A DNA stretch of 64,000 bases, taken from positions 133,057-197,056 of the forward strand of contig JAWKHS010000007.1 in assembly GCA_041394705.1 (NCBI GenBank), in the 5' to 3' direction. Under the pieces are notes generated by a model, which was given only the letters and a program-made list of their open reading frames with translations, had not been told where the DNA came from and did no database searches. The stretch comes from Vicinamibacterales bacterium (lineage in GTDB: Bacteria > Acidobacteriota > Vicinamibacteria > Vicinamibacterales > UBA2999). This document shows positions 1-64,000 of this stretch, piece after piece (position 1 is the stretch's first letter; each line of letters starts with the position of its first letter). The translations under genes and the position numbers were made by a program.

Positions 1-2427
1 GGCGTCCGGATCGATGGGGACCAGGTTGATCTGCTCGGCCACCCAGCGGGTGATGGGCGTGTTGAAGTACTCGGCGGCGCCCACGACGAACATCTGCCGG
101 AAGACTCCGTACGGCAGGACGCTGCACAGGAGGAACGGATCCGGGTAGCCCTGGTGGTTGGGGCAGATCAGGTAGGGGCCCGACGCCGGCAGATGGTGGA
201 TCCCCTCGACCCGTACGCGCGCCAGCAGCCGGCCGGCGACGCGGGCGGCCAGCCAGAAGACGCGCGACGCGATCGGCCGCGACCGGAGCAGCCGGCCCAG
301 CACGGGATCGGTGTCCGGCGGCACCTCGTCCAGGATCGACGCCCAGCCGGCGTCGCCGGCGCCCTGGACCTGGCCTGCCGCCGGCCGGACGGCCTCCACG
401 AGCTGGCGCACCGTGAAGATCTCGTGGAGCACGGCCTCGGGAACGCTCACGCCGTAGCGCCGCTCGAGCTCGGTGAAGAGCTCCACCCGCTCCATGCTGT
501 CGAGCCCGAGATCGAGCTCGAGGTTGGCGTCGGGGCGCACGGCTGCGCCGCCCTTCGCGCGCGCCCCCACCACCGCGACGGCGTCGGCCACGTGCGGGTC
601 GTCGAGCCAGTCCTGATCGGCGCCGCTGGCCGGCCGCTCGGACTCGGCGTCACGGGCGGTCCTGCGCTCCTGGAGCATCCGCTGGATCTGGAAGCGCCGG
701 AGCTTGCCGGTCGTGGTCCGCGGCAACGGCTCGAACCACACGTCGTAGCCGAGCACGCGCTTGTGCGAGGGCAGAGACGCACCGGCGCTCTCCATCTCGA
801 AGCGCAGGAGCTCTCCGGCATTCGTGATCCTGCGCGCCTTGAGCACGTCGGCGTCGGGCACGACCACCGCGTGCAGCCGCTCGCTGGAGGGCTCGCCAGG
901 CCGCGCGACGCCGAGCACGCAGATCTCCTTGATCACGGCCGACTTCCGGTACTGGGCCTCGACCTCCTCGGGGTAGATGTTCTTGCCCGAGGCGAGCACG
1001 ATGACTTCCTTCTTGCGGCCCGTGATGGTGAGCCGGCCGGCCGCGTCGAGACGGCCGAGATCACCGGTGAGGAACCAGCCGTCGCGGAACACCTCGGCCG
1101 TGGCGTCGGGGCGGTTGTAGTACCCCTGCATCACGATGGGCCCGCGGATGGCGATCTCGCCGTCCTCGGCATCGCCGTCGGGCGGCATCAGCGTCAGCTC
1201 GTTCCCGGGCAGGATGCGGCCCACGGTGTCGATGTGCGCCTCGTCGGGCCGGTTGATCGTGGCCGCCCCCGACGTCTCGGTCAGCCCGTAGGCCTGCTGG
1301 ATGGTGAAGCCGAGCGCGTACAGGTCGCGCCCGATCGCCGGGTCGAACTTGGAGCCCCCCGTGATGAGCAGCCGCATGTGGCCGCCGAGGACGCGGTGGA
1401 CGCGGGCGAACAGCGTCGGACCGAGGTTGAGCCCCAGCGCCCGCAGGCGCAGGTTCAGGTGCAGCAGCCCGCCGAAGAGACCGCGCTTCAGCGCGCCGCC
1501 CTTGGCGACCTCGCCCATCACGCGCTGGTGGATGAGATAGAAGAACTGCGGGACACACGCGAAGATCGTGATCCGGCGCTCGGTCAGCGCCTTCAGCAGA
1601 TCGGTGGTGTTCAGCGTCTCGAGGTAGACGACGCGCGCGCCGACGGCGAAGGGCAGGAGCAGGTTCGCCATCTGCGCGAGCGAGTGGAAGAGCGGGAGCA
1701 CTCCAAGCACCGCGTCCCGCTGGTCCACGTCGACGACCGCGAAGGCGGACTCGCGCTCGCCGGCCAGGTTGCCGTGCGTGAGCACCACGCCCTTGGGATC
1801 CGACGTCGTGCCCGACGTGTAGAGGATGACCGCGGGATCGGACGCCTCGGCCGGGCACGGCGGCGCGCCTCCCGCGACCGGGCCGATCATGTCGTCGAGC
1901 GACGGGCCGAGGGCGGCAACGCTTCGGTGCATCCGGACCAGCGGGATCTGGAGACCGGCGGTCTCGGCGGTGGCGGCCAGGCGCTGCCCGACGAAGAGGA
2001 GGCGCGCGCCCGACGCGGCCACCACGGTCGCCACCTGCGAGGGCGAGTAGTTCGTGTCGAGGGGCACGGCCACGGCGCCCAGGCGCAGCAGGCCGAGATA
2101 CACCGCGCACCACCGGGCGTCGTTGTCGGCCAGGATCGCGCACCGGTCGCCGCGGGCCACGCCGTCGGCCGCGAGACGGGCCGCGATGCCTTCCGCCCAG
2201 GTCTTCAGGTCGCGGTAGGTGACCTGCTCGAGACCGGTGGCGCGCTGGATCTCCACGGCGACGTTGTTGCCGAAGCGGGCGGCCGCGTCGTCGAAGGTCT
2301 GCCAGAAGCTGGGCACGCGCCACTGAATTGTAGGCCAGCCCGTTCGGCAGGCCCGGGGCCGCGGGCCTGGGCCACGGCTTCCGGCCGTCGTCACCCACCC
2401 CGCGAGGTCCGCGAAGGCGGTCCGCAT
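1..2427 (-). CDS. Partial tri-domain fusion (3' end runs off the window): AMP-dependent acyl-CoA/acyl-ACP synthetase + phosphopantetheine carrier domain + PlsC-type acyltransferase (Aas-like)
   Basis: Absent from the ORF track because it has no stop inside the window. My own translation of the minus strand, in the frame whose plus-strand triplets start at position 1, is open from 2427 to 1. Motifs read: ILYTSGTTSDPKGVVLTHGN and QAYGLTETS (AMP-binding); GRKKEVIVLASGKNIYPEEVE; LGLDSMERVEL (carrier Ser); CPNHQGYPDP (HX4D acyltransferase). The start at ATG 2427 is a guess; the frame stays open further upstream. Confidence 0.8.
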   Translation of the reverse strand, partial: MRTAFADLAGWVTTAGSRGPGPRPRACRTGWPTIQWRVPSFWQTFDDAAARFGNNVAVEIQRATGLEQVTYRDLKTWAEGIAARLAADGVARGDRCAILADNDARWCAVYLGLLRLGAVAVPLDTNYSPSQVATVVAASGARLLFVGQRLAATAETAGLQIPLVRMHRSVAALGPSLDDMIGPVAGGAPPCPAEASDPAVILYTSGTTSDPKGVVLTHGNLAGERESAFAVVDVDQRDAVLGVLPLFHSLAQMANLLLPFAVGARVVYLETLNTTDLLKALTERRITIFACVPQFFYLIHQRVMGEVAKGGALKRGLFGGLLHLNLRLRALGLNLGPTLFARVHRVLGGHMRLLITGGSKFDPAIGRDLYALGFTIQQAYGLTETSGAATINRPDEAHIDTVGRILPGNELTLMPPDGDAEDGEIAIRGPIVMQGYYNRPDATAEVFRDGWFLTGDLGRLDAAGRLTITGRKKEVIVLASGKNIYPEEVEAQYRKSAVIKEICVLGVARPGEPSSERLHAVVVPDADVLKARRITNAGELLRFEMESAGASLPSHKRVLGYDVWFEPLPRTTTGKLRRFQIQRMLQERRTARDAESERPASGADQDWLDDPHVADAVAVVGARAKGGAAVRPDANLELDLGLDSMERVELFTELERRYGVSVPEAVLHEIFTVRQLVEAVRPAAGQVQGAGDAGWASILDEVPPDTDPVLGRLLRSRPIASRVFWLAARVAGRLLARVRVEGIHHLPASGPYLICPNHQGYPDPFLLCSVLPYGVFRQMFVVGAAEYFNTPITRWVAEQINLVPIDPDA

Positions 2428-2486
2428 GAGGCCTCGCGCCTGGGTGGCCAGGCGGGCGAGGCAGGCAGGTCCGGCCGGAGCGGCCG

Positions 2487-2846
2487 CTAGCCGGGAGACG
2501 GCACCGGCGTCACGGCGTCGCGGTCCTGCTCGCCGGTGCGGATGCGGTAGATCTTCTCGATCGGCAGCACCATGATCTTGCCGTCACCGACCTCGCCGGT
2601 CCGGGCGGCGCCGAGGATGGCGTCCACCGTGGGCTGCACGAACTCGTTCGAGACGCCGATCTCCAGCCGCACCTTCTCGGCCAGCGCCATCTTCACCGTC
2701 GTCCCGCGGTAGTTCTCGACGTGTTCCATCTCCCCGCCGTGCCCGTGCACGCGGCTGATGGTCAGCCCACGCACCTCGGCGTGGAAGAGCGCCTCGAGCA
2801 CGTCGCTCAGTTGCTCCGGCCGGACGATGGCCACGATCAGCTTCAT
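2487..2846 (-). CDS. glnK: P-II nitrogen regulatory protein (GlnK type, adjacent to amtB)
   Basis: 119-aa ORF starting MKLIVAIVRPEQL, with a T-loop carrying the conserved Tyr (VENYRG) and GDGKIMVLPIEKIYRIRTGE. Its ATG overlaps the amtB stop (ATGA at 2843-2846). Confidence 0.9.
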   Translation of the reverse strand: MKLIVAIVRPEQLSDVLEALFHAEVRGLTISRVHGHGGEMEHVENYRGTTVKMALAEKVRLEIGVSNEFVQPTVDAILGAARTGEVGDGKIMVLPIEKIYRIRTGEQDRDAVTPVPSPG

Positions 2847-4132
2847 GTGCGGCTCCCGCCGGGCAGCGCGATGGCCTCGCCGGCGGCCTGCGGGTAGCCG
2901 ACGTCACGGTGCGCGACCAGAATGGCGCCGTCACCGCCGGTGTAGGCCTCCTCGCCGTGCTCGGTCACGTCCAGGCCCACGCCCTCGTACCTGCGGCTGA
3001 TGCGGAGGTCGAGCACGAGTCCCAGGACCTTCAGGATCACGAACGACGCAGTGCCGCTGTAGGCCGCCACGATGAGCACCGACAGCGCCTGCACGCCGAC
3101 CTGGCCGACGTTGCCGGCGATGAGGCCGGAAGGCCCGCCGCTCCACGCCGGGTCCGCGAAGATGCCCGTGAGCATCGCGCCGGTGGCGCCGCCAAGGCCG
3201 TGCGCGGCGACGACGTCCAGCGAGTCGTCCAGCTTGGTGCGGGCGCGGTAGATGAGGGCGAAGTAGCTCGGTCCGGCGGCGATCGCGCCAATCGCCAGCG
3301 CGGCGGCCGGCCCGACGTAGCCCGCGGCCGGCGTGACCGCGACCAGGCCGACGACGATGGCGGTGGCGGCGCCGATCGCGGTGACCCGGCCCTCGCGCGC
3401 CAGGTCGATGGCCGTCCAGACCGCGAGCGTGGCGGCCGGCGCCAGCAGCGTGTTCGCGAACGCCAGCGCCGCGGTCGGCGAGGCCCCGAGGGCGCTTCCG
3501 GCGTTGAACCCGAACCAGCCGAACCAGAGAAGCCCCGTGCCCAGCAGCGTGAACGGCACGTTGTGCGGCAGCATCGCGTGCCGCCCGTAGTCCTTGCGGG
3601 GCCCGACCACGAGCGCGGCGACGAGGGCGGCCGACGCGGCGTTCACGTGCACCACCGCGCCGCCGGCGAAGTCGAGGGCGCCGAGCGTGCCGAGGACGCC
3701 GCCGCCCCACACCCAGTGCGCCACGGGCGCGTAGACCAGCAGCACCCACGCCACGATGAACGCGAGATACGCGCTGAATCTGAGCCGCTCGACGACGGCT
3801 CCCGAGATGAGCGCGGCCGTGATGATGGCGAACGTCCCCTGGTAGGCCATGAAGAGCACGTGCGGGATGGCGCCGTGCGCCTCGAGGCCGACGCCGCGCA
3901 GGCCGGCGTACTCGAGCGAGCCGACGAGCGAACTGCCGGAGCCGAACGCCAGTGAGTAGCCCGCCAGGGCCCAGACGACCGTGATCGGGCCCAGGGCCGA
4001 GAAACTCATCATCAGGGTGTTGAGCGTGTTCTTGGACCGGACCATGCCCCCGTAGAAGAAGCCGAGGGCCGGTGTCATGAGGAGGACGAGAGCGGTGGAC
4101 ACGAGCATCCACGCGGTGTCCGCGGTGAGCAT
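2843..4132 (-). CDS. amtB: Ammonium transporter (Amt family)
   Basis: Amt N-terminus DTAWMLVSTALVLLMTPALGFFYGGMVR, polytopic membrane sequence throughout. The track ORF starts at TTG 4168; ATG 4132 gives the usual Amt N-terminus. Confidence 0.9.
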   Translation of the reverse strand: MLTADTAWMLVSTALVLLMTPALGFFYGGMVRSKNTLNTLMMSFSALGPITVVWALAGYSLAFGSGSSLVGSLEYAGLRGVGLEAHGAIPHVLFMAYQGTFAIITAALISGAVVERLRFSAYLAFIVAWVLLVYAPVAHWVWGGGVLGTLGALDFAGGAVVHVNAASAALVAALVVGPRKDYGRHAMLPHNVPFTLLGTGLLWFGWFGFNAGSALGASPTAALAFANTLLAPAATLAVWTAIDLAREGRVTAIGAATAIVVGLVAVTPAAGYVGPAAALAIGAIAAGPSYFALIYRARTKLDDSLDVVAAHGLGGATGAMLTGIFADPAWSGGPSGLIAGNVGQVGVQALSVLIVAAYSGTASFVILKVLGLVLDLRISRRYEGVGLDVTEHGEEAYTGGDGAILVAHRDVGYPQAAGEAIALPGGSRT

Positions 4133-4152
4133 GCGGATATTGAATCGAATAC

Positions 4153-4174
4153 CTCGTATCGTGTCCAATACGAG
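4153..4174 (-). promoter_or_regulatory. Perfect 7-bp inverted repeat CTCGTAT-N8-ATACGAG in the amtB leader (operator or 5'-UTR hairpin candidate)
   Basis: Read directly. Lies 21-42 nt upstream of ATG 4132 in a locally AT-richer patch. No binding factor can be assigned. Confidence 0.3.
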
Positions 4175-4264
4175 ATAGTTCTCGATTCCATCGCCGGCGG
4201 GACGCGCCTTGCCGGCGCCTCCCGGACCGGGCTGGAATGGCGCGGCGCGGGCCGCGCCCTGAGC

Positions 4265-5740
4265 TCAGTTGGCCCTGCGCACGACGAGGCTCTTCCCGGC
4301 GAAGGCGGCCGGGTCGATCGGGCCGACGGCCTGCACCTTGCGACCGTTCGCGCTCATGAAGGTGACCTCCACCCTGACGGGCTGCGCCGCGGCCAGGCCG
4401 AAGTGCACGGGGGCCGCCCGTTGGGAGTTGTAGCCGCCGCCCGTCACGACCTGGCGCGCGCCGAGCACCTTGCCGGCACGATCGAACAGCCGCACCTCGG
4501 CGCCGAATTGCGTCTGGTGCCCCTTCGCGTCGAGGACGAGCACGCTCAGGCTGCGCCTCTTCGCCGCCGCGGGCAGGTCGTTCCTGAACAGGAAGTGGCC
4601 GCCCACCGGGCCGTACCCGTCGGTGAGGCTGAGGTCGATGCCGCCGTCGTTGTCGTAGTCGACGAACTGGACGCCGTGATCGGCCTTGTTCAAGGGGCTG
4701 TCCCTGGTGATGACGTTCACGAAGCCCTTCGCGCCGTCGTTCCGGAAGAACGCGTTCACCGGCTGCTGCTGCCCCACCGGCCCCTCGTAGGACGCGACGA
4801 ACAGGTCGAGATCGCCGTCGTTGTCGATGTCGCCGAAGTCGGCGCTCACGGCGTGGTTCTCCACGCCCACGCCGACCTGCCGGCCGACGTCGGTGAAGGT
4901 CCCGTTGCCGTTGTTCTTGTAGAGCTGATTGTGGCCGTAGTTGGGGACGAAGATATCGAGGTGGCCGTCGTTGTCGAAGTCGGCCACGGCGCATCCGACG
5001 CCGCCCTCGTCCTTCGTGCGCGGCGGTCCGGTCATCTTGAGCTGCGGGGCCACGTCGGTGAACGACGCGCCGTCGTTGCGCCACATGGCATCGGCGGCAC
5101 CGGACTGGTTCGCCAGGAACAGGTCGAGATCGCCGTCGCCGTCCATGTCGAGCCAGCAGGCGCCCACCGTGGGCCGCGGGTCGGTCGGGCCGGCGCCCGC
5201 GAAGACGCGGACGAACGTCCCGCCATCGTTCCGGAACAGCATGTTGTCGCCGGTGCGATCGGTCGAGTAGACGTCCAGGTCGCCGTCGTTGTCGTAGTCC
5301 ACCCAGTTGGTCTGGCGGGCCGACCGGCCGGGAATGGTGAGGCCAAGTTCCGCCGCGACGTCCACGAAGCGGCCGTTGTCGTTCCGGAACACCTTCGTCA
5401 GCTTGTCGTTCGCCGTGGCCCCGCCCAGCAGGTCGATGTCGCCGTCGCCGTCGTAGTCGCCCCAGCTCAGGCCGCGCAGCTCGTAGCTCGCGCCGCCGCC
5501 CTGGGGCAGGCCCACCTGGGCGCCGACGCTGGTCAGCGTGCCCTTGTCGTTGCGGTACAGGCGCACCTCGCCGGTGCCGAGCGACACGGCGAGATCGAGG
5601 TCGCCGTCGTTGTCGTAGTCGCCCCAGGTGTTCGAGTAGGAGTTCGGGACCGAGAACAGATCCGTCTGGATCGAGGTGAACGTCGGCGCGTCGGCGAAGA
5701 GGGCCGCGGCCACGATGGCGGCGACGAGTCGGGGTGTCAT
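4265..5740 (-). CDS. Secreted FG-GAP/VCBS-repeat protein with ASPIC/UnbV-like C-terminus (CRTAC1-like)
   Basis: Repeated calcium-loop motifs GDYDNDGDLDL, DYDGDGDIDL, DMDGDGDLDL, DFDNDGHLDI, DIDNDGDLDL, DYDNDGGIDL. C-terminal segment VTGGGYNSQRAAPVHFGL. Signal-like N-terminus from ATG 5740 (MTPRLVAAIVAAALFA). Confidence 0.8.
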   Translation of the reverse strand: MTPRLVAAIVAAALFADAPTFTSIQTDLFSVPNSYSNTWGDYDNDGDLDLAVSLGTGEVRLYRNDKGTLTSVGAQVGLPQGGGASYELRGLSWGDYDGDGDIDLLGGATANDKLTKVFRNDNGRFVDVAAELGLTIPGRSARQTNWVDYDNDGDLDVYSTDRTGDNMLFRNDGGTFVRVFAGAGPTDPRPTVGACWLDMDGDGDLDLFLANQSGAADAMWRNDGASFTDVAPQLKMTGPPRTKDEGGVGCAVADFDNDGHLDIFVPNYGHNQLYKNNGNGTFTDVGRQVGVGVENHAVSADFGDIDNDGDLDLFVASYEGPVGQQQPVNAFFRNDGAKGFVNVITRDSPLNKADHGVQFVDYDNDGGIDLSLTDGYGPVGGHFLFRNDLPAAAKRRSLSVLVLDAKGHQTQFGAEVRLFDRAGKVLGARQVVTGGGYNSQRAAPVHFGLAAAQPVRVEVTFMSANGRKVQAVGPIDPAAFAGKSLVVRRAN

Positions 5741-5845
5741 GGCTGCAGCGCCGTCCTTTCGTGGCGGACCGCCCGGGCCCGCGCGGCGGCCGCGTCGGCG
5801 GCCGCCCGGCAGCATCGTCGCACAAGACGGCGCCGGCAGGGCGCC

Positions 5846-7486
5846 TCAGGGCGTCCAGGGGACGCCAGCATCGCGATGGAAGTTGACGCCGAGCGCGGCC
5901 AGTCGCGGCCCCTGGGCGGCAAGGCGGAGCCGGAACTCCTCCCACCCTCGCCGCGCCGCATCGCTCCAGCCGACCTCGGCCAACGCGGCCAGCCGGGGGA
6001 AGGCCAGGTGCTCGGCCTCGTCGATGGTGGCGATGGTCTCGGACCAGAGTGGCGCCTCGACACCGAGCACGGCCTGGGCCGGCACGCCGGCGGTGGCCAC
6101 CGGGTCCCAGTCGTAGGCGGTGCGGACGTCGATGACGGCGGCCCAGGTCTGTCCGATGGGGGTCGCCGGATCGGGCTTCATGTCGATGTAGGCCCTGTCG
6201 GCGATGGAGACCACCACCTTCGCGCCCTTCGCGACCGCGGCCGCCGCCGTGGTCTTCGGACGCCAGTGCTGCACGACCGTCGTCTCGCGCAGCCGCGCCG
6301 CCCCGATCTCGTCCCAGCCGATCATGCGCTTGCCGTGCGCCCCGACGATGTCCTGGACCCGCTCGACGAAGCCCACGTACTGCGCGGGCGTCAGGCGCTC
6401 CACCTCGTCGCCACCCATGTGGAACCACTCACCGGGCGTCAGCGCCGCCAGCTCCCGCACCACGTCGTCGATGAACGAATAGGTGGACTCGCGGTCCACG
6501 CAGAGCACGCTGAAGCCCACCTGCACGCCCGAGTACGGCGCCGGGGCCGCGCCGTCGCAGTTCAGAGCCGGGTAGGAGGTCAGCGCGGCGTTGGTGTGCC
6601 CCGGCATGTCGATCTCGGGCACGATGGTGATGAAGCGCTCGGCCGCGTACCGGACGATGGCGGTGTAGTCGTCCTTGGTGTAGAACCCTCCGCGTCCGCC
6701 CCCGACCTCGCTGGCGCCGCCCTTCTCCGTGAGATCGGGCCACGAGTCGATGACGACGCGCCAGCCCTGGTCGTCGGAGAGGTGCAGGTGCAGGCGGTTC
6801 AGCTTGTAGACGGTCATCAGGTCGATGAACCGCTGCACGTCCGCCACGGGGAAGAAGTGGCGCGAGACGTCGAGCATCGCACCACGCCACTCGAAGCGCG
6901 GCGCGTCCTCGATGCGGACGGCCGGCACCCGCACGGGCCGCGCGACGTCGGGACGCACGGCCTGGAACTCGACCAACGGCGGCAACAGCTGGCGCAGCGT
7001 CTGCACGCCGCGGAACACGCCCGCAGGCTCTCGTCCGCGAATCGTGACCCGGTCCGGCGTGACGTGGAGCGCGTAGGCCTCGGCGCCCACGGGGCCCTCT
7101 CCCAGTTCCAGCACGATCGCGCCCGGCGGTACGGCGCCGCCGGGCGCCACGATGGCTGGCGGCGTGGGCGCGGCCGCGGTGCCGATGAGGTCCCGGAGGA
7201 ACCGGGCGATGCCGCGGAGCCGCTCGTCGTCGGTGCCGAGGACGATGGCGGTGCCAGCGGTGACGGCGAAGGGCTCCATCCCCGTCGGCTCCACGACTCG
7301 CGGCAGCGGCACGAGGCCCAGATTCGGAACGGTCGCCCTGGTCATCTCCGGCGCTCCGGTTCGAGGCGGCCGGGCGGCGCATCCCGCCAGGAGCGCCGCG
7401 GCGGCGATCGCGGCGAAGGCCCGCACGAATCGCCGCCGGCGTGGCCGTGCCCCGTGGCGTCGGTGGGATGCGTCGCGAGGCGCCAT
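5846..7486 (-). CDS. Beta-N-acetylhexosaminidase (glycoside hydrolase family 20), probable lipoprotein
   Basis: RFEWRGAMLDVSRHFF, LNRLHLHLSDDQGWR, EIDMPGHTNAAL, WFHMGGDEV. The start is moved to ATG 7486 (signal ending LLAGCA) because the track ORF start at 7702 would overlap the upstream porin gene. Confidence 0.85.
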   Translation of the reverse strand: MAPRDASHRRHGARPRRRRFVRAFAAIAAAALLAGCAARPPRTGAPEMTRATVPNLGLVPLPRVVEPTGMEPFAVTAGTAIVLGTDDERLRGIARFLRDLIGTAAAPTPPAIVAPGGAVPPGAIVLELGEGPVGAEAYALHVTPDRVTIRGREPAGVFRGVQTLRQLLPPLVEFQAVRPDVARPVRVPAVRIEDAPRFEWRGAMLDVSRHFFPVADVQRFIDLMTVYKLNRLHLHLSDDQGWRVVIDSWPDLTEKGGASEVGGGRGGFYTKDDYTAIVRYAAERFITIVPEIDMPGHTNAALTSYPALNCDGAAPAPYSGVQVGFSVLCVDRESTYSFIDDVVRELAALTPGEWFHMGGDEVERLTPAQYVGFVERVQDIVGAHGKRMIGWDEIGAARLRETTVVQHWRPKTTAAAAVAKGAKVVVSIADRAYIDMKPDPATPIGQTWAAVIDVRTAYDWDPVATAGVPAQAVLGVEAPLWSETIATIDEAEHLAFPRLAALAEVGWSDAARRGWEEFRLRLAAQGPRLAALGVNFHRDAGVPWTP

Positions 7487-7553
7487 GGCGTCGCCAGGCG
7501 GCGAGTCTACCACCGGCCCGCGAGCGCCACGAACCGCGCGGCGGCCGTGCGCG

Positions 7554-8990
7554 TCAGTAGTTCCACTGCACCTGCAGGCCCAGGCGATTGGCGCCCCGCG
7601 TCTCGGCGAACGGGAACGCGCTCGTCCGCGTGCGCCGGAACGTGTGCGTGAAGAGCCCCGTGATCTCCACCTCGGCCCACTTCGCGAACTCGACGCCGAC
7701 ATCCATCTCGTTCACGCGATCGGCGGGCGCGTTCCTGGCGAACTTCCTCGCCCCGTCGTAGTACTGCCAGCGCGTGAAGGGCAGCCAGGTGCCGAGGGCG
7801 TTGTTGGCGCGGTAGCTGAACTGCACGTAGCCGCCGTGGAGCGATTGCGACGTGATGCTCCGGAGGTCGTCGGCGATCTGCGGTCCCTTGCCCACGTTCC
7901 ACTCGGCCTCGATGCCGAACGGCTGCGGGAAGAGCACGGCCGTGACGCCCACGCGCTCGTCGAGCACGCCGGACGACTGCTGCGCGGGCGTGAACGTCGC
8001 GCCCCCGGACGTGATGGCCTGGGTGGGAGCGACGAAGCGGCCGCGGTAGGCCTGGACGCCGAGCTCGTAGTAGCGGCCACCCCTGGTCCGGAAGGGATAC
8101 GCCGCGCGCACGACCACGTGCGGATCACCGTTCTGGTCGGAGCGGTTCAGTCCCTGGCCGGAGTAGGCGCCGATCGCCAGGACGCCGTAGTCGCCCGATC
8201 CCTTGAGGCGGGCGTTCGCCAGGTCGCGGAAGCGCTGCTTTGCCGTCGCGCCGGCCCACATCAGCGCGGCGCCCAGGTCGCGCTCGCCCTCGACCGCGCT
8301 GTTCATGGCATCCGGGCGCTCGAACGCGGCGCGGTTCGAGCTCGATTGCATGTTGACGAAGCCGAAGGGCACCTTCGACTGCCCCAGACGGATCCGGTAG
8401 GTCTTGGCGCCGTCCAGCCACACGTCGCCGTACAGGTCGCGCATCTGGACCGCGAAGTCGCCGCTGCCGGTGGAACCGGCGAAGTCGCTCTGCGCGTAGA
8501 GCGACAGGTGCGGCGCCACATCGCCCTGAATCACCACGCGGCCGCGCCGGAGCTGAAAGCTCTCGTTGGCATTGACCGAGCGGTCGGGGGGGATCTCGAG
8601 CGCCGCGCCGCTGCCGCCATCGACCTCCGAGTAGCGCAGCTGCGAGTAGCCGCGAATGGAGAGCCGCTCGTACCACTTGCCCGCCAGGGCCGCCTGGACG
8701 ACCGGGGCCGGCGCGCCCGTCGTCGCCGCCTTCACCTCCGCGATCGCCCTGTCCTGCTCGAGGTCCTTGGCCGACGCCGCGCTCGCGGCCGGCGCGGGTG
8801 CCGGGGCGTCGGGCGCTTCGGCCACGGCGCGGATCTCCTCGTACTCCTGGGCCGAGATCGAGCCGCGATCCCTGAGCACCTGCAGGAGGCGCAGGATGGC
8901 GGTGTTCGAGGCCCTGGCGGGAACCGGGACGGCCAACAGGAGGAACAGGGCGGCCCAGACGGCGGTGACGGCGCGACGCGGAGTACACAT
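7554..8990 (-). CDS. Phosphate-selective porin O/P family outer-membrane protein
   Basis: Signal peptide from ATG 8990 (MCTPRRAVTAVWAALFLLLAVPVPARA). N-terminal LLQVLRDRGSISAQEYEEI helix typical of the family. Alternating beta-strand pattern with C-terminal GLQVQWNY. Confidence 0.7.
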   Translation of the reverse strand: MCTPRRAVTAVWAALFLLLAVPVPARASNTAILRLLQVLRDRGSISAQEYEEIRAVAEAPDAPAPAPAASAASAKDLEQDRAIAEVKAATTGAPAPVVQAALAGKWYERLSIRGYSQLRYSEVDGGSGAALEIPPDRSVNANESFQLRRGRVVIQGDVAPHLSLYAQSDFAGSTGSGDFAVQMRDLYGDVWLDGAKTYRIRLGQSKVPFGFVNMQSSSNRAAFERPDAMNSAVEGERDLGAALMWAGATAKQRFRDLANARLKGSGDYGVLAIGAYSGQGLNRSDQNGDPHVVVRAAYPFRTRGGRYYELGVQAYRGRFVAPTQAITSGGATFTPAQQSSGVLDERVGVTAVLFPQPFGIEAEWNVGKGPQIADDLRSITSQSLHGGYVQFSYRANNALGTWLPFTRWQYYDGARKFARNAPADRVNEMDVGVEFAKWAEVEITGLFTHTFRRTRTSAFPFAETRGANRLGLQVQWNY

Positions 8991-9036
8991 GCGCCATACA
9001 TGTACGAAACACATATTTCGCACACGTATCGGCGAT

Positions 9037-9055
9037 GTTACGGATGCGTTACGGA
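9037..9055 (-). promoter_or_regulatory. Direct repeat TCCGTAAC-GCA-TCCGTAAC (11-bp period) upstream of the porin gene; candidate PhoB/OmpR-family box
   Basis: Read directly: plus strand GTTACGGA at 9037-9044 and 9048-9055. Lies 47-65 nt upstream of ATG 8990. The 11-bp phasing is what winged-helix response regulators use. Confidence 0.35.
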
Positions 9056-9059
9056 CGGG

Positions 9060-10385
9060 TCACTCGTACCGAAGGGCCTCGATCGGGTCGAGCCGCGAGG
9101 CGCGCCAGGCCGGCACGAACGCGCTCACCAGCCCGACGACCATGAGGATCGCGGCGCAGATGGCGAGCAGTTCCACCGACAGCAGCAGGTGGATGTCCGC
9201 CGACCGCGAGCGGTCGTCGAGCAGCTCGGACAGGAACGGGCGGGGGCTCACGAGCAGCACCAATCCCCACGAGACCAGGACGCCGATGGCGCCGCCGGCC
9301 ACCGCCGTCGCCATGCCCTCCATGAGGAACTGCAGCAGGATCGAGCGACGCCGGGCGCCCAGCGCCTTCCGGATGCCGATCTCGCGCGTCCGCTCGGTGA
9401 CGGACACGAACATGACGTTCATCACGCCCACGCCGCCGATGGCCAGCGTCAGCACCCCGATGAACGTGAGCACGAGCTTCAGGCCCAGCGTGATGCCAGC
9501 CGTGATCTGGGCCGTCTGCGAGGAGCCGAACAGCCTGAGCGCGCGCTCGTCGTTCGGATCGAAGCCGAGCCGCTTGCCGAGCGTCTCCTTCACGTAGCGG
9601 GTCGCCCGGTCTTCCTTCGAGGCGTCCACCGCCTGGTACACCATCACCGTGGAGTACTCGGTGTTCCAGAGCTGCCCGGCCGTGGTGTACGGGATGAAGA
9701 TCGACTCCTTGTCCGGGCGCATGTAGTTCGAGAGCTGCACCTTCTCCCGCTGGACGCCGGCCACCTCGAACGCCATCCCGCCGATCCGGACCCGCTGGCC
9801 CACGGGGGGAACGTTGCCGAAGATCTTCCGGGCGACCTCGCTGCCGAGGAATGCCACCCGACGCTGGAGGCGCACGTCCTCCGCGTCCGGGAACCGTCCC
9901 GCCTGCACCCATTGGCTGCGCATCACGGCGTACTCGGGCGACACGCCCCGCACCAGGAACGAGCCCTGCTTGGCGCCCCAGCTGATGTTGAACTCCTTCG
10001 TGAACTCCGGGCTCACGAACTTGACGAAGGGAAGGCCGCGCACCGAGAGGACGTCGGCTTCCTTGAGCCGGATTCGCTTGCCGGCGCGTTCGCCACCGGC
10101 CTGGGAGGAGGTCTGCCCCGGCCAGACGATCACCACGCCGTCCCCGAAGGCGCCTCGGAACCCGCGTTCGAGCGCGGCCTGGAACCCATTGCCGTACGCG
10201 AGCAGCATGACCACGGACACGATGCCCCAGGAGATGCCGAGCATCGACAGGCCCGCGCGCACCCGGTTGCGCGCGAGCCCGGCGGCCGCCTCGCGGACCA
10301 CGTCGCCGAGCCGGGCGCCCCCGGCGGTCCGCGGGCGCGGGATGGCGGCGATCGGCACGGCGGACGCGGTGTCGTGGGCGGCCAT
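9060..10385 (-). CDS. MacB/FtsX-type ABC transporter permease (no fused ATPase domain)
   Basis: N-terminal TM (GLSMLGISWGIVSVVMLLAYGNGF), large periplasmic domain, and a C-terminal FtsX 3-TM block with TERTREIGIRKALGARRRSILLQF. Start taken as ATG 10385, 4 nt after the upstream stop. Confidence 0.85.
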   Translation of the reverse strand: MAAHDTASAVPIAAIPRPRTAGGARLGDVVREAAAGLARNRVRAGLSMLGISWGIVSVVMLLAYGNGFQAALERGFRGAFGDGVVIVWPGQTSSQAGGERAGKRIRLKEADVLSVRGLPFVKFVSPEFTKEFNISWGAKQGSFLVRGVSPEYAVMRSQWVQAGRFPDAEDVRLQRRVAFLGSEVARKIFGNVPPVGQRVRIGGMAFEVAGVQREKVQLSNYMRPDKESIFIPYTTAGQLWNTEYSTVMVYQAVDASKEDRATRYVKETLGKRLGFDPNDERALRLFGSSQTAQITAGITLGLKLVLTFIGVLTLAIGGVGVMNVMFVSVTERTREIGIRKALGARRRSILLQFLMEGMATAVAGGAIGVLVSWGLVLLVSPRPFLSELLDDRSRSADIHLLLSVELLAICAAILMVVGLVSAFVPAWRASRLDPIEALRYE

Positions 10386-10389
10386 GGAC

Positions 10390-11685
10390 CTAGGCGTCGT
10401 AGCGGAGCGCTTCCACCGGCGGGAGGAGCGACGCACGGCGCGCGGGATAGGTGGAGGTCACGACGCCGATGAGCACCAGCACGCCGAGGGCCAGGGCCCC
10501 GGACTGCCACGTCATGACCATCCCCTGGAACCGCGGCGGCATGGGCAGCTGGTTGACGGCCTCGCACAGTCCGGCGGCGAGCGCGAAACCGATGCCGCCG
10601 CTCAGCATGGTCAGGAAGAAGCCCTCGAGGAAGAACTGACGCTGGATGGCCGCCGTCGTCGCCCCGAGCGCCTTGCGGACGCCGATCTCGCGCGTACGCT
10701 CCCGGACGGCGACCAGCATGATGTTCATCACGCCCAGCCCGCCCAGCGCGAGCGTCACCAGGCCGACGGTCCAGAAGAAGTCGCGCATGGTGTCGATCAT
10801 CCGTCCGAACATCAGCGTCTCGAGGGAGGTGTCCCACACGCTCAAGGCGTCGCGGTCGGCCGGCTCGAACCCGTGCCGGGCGGCGAGCACGCGCCGCACG
10901 TCCTTCTCGAGCGGCCAGTCGATGTCGGCGATGCGGCCGGTGCGCGCGTCGAGCACGGACTCGAGGCCGTCGACCACCTGGAGCCGGGGCGCGACGATGA
11001 TCTGCGACAGCGTGCCAGCCGGGACGTCCGGCCGCGGGAAGTCGCGGGCCATGGCGGCGAACGGGACGAACACCTTGTCGTTGTCGGGCCCGCTGTAGTT
11101 GCTGTCCTGTTCCTTCTTGCGGATTTTCCCGACCACGGCGTACGGGAGACCGTTGATCTGGACGATCTCTCCCAAGCCCTCGTGAGCGCCGAAGAGCTGA
11201 TCCCAGGCATCGGCGCCGATGATGGCCACGCGTCGCACCTGCTCCTCGTCGGGCCACCCGAAGACCCGGCCGTGCTCGACGTCGATCGTGCGAATCGCCT
11301 GGTACTGGGGCTCGACGCCATGGACGCTCAGCGCGGCGGCGTTGTAGCGGCTCTTCACCTGGAGCCCGCCGCGGTTGATCTCGGGGCTGACCACGGCGGC
11401 CAGGGGCGACCCGGCGGCGATGGCCCTGGCGTCCTCGAGCGTCAGGAAGATCTGCCGGCCCGCCCGCTGCCCGCCCGCCTGCATCGTCGTGCGGCCGCCC
11501 CAGACGATGGCGATGTTCTTGCCGAGCTCCTCGAGCACGGTCTGGTTGCCGCGCTGAAAGCCCTCGCCGGTGGCCGACAGGATCACGACGGCGATGACGC
11601 CCCACAGGATGCCGAACATCGTCAGCACGCTGCGCAGCTTGTTCGCGCGCAGGTTGTCGATGGCCTGTCGAATCGCCTCGCCCAT
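10390..11685 (-). CDS. MacB/FtsX-type ABC transporter permease (no fused ATPase domain)
   Basis: Real gene is the 3' part of track ORF 10390..12954, starting at MGEAIRQAIDNLRANKLRSVLTMFGILWG (ATG 11685). Contains RERTREIGVRKALGATTAAIQRQF and ends PPVEALRYDA, parallel to its neighbour. Confidence 0.85.
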   Translation of the reverse strand: MGEAIRQAIDNLRANKLRSVLTMFGILWGVIAVVILSATGEGFQRGNQTVLEELGKNIAIVWGGRTTMQAGGQRAGRQIFLTLEDARAIAAGSPLAAVVSPEINRGGLQVKSRYNAAALSVHGVEPQYQAIRTIDVEHGRVFGWPDEEQVRRVAIIGADAWDQLFGAHEGLGEIVQINGLPYAVVGKIRKKEQDSNYSGPDNDKVFVPFAAMARDFPRPDVPAGTLSQIIVAPRLQVVDGLESVLDARTGRIADIDWPLEKDVRRVLAARHGFEPADRDALSVWDTSLETLMFGRMIDTMRDFFWTVGLVTLALGGLGVMNIMLVAVRERTREIGVRKALGATTAAIQRQFFLEGFFLTMLSGGIGFALAAGLCEAVNQLPMPPRFQGMVMTWQSGALALGVLVLIGVVTSTYPARRASLLPPVEALRYDA

Positions 11686-11741
11686 CGTGCGTCCCAGTCC
11701 CGGGCCCCGGATCCCGGGCCCCGCCCTCGTCCGGCGCGGCG

Positions 11742-12947
11742 TCAGCCGGGCAGGACCACCTTGTCTCCGGCCTTCAGGCCGTCGACGACCTCGGTGCGCG
11801 TCCCGTTGCCGATGCCGACCTTCACGGGCACGCGCCGGCGGCCGGAGTCGGTCCCCGGATCGGCGACCTCCACGAAGGCGGCCCTCGTCTCGTCGTAGAG
11901 GACCGCGGCCTCGGGCACGATGAGCGTGTCCGGCCGCTCCTCCAGGATGACCTCCGCGTTGGCGGTCATGTTCGCCTTCAACTGCTTGCCGGGGTTTTCG
12001 ATCGACACCTCGATCTCGAAGGTCGTGACGTTGTCCTTCTCGACGCCGATCGGCGAGATCTGGGTGACCTTCCCCGTGAACGTCTTGTCCCGGAAGCTCT
12101 CGGTCGTGATGCGCGCGGGCATGCCCAGCCTGACGAAGCCGATGTCGGCCTCGTCCACCTTGCCGCGCACGAACACCTGGCCGATGTCGCCGAGGGTCAT
12201 CACCAGGGTGGCGTTGGCGCCCAGATTGAGGATGGACGACACCGGGCTCCCGATCTCCACGTCGCGCGTGAGGACGGTACCGGCGATGGGCGCCCGGATG
12301 GTCGCGTTGGCCAGCTCTTCCTCGGCGCGCTCGGTCGCCGCCTGGGCCTGCGCCACCTGGGCCCGGGCCTCCTGCACCTTCGCGCGGCTCACGAGCAGCT
12401 GCGACTGCGCAGCCCGCTGCCGGTTGAGCGCCTGTTCGTACGCCGTCCTGGCCTGGTCCAGGGCTTCCTGCGAGATGAGCTTCTGCGCCGACAACTCGCG
12501 AGCCCGCTCGTTCGCCGACTTCGCGAAGGCCACGTCGGGCGCCTCGGCTTCGATCTCGTTCTTCCTGGCCTGGGCTTCGGCGGCGGTCTGGGCCGCGCGA
12601 GCGGCCTCGAGATTCGCCCTCGCCTCGCGCAGCCGCGCGTTCAGGTTCTCCTTGTCCAGTTCCGCCAGGACCTGGCCGGGGGCGATCTGGGAATCGACGT
12701 CGACGGCCAGGCGCTCGATGATGCCGTTGGCCTTCGACTTGATCTCGACCTTGGTGATCGGCTCGATCTTCCCGGTTGCGACCACCGATCGCACCATGGG
12801 GCCGCGCTCGACCGTCGCCAGGCGCGAGGGATCGATGGGGGCGCCGGCGCCGTTGGCGGTCGAGAAGTAGGCGCCGGCGGCCACGAGGGCCAGGACGGAG
12901 CCGCCGAAGGTGAGCTTGCGCGTTCTGGACATGACGGGTGGGCGCAT
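11742..12947 (-). CDS. Periplasmic adaptor (membrane fusion protein, HlyD/MacA family)
   Basis: N-terminal TM anchor, long coiled-coil (LEAARAAQTAAEAQARKNEIEAE...), and beta-barrel/lipoyl-like segments. Sits directly upstream of the two permeases. Confidence 0.85.
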   Translation of the reverse strand: MRPPVMSRTRKLTFGGSVLALVAAGAYFSTANGAGAPIDPSRLATVERGPMVRSVVATGKIEPITKVEIKSKANGIIERLAVDVDSQIAPGQVLAELDKENLNARLREARANLEAARAAQTAAEAQARKNEIEAEAPDVAFAKSANERARELSAQKLISQEALDQARTAYEQALNRQRAAQSQLLVSRAKVQEARAQVAQAQAATERAEEELANATIRAPIAGTVLTRDVEIGSPVSSILNLGANATLVMTLGDIGQVFVRGKVDEADIGFVRLGMPARITTESFRDKTFTGKVTQISPIGVEKDNVTTFEIEVSIENPGKQLKANMTANAEVILEERPDTLIVPEAAVLYDETRAAFVEVADPGTDSGRRRVPVKVGIGNGTRTEVVDGLKAGDKVVLPG

Positions 12948-13006
12948 CGGCCACTAGGAATTACGGGCACCCAGACGGCCGGGTTCCGGGACGGCTCCGC
13001 GGTTGG

Positions 13007-13012
13007 TACAAT
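13007..13012 (+). promoter_or_regulatory. -10-like hexamer TACAAT with upstream TG, 10 nt before the FHA gene ATG (possible leaderless transcript)
   Basis: Read directly: TGGTACAAT then 10 nt then ATG 13023. No Shine-Dalgarno sequence fits in the gap. Confidence 0.3.
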
Positions 13013-13022
13013 CCCGTCCCGC

Positions 13023-13331
13023 ATGTGGCTTCTCGAGTCCGCCGCCGACGCCTCCGAACGCCTGCTCTTCCGGATCCTGCCGGGCGGAATCAAGACGGTG
13101 GGCCGGGCGCCGAGAGCGGACTTCGTCGTGGACGCCCCGCTGGTGTCACGCCTGCACTGCCGCCTCACGCTCCAGTCCGATGGCCTGCTGGTCGAGGACC
13201 TCGAGAGCACGAACGGCACGTTCGTGAACGGCGAGCGCGTCCAGAAGCTGCTGATGCGCAGCGGCGACGCGCTGAAGGTGGGGCGAGTGGAGTTCTCGGT
13301 CCGCGAGGCCGGGGACGCCGGCGGCGCGTGA
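13023..13331 (+). CDS. Stand-alone FHA-domain protein
   Basis: TVGRAPRADFVVDAPLVSRLHCRL...DLESTNGTFVNGERV is the FHA signature (G-R ... S-x-x-H ... N-G). Confidence 0.8.
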   Translation: MWLLESAADASERLLFRILPGGIKTVGRAPRADFVVDAPLVSRLHCRLTLQSDGLLVEDLESTNGTFVNGERVQKLLMRSGDALKVGRVEFSVREAGDAGGA

Positions 13332-13353
13332 CGCGCGACCAGCGAGCCTGAGC

Positions 13354-14016
13354 TCAGCCGCGGGTGGCGGCGGCCCAGTCGAGCAGGAACGGGTTGGTCT
13401 GCCGCTCCCGGCCGATGGTCGTGTCGGGGCCGTGGCCGGGGCGGACGACCGCGTCGTCGCCGAACGGCAGCAGCACGCCGGTGATGGCCCGCATCAGCAC
13501 GTCGTAGTTCCCGCCGGGCAGATCTGTCCGGCCGATCGACCCGGCGAACAGCGTGTCGCCGACGAAGAGGTCCATGCCCGGCACCCCTCGCGGGCCCACC
13601 TGGAGGCACACGTTGCCCGGGCAGTGGCCGGGCGTGTGATGCACGAACACGTCGTAGTCGCCGAACCGGATCGGCCCCGGCCCGTCGTAGTAGCGGTCGA
13701 CCGGCGGCGGCGGCTCGAGCTCGTAGCCGAACATGGCGCCCTGCTCCACGGCGTGGGCGTAGAGCCAGGCGTCGTCGGGGTGCAGCCAGATCGGCGCGCC
13801 CAGGGCCCGCTTCGCCGCGGCCACTCCAGACACGTGGTCCACGTGGGCGTGGGTGAGGAGGAGGCCCGTCACCGTCAGCCGCTCGCGCGCGACGTAGTCG
13901 AGCAGATCCTGGACCTCGTCCCCGGGATCGATGTAGATGGCCTCGCGCGTCCGCTCGCAGCTGACGACGAAGCCGTTCTTGAGGAAGGGCGGCGCGCACG
14001 CGGACTCGATCACCAT
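13354..14016 (-). CDS. MBL-fold metallo-hydrolase (glyoxalase II-like)
   Basis: Real gene is the 3' part of the track ORF, starting at MVIESACAPPF (ATG 14016). Contains LLTHAHVDHV (HxHxDH), HTPGHCPG and GDTLFAGSIGRTD. Confidence 0.85.
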   Translation of the reverse strand: MVIESACAPPFLKNGFVVSCERTREAIYIDPGDEVQDLLDYVARERLTVTGLLLTHAHVDHVSGVAAAKRALGAPIWLHPDDAWLYAHAVEQGAMFGYELEPPPPVDRYYDGPGPIRFGDYDVFVHHTPGHCPGNVCLQVGPRGVPGMDLFVGDTLFAGSIGRTDLPGGNYDVLMRAITGVLLPFGDDAVVRPGHGPDTTIGRERQTNPFLLDWAAATRG

Positions 14017-14018
14017 GG

Positions 14019-14732
14019 CTACTTCCTCGGCGGACGGGCGGGCCGGATCTCGATGCGGCTGGGCAGGCTCCGCGCCGGATGGGACAGGAGGTGCAGGACC
14101 GCAGCAGCCACGTCCTCGGGGTGCAGCTTCCAGTCGGCGCCCGCGTCCGGCGCCCTGCCGCTGAAGCCCGTCGCCACAGAGCCCGGGCAGATCTGGGCGA
14201 CGCGGATTCCGTCGTGCCGTACTTCCTGCATCAGGGCCTCGCTGAAGGCGTCGAGACCGGCCTTGGTCGCGCAGTAGGCGGCGCCGCCGACGAAGGGGTT
14301 CTTGCCGGCCAGGCTGCTGACGTTCACGATCCAGCCGCCGCCGCGGGCCTTGAGATGCGGCAGCGCGGTCCGGCAGCAGTGGAAGACCCCGGTCAGGTTC
14401 GTGTCGATGAGGCGATGCCACTCGGCCTCGTCGAGATCGGCGATGGGCGCGCCGACGCCGACGCCCGCGTTGTTCACGAGCAGGTCGAGGCCGCCGAACC
14501 GCTGGGTCGCGGCGTCGATGGCCCGGCGGACGGCCCCCGCGTCGCGGACGTCGCACTCGAGGCCCATGACGCGGGTGGCGTCACCGGCGGCGAGCGCGAC
14601 GGCCGTCTCGGCCCGCTGCGCCGACTCGATCGACGTGCCGGTCAGCGCCACCGAGTCGCCGCGCGCCACCAACGCTTTCACGACCGCGAGGCCGATGCCC
14701 CGCGTCCCCCCCGTGACGAACGCTACCGCCAT
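14019..14732 (-). CDS. Short-chain dehydrogenase/reductase (SDR)
   Basis: Starts MAVAFVTGGTRGIGLAV (ATG 14732). Contains NNAG and YCATKAG (YxxxK). Its stop is 2 nt from the MBL gene start. Confidence 0.9.
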   Translation of the reverse strand: MAVAFVTGGTRGIGLAVVKALVARGDSVALTGTSIESAQRAETAVALAAGDATRVMGLECDVRDAGAVRRAIDAATQRFGGLDLLVNNAGVGVGAPIADLDEAEWHRLIDTNLTGVFHCCRTALPHLKARGGGWIVNVSSLAGKNPFVGGAAYCATKAGLDAFSEALMQEVRHDGIRVAQICPGSVATGFSGRAPDAGADWKLHPEDVAAAVLHLLSHPARSLPSRIEIRPARPPRK

Positions 14733-14825
14733 CGTGCCCCTCGTCCAGCGGCTGGCGGCCCGCCAGCCGGAGCGCACCGGGAGGGGCTGGCAAATCCACG
14801 CCCCGGTTCCCTGGCCCCGAGCCCC

Positions 14826-14831
14826 TAGAAT
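14826..14831 (+). promoter_or_regulatory. -10-like hexamer TAGAAT, 6 nt before GTG 14838 (possible leaderless transcript)
   Basis: Read directly: CTAGAATATCCCCGTG. Confidence 0.3.
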
Positions 14832-14837
14832 ATCCCC

Positions 14838-15686
14838 GTGTCCACCCTCGCCGTGCTGGGCGCCGGACCGATCGGCGCGGCGACCACCTACCTCGCGGCG
14901 GCCTCTGGCACGGCGCGCCGCGTCGTCCTCGTGGACGACGCCGCCGACGTCGCACGCGGCCTCGCCCTCGACATCCGGCAATCGGGCTCGATCACGGGGT
15001 CGGATGCGGCCGTGGATGGCACGGGCGACATCGGCGCCATCCTGGGCGCCTCGGTCGTGGTGGTGGCCGATCGGCATGGCGCGACCGGCGGCCGCACGGA
15101 CGCCGAACTCGCCGCCCTGGCGGCGGCGCGAACGCTCAATCCGCGCGCGCTCATGGTGTGCGCCGGGCCCGACGACGCCGGCCTCGTCGAGCACCTGGTC
15201 AATGAGCGGGCCGCGGACCGCCGGCGCGTGGTCGCGGCGGCGCCCGAGGCGCTGCGAAGCGGCGCGGCGGCCCTGGCGGCGCTGGAGGCGGGCACGTCAC
15301 CCCTCGACGTGGTCCTGGCGGTGCTGGGGCGGCCGCCCAGGGAGCTGTTCGTGGGCTGGTCGGGGGCGTCCATCGGCGGCTCTGCGGCCGCCGATGTCCT
15401 GACGCCGCCCGCCTTGAGCCGTCTGGACGGCCAAGTGGCCAGGCTGTGGCCACCCGGGCCGTTCGCCCTGGCGGCGGCGGCCGTCCGCGTGGCCGGCCGC
15501 TTCGCGGACCTGACGCCAGGCTGGTGCTGCGTGTTCCTGGTCCCGCCCGCGGACGAGGGTCCGCGGACGCGCGGCGTGGCCATCCCGGCCGCGTTCGACT
15601 CCCACGGAGTCACACCCCACTGGCCGGCGCTCGCGCCCAGGGACCGCGTCCGCCTGGCGTCGCTTGCTGGAGGACGGACGGGCTGA
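14838..15686 (+). CDS. Malate/lactate dehydrogenase-like protein with apparently degenerate active site
   Basis: N-terminal Rossmann LAVLGAGPIGAATTYLAA...VVLVD aligns by eye with LDH-like MDHs. The positions of the substrate Arg loop, the NPVD motif and the catalytic GGHGD read HGATGG, AGPDD and LGRPPR here. Confidence 0.6.
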   Translation: MSTLAVLGAGPIGAATTYLAAASGTARRVVLVDDAADVARGLALDIRQSGSITGSDAAVDGTGDIGAILGASVVVVADRHGATGGRTDAELAALAAARTLNPRALMVCAGPDDAGLVEHLVNERAADRRRVVAAAPEALRSGAAALAALEAGTSPLDVVLAVLGRPPRELFVGWSGASIGGSAAADVLTPPALSRLDGQVARLWPPGPFALAAAAVRVAGRFADLTPGWCCVFLVPPADEGPRTRGVAIPAAFDSHGVTPHWPALAPRDRVRLASLAGGRTG

Positions 15687-15703
15687 CGGGGCGCCGGCCG
15701 GGA

Positions 15704-16324
15704 TCAGCAGGCCGTAATCGGCGAGTGCAGCGACAGGCCGCCGGCGAAGTGGGCCAGACGGTCCCGCAGGATGAGCCGCCCGCGGTGCAGCCGCGACTTC
15801 AACGTCTGGTCCTTCACGTTCAGCTGGCGGCTCGCCTCTTCGGTGGACAGCCCGCGCAGGTCCCTCAGGATCACCGGCGCCCGGTAGATGGCGGGCAGCT
15901 CGGCCACCGCGGCCCGGAGCGCCTCGCGCAGCTGGCGCCGGTGGACCAGGTCGTCGCCCAGTCCTGTCCAGTCCGCGGGCTCGGTCTGACGCGCCACCCC
16001 CTCGTCATGGGCGGGGGCCGGGTCGGCCGGGACCTCGTGGATGCGGGCCGAACGCGTCGAGCGGAGGCGCGACATGGCGGCGTTGAACGTGATGCGGTAG
16101 ATCCAGGACGACAGGGCGGCATCTCCGCGGAAGGCGTCGATGTTGTCCCGCACCTTCAGCAGGACGTCCTGGACGATCTCTTCGGCGTCTTCCTTGTTCC
16201 GGGTGTACCGGAAGGCGAGCTGGTAGACCCGGGCCCCGTAAGTACGGGCCAGGTCGGTCAGGGCCGACTCGTCGCCGGCCTGCAGGCGCTCCAAGAGCGC
16301 GGCATCGCTGGAGGTTCGTGGCAC
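15704..16324 (-). CDS. ECF-type RNA polymerase sigma factor
   Basis: Region 2 (VYQLAFRYTRNKEDAEEIVQDVLLKV, SWIYRITFNAAM) and region 4 (ILRDLRGLSTEEASRQLNVKDQTLKSRLHRGR). GTG start. Confidence 0.85.
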   Translation of the reverse strand: MPRTSSDAALLERLQAGDESALTDLARTYGARVYQLAFRYTRNKEDAEEIVQDVLLKVRDNIDAFRGDAALSSWIYRITFNAAMSRLRSTRSARIHEVPADPAPAHDEGVARQTEPADWTGLGDDLVHRRQLREALRAAVAELPAIYRAPVILRDLRGLSTEEASRQLNVKDQTLKSRLHRGRLILRDRLAHFAGGLSLHSPITAC

Positions 16325-16329
16325 GGGAT

Positions 16330-16370
16330 CCTCGTCGTGTTGGGTTCACAGGGGTGAACACCAGACGAGG
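16330..16370. other. Long imperfect palindrome/hairpin with core GTTCAC-AGGG-GTGAAC and outer arms CCTCGTC/GACGAGG
   Basis: Read directly. About 16 pairable bp. Lies 6-46 nt upstream of the ECF sigma start and about 85 nt downstream of the preceding membrane-protein gene. Confidence 0.4.
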
Positions 16371-16454
16371 CCGATCCATTCCCGGAGGCCGGAGCGGCAC
16401 CCGGGCATCCGGTCGGCCGGGGGCGGGCCTGGGCCGGCGGGACCCTGCGGGGCC

Positions 16455-17096
16455 TCAGATGTGGTGGAGGCCGCCCCAGATGGCGGCGACGAGGTAGAAC
16501 GGGACCGCGATGCCCACCCCGACGGCCGCCGCGAGCGCGGCCGACGCCAGCCGGCCCCGGCCGTCCACGACCGGCAGGGCCGCGTGGCTGCCGCCGTCGA
16601 CCTCGAACTCGCGCACCTTCAGGATGGCCCGCGCGGCGATGACGACGGTCGCGGTGATGGCCGTGATGAGGGCCAGGGCGTACATCTCGATGTCGGCGTC
16701 GAAGGTGCGGCCGTAGAGCGACACGAGGCGCCAGGCGTTCGCCCCCTGGAACGCGATCCACACCGTCGCGAGGAGGGCGATGCCCTCGGCCGCGTGCGCG
16801 GCGGCCACGTCGGGCAGGACGTGCGCGCCGTCCGTGCGCCGGCGGCGCACCAGCAGGGCGACGACGCTCATGAAGACGAGGCCCAGGGCCAGCTGGAGGA
16901 CCACCGGCAGGTAGACGAACGCCGGCGTCTTGAAGGCGAACTGAAGGGGGTTGCCGTCCTCGAACAGCACCGGCAGCAGGAGCGGCAACCGGTCGTACGC
17001 GTCGCGAAGGAACACGTAGGTGGCGCCGATGAAGAGCGCGCTCAACCACCCGGCGATGCGGGTGTACTCCGTGCAGCGAGAGGGGGTCTCAGTCAT
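16455..17096 (-). CDS. Hypothetical integral membrane protein
   Basis: Several hydrophobic helices (IAGWLSALFIGATYVFL, VYLPVVLQLALGLVFMSVVALLV, GIALLATVWIAF, ALALITAITATVVIAA, AAAVGVGIAVPFYLVAAIWG). ATG 17096 overlaps the lipB stop (ATGA). No family recognised. Confidence 0.6.
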   Translation of the reverse strand: MTETPSRCTEYTRIAGWLSALFIGATYVFLRDAYDRLPLLLPVLFEDGNPLQFAFKTPAFVYLPVVLQLALGLVFMSVVALLVRRRRTDGAHVLPDVAAAHAAEGIALLATVWIAFQGANAWRLVSLYGRTFDADIEMYALALITAITATVVIAARAILKVREFEVDGGSHAALPVVDGRGRLASAALAAAVGVGIAVPFYLVAAIWGGLHHI

Positions 17097-17806
17097 TCGG
17101 CCGCCGGGTCGGCCAACACTATACGTCGGCCGAAGACGTCTCCGAACTTCTGCACGAACCGTGCCTCGACGTCCTCCATCGGGATTCGCGCCCCGAGTTC
17201 GCGTTCGAGGGAGGTCACGCCGTACTCCGCGATGCCGCACGGAACAATCAGCCGAAAATACTCAAGGTCCGTCCAGACATTCAACGCGATGCCGTGGCTC
17301 GTGACCCAGCGCGAGATCCGGACGCCGATCGCGCCGATCTTGGCGGCCGCGCCGGACGTCGATTCGGTGGACTCGACGGGCAGGTGCAGCCAGGTGCCGG
17401 TCTTGCCAGGGATGCGACCGGCCGCGAGTCCGAAGGTGGCGCACACGCGGATCATCACCTCTTCGAGGTCCCGCACGTAGCGGTGGACGTCCCGCCGGTC
17501 CGGATCCAGGTCGACGATCGGATAGGCCACGAGCTGTCCCGGGCCGTGATAGGTCACGTCGCCCCCGCGGCCGGTCTCGACCACCCGGACGCCCAGTTCG
17601 GCCAACCGCGCCGCCGGCGCCAGGATGTGGCCGCGACCGCCATCGCCCCGCACGCCCAGCGTCACCACGTGCGGGTGCTGCAGCAGGAGCAGCGTGTCGG
17701 GAATCTCGCCGCGCTTGCGCCGGTCGACGAGCGACTGCTGCAGCGCGAGGGCGTCCTCGTAGGGGACCGTCCCCAGGCATCTGACTACCACCGGGCGCTG
17801 CGGCAT
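17093..17806 (-). CDS. lipB: Octanoyltransferase (lipoyl(octanoyl) transferase)
   Basis: LLLLQHPHVVTLG, ETGRGGDVTYHGPGQLVAYPI, AKIGAIGVRISRWVTSHGIALNV. Confidence 0.9.
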   Translation of the reverse strand: MPQRPVVVRCLGTVPYEDALALQQSLVDRRKRGEIPDTLLLLQHPHVVTLGVRGDGGRGHILAPAARLAELGVRVVETGRGGDVTYHGPGQLVAYPIVDLDPDRRDVHRYVRDLEEVMIRVCATFGLAAGRIPGKTGTWLHLPVESTESTSGAAAKIGAIGVRISRWVTSHGIALNVWTDLEYFRLIVPCGIAEYGVTSLERELGARIPMEDVEARFVQKFGDVFGRRIVLADPAAE

Positions 17807-17899
17807 GTCGTCGTGGCGGGTCTGGACGCCGGTCCCTGACCGCCTGCCGCACGCGAAGCGCTTCGGCCCGTCACGGCGGCGATCCCCTGCGGCAGGCCG

Positions 17900-19186
17900 C
17901 TATACCTGCGCGGAATCGAACTCCTCGATGTACCGCTTGAGGTCGGCCATGAACTGGTCCGCGACGGCGCCGTCCACGAGCCGGTGGTCGTAGCCGAGGG
18001 TGAGGTACCCCTTCAGCCTGATGCCGATCATGTCGTCCACGACCACCGGGCGCTTCTCGATCGTCCCGACGCCCAGGATGGCCACCTGCGGCTGGTTGAT
18101 GATCGGCAGCCCGAACTGGGCGCCGAAGGTGCCGGGGTTCGTGATGGTGAAGGTGCCGCCCTGCACCTCGTCGGGATTCAGCTTCTTGGCGCGTGCGCGG
18201 TCGGCCACGTCGGCAATCGCCCGCGACAGGCCGAGGATGTTCTTCTCACCGGCGTTCTTGATGACCGGCACGATGAGCCCGTGTTCGAGGGCCACGGCGA
18301 TCCCGAGGTTGACGTCGCGCCTGTAGACCACGTTGTCGCCGTCGATCGAGGCGTTGATGACGGGATGCCGCCGCAGCGTGTCCACCGCCGCCTTCGCGAT
18401 GAAGGACGTGAAGGTCAGCTTGACGCCCTGACGGTCGTAGTCCGCCTTCCGCGCCTTCCGGATCGCGTCCACGCCGCTGTAGGTCACCTCGAACACCGAG
18501 TAGACGTGCGCCGAGGTCCGCTTGCTGAAGACCATGTGCTCGGCGATCTTCCGGCGCATCACCGACATGGGCTCGACCTGGTCGCCGGCCAGCAGGGTGA
18601 CCGGTGGCGGCGCCGCGGGCCTGGCGGACGGGGCGGGCGGGGCGGCGGGGGCCTCGGCCGGCTCGGCGGGGCCGTGTTCGAGGAACTCGAGGATGTCGCG
18701 CTTGGTCACGCGGCCGCCGGCGCCCGAGCCGTTGAGGCGGCTGATGTCCACGCCGTGTTCCTTGGCGATCCGGCGGACGAGCGGCGAGGAACGCTGCCCG
18801 CGGCCTTCCGGCGCCGCCGCCGGCGCGGCGGACCCTGCCGGTGCGGGGGCGGACTCGGCAACCGCGGTGGGCGCGGCCGGTTCCGGAACGGGAGCGGGCG
18901 GCGGGGCCGCGTTGGCGGCAGGCGGGGGCGGGGCGGCCGGACGGGCACCGGCGGCGCCGATGGTGGCGACGACGCTGTTGACGGGCACCGTCTCGCCTTC
19001 CTTCACCGCGATCTCGACGAGCACGCCGGCGGCGGGCGACGGGATCTCGGCGTCCACCTTGTCGGTGGAGATCTCGAAGAGCGGCTCGTCGCGGTCGACG
19101 CTGTCACCAACCTTCTTGATCCACCGGACGATGGTCCCTTCGGCGATCGATTCGCCCATCTGGGGCATCACAACAGGTGTGGACAT
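17900..19186 (-). CDS. 2-oxoacid dehydrogenase E2 component (dihydrolipoamide acyltransferase), single lipoyl domain
   Basis: Lipoyl domain (LFEISTDKVDAEIPS), Ala/Pro linkers, E3-binding domain (SPLVRRIAKEHGVDISRLNGSG), and catalytic domain ([16 protein letters not shown]). Start ATG 19186 has GAGGA 9 nt upstream. Confidence 0.9.
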   Translation of the reverse strand: MSTPVVMPQMGESIAEGTIVRWIKKVGDSVDRDEPLFEISTDKVDAEIPSPAAGVLVEIAVKEGETVPVNSVVATIGAAGARPAAPPPPAANAAPPPAPVPEPAAPTAVAESAPAPAGSAAPAAAPEGRGQRSSPLVRRIAKEHGVDISRLNGSGAGGRVTKRDILEFLEHGPAEPAEAPAAPPAPSARPAAPPPVTLLAGDQVEPMSVMRRKIAEHMVFSKRTSAHVYSVFEVTYSGVDAIRKARKADYDRQGVKLTFTSFIAKAAVDTLRRHPVINASIDGDNVVYRRDVNLGIAVALEHGLIVPVIKNAGEKNILGLSRAIADVADRARAKKLNPDEVQGGTFTITNPGTFGAQFGLPIINQPQVAILGVGTIEKRPVVVDDMIGIRLKGYLTLGYDHRLVDGAVADQFMADLKRYIEEFDSAQV

Positions 19187-19261
19187 CTCTCGGTTCCTCG
19201 CTGAATCACGCTGCGGAACCACTCGGGCCTGGGGCTCTGATCCCGGGGCCCGGGGGCTCGA

Positions 19262-20692
19262 TCAGATGTGAATGGCGGCGCCGTGCGCGGCGTGTGCGGC
19301 CTCGCCCATCGCCTCGGACATGGTGGGATGGGCATGGATGGTCTTGACCAGCTCCTCCACCGTGCACTCGAGCCGCAGCGCCAGGACGGCCTCGGCGATG
19401 AGCTCGGTGGCGCGCGGGCCGATGATGTGCACGCCCAGCACCTCGTCGTACTTCTTCTCGGCCACGATCTTGACGAAGCCGTCCGTCTCCCCCGCCATGC
19501 GCGCGCGGCCGAGCGCGCGGAACGGGAAACTGCCCACGCGCACGTCGTGGCCGGCGGCCTTCGCCTGGGCCTCGGTCAGACCCACGCTGCCGATCTCGGG
19601 GTCGCAGTAGGTGCAGCGCGGCACGTGGTCGTAGTTGATGGGCTGGACGTCGTGGCCGGCGATCCGTTCGGCCAGCAGGACGCCCTCCATCGACGAGACG
19701 TGCGCGAGCTGGTAGTGCGGCCCGCCCATCGTGATGACGTCGCCGATCGCGGAGATCCCGGGGACGCTGGTCCGGAACAGCGAGTCGACCACGATGTAGC
19801 CACGGTCCATCTTCAGGCCCACGGCGTCGGCGCCGAGACCGTCGGTGACCGGGCCCCGGCCCGTCGCGACCAGCAGCAGCTCGACCGAGAGCGCGTCCGT
19901 CTTCCCTTCGGCCTTCTCCATCGTCAGGTCGACGCCCGTCGCCGTGGCCTTCGCAGCCGTGACTTTCGTCCCCGTGTATGCCTTGATGCCACGCTTCTTG
20001 AAGGTGCGCTCGAGCTCGTTCGAGACGGCTTCGTCCTCCGAGGGCACGAGCTTCGGCAGGAGCTCGACGACCGTCACCTCGCTCCCGTAGCTCCTGAAGA
20101 TCGACGCGAACTCGACGCCGACGGCGCCGCTGCCCATGATGGCGATCGATTTGGGCACGTAGGGCAGGTGGATGGCCTCGTCGCTGAAAATGATGCGCGT
20201 CCGATCCACGTCGATGCCCGGCACCGACCGCGGCGCCGACCCCGTCGCCACCACGAGCTCGCGGCCGGCCGTGATCGCCTGGGTCCCGCCGTCGTGGAGG
20301 GTGACCTCGACCGCCTTCCCGCCGATGAGCCGGGCCGTGCCCTTGATCCAGTCGATCTTGTGCTTCTTGAAGAGGCTCTCGATGCCGCCGGTGAGCCCCG
20401 TGATCATCTTGTCCTTGCGCGCGTGCACCGCCGGCATGTCGATGCCCACCTTGCCGCCGTCCACGCCGGTGAGCCCCCACTCCCTGGCGGCCTGGGCGAC
20501 CTTGAGCGCGTGCGCGTGCTCGAGCAGGGCCTTCGTGGGAATGCAGCCCCAGATGAGGCACGTGCCGCCGAGCGCCTTCTGGCGCTCCACCACGGCCACC
20601 TTCAAGCCGAGCTGCGCGGCGCGGATGGCTGCCACGTAGCCCCCAGTGCCGGCTCCCACCACCACGACGTCATATGCGCTCGCCACGCTCAC
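19262..20692 (-). CDS. lpdA: Dihydrolipoyl dehydrogenase (E3)
   Basis: YDVVVVGAGTGGYVAAIRAAQLG and redox-active GGTCLIWGCIPTK; C-terminal HAHPTMSEA. An alternative GTG at 20686 has AAGGAG 5 nt upstream. Confidence 0.95.
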   Translation of the reverse strand: MSVASAYDVVVVGAGTGGYVAAIRAAQLGLKVAVVERQKALGGTCLIWGCIPTKALLEHAHALKVAQAAREWGLTGVDGGKVGIDMPAVHARKDKMITGLTGGIESLFKKHKIDWIKGTARLIGGKAVEVTLHDGGTQAITAGRELVVATGSAPRSVPGIDVDRTRIIFSDEAIHLPYVPKSIAIMGSGAVGVEFASIFRSYGSEVTVVELLPKLVPSEDEAVSNELERTFKKRGIKAYTGTKVTAAKATATGVDLTMEKAEGKTDALSVELLLVATGRGPVTDGLGADAVGLKMDRGYIVVDSLFRTSVPGISAIGDVITMGGPHYQLAHVSSMEGVLLAERIAGHDVQPINYDHVPRCTYCDPEIGSVGLTEAQAKAAGHDVRVGSFPFRALGRARMAGETDGFVKIVAEKKYDEVLGVHIIGPRATELIAEAVLALRLECTVEELVKTIHAHPTMSEAMGEAAHAAHGAAIHI

Positions 20693-20803
20693 TCCTTTTC
20701 GTCCGGCCGCGTCGCGCGGCGGCTGGACAGCCTTTCACTCTCCCTTGGATGGCGTGGGGAGGTCAACCGCCGGGGCGAGCGCCATGTCCCTGGCGCATGC
20801 GAG

Positions 20804-21043
20804 TCATCGCTTGATGCTGGTCACGGGCACGAACTGGGTGCCGGCTGGCATGCGCGGCGCCTCGCCAGGCGCGGGCAGCGCGCGGTCCACGCGCGCCTTC
20901 AGTTCCCCGTGTTCGAACTTCAGCTGCCAGTACATCGCCGTGACCTCGCGCGCCTGGCGCGCGGCGCGACGCGCCACGATCCAGCTGGCCGTCGCGATGA
21001 CCGCCGCCGCCAACGCCGTCCATCCCGCTGCCATGTCGATCAC
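20804..21043 (-). CDS. Small hypothetical membrane-anchored protein (79 aa)
   Basis: One N-terminal TM (AAGWTALAAAVIATASWIVA). Third-codon positions are strongly G/C, as in the real genes here. Divergent from the sigma54 response regulator gene. Confidence 0.45.
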   Translation of the reverse strand: MIDMAAGWTALAAAVIATASWIVARRAARQAREVTAMYWQLKFEHGELKARVDRALPAPGEAPRMPAGTQFVPVTSIKR

Positions 21044-21101
21044 CCCGGCCCAGTATGCGTCCGAACGACGCGCGGCGCGAGGGGCCGCGAACGTCTGGTC
21101 C

Positions 21102-21107
21102 TATACT
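21102..21107 (+). promoter_or_regulatory. -10-like hexamer TATACT, 9 nt before ATG 21117 (possible leaderless transcript)
   Basis: Read directly: CTATACTTGCCGCTGCATG. The same bases also resemble a sigma54 -24/-12 element (see the rejected list). Confidence 0.3.
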
Positions 21108-21116
21108 TGCCGCTGC

Positions 21117-22508
<1,392 letters not shown>

Positions 22509-22690
22509 CGGCCCGTGCCGCGGGCGCACCAGCACCGCGGAGTCCACGCGCGCGCCGTCGGCCGGCGGAGAACGCCTCGGACCGGTGAACCGCTGCGGGG
22601 AAGCTGACGGCGGAAGGTGAAGTTGGAGGCGACGGGAACCGTGTGGCTCCCGCCGCCGGGGCGCTCGTTGGGGGGAGCGGCGCCCGAGAG

Positions 22691-22990
22691 TTACTTGCGG
22701 GGCAGGACGGCGTCCTTCAACTGCTTGACGATACGGGCCTTGACGACCGTCTTCGCCGGAATCGTGATCGGCGCGCCGGTGGCCGGGTTCCGGCCGGTCC
22801 GGGCCTTCCGCTTCTGGACGACCAGCTTGACCATGCCCGGGATGACGAACTCGCCCGAGCGCTTCAGTTCCTTCTCGCAGAGCACGGTCATCTCTTCGAA
22901 GATCTCCCGCACCTGCGTCCGCTTCAACTCGAACTTCTCGGAGAAATGCGAGAAGAGCTCCGACTTGCCCATTCTGCGCGCAGCAGCCAT
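22691..22990 (-). CDS. HU/IHF-family nucleoid-associated DNA-binding protein
   Basis: [27 protein letters not shown]...[30 protein letters not shown] 22990 has AGGGGGA upstream. Confidence 0.85.
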
Positions 22991-23169
22991 TGTGTGTTCC
23001 CCCTGGGTCGCATCCACGCCGCGTCGCTTCCATTCGTCCGAACGGCCGTGCGCGGAGGCGGCTCGTGCGGAAATCTCATGCAAAAGCGGGGGTAATGCTA
23101 GCGCGCGCCGTACGACGTGTCAACGCGGCGGGGCGTCGCACGCGAGCGGTCCGCGAGGCGGGTGCTAAG

Positions 23170-23523
23170 ATGCCGGACATGTCGACAGGTGCGCTCGAGA
23201 CGTTCCCGAACCCTCGCCCCGAGCGTGAGTACGAGATCGCGATCGCGTGCCCCGAGTTCACGTCGATGTGTCCCAAGACGGGCCTGCCCGACTTCGGCAC
23301 GATCACGATCCGCTACGTGCCCGCCGCCACTTGCCTCGAATTGAAGGCACTTAAGTACTACCTGCTCGCGTATCGCAATCAAGGCATCTTCTACGAAGCG
23401 GCGACGAACCAGATCCTCGACGATCTCGTCGCGGCCTGCCGGCCCAGGCGCATGACCGTGGTCGGCGACTTCACGGCGCGCGGCGGCATCACCACGAAGG
23501 TGACGGCGGACTACGTGGGCTGA
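23170..23523 (+). CDS. queF: NADPH-dependent 7-cyano-7-deazaguanine reductase (type I QueF)
   Basis: Catalytic Cys context [14 protein letters not shown] and QueF motif ELKALKYYL. 117 aa from ATG 23170. Confidence 0.9.
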
Positions 23524-23535
23524 ACGGGACCCGGC

Positions 23536-24288
23536 TTACGCGGCCGGGAGGTGGCGCGCCGCGATCGCGCGCGCCAGTCGTTCCACCTCGCTGCCCAGCA
23601 CGCCGGACTTCAACGTGGACAACGGCACGCCGGCGTTGAGCGCCGTCGCCACGGTGCGGTAGTCGCTGGTGAAGCGATGGTCGATGTGACGCCCGAGCGC
23701 GACCTCGATCTCGCGCAGCGGCACGACGGCCGCGCTCGACGCGCGGTTGAGCACGTAGCGCACGCGGTCCTCCGGCACGCCGGCGAGGCGCACGAGGTCG
23801 CGCAGGCGCTGCAGGTTGCGAAGGCACGGCAGATCGGGGTTCGCCACGAGGTGCACCTCGTCGGAGCCGTGCAGCGCCGCGGCCGACACCGCGCTCAACT
23901 GGCTGCCGGTGTCGAGGACCACGTAGTCGTGCGTGCGGCGCAGCAGTTCGATGACGTGCTCCACCTCGACCGCGTCCGCGGAGCTGGGCCGACCGTAGTC
24001 GCCGCTACCCGGCAGGACGTGGATGCCGCACGCGTGCTGCGCGAGCTGGGCGCGCACGGCATCCGGGTCCAGCCATGCGAGCTCGTCCAGCAGTTCGAGC
24101 ACCGTGAAACGCGACCGCACGCCGAGGAACAGGCCGACGTCTCCGGTGCCCGGCTTGAGATCGACCACGACAGTCGGCTTGCCCGTGAGGCGATGCAGTT
24201 CGGCCGCGCAGTTGACGGCGAGCATCGTGGTGCCGGTGCCACCCTTCGTCCCCAGGAACGACACGACCATGTCGAACGGCCGTCGCAT
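23536..24288 (-). CDS. MinD/ParA-superfamily ATPase of the atypical CpaE/TadZ type, with no N-terminal receiver-like domain
   Basis: Deviant Walker A LGTKGGTGTTMLA keeps the signature Lys (KGG) but has Thr where the P-loop GK[ST] Lys is expected. VVVDL and YVVLDTG follow. Start at ATG 24288 or 24270. Confidence 0.7.
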   Translation of the reverse strand: MRRPFDMVVSFLGTKGGTGTTMLAVNCAAELHRLTGKPTVVVDLKPGTGDVGLFLGVRSRFTVLELLDELAWLDPDAVRAQLAQHACGIHVLPGSGDYGRPSSADAVEVEHVIELLRRTHDYVVLDTGSQLSAVSAAALHGSDEVHLVANPDLPCLRNLQRLRDLVRLAGVPEDRVRYVLNRASSAAVVPLREIEVALGRHIDHRFTSDYRTVATALNAGVPLSTLKSGVLGSEVERLARAIAARHLPAA

Positions 24289-24511
24289 AGGGTGTGCCAG
24301 TGACAGGTCTGTCGCCGCGGCTTGGAAATCTGCCCGGCCCTGCACGATTCCTGACGCCGGCGGAGCACGCCGGATGATCTCCGTTTTGTAAGACGGCTGA
24401 CCAATTACGGCTCGCCTCGCCCGCCGCGGGATTCGGCGCGCGCGATTTCTCCACCATTTCCCTGCTCGTCCGGCGAGGGCATGCCGATTGCTGCTGTGGA
24501 GACACGCTTCC

Positions 24512-25315
24512 ATGTCGCCAAAACGACCGCCCTCCAACGAACGGCCCGCACCGGACGCCTGGCAGATCACGGACGAGTGGGGGATCTACGATCCGGCGAA
24601 AGCCGGCATGCAGGCGCTGTACGCGCGCCTCGGCAAGCCGGTGCTTCGCGACTCGACGCCGCCGCGCAAGCATCGCCGCCGGGCGGCCCGGCCCGAACGG
24701 CCGGCCGAGGGCGTCGGAGAAGCCCTGAACGAGGCGCGCCGCCGGGCCGGTCTCCTGCCGCCGAGCGGCGAGTTCGAGGCGATCCCGCAGTCGCCGGCGC
24801 GCGCCATGCGCGCGGCACTCCACGCACGCGCCGCTCAGCCGGAGCCGGCGCCGCATGTGCCACCCCCCGTCGAGCACGAACCGGCTCCGTCCAGGACCGA
24901 GGCCAAGCCGGTGGCGCGCAAGCGCGCGGCCCGCAAGACAGCGGTCGCGGAACGACAGGGCCGGACCGCCGCGAGCCCGCCCGCCACGGAGATGCCGAAG
25001 GTCCGGGCACGCCCCGCAGGGCGCGCGCGAGCCAAGGCCGCGGCCACGCCCAAGGCCGCGACCGCGGAGCCCGAGCGTCATCAACCTCCGGCGCCGGCGC
25101 CGGGGCGGCCGCGTGGACCGGTCCCGCTTGCCGCGTGGGCGCGAGCGGTCGTGGAGACCCCGCAGGCAGCCCCGACGCCCGCCGACAAGCGCGGCTTCTG
25201 GCGGCGCGTGTTCCTGATTCCGTCCGAGGTGGCGCTCGTCGAATACGCACGGGGGTGCCGCATCCACCGGCTGCTCATCGAGGCCGCCGACGAGCCCGTC
25301 CCCGACTTCATCTGA
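24512..25315 (+). CDS. Hypothetical protein: short ordered N- and C-termini flanking a long Pro/Ala/Arg/Lys-rich, probably disordered, region
   Basis: The frame has strongly G/C third positions throughout. Termini read WQITDEWGIYDPAKAGMQALYARLG and FWRRVFLIPSEVALVEYARGCRIHRLLIEAADEP. The middle is low complexity (ARAKAAATPKAATAEP etc.). GGAGA lies 9 nt upstream of ATG 24512. Confidence 0.6.
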   Translation: MSPKRPPSNERPAPDAWQITDEWGIYDPAKAGMQALYARLGKPVLRDSTPPRKHRRRAARPERPAEGVGEALNEARRRAGLLPPSGEFEAIPQSPARAMRAALHARAAQPEPAPHVPPPVEHEPAPSRTEAKPVARKRAARKTAVAERQGRTAASPPATEMPKVRARPAGRARAKAAATPKAATAEPERHQPPAPAPGRPRGPVPLAAWARAVVETPQAAPTPADKRGFWRRVFLIPSEVALVEYARGCRIHRLLIEAADEPVPDFI

Positions 25316-26243
25316 CGGGCGGACCGTCGGCCCACGGCGCGAGCAGCGCGTAGAGGGTCGCGACGATCGGCGTGTGGACGCCTCGCGCCGCCGCCCGCCG
25401 CAGCGCGGCGCCGTGCAGGGCCTCCACCTCGATACGCTTCTGCTGCTCGAGATCCACGAGCAACGACGACTTCGTGGCGGCGGGAATGCCGTCCATGTAC
25501 TCGCGGAGCCGCTCGAAGCGGTCGGCCGAGATCGCCACGCCCTCCGCCTCGGCGACGGCCGCCACCTCGCGGGCGGCCGCGTAGAACGCGTCGCGCACGT
25601 CGGCGCGGCGCCACAGCGGACCGATGGGCAGCCTGGCGCACCCGGTGAACCCGGAGAACGGCACCAGGTACACGAACTTGTCCCAGATGGGCACGCGCGC
25701 GTCGGCGACGGCCTGGGCCTGGATGTCGGCCGCCGCCATGACGGCCTCGAACGCGGCGACCCGCCGGGACACCGTCTGCCGGTCGCCGAATGCCTCCCCG
25801 AAGATGATCGAGCGGTGGGTGCCGGTCTGGGTGATGACTCCCGGGGCCGTCAGCGACGTGGCGACGTAGGTCGTGCCGCCCAGGACCCGGGCCGCGCCGA
25901 CGGCCGCGGCGAGCTCGTCCGCGGAGTCCACGCCGTTCTGCAGCGTGAGGACGGCGGTCTCCGGGCCGAGGAGCGGCTCGACGAGCGGCAGCGCGGCGGA
26001 GGTGTCGTAGGTCTTCACCGCGAACATTACCAGGTCCACGGCGCCGATGTCCCGCGGGTCCGCCGAGGCGCGCACCCGCGCCGTGAAGTCCCCCAGGGCA
26101 CCGCTGCGCACCCGCAGCCCCTCGGTCCTGATGGCGTCCAGGTGTGCCCCGCGCGCGACGACGCCCACATCCTGGCCCGCCCGTGACAGCCGCGCGGCGA
26201 AGTAACCGCCGACTGCCCCAGCTCCCACGATCGCGATGCGCAT
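25308..26243 (-). CDS. panE: 2-dehydropantoate 2-reductase (ketopantoate reductase family)
   Basis: MRIAIVGAGAVGGYFAARL from ATG 26243; family-typical SSLLVDLEQQKRIEVEALHGA near the C-terminus. Confidence 0.85.
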   Translation of the reverse strand: MRIAIVGAGAVGGYFAARLSRAGQDVGVVARGAHLDAIRTEGLRVRSGALGDFTARVRASADPRDIGAVDLVMFAVKTYDTSAALPLVEPLLGPETAVLTLQNGVDSADELAAAVGAARVLGGTTYVATSLTAPGVITQTGTHRSIIFGEAFGDRQTVSRRVAAFEAVMAAADIQAQAVADARVPIWDKFVYLVPFSGFTGCARLPIGPLWRRADVRDAFYAAAREVAAVAEAEGVAISADRFERLREYMDGIPAATKSSLLVDLEQQKRIEVEALHGAALRRAAARGVHTPIVATLYALLAPWADGPPVR

Positions 26244-26470
26244 GCGGTGCTCCCGATCCGTCCGCCGATGGTCCTGGCCGGCGCTCATCGCCGGCCCGGG
26301 CAGACCTCGCTCCCGTCGCGGCCGTTCGGGGTCGCGGGACCGGCTAGCGGTTCTATCACACGACGGCTGGGGCGACGCGAACCCCCGCCCGGGGCGTTCC
26401 GTCTAAACTGGCGCCAGCCGTCTGCCCGGCGGGGTCGCGACGACCCGCCGAGCCTGCCAGGAGAGTTTCC

Positions 26471-27430
26471 GTGCGCCTATGGCTCGTGGCAGCGTCGTGC
26501 GCGCTGCTCCCCGCCCTCGTCAGCACCCAGCCGGCCGTGCGGCCCCCGACCGATCTCGATCGCCTGATGGAAGAGGTGGTCAAGCGGCGCGACGACAACT
26601 GGCAGAAGCTGCAGCAATACATCCTCAGCGAGCGTCAGCGGGTCACGGTGACGGGGCCCGAGGGCCTGCGCCTCTACGGCTTCGACCGCGAATATCAGTG
26701 GTTCGTGAAGGACGGCTTCTTCGTGCGAAGCCCGATCTCGGCCAACGGCGTGTCGATTTCCGAGGCCGAGCGCCGCGCCTACGAGGCGCGCTACCTCCGC
26801 CGTCAGCAGCGGCGCGACGAGCGACGGGCGAAACGCGCGGCCGAGCGGGGCGAGCCGGCGCCCGAGCCGCCGCCGGAGGCCGTCGGCGACCTGCTGAGGC
26901 AGCAGTCCGAACCCAACTTCATCTCCGCCGCCTATTTCCTGCGCTTCAAGTTCGATCCCGGGCGGTATGCGCTGGCCGGGCGCGAGACGTTGGAGGGACG
27001 CGAGGTACTCAAGGTGGAGTACTACCCGACGCGGCTCTTCGACGACGACAAGGACGACAAGACCCGCGCCGAGCGGCGCACCGAGCAGGCGCGCCGCCGG
27101 GACCAGCGGGACGACGACGAGGACGAGCGGATCGAGCAGCAGATGAACAAGGCCTCGCTCGTGACGCTCTGGGTCCTGCGTGAACAGAAGCAGATCGTGC
27201 GCTACGTCTTCGACAACGTGGATCTCGGGTTCCTTCCCGGCCGCAGCGTGCTGCGAATCGACGAGCTCACCGCGGCCATGCAGATGCGCGAGGCGTTTCC
27301 GGATATCTGGCTGCCCGAGGCGATCGGGGCCAGGATGTCGGTCGGGACCGCCCTCGGCAGCGTCGGGGCCGTCTACGACATCAAGTACAGCGACTACCGG
27401 CAGGCCGGCGTCACGGTGCGCGTGAAATGA
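26471..27430 (+). CDS. Secreted hypothetical protein, possibly LolA-like/lipoprotein-sorting fold, with two highly charged inserts
   Basis: Signal peptide MRLWLVAASCALLPALVSTQP. AGGAGA lies upstream of GTG 26471. Charged inserts RRQQRRDERRAKRAAERGE and DDDKDDKTRAERRTEQARRRDQRDDDEDE. The fold call is from general sequence character only. Confidence 0.55.
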   Translation: MRLWLVAASCALLPALVSTQPAVRPPTDLDRLMEEVVKRRDDNWQKLQQYILSERQRVTVTGPEGLRLYGFDREYQWFVKDGFFVRSPISANGVSISEAERRAYEARYLRRQQRRDERRAKRAAERGEPAPEPPPEAVGDLLRQQSEPNFISAAYFLRFKFDPGRYALAGRETLEGREVLKVEYYPTRLFDDDKDDKTRAERRTEQARRRDQRDDDEDERIEQQMNKASLVTLWVLREQKQIVRYVFDNVDLGFLPGRSVLRIDELTAAMQMREAFPDIWLPEAIGARMSVGTALGSVGAVYDIKYSDYRQAGVTVRVK

Positions 27431-28671
27431 GGCGGCTCGTCACCGCCGCCTGCCTGGCCGTCGTCGCATCGGCGGGTCTGGCCGCGCAGGCCGTGCCGCC
27501 GATCGCCGAGATCCGCGTCCACGGCAACCACTCCACGCCGGACGCCGAGGTCGTGGCCCTGTCGGGCCTGGCGGTCGGCCAGCCGTCCTCGGACGAGGTG
27601 CTCGACGCGGCGCGCGCTCGCATCGAGGCCAGCGGACGCTTCGCGTCGGTGGACGTCCGGCGGCTCGAGCGATCGATCGACGTCCCCGACGACATCATGG
27701 TGATGCTGCTCGTCGAAGAGCGGCCCGGGGTGACGCCCGACGACCTCATGCCCGGGTGGTGGTCGCGCCTGTCGTACAAGCGCATGTGGGCACCCGTGCT
27801 GCGCTACGACGAGGGCTACGGCCTCACCTACGGTCTCCAGCCGGCGATGGAGGACGTATTCGGTCCCCACAGCCGGATCGCGATTCCAGCCACGTGGGGT
27901 GGCGAGCGCCGCATCGGCGTGGAGGCGGAGCGAACGTTCACGGGTCCCGTGATCTCCCGTATCAAGGCCGGCGCGGACCTGCGGCGCAGCGAGCACCCGG
28001 CGTTCGACCGCGTGGAAGAACGCGTCGGCTACTTTGCGCGAGTGGAGCGCGCGCTGGCCCCGGGGCTCCGGCTGGGCGCCGAAGGCGCACACGACCGCGT
28101 GCGGTTCGCCGGGGCTCGCGAGGACGTGAACCGGCTCACCGCGGACCTGCTGCTCGACACCCGCACCGATCCGGCGTTCCCCCGGAATGCCGTCTGGGGC
28201 CGGGCCGCCATCGACCGGCTGGACGTGGCGACAGGCGGGCGGCGCCGCATGCGGGCGGATGCCTCGGGCGCCCTCGGCCTGCCGTTCGGCTCCGCGCTGA
28301 CGCTCCGGGGCTTCCTGACGACGAGCGACGGCGCGCTGCCGCCGTACGAGCAGACCATGATCGGCGGCGGCCTGGCCACGCGCGGCTTCCGCCGCGGCTA
28401 CCGTGTCGGCGACAACGCTGCGGGCGCGTCGCTGACGTGGGCCCTGCCGTTCGGATCGCCGCTCGCCGTCGTGCGCCACGGCGTCCGGACGTTCGTCGAC
28501 TGGGGCGCCGTCTACGACGCCGGCAGCAAGCTGTCCGACGCCTCCTTCGACCGCGGCGCCGGCGTGGGCTGGTTCGCGAACCTCATGGCCTTCAACGCGT
28601 ACGTGGACGTCGCGAGGGGCCGGGGCCAGGGCACGTGGCGCGTGCACGTGCGCTTCGGGACGGGCTTCTGA
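27427..28671 (+). CDS. Omp85 (BamA/TamA) family outer-membrane protein with a single POTRA domain
   Basis: Signal peptide, then POTRA-like IAEIRVHGNHSTPDAEVVALSGLAVGQPSSDEVLDAARARIEASGRFASVDV, then a beta-barrel with C-terminal VHVRFGTGF. ATG overlaps the upstream stop (ATGA). Confidence 0.8.
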   Translation: MRRLVTAACLAVVASAGLAAQAVPPIAEIRVHGNHSTPDAEVVALSGLAVGQPSSDEVLDAARARIEASGRFASVDVRRLERSIDVPDDIMVMLLVEERPGVTPDDLMPGWWSRLSYKRMWAPVLRYDEGYGLTYGLQPAMEDVFGPHSRIAIPATWGGERRIGVEAERTFTGPVISRIKAGADLRRSEHPAFDRVEERVGYFARVERALAPGLRLGAEGAHDRVRFAGAREDVNRLTADLLLDTRTDPAFPRNAVWGRAAIDRLDVATGGRRRMRADASGALGLPFGSALTLRGFLTTSDGALPPYEQTMIGGGLATRGFRRGYRVGDNAAGASLTWALPFGSPLAVVRHGVRTFVDWGAVYDAGSKLSDASFDRGAGVGWFANLMAFNAYVDVARGRGQGTWRVHVRFGTGF

Positions 28672-28684
28672 CCCGGTCCGGACC

Positions 28685-29527
28685 TCAGGCGCGGCCGTCC
28701 AGGACGTACCGCCTGAGCGCCTGAGCCAGCCCGGCCTCGTCGTGTCGTCCGGTGGTCGGGAGGCCGAGGGCGAGCAGCTCGGGCTCGGCGTTGCCCATCA
28801 CCACCGCCGTTCCGGCCCATCGCAGCATGTCCACGTCGTTGTGGTTGTCGCCGATGGCGAAGACCTCATCCCGCGCCACGCCGAGCCGCCTGGCGACGTC
28901 GGCGAGGGCCCGGCCCTTCGTAGCGCCGGCGGCGTTGACGTCCACCAGGGTGAAATCGCGCGCGGGATATGCCGTGACCGACACCGAGACGGCGGAGTCG
29001 GTGTCGATCGCGCCCAGCACGGCGACCAGGCCCGCCATCTCCGCGGCGCCGCCGTTGAAGGCGACCTGCACGGGCGGGTCGGCGTCGACGGCCAGCTCGA
29101 GATCGGGCACCTGGGCGACCAGGTGCCTGATCCGCGCATAGTAGCCGCGACGGTTCGGGCGCTCCCACGACATCCTGTCCACGACGGTCTGGCCGAGCCC
29201 CTCGCGGTCGAACTGCATCAGGGTGTGCTCGCGCCACGCGCGGGTGCCCGCGAGCAGCTGCCGGGCCGTGGCGGCCGGCAGCGGGCGGACCGCGAGCGTC
29301 CCGCCGCCGCGCACGCGGGCGACGGCGCCGTTGTAGCCGACGATGGTCAGCGGGTCCGGCAGCGCGTCGACGGCCTGCAGCGCGAACGGGATGCTCCGGC
29401 CGGTGACGACGACCAGATGGACGCCACACCGGGCCGCCTCGTGGAGCGCGGTCAGGTTCTCGGGTGGAATGCCCCCCGCGCCGTCGAGGAGCGTGCCGTC
29501 GACGTCGATGGCGGCGAGGCGGATCAC
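28685..29527 (-). CDS. HAD-superfamily hydrolase, Cof-type (sugar phosphatase-like)
   Basis: IRLAAIDVDGTLL (DxDGT), VVVTGRS, FAIGDNHNDVDML. GTG start overlaps the upstream stop (GTGA). Confidence 0.85.
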   Translation of the reverse strand: MIRLAAIDVDGTLLDGAGGIPPENLTALHEAARCGVHLVVVTGRSIPFALQAVDALPDPLTIVGYNGAVARVRGGGTLAVRPLPAATARQLLAGTRAWREHTLMQFDREGLGQTVVDRMSWERPNRRGYYARIRHLVAQVPDLELAVDADPPVQVAFNGGAAEMAGLVAVLGAIDTDSAVSVSVTAYPARDFTLVDVNAAGATKGRALADVARRLGVARDEVFAIGDNHNDVDMLRWAGTAVVMGNAEPELLALGLPTTGRHDEAGLAQALRRYVLDGRA

Positions 29528-29958
29528 CCCGTGATGCGCTTGACGAACGCGTCGTAGGCGTCCGGGCTCTGCGCCTGCATGTGGCGCGAGAAGTCGAGGG
29601 CCGTGCGCTCGAGATTGGCCATGTACGATGGGTCCTTGTAGGCCTCGCGGATCTGCGGCAGGACGACCCGCAGCCGTTCGTAGACGAGCAGGAGCTCACG
29701 GCCGCTCTGGAAGAACAGCTCCTTGTTGAGGACGCCGGAGACGATGAAGGACGCCACCATGTCCCAGTAGGAGATCACCATCCGGTACGACGCGTTCTCT
29801 CGACTGCCCGGAGGGGCCAGCGCAGCCATGTCGTCCCACGTCTTCGGCCGGAAATGGGCGGTGAACCACGCGCGCGCGTCGCGCATGCGGTCCTCGCGCC
29901 GGAGCTCGTAGAGCCGCAGGATCAGGTTCACGTCGTCGTATGTCGGTCGGGAGATCAT
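29524..29958 (-). CDS. Hypothetical protein (144 aa), no family recognised
   Basis: Protein-like, non-repetitive sequence (YDDVNLILRLYELRREDRMRDARAWF...). Translationally coupled to the HAD hydrolase gene. Confidence 0.6.
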   Translation of the reverse strand: MISRPTYDDVNLILRLYELRREDRMRDARAWFTAHFRPKTWDDMAALAPPGSRENASYRMVISYWDMVASFIVSGVLNKELFFQSGRELLLVYERLRVVLPQIREAYKDPSYMANLERTALDFSRHMQAQSPDAYDAFVKRITG

Positions 29959-29998
29959 CGCGCTCGTGTCCTCCGCAGGACGAACCGTTGTCGTGTAC

Positions 29999-30004
29999 TA
30001 CAAT
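29999..30004 (+). promoter_or_regulatory. -10-like hexamer TACAAT, 9 nt before the sucA GTG (possible leaderless transcript)
   Basis: Read directly: GTACTACAATAATTGAGCCGTG. Confidence 0.3.
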
Positions 30005-30013
30005 AATTGAGCC

Positions 30014-32827
30014 GTGAATCCCTGGGATGACTTTACCGGCGCGAATGCGGGCTTCGTCCAGGAGCTCTACGAGCGCTACGAACGCGACCCGGCGTCGGTG
30101 GACGCCGGGACGCGCGAGGCCTTTCGCCTCTGGGGCCGGCCGCCCGCTCCCGCTGGCGCCGCGGGTCAGGGCGCCGCTGCCGGTGGGGCGGACCTCGCCG
30201 CGGCGATCGGCGCGGTCACGCTGGCGGAGTCGATCCGCCGGTACGGCCACCTGGCCGCCACGCTCGATCCCATCGGCTTCGACCCTCCGGCGGGCGACCC
30301 CTCCCTTCGATCCGAGTCACACGGCCTGACCGAGGCGGCGCTCCGTGCCGTGCCCGCGGGCATCGTCGGGGGGCCGTCGGCCGCGGGGGCCGCCAACGCG
30401 TTGGAAGCGATCGAGCGCCTGCGCGCCATCTACTGCGGCACGACCGGCCACGACCACTCCCACGTGTTCGTGCCCGAGGAGCGCACCTGGCTTCGCGAGG
30501 CCATCGAGTCCCGGCGCTTCCGGCCCCCGATCGACCCGGTCGACGGCCGGGAGGTGCTCGACAGGCTGAGCCAGGTCGAGACGTTCGAGCGATTCCTGCA
30601 GCGCACGTTCCCGGGCAAGACGCGCTTCTCTATCGAGGGATTGGACGTCCTCATCCCGGTGCTCGACGAGATCATCGCGGACGCGGCGGCCGGCGGCGTC
30701 CGCCACGTGCTCATCGCGATGGCCCACCGCGGGCGGCTCAACGTCCTGGCGCACGTGATGCGCAAGCCGTACGCCCAGATTCTGGCCGAGTTCAAGGATC
30801 CGCTCTTCTCGCGCAGCAGCCGGATCGATCTGGGCTGGATGGGCGACGTGAAGTACCACGCCGGTGCGCGCGTGGAACAGCCCGACCGCCCGACCACCCT
30901 CGTCATCACGATGCCGCCCAACCCGAGCCACCTCGAGGCGGTCGATCCCGTGCTCGTCGGGATGGCCCGCGCGGCAGCCACGTCCACGGCGGAGCCGGGA
31001 CCACCGGTGCTCGCGACGGAGGCCGTGCTCGGCATCCTGATCCACGGCGACGCGGCGTTCCCGGGCCAGGGCATCGTCGCGGAGACGCTCAACCTCTCGC
31101 GCCTCAGCGGGTGGCAGGTCGGCGGGACCATCCACATCATCGCGAACAACCAGCTCGGGTTCACGGCCGACCCCCACGAGTCGTTCTCGACGAGCTACGC
31201 GAGCGGCCTGGCGCGCGGGTTCAAGGTGCCGATCGTCCACGTGAACGCCGACGATCCGGAAGCGTCCATCGAAGCCGCGCGGCTCGCCTGGGCCTACCGC
31301 CAGCGCTTCGGACTCGACTTCCTCATCGATCTCGTGGGCTACCGGCGCCACGGCCACAACGAAGGCGACGAGCCGGCCTTCACCCAGCCGCGGCTCTACC
31401 GGCTCGTGTCCGCCCACCGCACCGTGCGCCAGATCTACGCCGAGGCCCTGGTCTCCTCGGGCGCGATTCCCGCCGTGGCGCCGGACGAGATGCTCGCCCG
31501 CCACTCGGCGACGCTCGAGTCCACCTACGCGGCGCTCGTGCCCGACGAGCAGTACATCCCCGACCTGCCCACGGTGCCGCCGAGCGGCGCCGCCGGGCGC
31601 GTGCAGACGGCGGTGGCGCTCGATCGCCTGGTCGAACTGAACGACGCCCTGGCCCGGGTGCCCGACGGCTTCACCGTCCACAAGAAGCTCGAGCGGGGAC
31701 GCGAGCGCCGGAAGGCCATGCTCGCAACACCCGACGAGGCCACGGTGGACTGGGCCGCCGCCGAGGAACTGGCCCTGGCGTCGGTCCTCGCCGACGGCAT
31801 TCCGATCCGGTTCACGGGCGAGGATGTCGAGCGCGGCACGTTCAGCCAGCGGCATGCGGTGCTCCACGACGCCGAGACCGGCGAGCGTCACGTGCCGCTG
31901 CAGCGCCTCCCCCAGTCGAAGGCGTCCTTCGAGATCCACAACACGGCGCTCTCGGAGCTCGCCGTGCTCGGATTCGAGGTCGGCTACAACCTGTACGACC
32001 CGCGCCAGCTCGTGCTCTGGGAAGCGCAGTACGGCGACTTCATCAACGGCGCCCAGACGATCCTCGACGAGTACCTGATGTCGGGCCGCGCGAAGTGGGG
32101 CCTGACCCCGTCGATCGTGCTCCTGCTGCCGCACGGCTACGAAGGTCAGGGGCCCGATCACTCCAGCGCGCGCGTCGAGCGTTTCCTGCAGCTCGCCGCC
32201 GACCTCAACGTCCGCATCGTGAACTGCACGACCGCCGCCCAGTACTTCCACGTGCTGCGGCGGCAGGCCCTGCTGCTCGCCACCGACCCGCTGCCCCTCG
32301 TGATGCTGACGCCGAAGAGCCTGCTGCGGCACCCGATGGTGGCCTCCGCCCCACGCGCGCTCGCGGAGGGCCGCTTCCTGCCCGTGATCGACGACGATCG
32401 CGTCGCGGGCGCGCCGGGCAAGGTCCGGCGGCTGCTGCTCTGCAGCGGCAAGGTCTACGTGGATCTCGCCTCGAGCGAGGTCGCCAAGTCCGGCCCCGGG
32501 GTGGCCGTCGTCCGCCTGGAACAGCTCTACCCGTTCCCGGCCGAGGCCCTGACGTCGGTGATCGACCGCTACTCCAAGCTGCGCGAAGTGTGCTGGGTGC
32601 AGGAAGAGCCAGAAAACATGGGTGCCTGGGACTTCGTCCGCCCGGAGCTCGAGCGCGTGATCGACGGACGGTGGCCGCTGCGATACATCGGCCGGGTCCG
32701 CAATTCCAGCCCGTCCGAGGGGTCGGCCACGTGGCATCAGGTGAATCAGCGCGCGCTGGTCGCGCGCGCCTTCGAGACCGGCGTGGATGCCCAGGGTGGG
32801 GACCGCGTCGTGATGAAGCAGGCCTAG
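30014..32827 (+). CDS. sucA: 2-oxoglutarate dehydrogenase E1 component
   Basis: 937 aa. [83 protein letters not shown]. Confidence 0.95.
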
Positions 32828-32876
32828 CAGCCCGGGCTGCTGGCCTGCCAGGCTCGATGAGGACTGGGGAATCATC

Positions 32877-34061
32877 GTGAACATCGTGGTGCCCGAACTG
32901 GGCGAGTCGGTGGTCGAAGCGCGTGTCGCGCGCTGGCTGAAGAAGGCAGGCGACCAGGTCGCGATGGGCGAGCCCCTCGTCGAGCTGGAGACCGAGAAGA
33001 TCGATCTCGAGGTGGCCGCCGACCGCGCGGGCGTGCTCGTGTCGATCGCGCACGGCGACGGCGCCGACGTGAAGGTGGGCGAGGTGCTCGGCGTCCTGGA
33101 CCCGTCGGCGGCGGGCACCGCGCCGGCAGCGGGGTCAGCGCCGCCGCCCGCCGAACCGGCCCCTCCGGCGGCGCAGGCCGCGGCCCCGGCCCCGAAGGCG
33201 ACACCCGCCGCCAGGAACGTGGCTCGCGACCTGGCCGTGAACCTCGCCGACGTCCCGGCGACCGGCCCGCGGGTCAGGAAGGACGACGTCCGGCAGCACG
33301 CCGCGGGCACGCCGGCGCCCCAGCCGGCACCCGCCGTGCCGGCGGCGCCAGCTCCGGGCAGCCGCGCCGAGGAGCGGGTACGCATGAGCAAGCGCCGGGC
33401 GACGATCGCCCGGCGGCTGGTCGAGGCGCAGCGCACGGCCGCCATGCTCACGACCTTCAACGACGTGGACATGACCGCCGTCATGGCGCTCAGGGCCCGG
33501 CACAAGGAGGCGTTCCAGAAGCGGCACGGCGTGGGTCTGGGGATCGCGTCGTTCTTCGTCAAGGCGGCCGTCGCGGCGTTGAAGGCGTTCCCGGAGTTGA
33601 ACGCCGAGATTCAGGGCGACGAGATCGTCTACAAACGCTACGTCGACATCGGCGTCGCCGTGGGCGCCGAAGGCGGCCTCGTCGTGCCAGTCCTGCGGGA
33701 CGCGGACCGGATGACGTTCGCCGGCGTGGAACTGGCCATCCGCGATTTCGCGGCCCGCGCGGGCAACGGCACGCTGACGCTCGACGACCTCAAGGGCGGC
33801 ACCTTCACGATCACCAACGGCGGCGTGTTCGGCTCCCTCATGAGCACGCCCATCCTCAATCCGCCGCAGGTCGGCATCCTCGGCCTCCACAAGATCGCCG
33901 ACCGGGCGGTCCCCGTGAACGGCCAGGTCGCGATCCGCCCGATGATGTACGTGGCCCTGAGCTACGACCATCGGCTGGTAGACGGGCGCGAGGCGGTGCA
34001 GTTCCTCGTCAAGATCAAGGAGTGCATCGAGGATCCGGCGCTGCTGCTGGTGGAGGGGTGA
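32877..34061 (+). CDS. sucB: Dihydrolipoamide succinyltransferase (2-oxoglutarate dehydrogenase E2)
   Basis: Lipoyl domain ([12 protein letters not shown]), linker, E3-binding segment, and catalytic domain ([17 protein letters not shown]). Immediately follows sucA. Confidence 0.95.
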
Positions 34062-34104
34062 GCCACCTGCGTTAGAATCGCCGCACCCTAGAGGATTCGG
34101 CACC

Positions 34105-34677
34105 GTGGAACCCAGCGCGACGATACTCCTCCATGCCTGGAGGGGCGGCGAGGCCACTGCCCTCGATCGCCTGCTGCCGCTCGTCTACGACGAGCTGGCG
34201 CGGATCGCGCGCGGCGCGCTGAGGTCCGAGCGGCCCGACCACACGCTGCAGACGCGGGCCCTCGTGCACGAAGCCTACCTGCGCCTCATCGACGCCGACG
34301 TCTCGTGGCAGGACAAGGCGCACTTCATGGCCGTGGCGGCGCGGACCATGCGGCGGGTGCTCGTGGATCACGCCCGCAGCCGGCGCCGGCAGAAGCGGGG
34401 CGGCGGCGCGGTGAAGGTCGAGCTCGACGACGTCGCCGCCGTGGTCGGCGGCCCGTCCGTGGACGTGCTCGACCTGCACGAGGTCCTCGAACGGCTGTCC
34501 GCCTTCGACGCGCGCAAGGCGCAGATCGTCGAACTGCACTTCTTCGGCGGCCTCAGCTACGAGGAGACGGCGGAAGCCGTCGGGGTGTCGCCGGCCACCG
34601 TGGATCGCGAGCTGCGGATGGCCAAGGCGTGGCTCCGCCACGAACTCACGACCGGGGGCGGGGCCGCAGCCGAGTAG
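34105..34677 (+). CDS. ECF-type sigma factor of the subgroup usually paired with Ser/Thr kinases
   Basis: LLHAWRGGEATALDRLLPLVYDELARIARG, TLQTRALVHEAYLRL, HFMAVAARTMRRVLVDHAR, FGGLSYEETAEAVGVSPATVDRELRMAKAWL. The kinase gene starts 7 nt downstream. Confidence 0.85.
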   Translation: MEPSATILLHAWRGGEATALDRLLPLVYDELARIARGALRSERPDHTLQTRALVHEAYLRLIDADVSWQDKAHFMAVAARTMRRVLVDHARSRRRQKRGGGAVKVELDDVAAVVGGPSVDVLDLHEVLERLSAFDARKAQIVELHFFGGLSYEETAEAVGVSPATVDRELRMAKAWLRHELTTGGGAAAE

Positions 34678-34683
34678 CGCGCG

Positions 34684-37566
<2,883 letters not shown>

Positions 37567-37567
37567 C

Positions 37568-37584
37568 CCGGGCCACCGGCCCGG
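37568..37584 (+). terminator. GC hairpin CCGGGCC-ACC-GGCCCGG immediately after the kinase stop (no U-tract)
   Basis: Read directly: perfect 7-bp stem with a 3-nt loop. Confidence 0.35.
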
Positions 37585-37826
37585 CCGACCGCCCGTCCAG
37601 TCGCCCGCGTCAGGCCCGCCCTGTGATGACCAAGTTCTGGATTGGCCGCTAAGTAGTTGGGCCATTCGAGCAATTTAATACCGACATGGATTGACTTTTG
37701 TTCTCCGACTGGTCCCTGATAACGATGACGCCATCAGTCCCAGAACGCTCCAGGGATATGCACGATCAGCCAGACTTTCACGCGGATTCGTCGACTTTTC
37801 CTGGGGATTTCGACAGGATTCCGGCG

Positions 37827-37842
37827 CGGCCCCGTTCTTGCT
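37827..37842 (+). promoter_or_regulatory. Candidate sigma54 (-24/-12) promoter CGGCCC-CGTTC-TTGCT upstream of the EPS operon
   Basis: GG-N10-GC spacing is correct and the -12 TTGC is perfect. It shares the 10-mer CCGTTCTTGC with the promoter candidate at 49670-49685. Lies 105 nt upstream of ATG 37947, inside the AT-richer intergenic region. Confidence 0.45.
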
Positions 37843-37946
37843 CGGGGCGTGGTGCGGCCCGACAAAATGGCTGGCCTGAGCCGGCCGAGGCTTCCGTCGC
37901 AGTTGCGCGCGGGGAGCCCAGGGACCGACTTGCGAGGACGAACGAC

Positions 37947-39017
37947 ATGCTTTCGGCAGCCGCGGAACCGCAACTGATTGGGGACAGTCCCGCCGTCAAC
38001 GACCTGCGCATCGACATCGAGCGCACGGCGCGTTCGGATGCGAAGGTGCTCATCACGGGTGAGAGCGGCGTCGGCAAGGAGCTGGTGGCGCGGGCCGTCC
38101 ACGCCCATTCGGCTCGCGCGGCCCGGCCGTTCGTGGCCGTCAACTGCGCCGGCCTCCCGGAGACCCTGCTCGAATCCGAGCTGTTCGGTCATGTGAAGGG
38201 CAGTTTCACGGGGGCGTACCGCGACAAGCAGGGCAAGCTCGAGATGGCCGATGGCGGGACCCTCTTCCTCGACGAAGTCGGGGAAATGACCCTGCGGATG
38301 CAGGGGCTGCTGCTGCGCTTCCTCGAGACGGGCGAACTGCAGAAGGTGGGGGCCGACCGGTCCAAGGCCACGGTGAACATCCGCGTCATTGCGGCCACGA
38401 ATCGGAACCTTCGCGAGCTGATCGCCCAGCAGGCGTTCCGGGAGGACCTCTACTACCGGCTCAACGTCATCCATCTCGTGGTGCCGCCTCTTCGGGAGCG
38501 CCGCGGCGACATCCCGGAACTCGTGGAGCGCTTCGTGCAAAGAAGTACGGCGAGCGGCCACTACGTGCTCCGGTCGGTGTCCCCGGAAGCCATGGAGGCC
38601 CTCACGAAGTACTCATGGCCCGGGAACGTCCGCGAGTTGCAGAACCTCGTCGAGCGCCTGGCCGTCACCTGCCAGCGCGAGGTGGCGATGCCGGACGATC
38701 TGCCTCCCGAGGTGCGGCTGCTGCCCGTGGGCGCCTACCGGCCGCGCCGCGAACGGCGGCGGACGGTGTCCGACGAGCTCTACCAGAAGCTCGTGGATAC
38801 CGGCGAATCGTTCTGGACCCTCGTCTATCCTCTGTACATGCAGCGCGAGATCACGCGCGGCAACTTGCGCGACCTGGTCCGGAAGGGGCTCCAGGAGGCG
38901 CGCGGCAACTATCGGATCGTCGTGCGACTCTTCAACATGGCTCCGACCGACTACAAGCGCTTCCTCAACTTCCTGCGCACGCACGAGTGCCAGGTTTCGT
39001 TCAAGGAGTTCAGGTGA
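37947..39017 (+). CDS. Sigma54-dependent transcriptional activator consisting only of AAA+ and C-terminal DNA-binding regions (no receiver/GAF/PAS domain)
   Basis: Only 8 residues precede LIGDSPAVNDL. ITGESGVGKELVA, GHVKGSFTGA (GAFTGA variant), GTLFLDEVGEM, KVGADRS. The track ORF start at 37698 lies in sequence without coding-type GC3 bias and upstream of the promoter candidate. Confidence 0.85.
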   Translation: MLSAAAEPQLIGDSPAVNDLRIDIERTARSDAKVLITGESGVGKELVARAVHAHSARAARPFVAVNCAGLPETLLESELFGHVKGSFTGAYRDKQGKLEMADGGTLFLDEVGEMTLRMQGLLLRFLETGELQKVGADRSKATVNIRVIAATNRNLRELIAQQAFREDLYYRLNVIHLVVPPLRERRGDIPELVERFVQRSTASGHYVLRSVSPEAMEALTKYSWPGNVRELQNLVERLAVTCQREVAMPDDLPPEVRLLPVGAYRPRRERRRTVSDELYQKLVDTGESFWTLVYPLYMQREITRGNLRDLVRKGLQEARGNYRIVVRLFNMAPTDYKRFLNFLRTHECQVSFKEFR

Positions 39018-39646
39018 AGGCGCCACTCTCGCTCGCACTCGCGCTGCTCGTGTCGTCCACCCTTGGCGTGCAGGCGCGCCAGGCCACCACTCCCCAGCCG
39101 CCTCCCGCCGCACGCCAGGCTGCACAGCCCACACCCGGGACGGCGAAGGGCGTGGACGCGCCGCCCGACTACGTGATCGGCCCCGACGACGTGCTGGACG
39201 TGATCGTCTGGCGCGAGAAGGAGCTGTCCACCGACGTCAAGGTCAGGCCCGACGGCAAGGTCTCCCTGCCCCTGCTGAACGACGTCCAGGCGGCGGGCCT
39301 GACGCCCGAGGAGTTCCGGCTGGCGCTCACCGAGGCCGCGGCCAAGTTCGTGGAAGATCCGAGCGTCACCGTCATCGTCAAGCAGATCAACAGCCGCATG
39401 GTGTTCGTGATGGGCGAGGTGGTGAAGCCCGGCACCTACCCGCTCACGGCGCCGACCACGGTGCTGCAGATGCTGGCGCTGGCCGGCGGTCCGACCACCT
39501 ACGCGAAGCTGGACGAGATCGGCGTCGTGCGGACCGTGGGCGGCAAGACGACGCGGCACCTGTTCAACTACAAGGACGTCACCCGCGGCCGCAAGATGGA
39601 GCAGAACATCGTGCTCCGGCCTGGCGACACGGTCATCGTTCCATGA
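39014..39646 (+). CDS. Polysaccharide export protein (Wza-like Poly_export + SLBB; PEP-CTERM-locus type)
   Basis: Real gene is the 3' part of track ORF 38615..39646. Signal peptide VKAPLSLALALLVSSTLGVQA. YVIGPDDVLDVIVWREKELSTDVKVRPDGKVSLPLLNDVQAAGLTPEEF; GEVVKPGTYPL. GTG overlaps the upstream stop (GTGA). Confidence 0.85.
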   Translation: MKAPLSLALALLVSSTLGVQARQATTPQPPPAARQAAQPTPGTAKGVDAPPDYVIGPDDVLDVIVWREKELSTDVKVRPDGKVSLPLLNDVQAAGLTPEEFRLALTEAAAKFVEDPSVTVIVKQINSRMVFVMGEVVKPGTYPLTAPTTVLQMLALAGGPTTYAKLDEIGVVRTVGGKTTRHLFNYKDVTRGRKMEQNIVLRPGDTVIVP

Positions 39647-40914
39647 CGCCGTCCTCGCGCCTTGCGCCGATCGTGGCGCTGGGGTTCTGCCTGGTCGCGG
39701 CGGCCGCCTCGGCGCAGCCGCGGTTCCCGGCGCCGGGCCGCGCCGCCCGCGGCCCCCGCTTCAGCGCCAACGTCTTCGGCGGCTGGGACGCGCCACTCTT
39801 CGACCCGAGCCCCGGGGCCTCGTTCAGGCCGCAGAGCCAGTGGTTCACGGGCGCCAACGTGAACGTCACCCTTCGAAAGTCGTGGCGGCGCTATTCGATG
39901 GCGACCCAGGCGAACATGTCGAACCGCTACTACCCGAAGTTCACGCCGTCGTACGCGCCCTCCTACGGGGCCGCGATCTCGTTCTCGTCGAACTACCGGG
40001 GACGGTGGCAGTGGGGGCTCGCGCAGTTCGCCCACTACGCGCCGTTCACGGCGGCCAGCCTCTTCGCGACGGCGCTCGATTCGAACGGACAGCTCCTGCA
40101 GCTGACGAGCGCCACCGACTTCCAGCAATCCACGATCCGCCAGGTGGACTCCAACACGACCGGCACGCTGTCGTACGCCCTGTCGCGGCGGACCTCGATC
40201 GGGTTCACCGCCCTGGCCGGCACACTGATCCCCATCGACTCGCCGGTGGCCCGCGCGCTACGGCTCAACGGCAGCCTGCGGCTCTCGCGCGCGCTCACCA
40301 GGAACCTGACCGGGTATCTCAGCTACAGCGTGTCGCAGAACCGGGTGTCGAGCCAGGGCACCGCCGCCGCCACGAACTACACCGTGAGCGGGTTCGACTT
40401 CGGCATCGACTTCTCCAGGGGACTCCAGCTCACCCGGAGCACGACCCTGGGATTCCACACGGGCCTGGTCAACGTCCCCGAGACGAATGGGAAGGCGTAC
40501 CAGTTGACGGGGAGCGTCAGCCTCGATCGGGCCTTCCGGAACGGCTGGAATGCGAGCATCGCGGCGCTCAGGGATGCACGATTCGTCCAGACCTACCGCA
40601 ACGCCGTGGTGTTCTACGGAGTGTCCGCCTCGGCGGCCGGGCGGCTGGCCGGCTCCCTCGGCTCGATCTTCTCGGCGAACTACTCGTCGGGTACCATTAA
40701 TGCTGCCAACGCCGTGGGGTTCAACAACACATCGGCGTCGGTGATGCTGCGATACGACGTGAAGCGGACGGTCGGGACCTTCGTCCAATACTCGCTGTTC
40801 CGATCCGACGTGGACGCTTCGTTCCTGCTGCCGGGTCAACCGGCGGGTCGGTTCGGCCGGCACAGCATTCGCGGCGGACTTTCCTTCGGCCTGAGCCCCT
40901 TCAGCCGCCCATAG
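39643..40914 (+). CDS. Predicted beta-barrel outer-membrane protein of unknown function (EPS-locus associated)
   Basis: Signal peptide MTPSSRLAPIVALGFCLVAAAASAQ. Alternating hydrophobic beta-strand pattern throughout, rich in S/T/N/Y/G. ATGA overlap with the export gene. Confidence 0.6.
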   Translation: MTPSSRLAPIVALGFCLVAAAASAQPRFPAPGRAARGPRFSANVFGGWDAPLFDPSPGASFRPQSQWFTGANVNVTLRKSWRRYSMATQANMSNRYYPKFTPSYAPSYGAAISFSSNYRGRWQWGLAQFAHYAPFTAASLFATALDSNGQLLQLTSATDFQQSTIRQVDSNTTGTLSYALSRRTSIGFTALAGTLIPIDSPVARALRLNGSLRLSRALTRNLTGYLSYSVSQNRVSSQGTAAATNYTVSGFDFGIDFSRGLQLTRSTTLGFHTGLVNVPETNGKAYQLTGSVSLDRAFRNGWNASIAALRDARFVQTYRNAVVFYGVSASAAGRLAGSLGSIFSANYSSGTINAANAVGFNNTSASVMLRYDVKRTVGTFVQYSLFRSDVDASFLLPGQPAGRFGRHSIRGGLSFGLSPFSRP

Positions 40915-40931
40915 ACGACGGAGCGACAGAC

Positions 40932-42503
40932 ATGCTGCCCGGCAAGAGCTACACCATCGACGACGTCGCCCGCATCGCGTGGCGCGGCAAGTGGATCGTG
41001 CTGGCCCCGGCGATCCTCACCTCGCTGCTCGCCGCGACCTACCTGCGGTTCGTACCGGACGTCTACCGCGCCGAGACGACGATCCTGGTCGTGGCCCAGC
41101 GCGTGCCGAGCGACATCGTCCGGACCACGGTCACCACCAACGTGCAGGACCGGCTGCGCTCCATCTCGCAGCAGATCCTGAGCCGCACGAGGCTCGAGCC
41201 CATCGTGCTCGACCTGAACCTGTACCCCGACCTCCGGCAGAAGGCGCCGATGGAGGACGTCATCGCCTACATGCGCCGCGAGGTGGACGTCACGACCATC
41301 CGCGGCGACGCGTTCGTCGTGGGCTACAAGTCCGAGAATCCCGTCCTCGCGCAGCAGGTGGCCGAGCGCCTCGCCTCGCTCTTCATCGAGGAGAACCTGC
41401 GCGACCGCGAAGTGCAGGCGGAAGCCACCAGCCAGTTCCTCGAGTCGCAGCTCAACGACGCCAGGCAGAAGCTCATCGAGCACGAGAAGCGGCTCGAGGC
41501 GTTCCGGATCCGAAACGCCGGCCAGCTGCCGACGCAGGTCAACAGCAACTTCCAGGCCGTCCAGACGCTCAACATGCAGGCCCAGGGCCTGAGCGACTCG
41601 CTGGATCGCGATCGCGACCGGCGCGCGGTGGTGGAACGCGCGCTCACCGATTTGATGGCGGCCGCCAAGGTGGACCCGACGGACGGCACGACGGTGGCGC
41701 AGGGCGATACCGCGCCGCCTCCAGGCTCAGCGGCGGCGGAGCTGGCGACGGCCCGCGAGGCCCTGCGGGTCCTCAAGACCCGCCTGACGCCCGAACATCC
41801 AGACGTGGTCCGCGGCGAGCGCATCGTGGCGGAAGCCGAGCGCAAGGCGAAGGCCGAGCGCGAAGCGGCGGCTGCGGCCGCGGCTGCGGGGGGCTCGAGC
41901 AGGCCCACGGCCACGATGTCGCCCGCGGAGCGCCAGGCGCGAAGCTATCGCGACGAACTCGACACGCTGGCGAAGAACATCACGGCCAAGGAGGAGCAGC
42001 TGGCCAAGGTGCAGGGCCAGATCACGGAATACCGCGGCCGCATCGAGTCGGTGCCGTCGCTCGAATCCGAGCAGACCGAGCTGATGCGCGACTACACGAC
42101 GCTCCAGCAGACCTACCAGTCGCTGCTGGCCAAGCGCCAGGAGGCGCAGATCGCCTCCAACGTCGAGCGGCGCCAGATCGGCGAGCAGTTCCGGGTGCTG
42201 GACCCGGCGCGCCGTCCCGAGAAGCCCTATTCGCCGAACCGCCCGCTCATCCAGGCGATCGGCACCGTCCTGGGCATCGCCATCGGCGTCGGCATCATCG
42301 TCCTGATGGAGCTGCGCGACAAGACGCTGCACATGGAATCGGACGTGCTCCAGGCGCTCAACCTGCCGGTGCTGGCGACGGTCCCGCGCATGCGCAACCG
42401 CGTGGAGCGCAGGCGCCACCTGCGGCAGGTGCTGGGGCTCTCAGGCGCGGCCGTGGCGGGCATCGCCGTAGCGGTCGCCATCGCCTGGAGCTGGCTCCGG
42501 TAG
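40932..42503 (+). CDS. Polysaccharide chain-length determinant protein (Wzz/PCP family, PEP-CTERM-locus type)
   Basis: N-terminal TM (WIVLAPAILTSLLAATYL), long coiled-coil periplasmic region, proline-rich motif RVLDPARRPEKPYSPNR, and a C-terminal TM. Confidence 0.85.
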   Translation: MLPGKSYTIDDVARIAWRGKWIVLAPAILTSLLAATYLRFVPDVYRAETTILVVAQRVPSDIVRTTVTTNVQDRLRSISQQILSRTRLEPIVLDLNLYPDLRQKAPMEDVIAYMRREVDVTTIRGDAFVVGYKSENPVLAQQVAERLASLFIEENLRDREVQAEATSQFLESQLNDARQKLIEHEKRLEAFRIRNAGQLPTQVNSNFQAVQTLNMQAQGLSDSLDRDRDRRAVVERALTDLMAAAKVDPTDGTTVAQGDTAPPPGSAAAELATAREALRVLKTRLTPEHPDVVRGERIVAEAERKAKAEREAAAAAAAAGGSSRPTATMSPAERQARSYRDELDTLAKNITAKEEQLAKVQGQITEYRGRIESVPSLESEQTELMRDYTTLQQTYQSLLAKRQEAQIASNVERRQIGEQFRVLDPARRPEKPYSPNRPLIQAIGTVLGIAIGVGIIVLMELRDKTLHMESDVLQALNLPVLATVPRMRNRVERRRHLRQVLGLSGAAVAGIAVAVAIAWSWLR

Positions 42504-42512
42504 CCGGACGCC

Positions 42513-43565
42513 ATGTACCACGAGTTCTACGGGCTGACCGAACGGCCCTTCGACCTCACGCCCAACACGCGATACCTGTACCTCACGCCCATGCACCGCG
42601 AGGCGCTGGCGGCGGTGCAGTACGGCATCACGTCGCGGCGCGGGATCATCGTGGTCACGGGCGAGGCCGGCACCGGCAAGACGACCATCGTCCGCGCGGC
42701 GCTGCGCGCGCTACGCGGCGAGAACGTCCGTCAGACCTACCTCAACAACCCCGCGCTCACGCGCGACGAGTTCCTGCAGTTCCTGGGGAAGGCGTACCGG
42801 CTCGGGCCTGACGCGGCGGAGTCGAAGACGGACCTCCTGTCGAAGCTGACGGCCGCGCTCGCCCGCAACCACGCGCAGGGCCAGATCACGGCGATGGTCG
42901 TGGACGAGGCCCAGAGCCTGCCGCACGAGCTCCTGGAGGAGATCCGGCTGCTGGCCAACATCGAGACCTCCACCGCGAAGCTGCTCCAGGTGGTGCTGGT
43001 CGGGCAGCCGGAACTGGCCGACCGCCTGAACGATCCCTCGCTGCGGCAGCTCAAGCAGCGCGTCGCCATCCGCGCCACGCTCAAGCCGCTGGATCTGCGC
43101 GCCACGGCCGCCCTCATCGCCGGCCGCATCCGCGTGGCCGGCGGCAATCCTCCCGAGATCTTCACGCCTGCAGCCGTCGAGTTGGTCTACCGATACTCCG
43201 GAGGAGTGGCGCGGACCATCAACGTGATCTGCGACAACGCGCTGCTCAGCGGCTTTGCGGCCGATCAGAAGCCGGTCGGCCCCGCGCTCGTGGAGGAAGT
43301 GTGCAAGGACTTCGACCTGACGCCTCGCGAAGCGCGCGCGAAGGCCGCGGGCCGCTCCGGAGCGGCCGAGCCGCCCAGAGCCACGCTGGCCACGCGAGGG
43401 GCCGCCACGCCAGGCGCGGCGGCCACGGCCGCGGAGCCGGCGCCCCTCCGGCCGGCCGCCAGCAACGGCGCGACGGTGGCGGAGCCGCCCGACGACGGCA
43501 AGTCGCGAGACATGTTCACCACCTTCCGGCACCGGCGCTGGTTTCCGTTCGGTAAGAGGTCATGA
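42513..43565 (+). CDS. ExeA-like AAA ATPase (PEP-CTERM/XrtA system-associated ATPase type)
   Basis: YHEFYGLTERPFDLTPNTRYLYLTPMHREAL, Walker A VTGEAGTGKTT, Walker B MVVDEAQ, LLQVVLVGQPEL. Confidence 0.85.
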   Translation: MYHEFYGLTERPFDLTPNTRYLYLTPMHREALAAVQYGITSRRGIIVVTGEAGTGKTTIVRAALRALRGENVRQTYLNNPALTRDEFLQFLGKAYRLGPDAAESKTDLLSKLTAALARNHAQGQITAMVVDEAQSLPHELLEEIRLLANIETSTAKLLQVVLVGQPELADRLNDPSLRQLKQRVAIRATLKPLDLRATAALIAGRIRVAGGNPPEIFTPAAVELVYRYSGGVARTINVICDNALLSGFAADQKPVGPALVEEVCKDFDLTPREARAKAAGRSGAAEPPRATLATRGAATPGAAATAAEPAPLRPAASNGATVAEPPDDGKSRDMFTTFRHRRWFPFGKRS

Positions 43566-44419
43566 GTCGTTTCGGCAAGGCCATCGAGCGCGCCCACTCC
43601 GGCGCCCCCAGCACGACGTCGCCCGCCATGGCGCCCACCGAGGCGCCCGACGACGCCGTGTTCGACGCGGCGTGGGACGTCAAGGACGCCCCTCCTCCCC
43701 CGCCGCCGGACCGTCCCGCGAGGGCCGTTCCGCGGTCGCTCGACGTGCATCCCGCGCTGTCGGAGAAGGTCGCCACGCCCACCGGGGCACCGACGGTCGC
43801 GCTGGAGCAGTACCGCAAGCTCGCCGCCAAGCTCCACCAGTGGCAGCTCGATCACGACGGCAAGGTCGTGATGATGGTGAGCGCCGTCGCGGGCGAGGGC
43901 AAGACCCTCACGACCGTGAACCTCGCGCTCACGCTCAGCGGGTCGTACCAGAAGCGCGTGCTGGTGATCGACTGCGACCTCAGGCGACCCACGATTCACG
44001 GCGCGTTCCAGATCGCGGGATCTCCGGGCGTCGCGGACATCGTCGAGCGCAGCGAGATCCCCGTCGTGCGCATCACCGAGCGTCTGTCGGTGGTCCCCGC
44101 GGGCCGGGTGGACGGGGATCCCATGGGCATCCTGACCTCGAACGCGATGGCGGCGCTCCTCGAGCACGCCCGCCGCGAGTACGACTGGGTCCTGCTCGAC
44201 ACGGCGCCGCTCGCCGTGCTGCCGGACGCCAACCTGCTCGCCGACCACGTGGACGGTTCGGTGCTGGTCGTGTCGGCTGGAGCCACGGCGTTCGAGCTCG
44301 TGGACACGGCCATTCGGGTCATCGGCAAGGAGCGCGTGCTGGGCGTCGTGCTCAACGGCGTCGATCCGCGTGACATGAGCACGGCGAACTACCACGCGGA
44401 CTACTACGGGAGGCGGTAA
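43562..44419 (+). CDS. Exopolysaccharide tyrosine autokinase-like ATPase (CpsD/CapB type, separate from its Wzz-like partner)
   Basis: Walker A SAVAGEGKTLT, A' VLVIDCDLRRP, B WVLLDTAPL. Tyr-rich tail NYHADYYGRR. ATGA overlap with the ATPase gene. Confidence 0.8.
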   Translation: MSRFGKAIERAHSGAPSTTSPAMAPTEAPDDAVFDAAWDVKDAPPPPPPDRPARAVPRSLDVHPALSEKVATPTGAPTVALEQYRKLAAKLHQWQLDHDGKVVMMVSAVAGEGKTLTTVNLALTLSGSYQKRVLVIDCDLRRPTIHGAFQIAGSPGVADIVERSEIPVVRITERLSVVPAGRVDGDPMGILTSNAMAALLEHARREYDWVLLDTAPLAVLPDANLLADHVDGSVLVVSAGATAFELVDTAIRVIGKERVLGVVLNGVDPRDMSTANYHADYYGRR

Positions 44420-44439
44420 CCCCGCGTCGGGGACCGGGC

Positions 44440-45828
44440 ATGGCAGGCCAGCTGGGTACCAGGACTCCTATCCTGGCGCTGCTCGAGACGGTCTCGATCG
44501 TCCTGGCCGTGACGTTGGCCGCCGCGATCCGGCTCGGCCCGGAATCCGGCATGGCGGTGCTGACCACGCCTGACGGCCTGCTCAGGGCGGGCGTCGTCGC
44601 CGGGATCTGCCAGCTCTGCCTGTTCTTCGCGGACATGTACGACCTGCGGGTCGTGTCCGACCGCCGCGAGCTCTTCGTGCGGCTGCTCCGGGCGCTGGCC
44701 GCCACCACCATCATCCTGGCGGTCGTCTACTACTGGGCGCCGACGCTGATCGTCGGCCGCGGCGTGTTCCTGCTGACGACGGCCTTCATCATCATCGCCA
44801 TCCTCGTCACGCGGCTGCTGTTCGAGTGGGCGACCGCCCAGGTCCAGCCCGGTGAGCGGCTGCTGCTCATCGGCTCGACGCCGGCGGCGGTGGCGCTCGC
44901 CCAGGAGATCCACGAACGCCAGACCGAGCTCGGCGTGGAGATCGTGGGCTTCGTCGAGCCCGACGCCGCCCGGGTCGGCACCTCGCTCTTCAACCCGGGC
45001 GTCATCGGCACCATCGACGACATCCCCCGGATCGTCCGCGAGCGCAGCGTGGACCGCGTGGTCGTCAGCCTCGCCGACGCCCGGGGACGCCTCGACATGG
45101 TCAAGCTGCTCGAGATCAAGCTGAGCGGCGTCACCTTCGACCACCTGGCGACGGTCTACGAGCAGTACACGGGCAAGATCGCCGTCGAGAACCTGCGTCC
45201 GAGCTGGATGATCTTCTCGGAAGGCTTCCGGAAGTCGCGGTCGCAGCTCGTGACGAAGCGGCTCCTCGACATCCTGGTCTCGTCGCTCGGCCTCGTGCTG
45301 GCGGCGCCGATCGCGGCGGTCGTGATGCTCCTCATCAAAGTGACGTCACACGGCCCGGTGTTCTACCGCCAGGAACGCGTCGGCCAGGACGGACGCACGT
45401 TCATGGTCCTGAAGTTCCGCTCGATGCGCGTGGACGCCGAGGAGGGCACCGGCCCGGTCTGGGCCACGAAGAACGACTCGCGCGTGACCCCGATCGGCGG
45501 CTTCCTGCGCCGCACGCGGCTCGACGAGATTCCGCAGCTGTGGAACGCGCTCCGCGGCGACATGAGCATGGTGGGCCCGCGTCCGGAACGTCCCGAGTTC
45601 GTCGCGGATCTCACGCGCCAGATCCCGTTCTACGGGCAGCGCCACGTGGTGAAGCCCGGCGTCACCGGCTGGGCGCAGGTGCGCTACACCTACGGCGCCA
45701 GCGTCGAGGACGCGCTCCAGAAGCTGCAGTACGACCTGTACTACATCAAGAACATGTCGGTGGCGCTCGACATCTTCGTCATGTTCCAGACGGTGAAGAC
45801 GGTCGTCATGCGCCGGGGGGCGTCGTGA
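44440..45828 (+). CDS. Polyprenyl-phosphate glycosyl-1-phosphate transferase (bacterial sugar transferase, priming enzyme)
   Basis: N-terminal TM helices. C-terminal KRLLDILVSSLGLVLAAP...VFYRQERVGQDGRTFMVLKFRSM...DEIPQLWNALRGDMSMVGPRPERPEF...KPGVTGWAQV. Confidence 0.9.
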   Translation: MAGQLGTRTPILALLETVSIVLAVTLAAAIRLGPESGMAVLTTPDGLLRAGVVAGICQLCLFFADMYDLRVVSDRRELFVRLLRALAATTIILAVVYYWAPTLIVGRGVFLLTTAFIIIAILVTRLLFEWATAQVQPGERLLLIGSTPAAVALAQEIHERQTELGVEIVGFVEPDAARVGTSLFNPGVIGTIDDIPRIVRERSVDRVVVSLADARGRLDMVKLLEIKLSGVTFDHLATVYEQYTGKIAVENLRPSWMIFSEGFRKSRSQLVTKRLLDILVSSLGLVLAAPIAAVVMLLIKVTSHGPVFYRQERVGQDGRTFMVLKFRSMRVDAEEGTGPVWATKNDSRVTPIGGFLRRTRLDEIPQLWNALRGDMSMVGPRPERPEFVADLTRQIPFYGQRHVVKPGVTGWAQVRYTYGASVEDALQKLQYDLYYIKNMSVALDIFVMFQTVKTVVMRRGAS

Positions 45829-46727
45829 GCGCGCCCGGCGCCGGCGCGCCGCCGCGGAACGCGATGACCGTCGACGTGGAGGACTACTTCCACGTCAGCA
45901 ACTTCGAGCGGGTGGTCGACCGCTCGTCGTGGGCGTCGCGCGAGAGCCGCGTCGAGGCCAACACCGAGCGCCTGCTGGCGCTCTTCCGCGAGGCGGGGGT
46001 CTCGGCGACGTTCTTCGTCCTGGCCTGGGTGGCCGAGCGCGTGCCCGGCCTGGTGCGCCGCATCGCCGCCGAGGGGCACGAAGTGGCCTCGCACGGCTAC
46101 GGCCACCGCCTGATCTACGACCAGACGCCTGACGCCTTCCGCGACGACGTCCGCCGCGCCAAGGGCCTGCTCGAGGACGCCTCGGGGCAGCGGGTGGACG
46201 GCTACCGGGCGCCGAGTTTCTCGGTGACCGCGCGCTCGCTGTGGGCGCTCGACGTCCTCATCGACGAGGGCTATACGTACGACTCGAGCATCTTCCCCGT
46301 GCATCACGATCGCTACGGCATTCCCGACGCCGAGCGGCACGCGGGCGTGGTGAGCCGCCCGGGCGGCACGATCGTGGAGGTGCCGGCGTCCACGGTGCGG
46401 CTGGCGGGCGTCAACTGGCCGATTGGCGGCGGCGGATACTTCCGGCTGCTGCCCTACGGATGGACGCGGTGGGGCATGCGGAGGGTGAACGACCTCGAGC
46501 GCGCGCCCGCCGTGTTCTACCTCCATCCGTGGGAGATCGATCCGGACCAGCCGCGGCTGGAGGCTCCGGCGCTGGCGCGCTACCGCCACTACCACAACCT
46601 GGACGACACCGAGCCGCGCCTCCGGCGCCTGCTCCAGGAGTTCCCGTTCGGCACCATGCGAGGTCTCATCGCGTCCGTGCCCCTGCCGCCCATCACGCTC
46701 GGTACGGCGGCGACCGGCGCGAGGTGA
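45825..46727 (+). CDS. Polysaccharide deacetylase (CE4-like; PEP-CTERM-locus subfamily type)
   Basis: Real gene is the 3' part of track ORF 45540..46727. MTVDVEDYFHV, ATFFVLAWVAERVPGLVRRIAAEGHEVASHGYGH, FYLHPWEIDPDQP. The GTG at 45825 overlaps the upstream stop (GTGA); ATG 45864 is an alternative. Confidence 0.85.
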   Translation: MSAPGAGAPPRNAMTVDVEDYFHVSNFERVVDRSSWASRESRVEANTERLLALFREAGVSATFFVLAWVAERVPGLVRRIAAEGHEVASHGYGHRLIYDQTPDAFRDDVRRAKGLLEDASGQRVDGYRAPSFSVTARSLWALDVLIDEGYTYDSSIFPVHHDRYGIPDAERHAGVVSRPGGTIVEVPASTVRLAGVNWPIGGGGYFRLLPYGWTRWGMRRVNDLERAPAVFYLHPWEIDPDQPRLEAPALARYRHYHNLDDTEPRLRRLLQEFPFGTMRGLIASVPLPPITLGTAATGAR

Positions 46728-46731
46728 GGGT

Positions 46732-47787
46732 GTGAGCGGACCGATCGATTCCCGGGCCCAACAGGGTCTCGCCGTTGACGCCTGCACCGATCCCGCCGCG
46801 TGGGACGCATACGTCGAGGCGCATCCCGACGCGTCGGGCTATCACCTGTGGGCGTGGCGCGGCATCTTCGAGGAGGTCTTCCGCCACCGCACGCACTACC
46901 TGGCGGCGCGGCGCGGTGGAGCGATCGCGGGCGTCCTGCCGCTCGTCTTCTTCCAGTCCCCGATCTTCGGACGCTTCGTCGTCTCGGTGCCGTTCCTGAA
47001 CTATGGGGGCGTGGTCGCCGACGACGATCTGGCGGCCGCAGCGCTCGTGGAACACGCGGGACGTCTGGCCCGCGAGCACAAGGCGACCCACCTCGAGCTC
47101 CGGCACGACCGGCGGCGCTTTTCCAATCTCGTGCCCAAGGAGCACAAGGTCGCGATGACCCTCGCGCTCCCCGGCGACGCGGACACGCTGTGGTCGGCCC
47201 TCGACCGCAAGGTGCGCAACCAGGTGCGCAAGGCGGAGAAGAGCGGCCTGACCGCCGAAACCGGGGGCAGCGAGCACCTGCGGGACTTCTACGCGGTGTT
47301 CTCGACGAACATGCGCGATCTCGGCACGCCCGTCTACTCCCCGAGGCTCTTCGAGGCGGTGCTCGCGAGGTTCCCGGACCGGACGCGGATCGTCGTCATC
47401 AGGCACGAAGGGCGCGCGGCGGCGGCCGGACTCACGTGGCGGTGGCGGGAACGGACCGAGGTGCCCTGGGCCTCCTCGCTCCGCGAGTTCAACCAGATGT
47501 CGCCGAACAACCTGCTCTACTGGACGATCCTGCGGGAGGCGATCGCCGCCGGCTGCACGCGCCTCGACTTCGGGCGTTCCACGCCGAACGAGGGCACGTT
47601 CCACTTCAAGAAGCAGTGGGGCGCGGAGCCGACGCCGCTCTGCTGGGAGTACGACGTGGTGACCGGCGCCCTGCCCGACCAGAGCCCCAAGAACCCCAAG
47701 TTCAGGCTCGCGATCCAGGCCTGGCAGAAGCTGCCGGTCGGCGTCGCCAACCTCCTCGGTCCGTCGATCGTCCGGTCGATCCCGTAG
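46732..47787 (+). CDS. FemAB-like/GNAT-fold protein (PEP-CTERM-locus-associated type)
   Basis: WDAYVEAHPDASGYHLWAWRGIFEEVF...LPLVFFQSPIFGRFVVSVPFLNYGG...NLLYWTILREAIAAGCTRLDFGRS...FHFKKQWGAEP. Confidence 0.8.
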   Translation: MSGPIDSRAQQGLAVDACTDPAAWDAYVEAHPDASGYHLWAWRGIFEEVFRHRTHYLAARRGGAIAGVLPLVFFQSPIFGRFVVSVPFLNYGGVVADDDLAAAALVEHAGRLAREHKATHLELRHDRRRFSNLVPKEHKVAMTLALPGDADTLWSALDRKVRNQVRKAEKSGLTAETGGSEHLRDFYAVFSTNMRDLGTPVYSPRLFEAVLARFPDRTRIVVIRHEGRAAAAGLTWRWRERTEVPWASSLREFNQMSPNNLLYWTILREAIAAGCTRLDFGRSTPNEGTFHFKKQWGAEPTPLCWEYDVVTGALPDQSPKNPKFRLAIQAWQKLPVGVANLLGPSIVRSIP

Positions 47788-47811
47788 GCAGCCGTCGCCG
47801 GCCGCCCACCT

Positions 47812-49608
47812 TCAGGGCACGACGAGTCGGACTTCCGGCGTGACCGGACCGACGCCCTGCGCGTTCACGGCGCGGAGGCGGAGGTAGTAGACGCCCGGCG
47901 CGACCCCGGGCGCGCTGAACGACGTGGCAACCGGCAGCGGGATCCCTGCGGCGAGATCCGACCGCCCCGGTCCCGTTCCCACCTCGACGAGATAGCCGGT
48001 CGGCGGCGCTCCGCGCTCCGGCGGGGACCACGTCAGTGTGACGCGGCGGGACTGATCGGCGGTGGCCCGGAATCCGTCCGGCGCGCCCGGCGGGCCGGTC
48101 GGGATCCCGCCGCCGCCGCCACCGCCGCCGCCCGATCCGCCCGTCACGTCGGTCACCGCTTCATTCGAGGGCGGACTGGATCCGCCGGGGCCGATGGCGC
48201 GGACGCGGAGGAAGTACCGGCCGGCTGGTACGCCCTGGGCGGTCAGCGTCAGCCCTGCCCCGACAGAAACGCCGTTGGCGATGTTGGATTGACCGGCGGC
48301 CGTGCCGGCGTCGACAACGAACCCGCTCACGCTGCCGACTTGCGGGAAGTCCCAGGTGAGCGTCAGGCTGGAGCCCGACGCCACGGCCCGCAGGTTCCCA
48401 GGGGCGCTCGGCGCGCTCACGGGAACGCTCGCGTTCGACGTGTACACGGATACGGTATTCAGGCCGTTGCCGAGATAACGGATCAGGTAGTACTCGCCGC
48501 GCACCGGGTTGAACGCGCCGCTCTGGATGAACTCGCCGGGTCCGGATCCCGGCATGTCGACGGTCGCGTACTGGCGGATGTCCCAGGGCTGCTTCAGCCC
48601 CTGCTTCACGGCCACGAGCTCCGCCATGTCGTACAGCTTCGCGACGAGGCGGTAGGGATAGCCCTTCGGCCCCTTCTGGTTGAGCGGATCGCTCAGGCTG
48701 TAGCAGTAGACGGCGTCGAGGTAGGGCAGGCCGTGCAGGTTCGGATCGCGCGTGGCGTACCCGTAGCAGGTGGGGCCGGAGGACTCCCGCTCGATGACGG
48801 CCAGCGTGCGCGAACCAGGCACGATGAAGGCGCCGCCCGACAGTTCCGAGCCGTTGTAGGCGTTGCTCGTGGGCGTGCCGTAGGTGAGGCACGAGGGCAC
48901 CGAGTGCGGGCAGCCCAGGAGCATCGTCATCGGGAAGCCGTTGCGCGTGACGTCCGCCGGGTTGAAGACCGTGAAGGCGGCACCGTAGCTGGCGCGCGAG
49001 ATGATCGACGTGTAGCCGGCTGTCGAGAACGCCGGACCGCCGAGGAGGGCGCGCCACTCCTGGGGAATGGGGGCCATCTGGCTCTTGACCATACCCGGGG
49101 CCACCGAGCCGGCGAAGGGCCCCGCCAGCGAGGTGAGCGATGGCCCGCACCAGTGGCTGGCCGTCGTCTGCCCGGTGGCGTCGTAGGAGATGTAGCCGGT
49201 GACGCAGAGGCGTCCGCCCTGCTCCAGGACCCCGCCGACCATCGGCCGGAACGCGGTGGGGTCCGGATGGATCTTCGCGATGTCCGCTCGTTTTGGCCCG
49301 AGGCAGGGGGCCACGACGCGGGCGAGCCCCCCGGCTCGGGGAATCTCGAGCTTGGCGATGCCGGTATCGTCCTGCTGGCAGGAAATGTAGAGGTAGTTCC
49401 CGTCCTCCGAGACGCCGATGGCGCCTCCGCCGTACGACAGGCTTCCCCCAGCCCCGTCGGACCAGTCGAACACGAAGGTATACGTGTGGAGCGACGAGAA
49501 GCCGCTGGGCGGGAGCAGCGGGAGCGACCGGGGATCCGCCTGGCCGTAGGCGGCGTGAGTACAGAGGACGAGCAGCAACGACAGGACGACTCGGCGGATT
49601 CGTGGCAT
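47812..49608 (-). CDS. Secreted protein: unassigned ~400-aa N-terminal domain + two Fn3-like modules joined by a poly-Gly linker (paralog A)
   Basis: Signal peptide MPRIRRVVLSLLLVLCTHAAYGQ. The N-terminal domain is shared with 49818-52184 (blocks GIAKLEIP, GYTSIISRASYGA, ERESSGPTCYGY, YLDAVYCYSLSDPLNQKGPKGYPYRLVAKLYD, NPVRGEYYLIRY). Fn3-like signatures RYFLRVRAIGPGGSSPPSNE and VYYLRLRAVNAQG. No C-terminal PEP-CTERM-like tail. Confidence 0.8.
   Translation of the reverse strand: MPRIRRVVLSLLLVLCTHAAYGQADPRSLPLLPPSGFSSLHTYTFVFDWSDGAGGSLSYGGGAIGVSEDGNYLYISCQQDDTGIAKLEIPRAGGLARVVAPCLGPKRADIAKIHPDPTAFRPMVGGVLEQGGRLCVTGYISYDATGQTTASHWCGPSLTSLAGPFAGSVAPGMVKSQMAPIPQEWRALLGGPAFSTAGYTSIISRASYGAAFTVFNPADVTRNGFPMTMLLGCPHSVPSCLTYGTPTSNAYNGSELSGGAFIVPGSRTLAVIERESSGPTCYGYATRDPNLHGLPYLDAVYCYSLSDPLNQKGPKGYPYRLVAKLYDMAELVAVKQGLKQPWDIRQYATVDMPGSGPGEFIQSGAFNPVRGEYYLIRYLGNGLNTVSVYTSNASVPVSAPSAPGNLRAVASGSSLTLTWDFPQVGSVSGFVVDAGTAAGQSNIANGVSVGAGLTLTAQGVPAGRYFLRVRAIGPGGSSPPSNEAVTDVTGGSGGGGGGGGGIPTGPPGAPDGFRATADQSRRVTLTWSPPERGAPPTGYLVEVGTGPGRSDLAAGIPLPVATSFSAPGVAPGVYYLRLRAVNAQGVGPVTPEVRLVVP
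48106..48132 (-). repeat. (GCC)n simple-sequence tract encoding a 9-Gly run inside paralog A
   Basis: Read directly. Plus-strand in-frame triplets ccc gcc gcc gcc gcc acc gcc gcc gcc give GGGGGGGGG in the linker TGGSGGGGGGGGGIP. Confidence 0.9.
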
Positions 49609-49669
49609 CAGCGGAGCTGGGAAAGAGGTCGAATTCTACCCAGACTTCGCCTGGGACCGCCCGCCCATT

Positions 49670-49685
49670 GGCAAGAACGGCACCA
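49670..49685 (-). promoter_or_regulatory. Candidate sigma54 (-24/-12) promoter TGGTGC-CGTTC-TTGCC upstream of paralog A
   Basis: Reverse complement of plus-strand GGCAAGAACGGCACCA. Correct GG-N10-GC spacing. About 60 nt upstream of ATG 49608. Shares CCGTTCTTGC with 37827-37842. Confidence 0.55.
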
Positions 49686-49713
49686 GATCGGTCAATCGCT
49701 ATAAGTTATTTTA

Positions 49714-49726
49714 TTTCAATTACTTG
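49714..49726. promoter_or_regulatory. IHF-like site TTTCAATTACTTG inside a ~45-bp AT-rich island
   Basis: Matches WATCAANNNNTTR at 12 of 13 positions. Centred about 60 nt upstream of the transcription start predicted from the sigma54 element. The island spans about 49697-49741 in an otherwise GC-rich context. Confidence 0.35.
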
Positions 49727-49750
49727 ACTGGCTTTTAAGCAACGAAGAAC

Positions 49751-49785
49751 GCGCCGCTGTCCGTAACCTTCCTGGACAGCGGCGC
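49751..49785 (-). terminator. Perfect 12-bp stem hairpin GCGCCGCTGTCC-N11-GGACAGCGGCGC downstream of paralog B
   Basis: Read directly. Starts 33 nt after the stop at 49818. On the minus strand it is followed by GTTCTTCGTTGCTT (T-rich). It could alternatively be an enhancer for the promoter about 100 nt away. Confidence 0.65.
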
Positions 49786-49817
49786 GCAGAACTTGCACGG
49801 TGGAGGTAGTTTCGGGA

Positions 49818-52184
<2,367 letters not shown>

Positions 52185-52274
52185 GACCAACCCCGCTGCT
52201 GTGCAGATGTGACAGGCCGCACTTCCAGCCGGGGGAACTGCGTCGATGCGGCTCGATGACATGCCCTTCGTTTG

Positions 52275-52290
52275 AGCAAGGGGTGTGCCT
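52275..52290 (-). promoter_or_regulatory. Candidate sigma54 (-24/-12) promoter AGGCAC-ACCCC-TTGCT upstream of paralog B
   Basis: Reverse complement of plus-strand AGCAAGGGGTGTGCCT. GGCAC and TTGC are both exact with correct spacing. About 90 nt upstream of ATG 52184. Confidence 0.55.
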
Positions 52291-52598
52291 CGCGATGCCA
52301 GCCGCACCTAAGTCACTGCGCGCGCACGGGTTGATTCCGGCGAGGCCGCGGGCCCGTGTGACCTGCGGCACGCTCGTTTCGAGGGCGGGATTACGAGTCT
52401 GATCGTCGACGCGAATTCTGCGTGCAACGTCGCGACCGATCGGCCCCGCGGGAGCGGGTGCGATTTTCGAACGCGCGATTACGAGGGCGTCGTTGAGGCA
52501 GCGTCGAGGCGTGAAGCACGCGGTTCACGCAAGCGCCGGCACGCCCGTGCAGGCGCGCGATCTACGCGGTATTTCTCGGGGAATCTGCGATCGGTGCG

Positions 52599-54491
<1,893 letters not shown>

Positions 54492-54583
54492 TAACGCGCT
54501 CCGTCCTGCGGCATCATCCGTTCATTGTAGCGGAGCGCCCGCGGGCGGCCGCCGCGGCCGTGCAATCGCGGGCGATTCCGACC

Positions 54584-55705
54584 TCAGCGGGCGGCGACCT
54601 CGCGGTACACGTCCTCGTATCGCCGGACCATCTCGTCGATCGTGAAGTGCGCCAGGAGCCGGCGGCGCCCTTCGGCGCCCCACGCGCGAGCACGCGCGGC
54701 GTCGCGGCTCGTGTCGAGCAGCGCGGCCGCGAACGCGTCCGGGTCGCGGGCCGGCGCGAGCCGGCCTGTCTCGCCGTCCACCACCACCTCCGGCGTGCCG
54801 CCCACGCGCGTGGCCACCACCGGCAGTTCGGCCGCCATCGCTTCGAGCAGCGTGAGGGAGATGCCCTCGCTCGTGGAGGTGTTGGCGAAGGCGTCGAAGC
54901 CCGCCAGCAGCGCGCGCACGTCGTCCCTGTGGCCGAGGAGCCGCACGCGGTCCCCGGCTCCCAGCCGCTCGATGGCCCCCTCCAGCGCCCCCCGTTCCGG
55001 TCCATCGCCGACGATGGCGAGCCGGATGCGTGGCGTCGTCCGTGCCGCACGGACGACGGCGTCGACGAGCGTGCCGAGGTCCTTCACGGGATCCAGCCGC
55101 GCAACCGCGCCCACCACCCAGTCGCCAGGGTCGGCGCCGAGCGCCGCGCGGGCGGCGGACCGCGCCGCCGGGTCCGGCGGTTCGCCGGGATCGATGCCGT
55201 TCCAGATGACCTGCATGCGGGCGGGCACGGCCTCGCGGACCAGGTGTCCCCTGAGATCGTGCGACACGGCGTAGAGATCGCGCGCCCCGGCCATCAGCAG
55301 GCGATTCACGATCCGACGCTTGAGCGACGGCGGCTGGTCGGACAGGCGCCCGTGCTCGGTATACACCGCGCGGACGCCGGGCATCAGGAACGACGCCAGG
55401 CGGCCGTAGACGAAGGGCGAATAGTGGTGACAGTGCAGCACGGTCGCGCCGAACGCGCGCGCGGCCGAGGCCAGGCGCGGCGCCAGGGACACGTGAAAGC
55501 CCGGCTCTCGCTCGAGGACGTGCAGGGGCACGCCGAGGTCGGTGACACGGTCCGCCCACGCGCCCGGGGCGTCGAGGCAGCACACGGCCATGGGCACGCG
55601 GGCGTGGAGGCGGCGCACGATCTCGATGACGAGGCGCTCGGTGCCGCCCGGGTCCAGCCGCAGGACCACCTGCAGCACGCGCGGGGCCCTGCCGCTGGGC
55701 GTCAC
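54584..55705 (-). CDS. Glycosyltransferase family 4 (GT-B); resembles the stp2-type PEP-CTERM/EpsH1-associated sugar transferases
   Basis: Real gene is the 3' part of track ORF 54584..55990. RVLQVVLRLDPGGTERLV..., C-terminal EGISLTLLEAMAAELPVVATRVGGTPEVV (E-x7-E region). GTG 55705 overlaps the upstream stop (GTGA). Confidence 0.85.
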   Translation of the reverse strand: MTPSGRAPRVLQVVLRLDPGGTERLVIEIVRRLHARVPMAVCCLDAPGAWADRVTDLGVPLHVLEREPGFHVSLAPRLASAARAFGATVLHCHHYSPFVYGRLASFLMPGVRAVYTEHGRLSDQPPSLKRRIVNRLLMAGARDLYAVSHDLRGHLVREAVPARMQVIWNGIDPGEPPDPAARSAARAALGADPGDWVVGAVARLDPVKDLGTLVDAVVRAARTTPRIRLAIVGDGPERGALEGAIERLGAGDRVRLLGHRDDVRALLAGFDAFANTSTSEGISLTLLEAMAAELPVVATRVGGTPEVVVDGETGRLAPARDPDAFAAALLDTSRDAARARAWGAEGRRRLLAHFTIDEMVRRYEDVYREVAAR

Positions 55706-57051
55706 GCGATGGCTTGGCGGCGGGGTCTCGGCACGACGGCCGCGACCCGGTCGGCGGCGACGGGCACCGGTTTCAGGGCGTCGACGTCCTTGCGGTACAG
55801 GCGGTGGAGGATCGCGACGACGAAGAACGTGAGCCAGGTGAGCTCGTTGTTGGCCGAGGCGATGAACGTGCCGCCGATGATGAACGCGAACATCGACGCC
55901 ATGAACGCGTTCGCCATGGTGATGTAGAACTTGCGGTCGTCCTCGCTGAGCCCCGCCAGGCTCGCGGCGCCGTACCGGACGCGCAGGCACAGGACGAACG
56001 CGTAGATGAACATCACGATCCAGATCGCGAAGCCCGCGTACCCCATCTCCGCGAGCACTTCGAGGTGGCTGTTGTGCACCGAGCGGTGCGAACCCCAGTA
56101 ACCAGCCGAGTCGTCGTGGTCGTCATACGCGTCGTCGAAGCGGCGCAACCCGACGCCGTAGGGATTGCGGGCCACCATCACCGTCGCGATGTGCCAGAAG
56201 TGGAACCGGCTGAGCGCCGATCCCTCGCCCACCTCCTCGTAGGTCTGGATCGTCTGCATGCGGTCCAGGTACCCCTGCGGCAAGGGCACGACCGTGAACA
56301 TCAGCGCGCCCGCGAGCACCATCCCGCCGGTCCACAGGAACGGCCGGCGTTGCAGCATGCCGGCGCTGAGGACGAGGGACCCGAGCGACAGCAGCCCCGC
56401 GCGCGACATCGTGCCGATCACGGTCATGATGCTGAACGGGATGCACAGGAGGAAGCTGTATCGGAGGTATTTCAGGTACGGCACGTCCACCTGCAGCGCG
56501 AGTGCGGTGGCCGCCATCAGCGGGATGGCCATGTTGACGGCCATCGCGTAGCCGTTGTTGTCGATGAAGGCGCCGGCCTGCCCCGCCGAGAACTGCACGC
56601 CGCCGTCGATGTAGTAGAAGAGCCCGGCCTTCGCCGCGAAGAACGCGAACGACCCGGCCATCACCGCGACCACCTGGCTCAGCTTCTTCTTCGAGTCCAC
56701 GAGGTTCACGGCGAGCATGCAGACCACGAGCAGTCGGATGAACTGGTCCACCCAGCCGAAGCTCGACTGCAGGTAGGACGTGAAGTGCGCGACGAGCACC
56801 GTGCCCAGGAACGACAGGCTCAGGAGGCTCATCGGGTTGGTGACGTTCGGCATCCAGCCGGTGAAGATGCACGGCACGAGGAAGAGCAGGCCCGCGACGA
56901 GCGACAAGCGGAACGAGCGCATGTCCCACCACATCCACTCCAGCGGCCTGAAGAGGGCGAACCAGATGTAGGTGAGCAGCCCGATCTGGCGGCTGACGAC
57001 CGAGCCGGCGAAGCCGAGGGCGATGATGGCGAGGACGAGGATGGAGCGCAT
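55702..57051 (-). CDS. O-antigen ligase/polymerase-like (Wzy_C) polytopic membrane protein
   Basis: About 10-12 hydrophobic helices. A central loop follows MSRAGLLSLGSLVL. A periplasmic loop contains SHRSVHNSHLEVLAEMG. Confidence 0.8.
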   Translation of the reverse strand: MRSILVLAIIALGFAGSVVSRQIGLLTYIWFALFRPLEWMWWDMRSFRLSLVAGLLFLVPCIFTGWMPNVTNPMSLLSLSFLGTVLVAHFTSYLQSSFGWVDQFIRLLVVCMLAVNLVDSKKKLSQVVAVMAGSFAFFAAKAGLFYYIDGGVQFSAGQAGAFIDNNGYAMAVNMAIPLMAATALALQVDVPYLKYLRYSFLLCIPFSIMTVIGTMSRAGLLSLGSLVLSAGMLQRRPFLWTGGMVLAGALMFTVVPLPQGYLDRMQTIQTYEEVGEGSALSRFHFWHIATVMVARNPYGVGLRRFDDAYDDHDDSAGYWGSHRSVHNSHLEVLAEMGYAGFAIWIVMFIYAFVLCLRVRYGAASLAGLSEDDRKFYITMANAFMASMFAFIIGGTFIASANNELTWLTFFVVAILHRLYRKDVDALKPVPVAADRVAAVVPRPRRQAIA

Positions 57052-57142
57052 CGTGCGCGGACGCCGGAAATTTCTACGGTAGCACAGGCGGCCACGGCCC
57101 GGCTGCGCAGGGAAGCACGCCGCTGCGGCCCGCGAACACGCC

Positions 57143-59695
57143 TCAGCGGAGCAGGAAGGCGACGACGAGTCCGGCCAGGAGGGCGGCGCCCACGGCGGCC
57201 GCCGTCTTCAACCGGCGGACGACCGTGAGCTTCTGCGGGCGGAAGCGCACGGGCGGGGGCCACGCCGCGGCTGGCAGGGGGTGGACTGGCGCCCCGGCGG
57301 TGACGCGCTCGAACCACGGGCGGGCGAAGCCGTACTGGAGGAGCAGCACCAGCGGGCGTGTGCGCGTCCTCGTGGGCGACGACGCCAGGGTCGCAAGCGA
57401 CCGGTGGTGGAAGTACCGGGCCCGCTCGAGGAACCGCGACCGTTCTGCCTCGCTCGGCGCGTGGTAGGCGGCCAGATCGAACACCTCGGACTTCCGCAGG
57501 TCCTGCGCGGCCCAGGTCTCGGTGGGGAACTCCAGGACCTCTGGCTTGTCGAGGTAGCAGTACTCGTGGTCCGCCATCCACCGGGCGTAGTGCAGCAGGC
57601 TGGCCCTGGCGTACGCGTAGCGCCCGTCGTCGGGCGCGTGGGTCCACAGGTAGCGCCCCAGGGCTTGCAGGAACACGGTGTAGGACCATCGCCGCTCGAC
57701 GTCCAGGAGCTCGAGCGCCGCGATGTCGTCGTCGGGATGGATCACGCGCCGCAGCAGCTCGTCGGCCTTCGCCGGCAGCGCCGGATCCGCGCTCAGGCGG
57801 TGGGCGTTGAACAGGGCCGCCATCGCGTTGGCCGGACCGCGCCCGGGCCCGTGGTACTCCGGCGACACCGTGGCGCTCGCGCCTCCGGTCGCGGACCGCG
57901 CGAGCCACGGCAGCGGCCACCTGGCGAGCCGGCCGTCGTCCATCGCGACGACCCAGTCCCCGAGGCTGACGACCGCCGCGCGGCTCAGCGGGTCTCCGGT
58001 CAGCAGGTGGTGCAGCAGCAGGCCGTGCGAATAGCAGTGCTCGTTGGACGGCCCGCCGCCGTGAAGGCCAGCGCCGCGCGGGTAGCACCGATGCGTGGAC
58101 TTCCCGGCATCCACGTAGTGGCCCGTGTGCCAGAAGGTCCCGCCGTTGTAGGCCGCGCGGTCGGCGCTGGTCCAATAGACGTCGACGCGGGCCACGTGCC
58201 AGGCCAGGTCCGACGCCATCTCCCACCAGCGGTGATCGTCGTGGCGAAGCGCCTGCAGCGTCAGGCCGAGCACCGCGTCGTACTGGTTGTTGTAATGCGA
58301 GACGCGCTGCAGGGCCGGGTCGTCGCCGTTCTCGTGATCGGCGTACAGGTCGCCGAAGTGCCGCCAGCCGTACTCGTCGATGCGTTCCCGCTTCGCCGCG
58401 AAGCCGTCGGCGCCGTCCAGCGCGGCCGCGATCAGGCCCTCGTACACCGCGAGGGCGCCGGCCGGGCCGGCCGGGGCCGGCTCGAGCGCCGGCAGGGCTT
58501 CCGCGGCCGCCACCGCCTCGATCGCCGGGAGCACCGTCGACGGCCGCCGTTGCCACGACGCCCCGTCGGCGCCGTGGGCGGCGTCCGCGTCGAGCCACCA
58601 CTCGAAGTGGCAACGCTCGCCGCCCTGCAGCTCGTGGAGGCGGTCCCCCGGGGGCAGGCTCCACACGCGCAGCCGCCCGGCAGCGTCGGCGTCAATCGCC
58701 TTCGGGAAGAGTTGCCAGAACCGTCGGGCCGTGACGCCCAGGCGACCCGCCTCGTGTTCGATCGCCAGCCACGGATGCGCGCGGCTCCCGGACGTTCGCT
58801 GGCCGTTGGCATCGAGCACGAAGCCCGGCCCATCCACGGCGACGACACCGTCCCGATCGACGTGGACGCGGCTCTGCCAGTGCTCGCCGCCGCTCCCCTG
58901 CTGCGTCACCGCCAGCGGCACGGCGACGGGGTGGACCGGCTCACCGTCGGCGAGCGAGAGGTGCGCGCGGACGGCCGCGCCTGGGGCCGCACAGCTCACG
59001 CCGGCCCCACGCAGCTGCAGTGACCCCGGATCGCCCAGCTCCCAGAAGCCCCCGTCGTGCACGGCCGCCCGCGGATTGTGCAGGCCCAGGTCGATGCCGA
59101 TCGCCGTGCTTCCCGCGAGGACCGTCACCCGGACATCGACGTTCACGATGGCGCCGTCGCCCAACTTCGCTCGGCCGGACGCGCGGGTCACCACGCGAAG
59201 CGCCGTGTGGTGCTCCACCGCGAGGGCCGAGAAGACGACCGGGAGGGAGCGGCCCCCGGCGTCGATCAGGTGGACGGCGTCGGCGCCGAAGCGCGCCGCG
59301 CACCGTCCGTCCGCGTCGAGCCGCGCCACCAGGCCGGCGTGATCCAGATCGAGCACGATACGAAGCCGCGCGGTGGAGATCGCGATGGACCGCGGCCCCG
59401 CGACGACGTCCAGCATCGGCGCGGCCGGTCGCGCGACGTCGGCGCGGACGTCGAGCACGAGTCCGCCGGCGGGGACCACGGCCTCGACGTCGAGCCACGC
59501 CCAGCGCACGCTGCCGTCGGGCCACCGTTCGGCGACGCGCGCGCCCGTCGGCAGCGGACCGCCCGCGATCGCGACGAGGCGGTCCACGTCGGTGACGCGG
59601 CCGCGCGCGAAGGGCACGCCGAAGGAAAGGGGCTCGGCGCGCTCGTGGAGGGCCGGCGATCGGACGGTCACCCGGGCCACGGAAGCGGACGTCAT
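57143..59695 (-). CDS. Large (~850-aa) uncharacterised protein with a single C-terminal TM anchor; possible beta-sandwich N-half and alpha/alpha-toroid-like C-half
   Basis: No N-terminal signal peptide. The last 25 residues, RRLKTAAAVGAALLAGLVVAFLLR, form a TM preceded by basic residues. Trp/His-rich C-half (HYNNQYD, WWEMASDLAWHVARVDVYW, FWHTGHY, HCYSHGLLLHHLLTGD). ATG 59695; GTG 59710 is an alternative. Confidence 0.7.
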   Translation of the reverse strand: MTSASVARVTVRSPALHERAEPLSFGVPFARGRVTDVDRLVAIAGGPLPTGARVAERWPDGSVRWAWLDVEAVVPAGGLVLDVRADVARPAAPMLDVVAGPRSIAISTARLRIVLDLDHAGLVARLDADGRCAARFGADAVHLIDAGGRSLPVVFSALAVEHHTALRVVTRASGRAKLGDGAIVNVDVRVTVLAGSTAIGIDLGLHNPRAAVHDGGFWELGDPGSLQLRGAGVSCAAPGAAVRAHLSLADGEPVHPVAVPLAVTQQGSGGEHWQSRVHVDRDGVVAVDGPGFVLDANGQRTSGSRAHPWLAIEHEAGRLGVTARRFWQLFPKAIDADAAGRLRVWSLPPGDRLHELQGGERCHFEWWLDADAAHGADGASWQRRPSTVLPAIEAVAAAEALPALEPAPAGPAGALAVYEGLIAAALDGADGFAAKRERIDEYGWRHFGDLYADHENGDDPALQRVSHYNNQYDAVLGLTLQALRHDDHRWWEMASDLAWHVARVDVYWTSADRAAYNGGTFWHTGHYVDAGKSTHRCYPRGAGLHGGGPSNEHCYSHGLLLHHLLTGDPLSRAAVVSLGDWVVAMDDGRLARWPLPWLARSATGGASATVSPEYHGPGRGPANAMAALFNAHRLSADPALPAKADELLRRVIHPDDDIAALELLDVERRWSYTVFLQALGRYLWTHAPDDGRYAYARASLLHYARWMADHEYCYLDKPEVLEFPTETWAAQDLRKSEVFDLAAYHAPSEAERSRFLERARYFHHRSLATLASSPTRTRTRPLVLLLQYGFARPWFERVTAGAPVHPLPAAAWPPPVRFRPQKLTVVRRLKTAAAVGAALLAGLVVAFLLR

Positions 59696-59989
59696 GACCA
59701 GAGACTCCACGGGACGCCCGCTCCCCCTGGCGCGCCGGCGTCGTCGGCGCGGCTGCCGGCGCCCTGGCGTACTCGATGCACGACCAGGTCGCGGACCGGC
59801 GGCGATGCGGTGAGGACTGAAGGCACGGGCTTCTGAAGGGACGCGGCGTCGGGTCTCGGGTCCGCGCGCGTGCGCCCGTGAAGCGCGGCGGCGGCCGTGC
59901 CGGCGCGCGCAGCGACGCGCGACGACGCGCGCTCGAACGGGCCCGCTCGGGGCGTTAGATTAACATAGGGATCCACTCACCCAGCTTCG

Positions 59990-61003
59990 ATGTCACGTGC
60001 GCTCGACCTAGCCCCACTCGAGCAGGCCGATCCCGCCGTCATCGCGTTCGTCATCCCGGTCCGCGACGACGCCGAGCGCCTGCGGACGTGCCTGCGCAGT
60101 CTTCGCGAGATCGCGATGGCCACGCCTCATGACGTGCTCGTCCTCGATCACGGGTCGATCGACCAGTCGGCCGCCGTCGCGGAGGCCGCGGGTGCGCGCG
60201 TGATGACGCGCCGGGGCGGAAACGTGGCCGGGCTGCGCAATCTGGGAGCGGCCAGCACCACCGCGCCGCTCATCGCCTTCATCGACGCCGACAACGAGGT
60301 GGCAGCCGGCTGGCTGGGCTCGGCGCTCGGCGCGTTCAAGGCCGCCTCGGTCGGCATCGCGGGCGCGCCGTATTTCGCGCCTCCGCAGGGCACGTGGGTT
60401 CAGCGCACCTACGACGCCTTGCGCCGGCATCCCTCCACGGACGGTCCCACCGAGTGGCTCGGCGCCGGCAACATGGTCATTCGCCGGCAGGCCTTCGACG
60501 CGGCCGGCGGCTTCGACGAGCGCCTCGAGACCTGCGAAGACGTCGACCTCTGCGTGCGCGTCGCGGGCGCCGGGTGGGACGTGCGCGTGGTCCCGGGGAT
60601 GAAGAGCGTGCACCACGGCGATCCCGCGCGTCTCTCGCACGTGTTCTGGGGCGAGCTGTGGCGCGGGCGCGACAACCTGCGCGTGACGCTTCGCGGCCCC
60701 CGATCGTTCCGGACGCTGGCCTCGGCCGCGATGCCCGTCGCGTACGCCGGCGCCGTGGTGGCCTCGCTCGCCGGCTGGCTGGCGCCCTGGCCCGCGGGCG
60801 CCGCCATCGCGGGAACGGGCCTGGTGGGGCTCCTGTCCCTCCTGACCCTCAGGGTGTCGACGATGCGCAGGAACGCCGGCGGACGCCTGCCGGCAGGACT
60901 GTGGGCGGCCGTGCAGGTGGCCCTGGCCTACGACCTCGGGCGGGCCGCCGCGGTGTTCGTGGGCGTGGGCCACGGCCGCCGCCGCGAGGCCGCGTCGAAG
61001 TGA
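59990..61003 (+). CDS. Glycosyltransferase family 2 with C-terminal membrane segments
   Basis: IAFVIPVRDDAERL, LDHGSIDQS, AFIDADNEV (DxD), GAGNMVIRR, CEDVDLCVR. C-terminal hydrophobic helices. Confidence 0.85.
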   Translation: MSRALDLAPLEQADPAVIAFVIPVRDDAERLRTCLRSLREIAMATPHDVLVLDHGSIDQSAAVAEAAGARVMTRRGGNVAGLRNLGAASTTAPLIAFIDADNEVAAGWLGSALGAFKAASVGIAGAPYFAPPQGTWVQRTYDALRRHPSTDGPTEWLGAGNMVIRRQAFDAAGGFDERLETCEDVDLCVRVAGAGWDVRVVPGMKSVHHGDPARLSHVFWGELWRGRDNLRVTLRGPRSFRTLASAAMPVAYAGAVVASLAGWLAPWPAGAAIAGTGLVGLLSLLTLRVSTMRRNAGGRLPAGLWAAVQVALAYDLGRAAAVFVGVGHGRRREAASK

Positions 61004-62175
61004 CGGCCCCCCGCGCCGCGTCCGGCGATCGCATCCGGGTCCTCGAACTCCGCAGCGTCCGCGGCACGGGCGGCGGTCCCGAGAAGACGATCCTCCTCGG
61101 CACCGCCCTGACCGACGCGTCGCGCTTCGACGTCACGGTCTGCTACATCCGCGACACCAGGGACGGTGTCTTCGCCATCGACGAGTGGTCGCGGTCGCTG
61201 GGCATCCCGTACATCGAGATCCCCGAGCGCCACTCGCTCGATCCCGCGGTCGTGCCCGCGCTGCGGCGCGTGATCCGCGAACGCCGCATCGACATCGTCC
61301 ACGCGCACGAGTACAAGACGGATTTCCTCGCCCTGATCGCGGCACGGCTGGAGGGCATCGTCCCGCTCTCGACGGCGCACGGCTGGACGGGCCACTCCAG
61401 GCGCGAGCTGTCGTTCTACTACCCGGCCGATCGCTGGCTGCTCGCGCGCTATCCCCGCGTCATCGCCGTCTCGGAGCAGATCCGCCAGGTGCTCATCGCC
61501 GCGGGTGCGCGGCCCGAGCGCGTGACCACGGTGCTCAACTCGATCGACCCCGGCGCCTTCAGGCGGGACGCCGCGCTCGAGCCGCAGGTGCGCGCCGAGC
61601 TCGGGCTGCCCGCCGACGCCGTCGTCCTCGGCGCGGTGGGCCGGGCCGAGCCGCAGAAGCGCTTCGACCTGCTCATCGACGTCTTCGCCCGCCTGGCCCG
61701 GTCGCGGCCGACGCTCCACCTCGTCATTGCGGGCGAGGGGTCGCGGCTGGCGGACCTGCGCCGCCAGGTCGCGGGGCTCGGCGACGGCGGCGCCCGGGTG
61801 CATCTCCTGGGCCATCGGACCGACATACCGAGAGTGCACCACGCCTTCGACGTCTTCGTGCAGTCGTCCGACTACGAAGGGACGCCGAATGCCGTGCTGG
61901 AGGCCATGGCGCTCGGCTCGCCCGTCGTGGCGACGAAGGCCGGGGGCACCGAGGAGATCGCGTTCGACGGCGTGCACGGGCGCCTCGTCGCCTGCGGCGA
62001 CGCGCAGGGCCTCGAGTCGGCCATCGCCGAGCTGTGCGACCATCCGGAGAGGGCGCGGCAGCTGGCGGCGGCCGCACGGGCGCGCGTGGAGACCGACCTG
62101 GCCTTCGCCACGCGCGTCGCCAAGGTCGAACGCATCTACGAGGAGCTGATGGCCGAGTCGAGGAGCCGCGCGTGA
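61000..62175 (+). CDS. Glycosyltransferase family 4 (GT-B)
   Basis: Real gene is the 3' part of track ORF 60394..62175. IRVLELRSVRGTGGGPEKTIL, SSDYEGTPNAVLEAMALGSPVVATKAGGTEEI. GTG 61000 overlaps the GT2 stop (GTGA). Confidence 0.85.
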   Translation: MTAPRAASGDRIRVLELRSVRGTGGGPEKTILLGTALTDASRFDVTVCYIRDTRDGVFAIDEWSRSLGIPYIEIPERHSLDPAVVPALRRVIRERRIDIVHAHEYKTDFLALIAARLEGIVPLSTAHGWTGHSRRELSFYYPADRWLLARYPRVIAVSEQIRQVLIAAGARPERVTTVLNSIDPGAFRRDAALEPQVRAELGLPADAVVLGAVGRAEPQKRFDLLIDVFARLARSRPTLHLVIAGEGSRLADLRRQVAGLGDGGARVHLLGHRTDIPRVHHAFDVFVQSSDYEGTPNAVLEAMALGSPVVATKAGGTEEIAFDGVHGRLVACGDAQGLESAIAELCDHPERARQLAAAARARVETDLAFATRVAKVERIYEELMAESRSRA

Positions 62176-62774
62176 GCGCTGCCGGTGCCGTCAAGGCCGT
62201 GGCACGGTCGCTCGCCCTGGTCGCCGTCTCGCCGATGGTCGGGACCTACCCCGTGCGCGCGCGGCTCATGGGGCGCGACCGCGCCTTCCAGGCGTCGTGC
62301 GAGTGGCTGTCGGTGATCCCGGGGTTCGTCGGCCAGTACGCGCGGCGGGCGTTCCTGACCGCCACCACCGCCGGCTGCGGCCCCGACGTGGTCGTCGGGA
62401 TGGGCTGCAAGATGGCCTCGGCCGACGTGCGCCTCGACGCCAACGCCTACATCGGTCCGGACTGCAACCTCGGCTGGGTGCACGTCGAGAAGGACGTCAT
62501 GCTGGCTGCCGGCGTGCAGATCCCGAGCGGGCCGCACACCCACGGCACCGAGAGACTCGACGTGCCGATGCGGGACCAGCCCGGCCGGCACGTGTGCGTG
62601 CACGTGCGGGAGGGGGCCTGGGTCGGCAACGGGGCGATCGTGCTCGCCGACGTGGGTCGCCACGCGATCGTGGCGGCGGGCGCCGTGGTGATCGAGCCCG
62701 TTCCGGACTTCGCGGTCGTGGGCGGCGTCCCGGCGCGGCTGCTGAAGTCCCGCCTGGATGGGACGCAACCGTGA
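62172..62774 (+). CDS. Left-handed beta-helix (hexapeptide-repeat) acyl/acetyltransferase
   Basis: Real gene is the 3' part of track ORF 61185..62774. Hexapeptide-like turns (VVGMGCKMASADVRLDANAYIGPDCNLG, VREGAWVGNGAIVLADVGRHAIVAAGAVV) and PDFAVVGGVPARLL. GTG 62172 overlaps the upstream stop (GTGA). Confidence 0.8.
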   Translation: MSAAGAVKAVARSLALVAVSPMVGTYPVRARLMGRDRAFQASCEWLSVIPGFVGQYARRAFLTATTAGCGPDVVVGMGCKMASADVRLDANAYIGPDCNLGWVHVEKDVMLAAGVQIPSGPHTHGTERLDVPMRDQPGRHVCVHVREGAWVGNGAIVLADVGRHAIVAAGAVVIEPVPDFAVVGGVPARLLKSRLDGTQP

Positions 62775-63958
62775 GGGTGCTCTACCTCACGCACCGGTTG
62801 CCCTACGCGCCGAACCGCGGCGATCGGATCCGGTCGTTCCACTTCGTCGAGGGCCTCCGGGCGGCGATGGACGTCGGCATCGTGTCCCTCGTTCACGATG
62901 ACGTCGAAGCCGCCGCCGTACCGCAGGTGGCCGACCGGGGCGTGGACGTCACGGTGGCGCGCGTCGCGGGCCTCAGCCGGTGGCTCCGCGCCACCGTCGC
63001 GCTGGCGGGGCCGGACCCGCTCACCCACCACCTGCTCACGGCGCCGACGATTCACCAGGCCGTGGAGAGCGCGGTGGCGCGGGCACGACCCGACGTGGTG
63101 CTCGCGATGTGCAGCAGCATGGCGCAGTTCGCGCTGCGCCCGCCGCTCGACCGCTATCCGCTCGTGCTCGACATGGTGGACGTCGACTCGGAGAAGTGGC
63201 GGAGCCTCGGCGCGGTCTCGCGGCCGCCGAAGTCGTGGGTCTACCGCCGCGAGGCCCGGGTGCTGTCGGCGTTCGAGCGCGTGGCGACCGAGCGCGCGGT
63301 GACCACGCTCGTCGTGAACGAGAAGGAGAGCGACGCGCTGAAGGCCCTGGCCCCGGACTCCGACATCCGCGTGATCTCGATGGGGGTGGACATCGACGCG
63401 TTCACGCCGATGGACCCCCCCGGCAACTCGGCCACGGTGGTCTTCTGCGGCGTGATGAACTACCCGCCGAACGAGTCCGGCGCGCTGTGGCTCGTTCGCG
63501 AGGTCTGGCCGCTCGTCCTGCAGCGGCGGCCCGACGCGCGGCTGGAAATCGTGGGCAGTCAGCCCACGGCCGCGGTGCGGGCCCTGGCCCGCCCCGGCAT
63601 CGTCGTGACCGGGCTCGTGCCGCACACCCGCGACTACCTCTGGCGGGCGGCCGTGGCCGTCGCTCCCTTGCACACGGCGCGAGGCCTGCAGAACAAGGTG
63701 TTCGAGGCGATGGCCGCCGGCGTGCCGGTCGTCGTGACGGCGGCCGTCCACGCGGGGCTGCCGCCGGGCGTGCGCCAGGCGTGCGAGGTGGCCGACTCGG
63801 CCCCCGACTACGCGGACCGGATCCTGCGCTGGCTGGAGCGTTCGCCGGCGGAGCGCCGCGCCCACGCGATGGGGGTGGACCTGCGCCCGTGGTCCTGGGC
63901 CGGACCTCGAGGCGAGCTGGTGGACGTCATCACGGCCGCGGCCGCGACCCGGACGTAG
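62771..63958 (+). CDS. Glycosyltransferase (GT-B); resembles the stp1-type PEP-CTERM/EpsH1-associated sugar transferases
   Basis: Real gene is the 3' part of track ORF 62297..63958. RVLYLTHRLPYAPNRGDRIRSFHF, DMVDVDSEKW, VFCGVMNYPPNESG, GLQNKVFEAMAAGVPVV. GTG 62771 overlaps the upstream stop (GTGA). Confidence 0.85.
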   Translation: MRVLYLTHRLPYAPNRGDRIRSFHFVEGLRAAMDVGIVSLVHDDVEAAAVPQVADRGVDVTVARVAGLSRWLRATVALAGPDPLTHHLLTAPTIHQAVESAVARARPDVVLAMCSSMAQFALRPPLDRYPLVLDMVDVDSEKWRSLGAVSRPPKSWVYRREARVLSAFERVATERAVTTLVVNEKESDALKALAPDSDIRVISMGVDIDAFTPMDPPGNSATVVFCGVMNYPPNESGALWLVREVWPLVLQRRPDARLEIVGSQPTAAVRALARPGIVVTGLVPHTRDYLWRAAVAVAPLHTARGLQNKVFEAMAAGVPVVVTAAVHAGLPPGVRQACEVADSAPDYADRILRWLERSPAERRAHAMGVDLRPWSWAGPRGELVDVITAAAATRT

Positions 63959-64000
63959 CCCGCTCGGGCCAGGACGGCGCGGGCGAAGCGCCCCCTGCCC

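Follow-up and report, generated by a model that had tools for sequence, protein, structure and literature searches.

A very probably complete exosortase-A/PEP-CTERM exopolysaccharide gene cluster in a Vicinamibacterales (Acidobacteriota) genome

Analysis of a 64-kb stretch of DNA (the window) and of the contig beyond it indicated that this soil acidobacterium of the Vicinamibacterales very probably carries, as far as can be read from the sequence, a complete exosortase-A (XrtA)/PEP-CTERM exopolysaccharide system. The locus covers about 34 kb, from 37.8 kb in the window to window-equivalent position 71.8 kb, and comprises four arms, the fourth of which lies outside the window on a contig that runs on for 143 kb. 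The first-pass annotation had presented the region as a gene set lacking exosortase, EpsI and PEP-CTERM substrates. None of the three was detected in 37947-63958, nor in the whole window, but all are encoded just past its edge and appeared to be missing because the window stops at position 64000. Since xrtA, epsI and the PEP-CTERM gene are located there, the locus is in all probability an ordinary, complete exosortase-A gene cluster for slime polysaccharide.

Codon-usage-based gene calling placed arm 1 on the plus strand (37947-47787), arm 2 on the minus strand (59710-52599) and arm 3 on the plus strand (59990-63958), while arm 4, with the prsT-like, epsI, xrtA and PEP-CTERM genes, follows on the minus strand directly past the end of stp1 at 63958. 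The three arms described earlier were thus all reproduced, except that the minus arm begins at 59710 and not at 59695, and the paralog pair lies between arms 1 and 2 (47812-52190, minus strand) as had been proposed. Gene calling and family scans likewise recovered the listed gene complement at its positions and supported its assignment to an XrtA/PEP-CTERM-type polysaccharide locus: linked polysaccharide genes from XrtA-associated families are present, four of which scored above the curated cut-offs (TIGR03013, TIGR03006, TIGR03019 and TIGR03087), and 7 of the 11 XrtA-system assignments were top matches that fell below the cut-off (TIGR03027, 03007, 03015, 03018, 03108, 03088 and 03097). No Wzx-type (Polysacc_synt_3) flippase was found within the locus.

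Arm 1 is preceded by a putative sigma-54-like promoter of the GG-N10-GC type, CGGCCCCGTTCTTGCT (37827-37842, plus strand), an intergenic consensus match with two mismatches to TGGCACN5TTGCW situated 105 nt 5' of the activator/export operon. The first gene, 37947-39017 (plus, as are all genes of this arm), had been taken for the export protein and instead encodes a sensor-less sigma-54 activator of 356 aa (activator 1; Sigma54_activat, 3.6e-68) that consists of an AAA+ core and lid without a receiver domain. Its 3' end overlaps by 4 bp the gene for the Wza-like polysaccharide export protein, which is indeed part of the set (39014-39646; Poly_export and SLBB; TIGR03027, 1.1e-43, 148.9 bits, below the cut-off of 180). 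The next gene (39643-40914) has no Pfam or NCBIfam match; an AlphaFold (AF2) model (pLDDT 74.8, pTM 0.72) had 18 long beta strands and a signal helix, with two short helices breaking the run of strands at residues 137-159, and its top Foldseek matches were mostly outer-membrane barrels. The protein is accordingly listed as an outer-membrane beta-barrel protein of a lineage-specific family, with 31 homologs.

The remainder of arm 1 encodes a chain-length determinant (Wzz and GNVR) without a kinase domain (40932-42503; TIGR03007, 4.2e-82, 276 bits versus a cut-off of 278.85), an XrtA-system-type AAA_22 (ExeA-like) ATPase (42513-43565; TIGR03015, 1.3e-73, 247.8 bits, below the cut-off of 324.5), a separate BY-type tyrosine autokinase (43562-44419; TIGR03018, 1.1e-41; TIGR01007, 117 bits, above the cut-off of 108), the priming polyprenyl glycosylphosphotransferase EpsB_2 (44440-45828; TIGR03013, 473.8 bits, cut-off 393.35), an XrtA-system polysaccharide deacetylase (45825-46727; TIGR03006, 412.1 bits, cut-off 276.2) and a FemAB-family XrtA-system protein (46732-47787; TIGR03019, 392.5 bits, cut-off 260.35).

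The paralog pair consists of two secreted proteins of 588 and 790 aa (47812-49578 and 49818-52190, minus) that are 73% identical over 379 aa and share a domain of about 380 aa without family assignment together with fn3 domains. The longer one carries Cys/Asp repeats, and a PEP-CTERM tail is absent from both. Sigma-54-like sites occur at the pair at 52275-52290 (one mismatch) and 49670-49685 (three mismatches).

Arm 2, all on the minus strand, encodes an AsnB-type amidotransferase (52599-54491; TIGR03108, 9.3e-183, 609 bits, below the cut-off of 817; TIGR01536 above its cut-off), a stp2-like GT4 glycosyltransferase (54584-55705; TIGR03088, 1.2e-69, 235 bits, below the cut-off of 409), a Wzy_C/O-antigen-ligase-like membrane protein that is a candidate polymerase or ligase (55702-57051; Wzy_C; TIGR03097, 1.7e-42, 146 bits, below the cut-off of 188) and an 855-aa protein (57143-59710) that begins with a PcRGLX-like domain and ends in a membrane helix, and whose position is kept in relatives. 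Arm 3 (59990-63958, plus) holds four genes, for a GT2, a GT4, a hexapeptide acetyltransferase and the stp1 glycosyltransferase, the last scoring 321.5 bits against TIGR03087 (cut-off 316.65). The GT2, this second GT4, the acetyltransferase and the PcRGLX-like protein are members of the set in addition to those listed earlier.

The last 42 bases of the window (63959-64000) belong to the 59 bp that separate stp1 from the convergent arm 4, whose genes begin 60 bp after the end of stp1 on the same contig and reach about 4.6 kb past the window edge. The presence of xrtA and epsI in this downstream sequence had been named beforehand as refuting, and both were found immediately past 64000, so that the claim of their absence falls by its own test. 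A genome profile search returned one exosortase (8.6e-78), one EpsI (4.1e-58) and one PEP-CTERM match above cut-off, all at C7:199380-201121, 2.3-4.1 kb beyond the window end; genome-wide there is exactly one of each, adjoining the locus.

The four genes from prsT to the PEP-CTERM gene are on the minus strand. The PrsT-like TPR protein (64018-66309, 18-2309 past the window end; 763 aa) scored 287 bits against TIGR02917 (cut-off 312.2) and aligned to positions 9-600 of the 899 in the model. EpsI (66312-66950, 2312-2950 past the end; TIGR02914, 141.4 bits, cut-off 42.8) is adjacent to XrtA (66947-67819, 2947-3819 past the end; TIGR03109, 222.4 bits, cut-off 208), with a 4-bp overlap of epsI and the end of xrtA. 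XrtA matched PF09721 at 8.6e-78 across positions 2-251 of 254. The three invariant exosortase motifs (PMC1569441) are intact and follow the defined order: Cys-x-Gly as CSG182, Asn-x-x-Arg as NGLR224 and His-x-x-x-Gly as HTFSG248. An exosortase is expected to be a polytopic membrane protein of eight or more helices; a crude hydropathy scan of XrtA revealed hydrophobic blocks throughout residues 5-273 that merge into one another, so that single helices do not stand out. A terminator-like hairpin (67918-67945, 3918-3945 past the end, minus) separates xrtA from the gene for the PEP-CTERM protein (67970-68635, 3970-4635 past the end; PEP_CTERM, 31.1 bits, cut-off 16). This is the only PEP-CTERM protein of the genome, as three methods agree; it has the classical VPEP form of tail (VPEPS) and matched the PepA family weakly (26.6 bits, cut-off 80). 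The published median is eight PEP-CTERM proteins per genome, and Rhodospirillum rubrum has one (PMC1569441); a single PEP-CTERM protein is a trait of the genus with a precedent in R. rubrum.

A perfect sigma-54 promoter, TGGCACctcgcTTGCT (TGGCAC-N5-TTGC; 68711-68726, 4711-4726 past the window end, minus), is located 76 nt 5' of the PEP-CTERM gene. Divergent from this gene is a second sensor-less sigma-54 activator (activator 2; 69071-70144, 5071-6144 past the end, plus), followed by two receiver-domain genes (70202-71754, 6202-7754 past the end, minus). Activators 1 and 2, at opposite ends of the locus, are 54% identical and both are without a receiver domain. The PrsR model TIGR02915 (cut-off 502.6), scored on these two local activators only, gave 276.7 bits on activator 1, where the alignment started only at model position 136, and 264 bits on activator 2. 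PrsK (TIGR02916) is absent, the best match reaching 99 bits (cut-off 300) and covering the kinase core only. The genome encodes rpoN.

Comparison of synteny showed the order FKBP, RR2, RR1, activator 2, PEP-CTERM, xrtA, epsI, prsT in eight close relatives; in seven of them stp1, the acetyltransferase and the GT4 follow, and the eighth locus stops at a contig end inside prsT. Among 79 related loci, about 25 have a PEP-CTERM ORF that ends just 5' of xrtA.

The XrtA (EpsH)/EpsI/PEP-CTERM system was defined by Haft et al. 2006, who described a 40-kb R. rubrum region with one PEP-CTERM protein (PMC1569441). Our locus resembles that system in its exosortase with Cys/Arg/His motifs, in the separate EpsI and TPR protein adjoining it, in the XrtA-system priming transferase, deacetylase, FemAB protein, stp1/stp2, amidotransferase, ATPase, chain-length determinant and kinase, in a sigma-54 promoter about 70 nt 5' of the PEP-CTERM gene and, as in R. 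rubrum, in its single substrate. It differs in that the host belongs to the Acidobacteriota, in the lack of PrsK, with two receiver-less sigma-54 activators below the PrsR cut-off flanking the locus, and in a shorter PrsT-like protein (763 aa versus the 899-position model) that falls just below the cut-off. In Aquincola tertiaricarbonis and Zoogloea, the gene clusters for floc formation have an RpoN-dependent pepA 5' of prsT, and the Aquincola PEP-CTERM protein moves polymer from the soluble to the bound state (PMC9850573). Shared with these clusters are a TGGCAC-type -24/-12 promoter in front of a small PEP-CTERM gene, a stem-loop 3' of that gene followed by sorting or TPR genes, and a large linked polysaccharide cluster with epsB2; unlike there, xrtA itself lies downstream of the substrate gene here, and the substrate resembles PepA only weakly.

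The suggestion that this lineage runs an XrtA-type polysaccharide pathway without protein sorting, with the exosortase absent, fits the content of 37947-63958 and also the congeners G007 and G015, in which a divergent XrtA-type core occurs and neither exosortase nor PEP-CTERM searches gave a match. For the present genome it is refuted by the prsT-like, epsI, xrtA and PEP-CTERM genes on the same contig (64018-68635), where the other proposal of the first-pass annotation, xrtA beyond the right edge, had placed the exosortase; with catalytic motifs intact and gene order kept in relatives, we give the suggestion practically no credence. The enzyme might also be a split XrtD-type (or other non-A) exosortase, since the XrtD/VPLPA-CTERM model TIGR04152 gave the highest raw score of any model on both the exosortase (238.7 bits) and EpsI (190.2 bits). 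Both proteins nevertheless fall below its cut-off of 400 while the exosortase clears that of XrtA, XrtD itself is a fusion protein, the tail of the substrate reads VPEP and not VPLPA, and the four linked genes above XrtA-system cut-offs argue for XrtA, which makes a non-A enzyme highly improbable.

A further alternative accepts the sorting module (PEP-CTERM gene, xrtA, epsI, prsT-like gene and activator 2) as a functionally separate cassette that does not act on the polysaccharide of the neighbouring locus. The module has its own arm and its own promoter, polysaccharide cores of congeners occur without it and, as far as the work cited in PMC1569441 goes, disruption of epsH in Methylobacillus left methanolan production unaffected. 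Against this, the module adjoins the glycosyltransferase arm in all close relatives but the one truncated inside prsT, the activators at both ends are paralogs, exosortase genes hardly ever occur outside polysaccharide loci (PMC1569441) and the Aquincola protein acts on the polymer. Independence of the module from the locus is therefore very unlikely, and we retain the reading of one complete XrtA system, against which weigh the seven assignments below cut-off, the slightly higher raw XrtD score, the missing PrsK, activators that fall short of the PrsR cut-off, the lack of a Wzx-type flippase in the locus and the lone substrate.

From the families present, the EpsB_2 transferase would prime a lipid-linked repeat unit, to which the stp1, stp2, GT4 and GT2 glycosyltransferases would add further sugars. 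Modification of the unit would fall to the acetyltransferase and deacetylase together with the AsnB-type amidotransferase and the FemAB-like transferase. The Wzy_C-like protein may polymerise or ligate the units, with chain length presumably set by the split chain-length determinant and tyrosine kinase, and the polymer could leave through the Wza-like protein and the dedicated outer-membrane barrel. In parallel, the single PEP-CTERM protein is expected to be exported through Sec and to stay anchored by its C-terminal helix until XrtA (Cys-Arg-His), with EpsI, cuts it at VPEP and transfers it to some acceptor. By analogy with PepA in floc formers, the sorted protein probably ties the polymer to the cells. 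The targets of the two sensor-less activators would be the export operon, the substrate gene and the paralog genes.

The significance beyond annotation is small, the anomaly having gone once 5 kb past the edge was read. The system is of an already known kind; what it adds is a record, from the little-studied Vicinamibacterales, of a complete XrtA system that has one substrate and whose sigma-54 switch operates without PrsK or a receiver-containing PrsR-type activator. We tentatively raise the possibility, which we consider rather doubtful, that the XrtA system of this genus has shrunk to a cassette of one enzyme and one substrate (xrtA, epsI, the prsT-like gene and the gene of a beta-sandwich PEP-CTERM protein), that sensor-less sigma-54 activators, perhaps receiving input from the adjacent receiver/PilZ-like proteins, replace PrsK/PrsR, and that the cassette is a gain-or-loss module. 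The sorting cassette is present in about half of the species of the genus, and the only lead worth keeping is the comparison of sister species with and without it: if the proposal is true, such congeners would provide a natural comparison for what sorting adds to the polymer.

Six-frame profile searches of the whole genome for exosortase, EpsI and PEP-CTERM revealed exactly one match of each kind, namely an exosortase (PF09721, 8.6e-78) at positions 200075-200830 of contig JAWKHS010000007.1 (C7), an EpsI/DUF3485 protein (4.1e-58) at C7:199380-199985 and a single PEP-CTERM match above the cut-off at C7:201056-201121. None of the three, nor any PEP-CTERM tail, was detected anywhere in the window by the six-frame genome searches and tail searches, and the genes of the polysaccharide set were confirmed by family scans, so that the first-pass annotation described the window correctly when it reported the gene set as present and the sorting components as absent within it. 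Its headline, that the set lacks exosortase, EpsI and a PEP-CTERM substrate, did not hold, since all three lie past the window edge at C7:199380-201121, on a contig that extends 143,618 bases past that edge. We looked for xrtA and epsI immediately downstream, where their presence would make the architecture ordinary, and found both there; the window edge cuts through an XrtA/PEP-CTERM locus that is ordinary and complete.

In window-equivalent coordinates, that is, window numbering continued past base 64000, these genes form a fourth arm on the minus strand. In the direction of transcription it comprises the PEP-CTERM gene (68635-67970; TIGR02595, 31.1 bits against a cut-off of 16), xrtA (67819-66947; TIGR03109, 222.4 bits against 208), epsI (66950-66312; TIGR02914, 141.4 bits against 42.8) and a prsT-like TPR gene (66309-64018; TIGR02917, 287 bits against 312.2), and it ends 59 bp from the stp1 stop. 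The invariant exosortase motifs Cys-x-Gly, Asn-x-x-Arg and His-x-x-x-Gly (Haft et al., PMC1569441) are all found in XrtA as CSG182, NGLR224 and HTFSG248. A split XrtD identity was rejected, as the cut-off was not reached and the substrate motif is VPEP.

The C-terminus of the substrate consists of VPEPSTMLLLGTGLAAAAARRRKR followed by a short tail. A loose regular expression for PEP-like tails applied to all six-frame ORFs gave 16 matches, 15 of which were rejected on inspection because they were off-frame, without hydrophobic helix or without basic tail. The substrate belongs to a widespread family of at least 230 relatives; where a source name is given, as it is for a few of them, the annotation is PEP-CTERM protein or hypothetical. 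The mature part was confidently modelled as a beta-sandwich, with a pLDDT of about 96 across residues 30-190. A Foldseek comparison with the PDB yielded no significant match among solved structures, the resemblances (best E 4.8e-3) being those of generic beta-sandwiches only, and therefore no specific function can be assigned to the substrate.

The window corresponds to C7:133057-197056 of a genome assembly of 6.25 Mb in 45 contigs (99.6% complete). As G+C is about 71%, gene calling relied on a codon-usage model learned from the genome's own long ORFs. These calls reproduced the three arms proposed earlier, at 37947-47787 (+), 59710-52599 (-) and 59990-63958 (+). The listed gene functions were borne out by NCBIfam and Pfam scans, except that the first gene (37947-39017, +) codes for a receiver-less sigma-54 activator (activator 1) and not for the export protein. 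In the NCBIfam scan, four proteins passed the curated cut-offs of XrtA-system families: the priming transferase (TIGR03013, 474 bits against 393), the deacetylase (TIGR03006, 412 against 276), the FemAB-like protein (TIGR03019, 392 against 260) and stp1 (TIGR03087, 321.5 against 316.65). For seven further proteins, the export protein, chain-length determinant, AAA_22 ATPase, tyrosine kinase, amidotransferase, stp2 and O-ligase-like protein, an XrtA-system family was the best or only match with a score below the cut-off. The set additionally holds a GT2, a second GT4, a hexapeptide acetyltransferase and a protein of 855 aa (57143-59710, -) whose N-terminal domain is PcRGLX-like (rhamnogalacturonan-lyase-like) and which has a membrane helix at its C-terminus; this protein is a candidate polymer-processing enzyme and keeps its position in relatives. 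A search with the Polysacc_synt_3 model detected no Wzx-type flippase across the locus, between 37.8 kb (window) and 71.8 kb (window-equivalent), the nearest match in the genome lying some 55 kb before the window, at C7:77843-78364. Directly upstream of the locus, at 34105-37566 (+), an ECF sigma factor (Sigma70_ECF family) is followed after 7 nt by a 960-aa Ser/Thr kinase with TPR repeats, and the pair is preceded by sucA and sucB.

The beta-barrel outer-membrane protein (39643-40914) had no family match even at E = 10, and NCBIfam searches at E up to 10 on the 423-aa, 588-aa and 855-aa proteins gave nothing useful; the barrel was therefore shown by structure prediction. An AlphaFold model built from 28 of its 31 homologs (pLDDT 74.8, pTM 0.72) has a signal helix and 18 long strands with two short helices between them, and its top Foldseek matches were mostly outer-membrane barrels (porins, TonB-dependent receptors, FadL). 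Between arms 1 and 2 lies a paralog pair (47812-52190, -) with 73% identity over 379 residues. Both proteins are secreted and share an unassigned domain of about 380 aa and fn3 domains, the longer one carries five Cys/Asp-rich repeats (acid_disulf_rpt/MopE-like), and neither has a sorting tail. Each paralog gene is preceded by a sigma-54-like site.

A zero-mismatch sigma-54 site, TGGCACctcgcTTGCT, the sole perfect consensus match in 18 kb, precedes the PEP-CTERM gene by 76 nt, counted from the likely TTG start, matching the published pattern in which such sites precede PEP-CTERM genes at a mean distance of 71 nt (PMC1569441). The interval from the substrate gene to xrtA contains a 12-bp stem with a T run. 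The arrangement resembles that of Aquincola, where the RpoN-dependent pepA is located upstream of prsT and followed by a stem-loop (PMC9850573), in having a sigma-54 site before the substrate gene and a stem-loop after it. The genome contains rpoN, and weaker sigma-54-like sites, identified as consensus matches only, occur upstream of the activator/export operon, both paralog genes and one receiver gene. Activator 2 (window-equivalent 69071-70144, +) is receiver-less, divergent from the substrate gene and 54% identical to activator 1. No PrsK was found, the best match reaching 99 bits (cut-off 300) over the kinase core only, and neither of the two local activators, the proteins scored, passed the PrsR cut-off. 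Adjoining activator 2, a gene at 6202-6867 (-) of L005, the stretch numbered from the window's right edge (window-equivalent 70202-70867), codes for a protein of 221 aa in which a receiver domain is combined with a weakly PilZ-like C-terminus. It lies behind a sigma-54-like site at window-equivalent 70896-70911, its position is kept in relatives, and its product could be the signal input to the sensor-less activators.

From the gene families we infer a pathway in which EpsB_2 would prime, four or five glycosyltransferases would extend, and acetyl transfer, deacetylation, amidation and FemAB-type transfer would modify the polymer. The Wzy_C-like protein would polymerise or ligate, the split determinant and kinase would set chain length, the Wza-like protein and the barrel would export, and XrtA would cleave the single PEP-CTERM protein and transfer it to a putative acceptor.

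Among public genomes, the closest exosortase loci are those of Vicinamibacterales/Acidobacteriota MAGs (best 95% amino-acid identity), and no paper on exosortases of Acidobacteria or Vicinamibacteria came up in a literature search. The order FKBP, two receiver genes, activator 2, PEP-CTERM gene, xrtA, epsI and prsT is common to eight close relatives. Seven of these go on with stp1, acetyltransferase and GT4, six of the seven reaching the 855-aa protein, and the locus of the eighth (L006) stops at a contig end inside prsT. The xrtA-epsI-prsT trio is widespread in Acidobacteriota and occurs in Candidatus Competibacter as well. Of 79 related loci, about 25 have the end of a PEP-CTERM ORF a short way upstream of xrtA.

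The first-pass annotation had also considered a pathway run without protein sorting, which is wrong for this genome, given xrtA, epsI and the PEP-CTERM gene past the window edge. A divergent XrtA-type core is present in two congeners, in G007 (98% complete, 9 contigs) at G007:C6:~3558000-3597000 (L085-L088) and in G015 (99% complete) at G015:C174:~8800-19800 (L089), comprising ATPase, export protein, chain-length determinant, kinase, priming transferase, deacetylase and FemAB with 36-62% identity to the window's genes and FemAB scores above the cut-off (339 and 299 bits, respectively). Two models found no exosortase in either genome, the positive control being found, and neither had a PEP-CTERM match; a pathway without sorting may therefore hold in these sister species. 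Another congener, G003 (100% complete), has two PEP-CTERM matches (8e-7 and 1.4e-5), which may be orphan substrates or false positives, and neither exosortase nor XrtA-type FemAB.

One exosortase is found in 10 of the 19 genomes of the genus, the present one included. PEP-CTERM matches number 11-12 in three families elsewhere in the order. The exosortase-bearing genomes of the genus have one or two each, except G004, in which xrtA lies at a contig end and no PEP-CTERM match was found. These low counts across the genus indicate that the single substrate is a lineage trait, for which Rhodospirillum rubrum, with one PEP-CTERM protein together with EpsH/EpsI (PMC1569441), provides a precedent.
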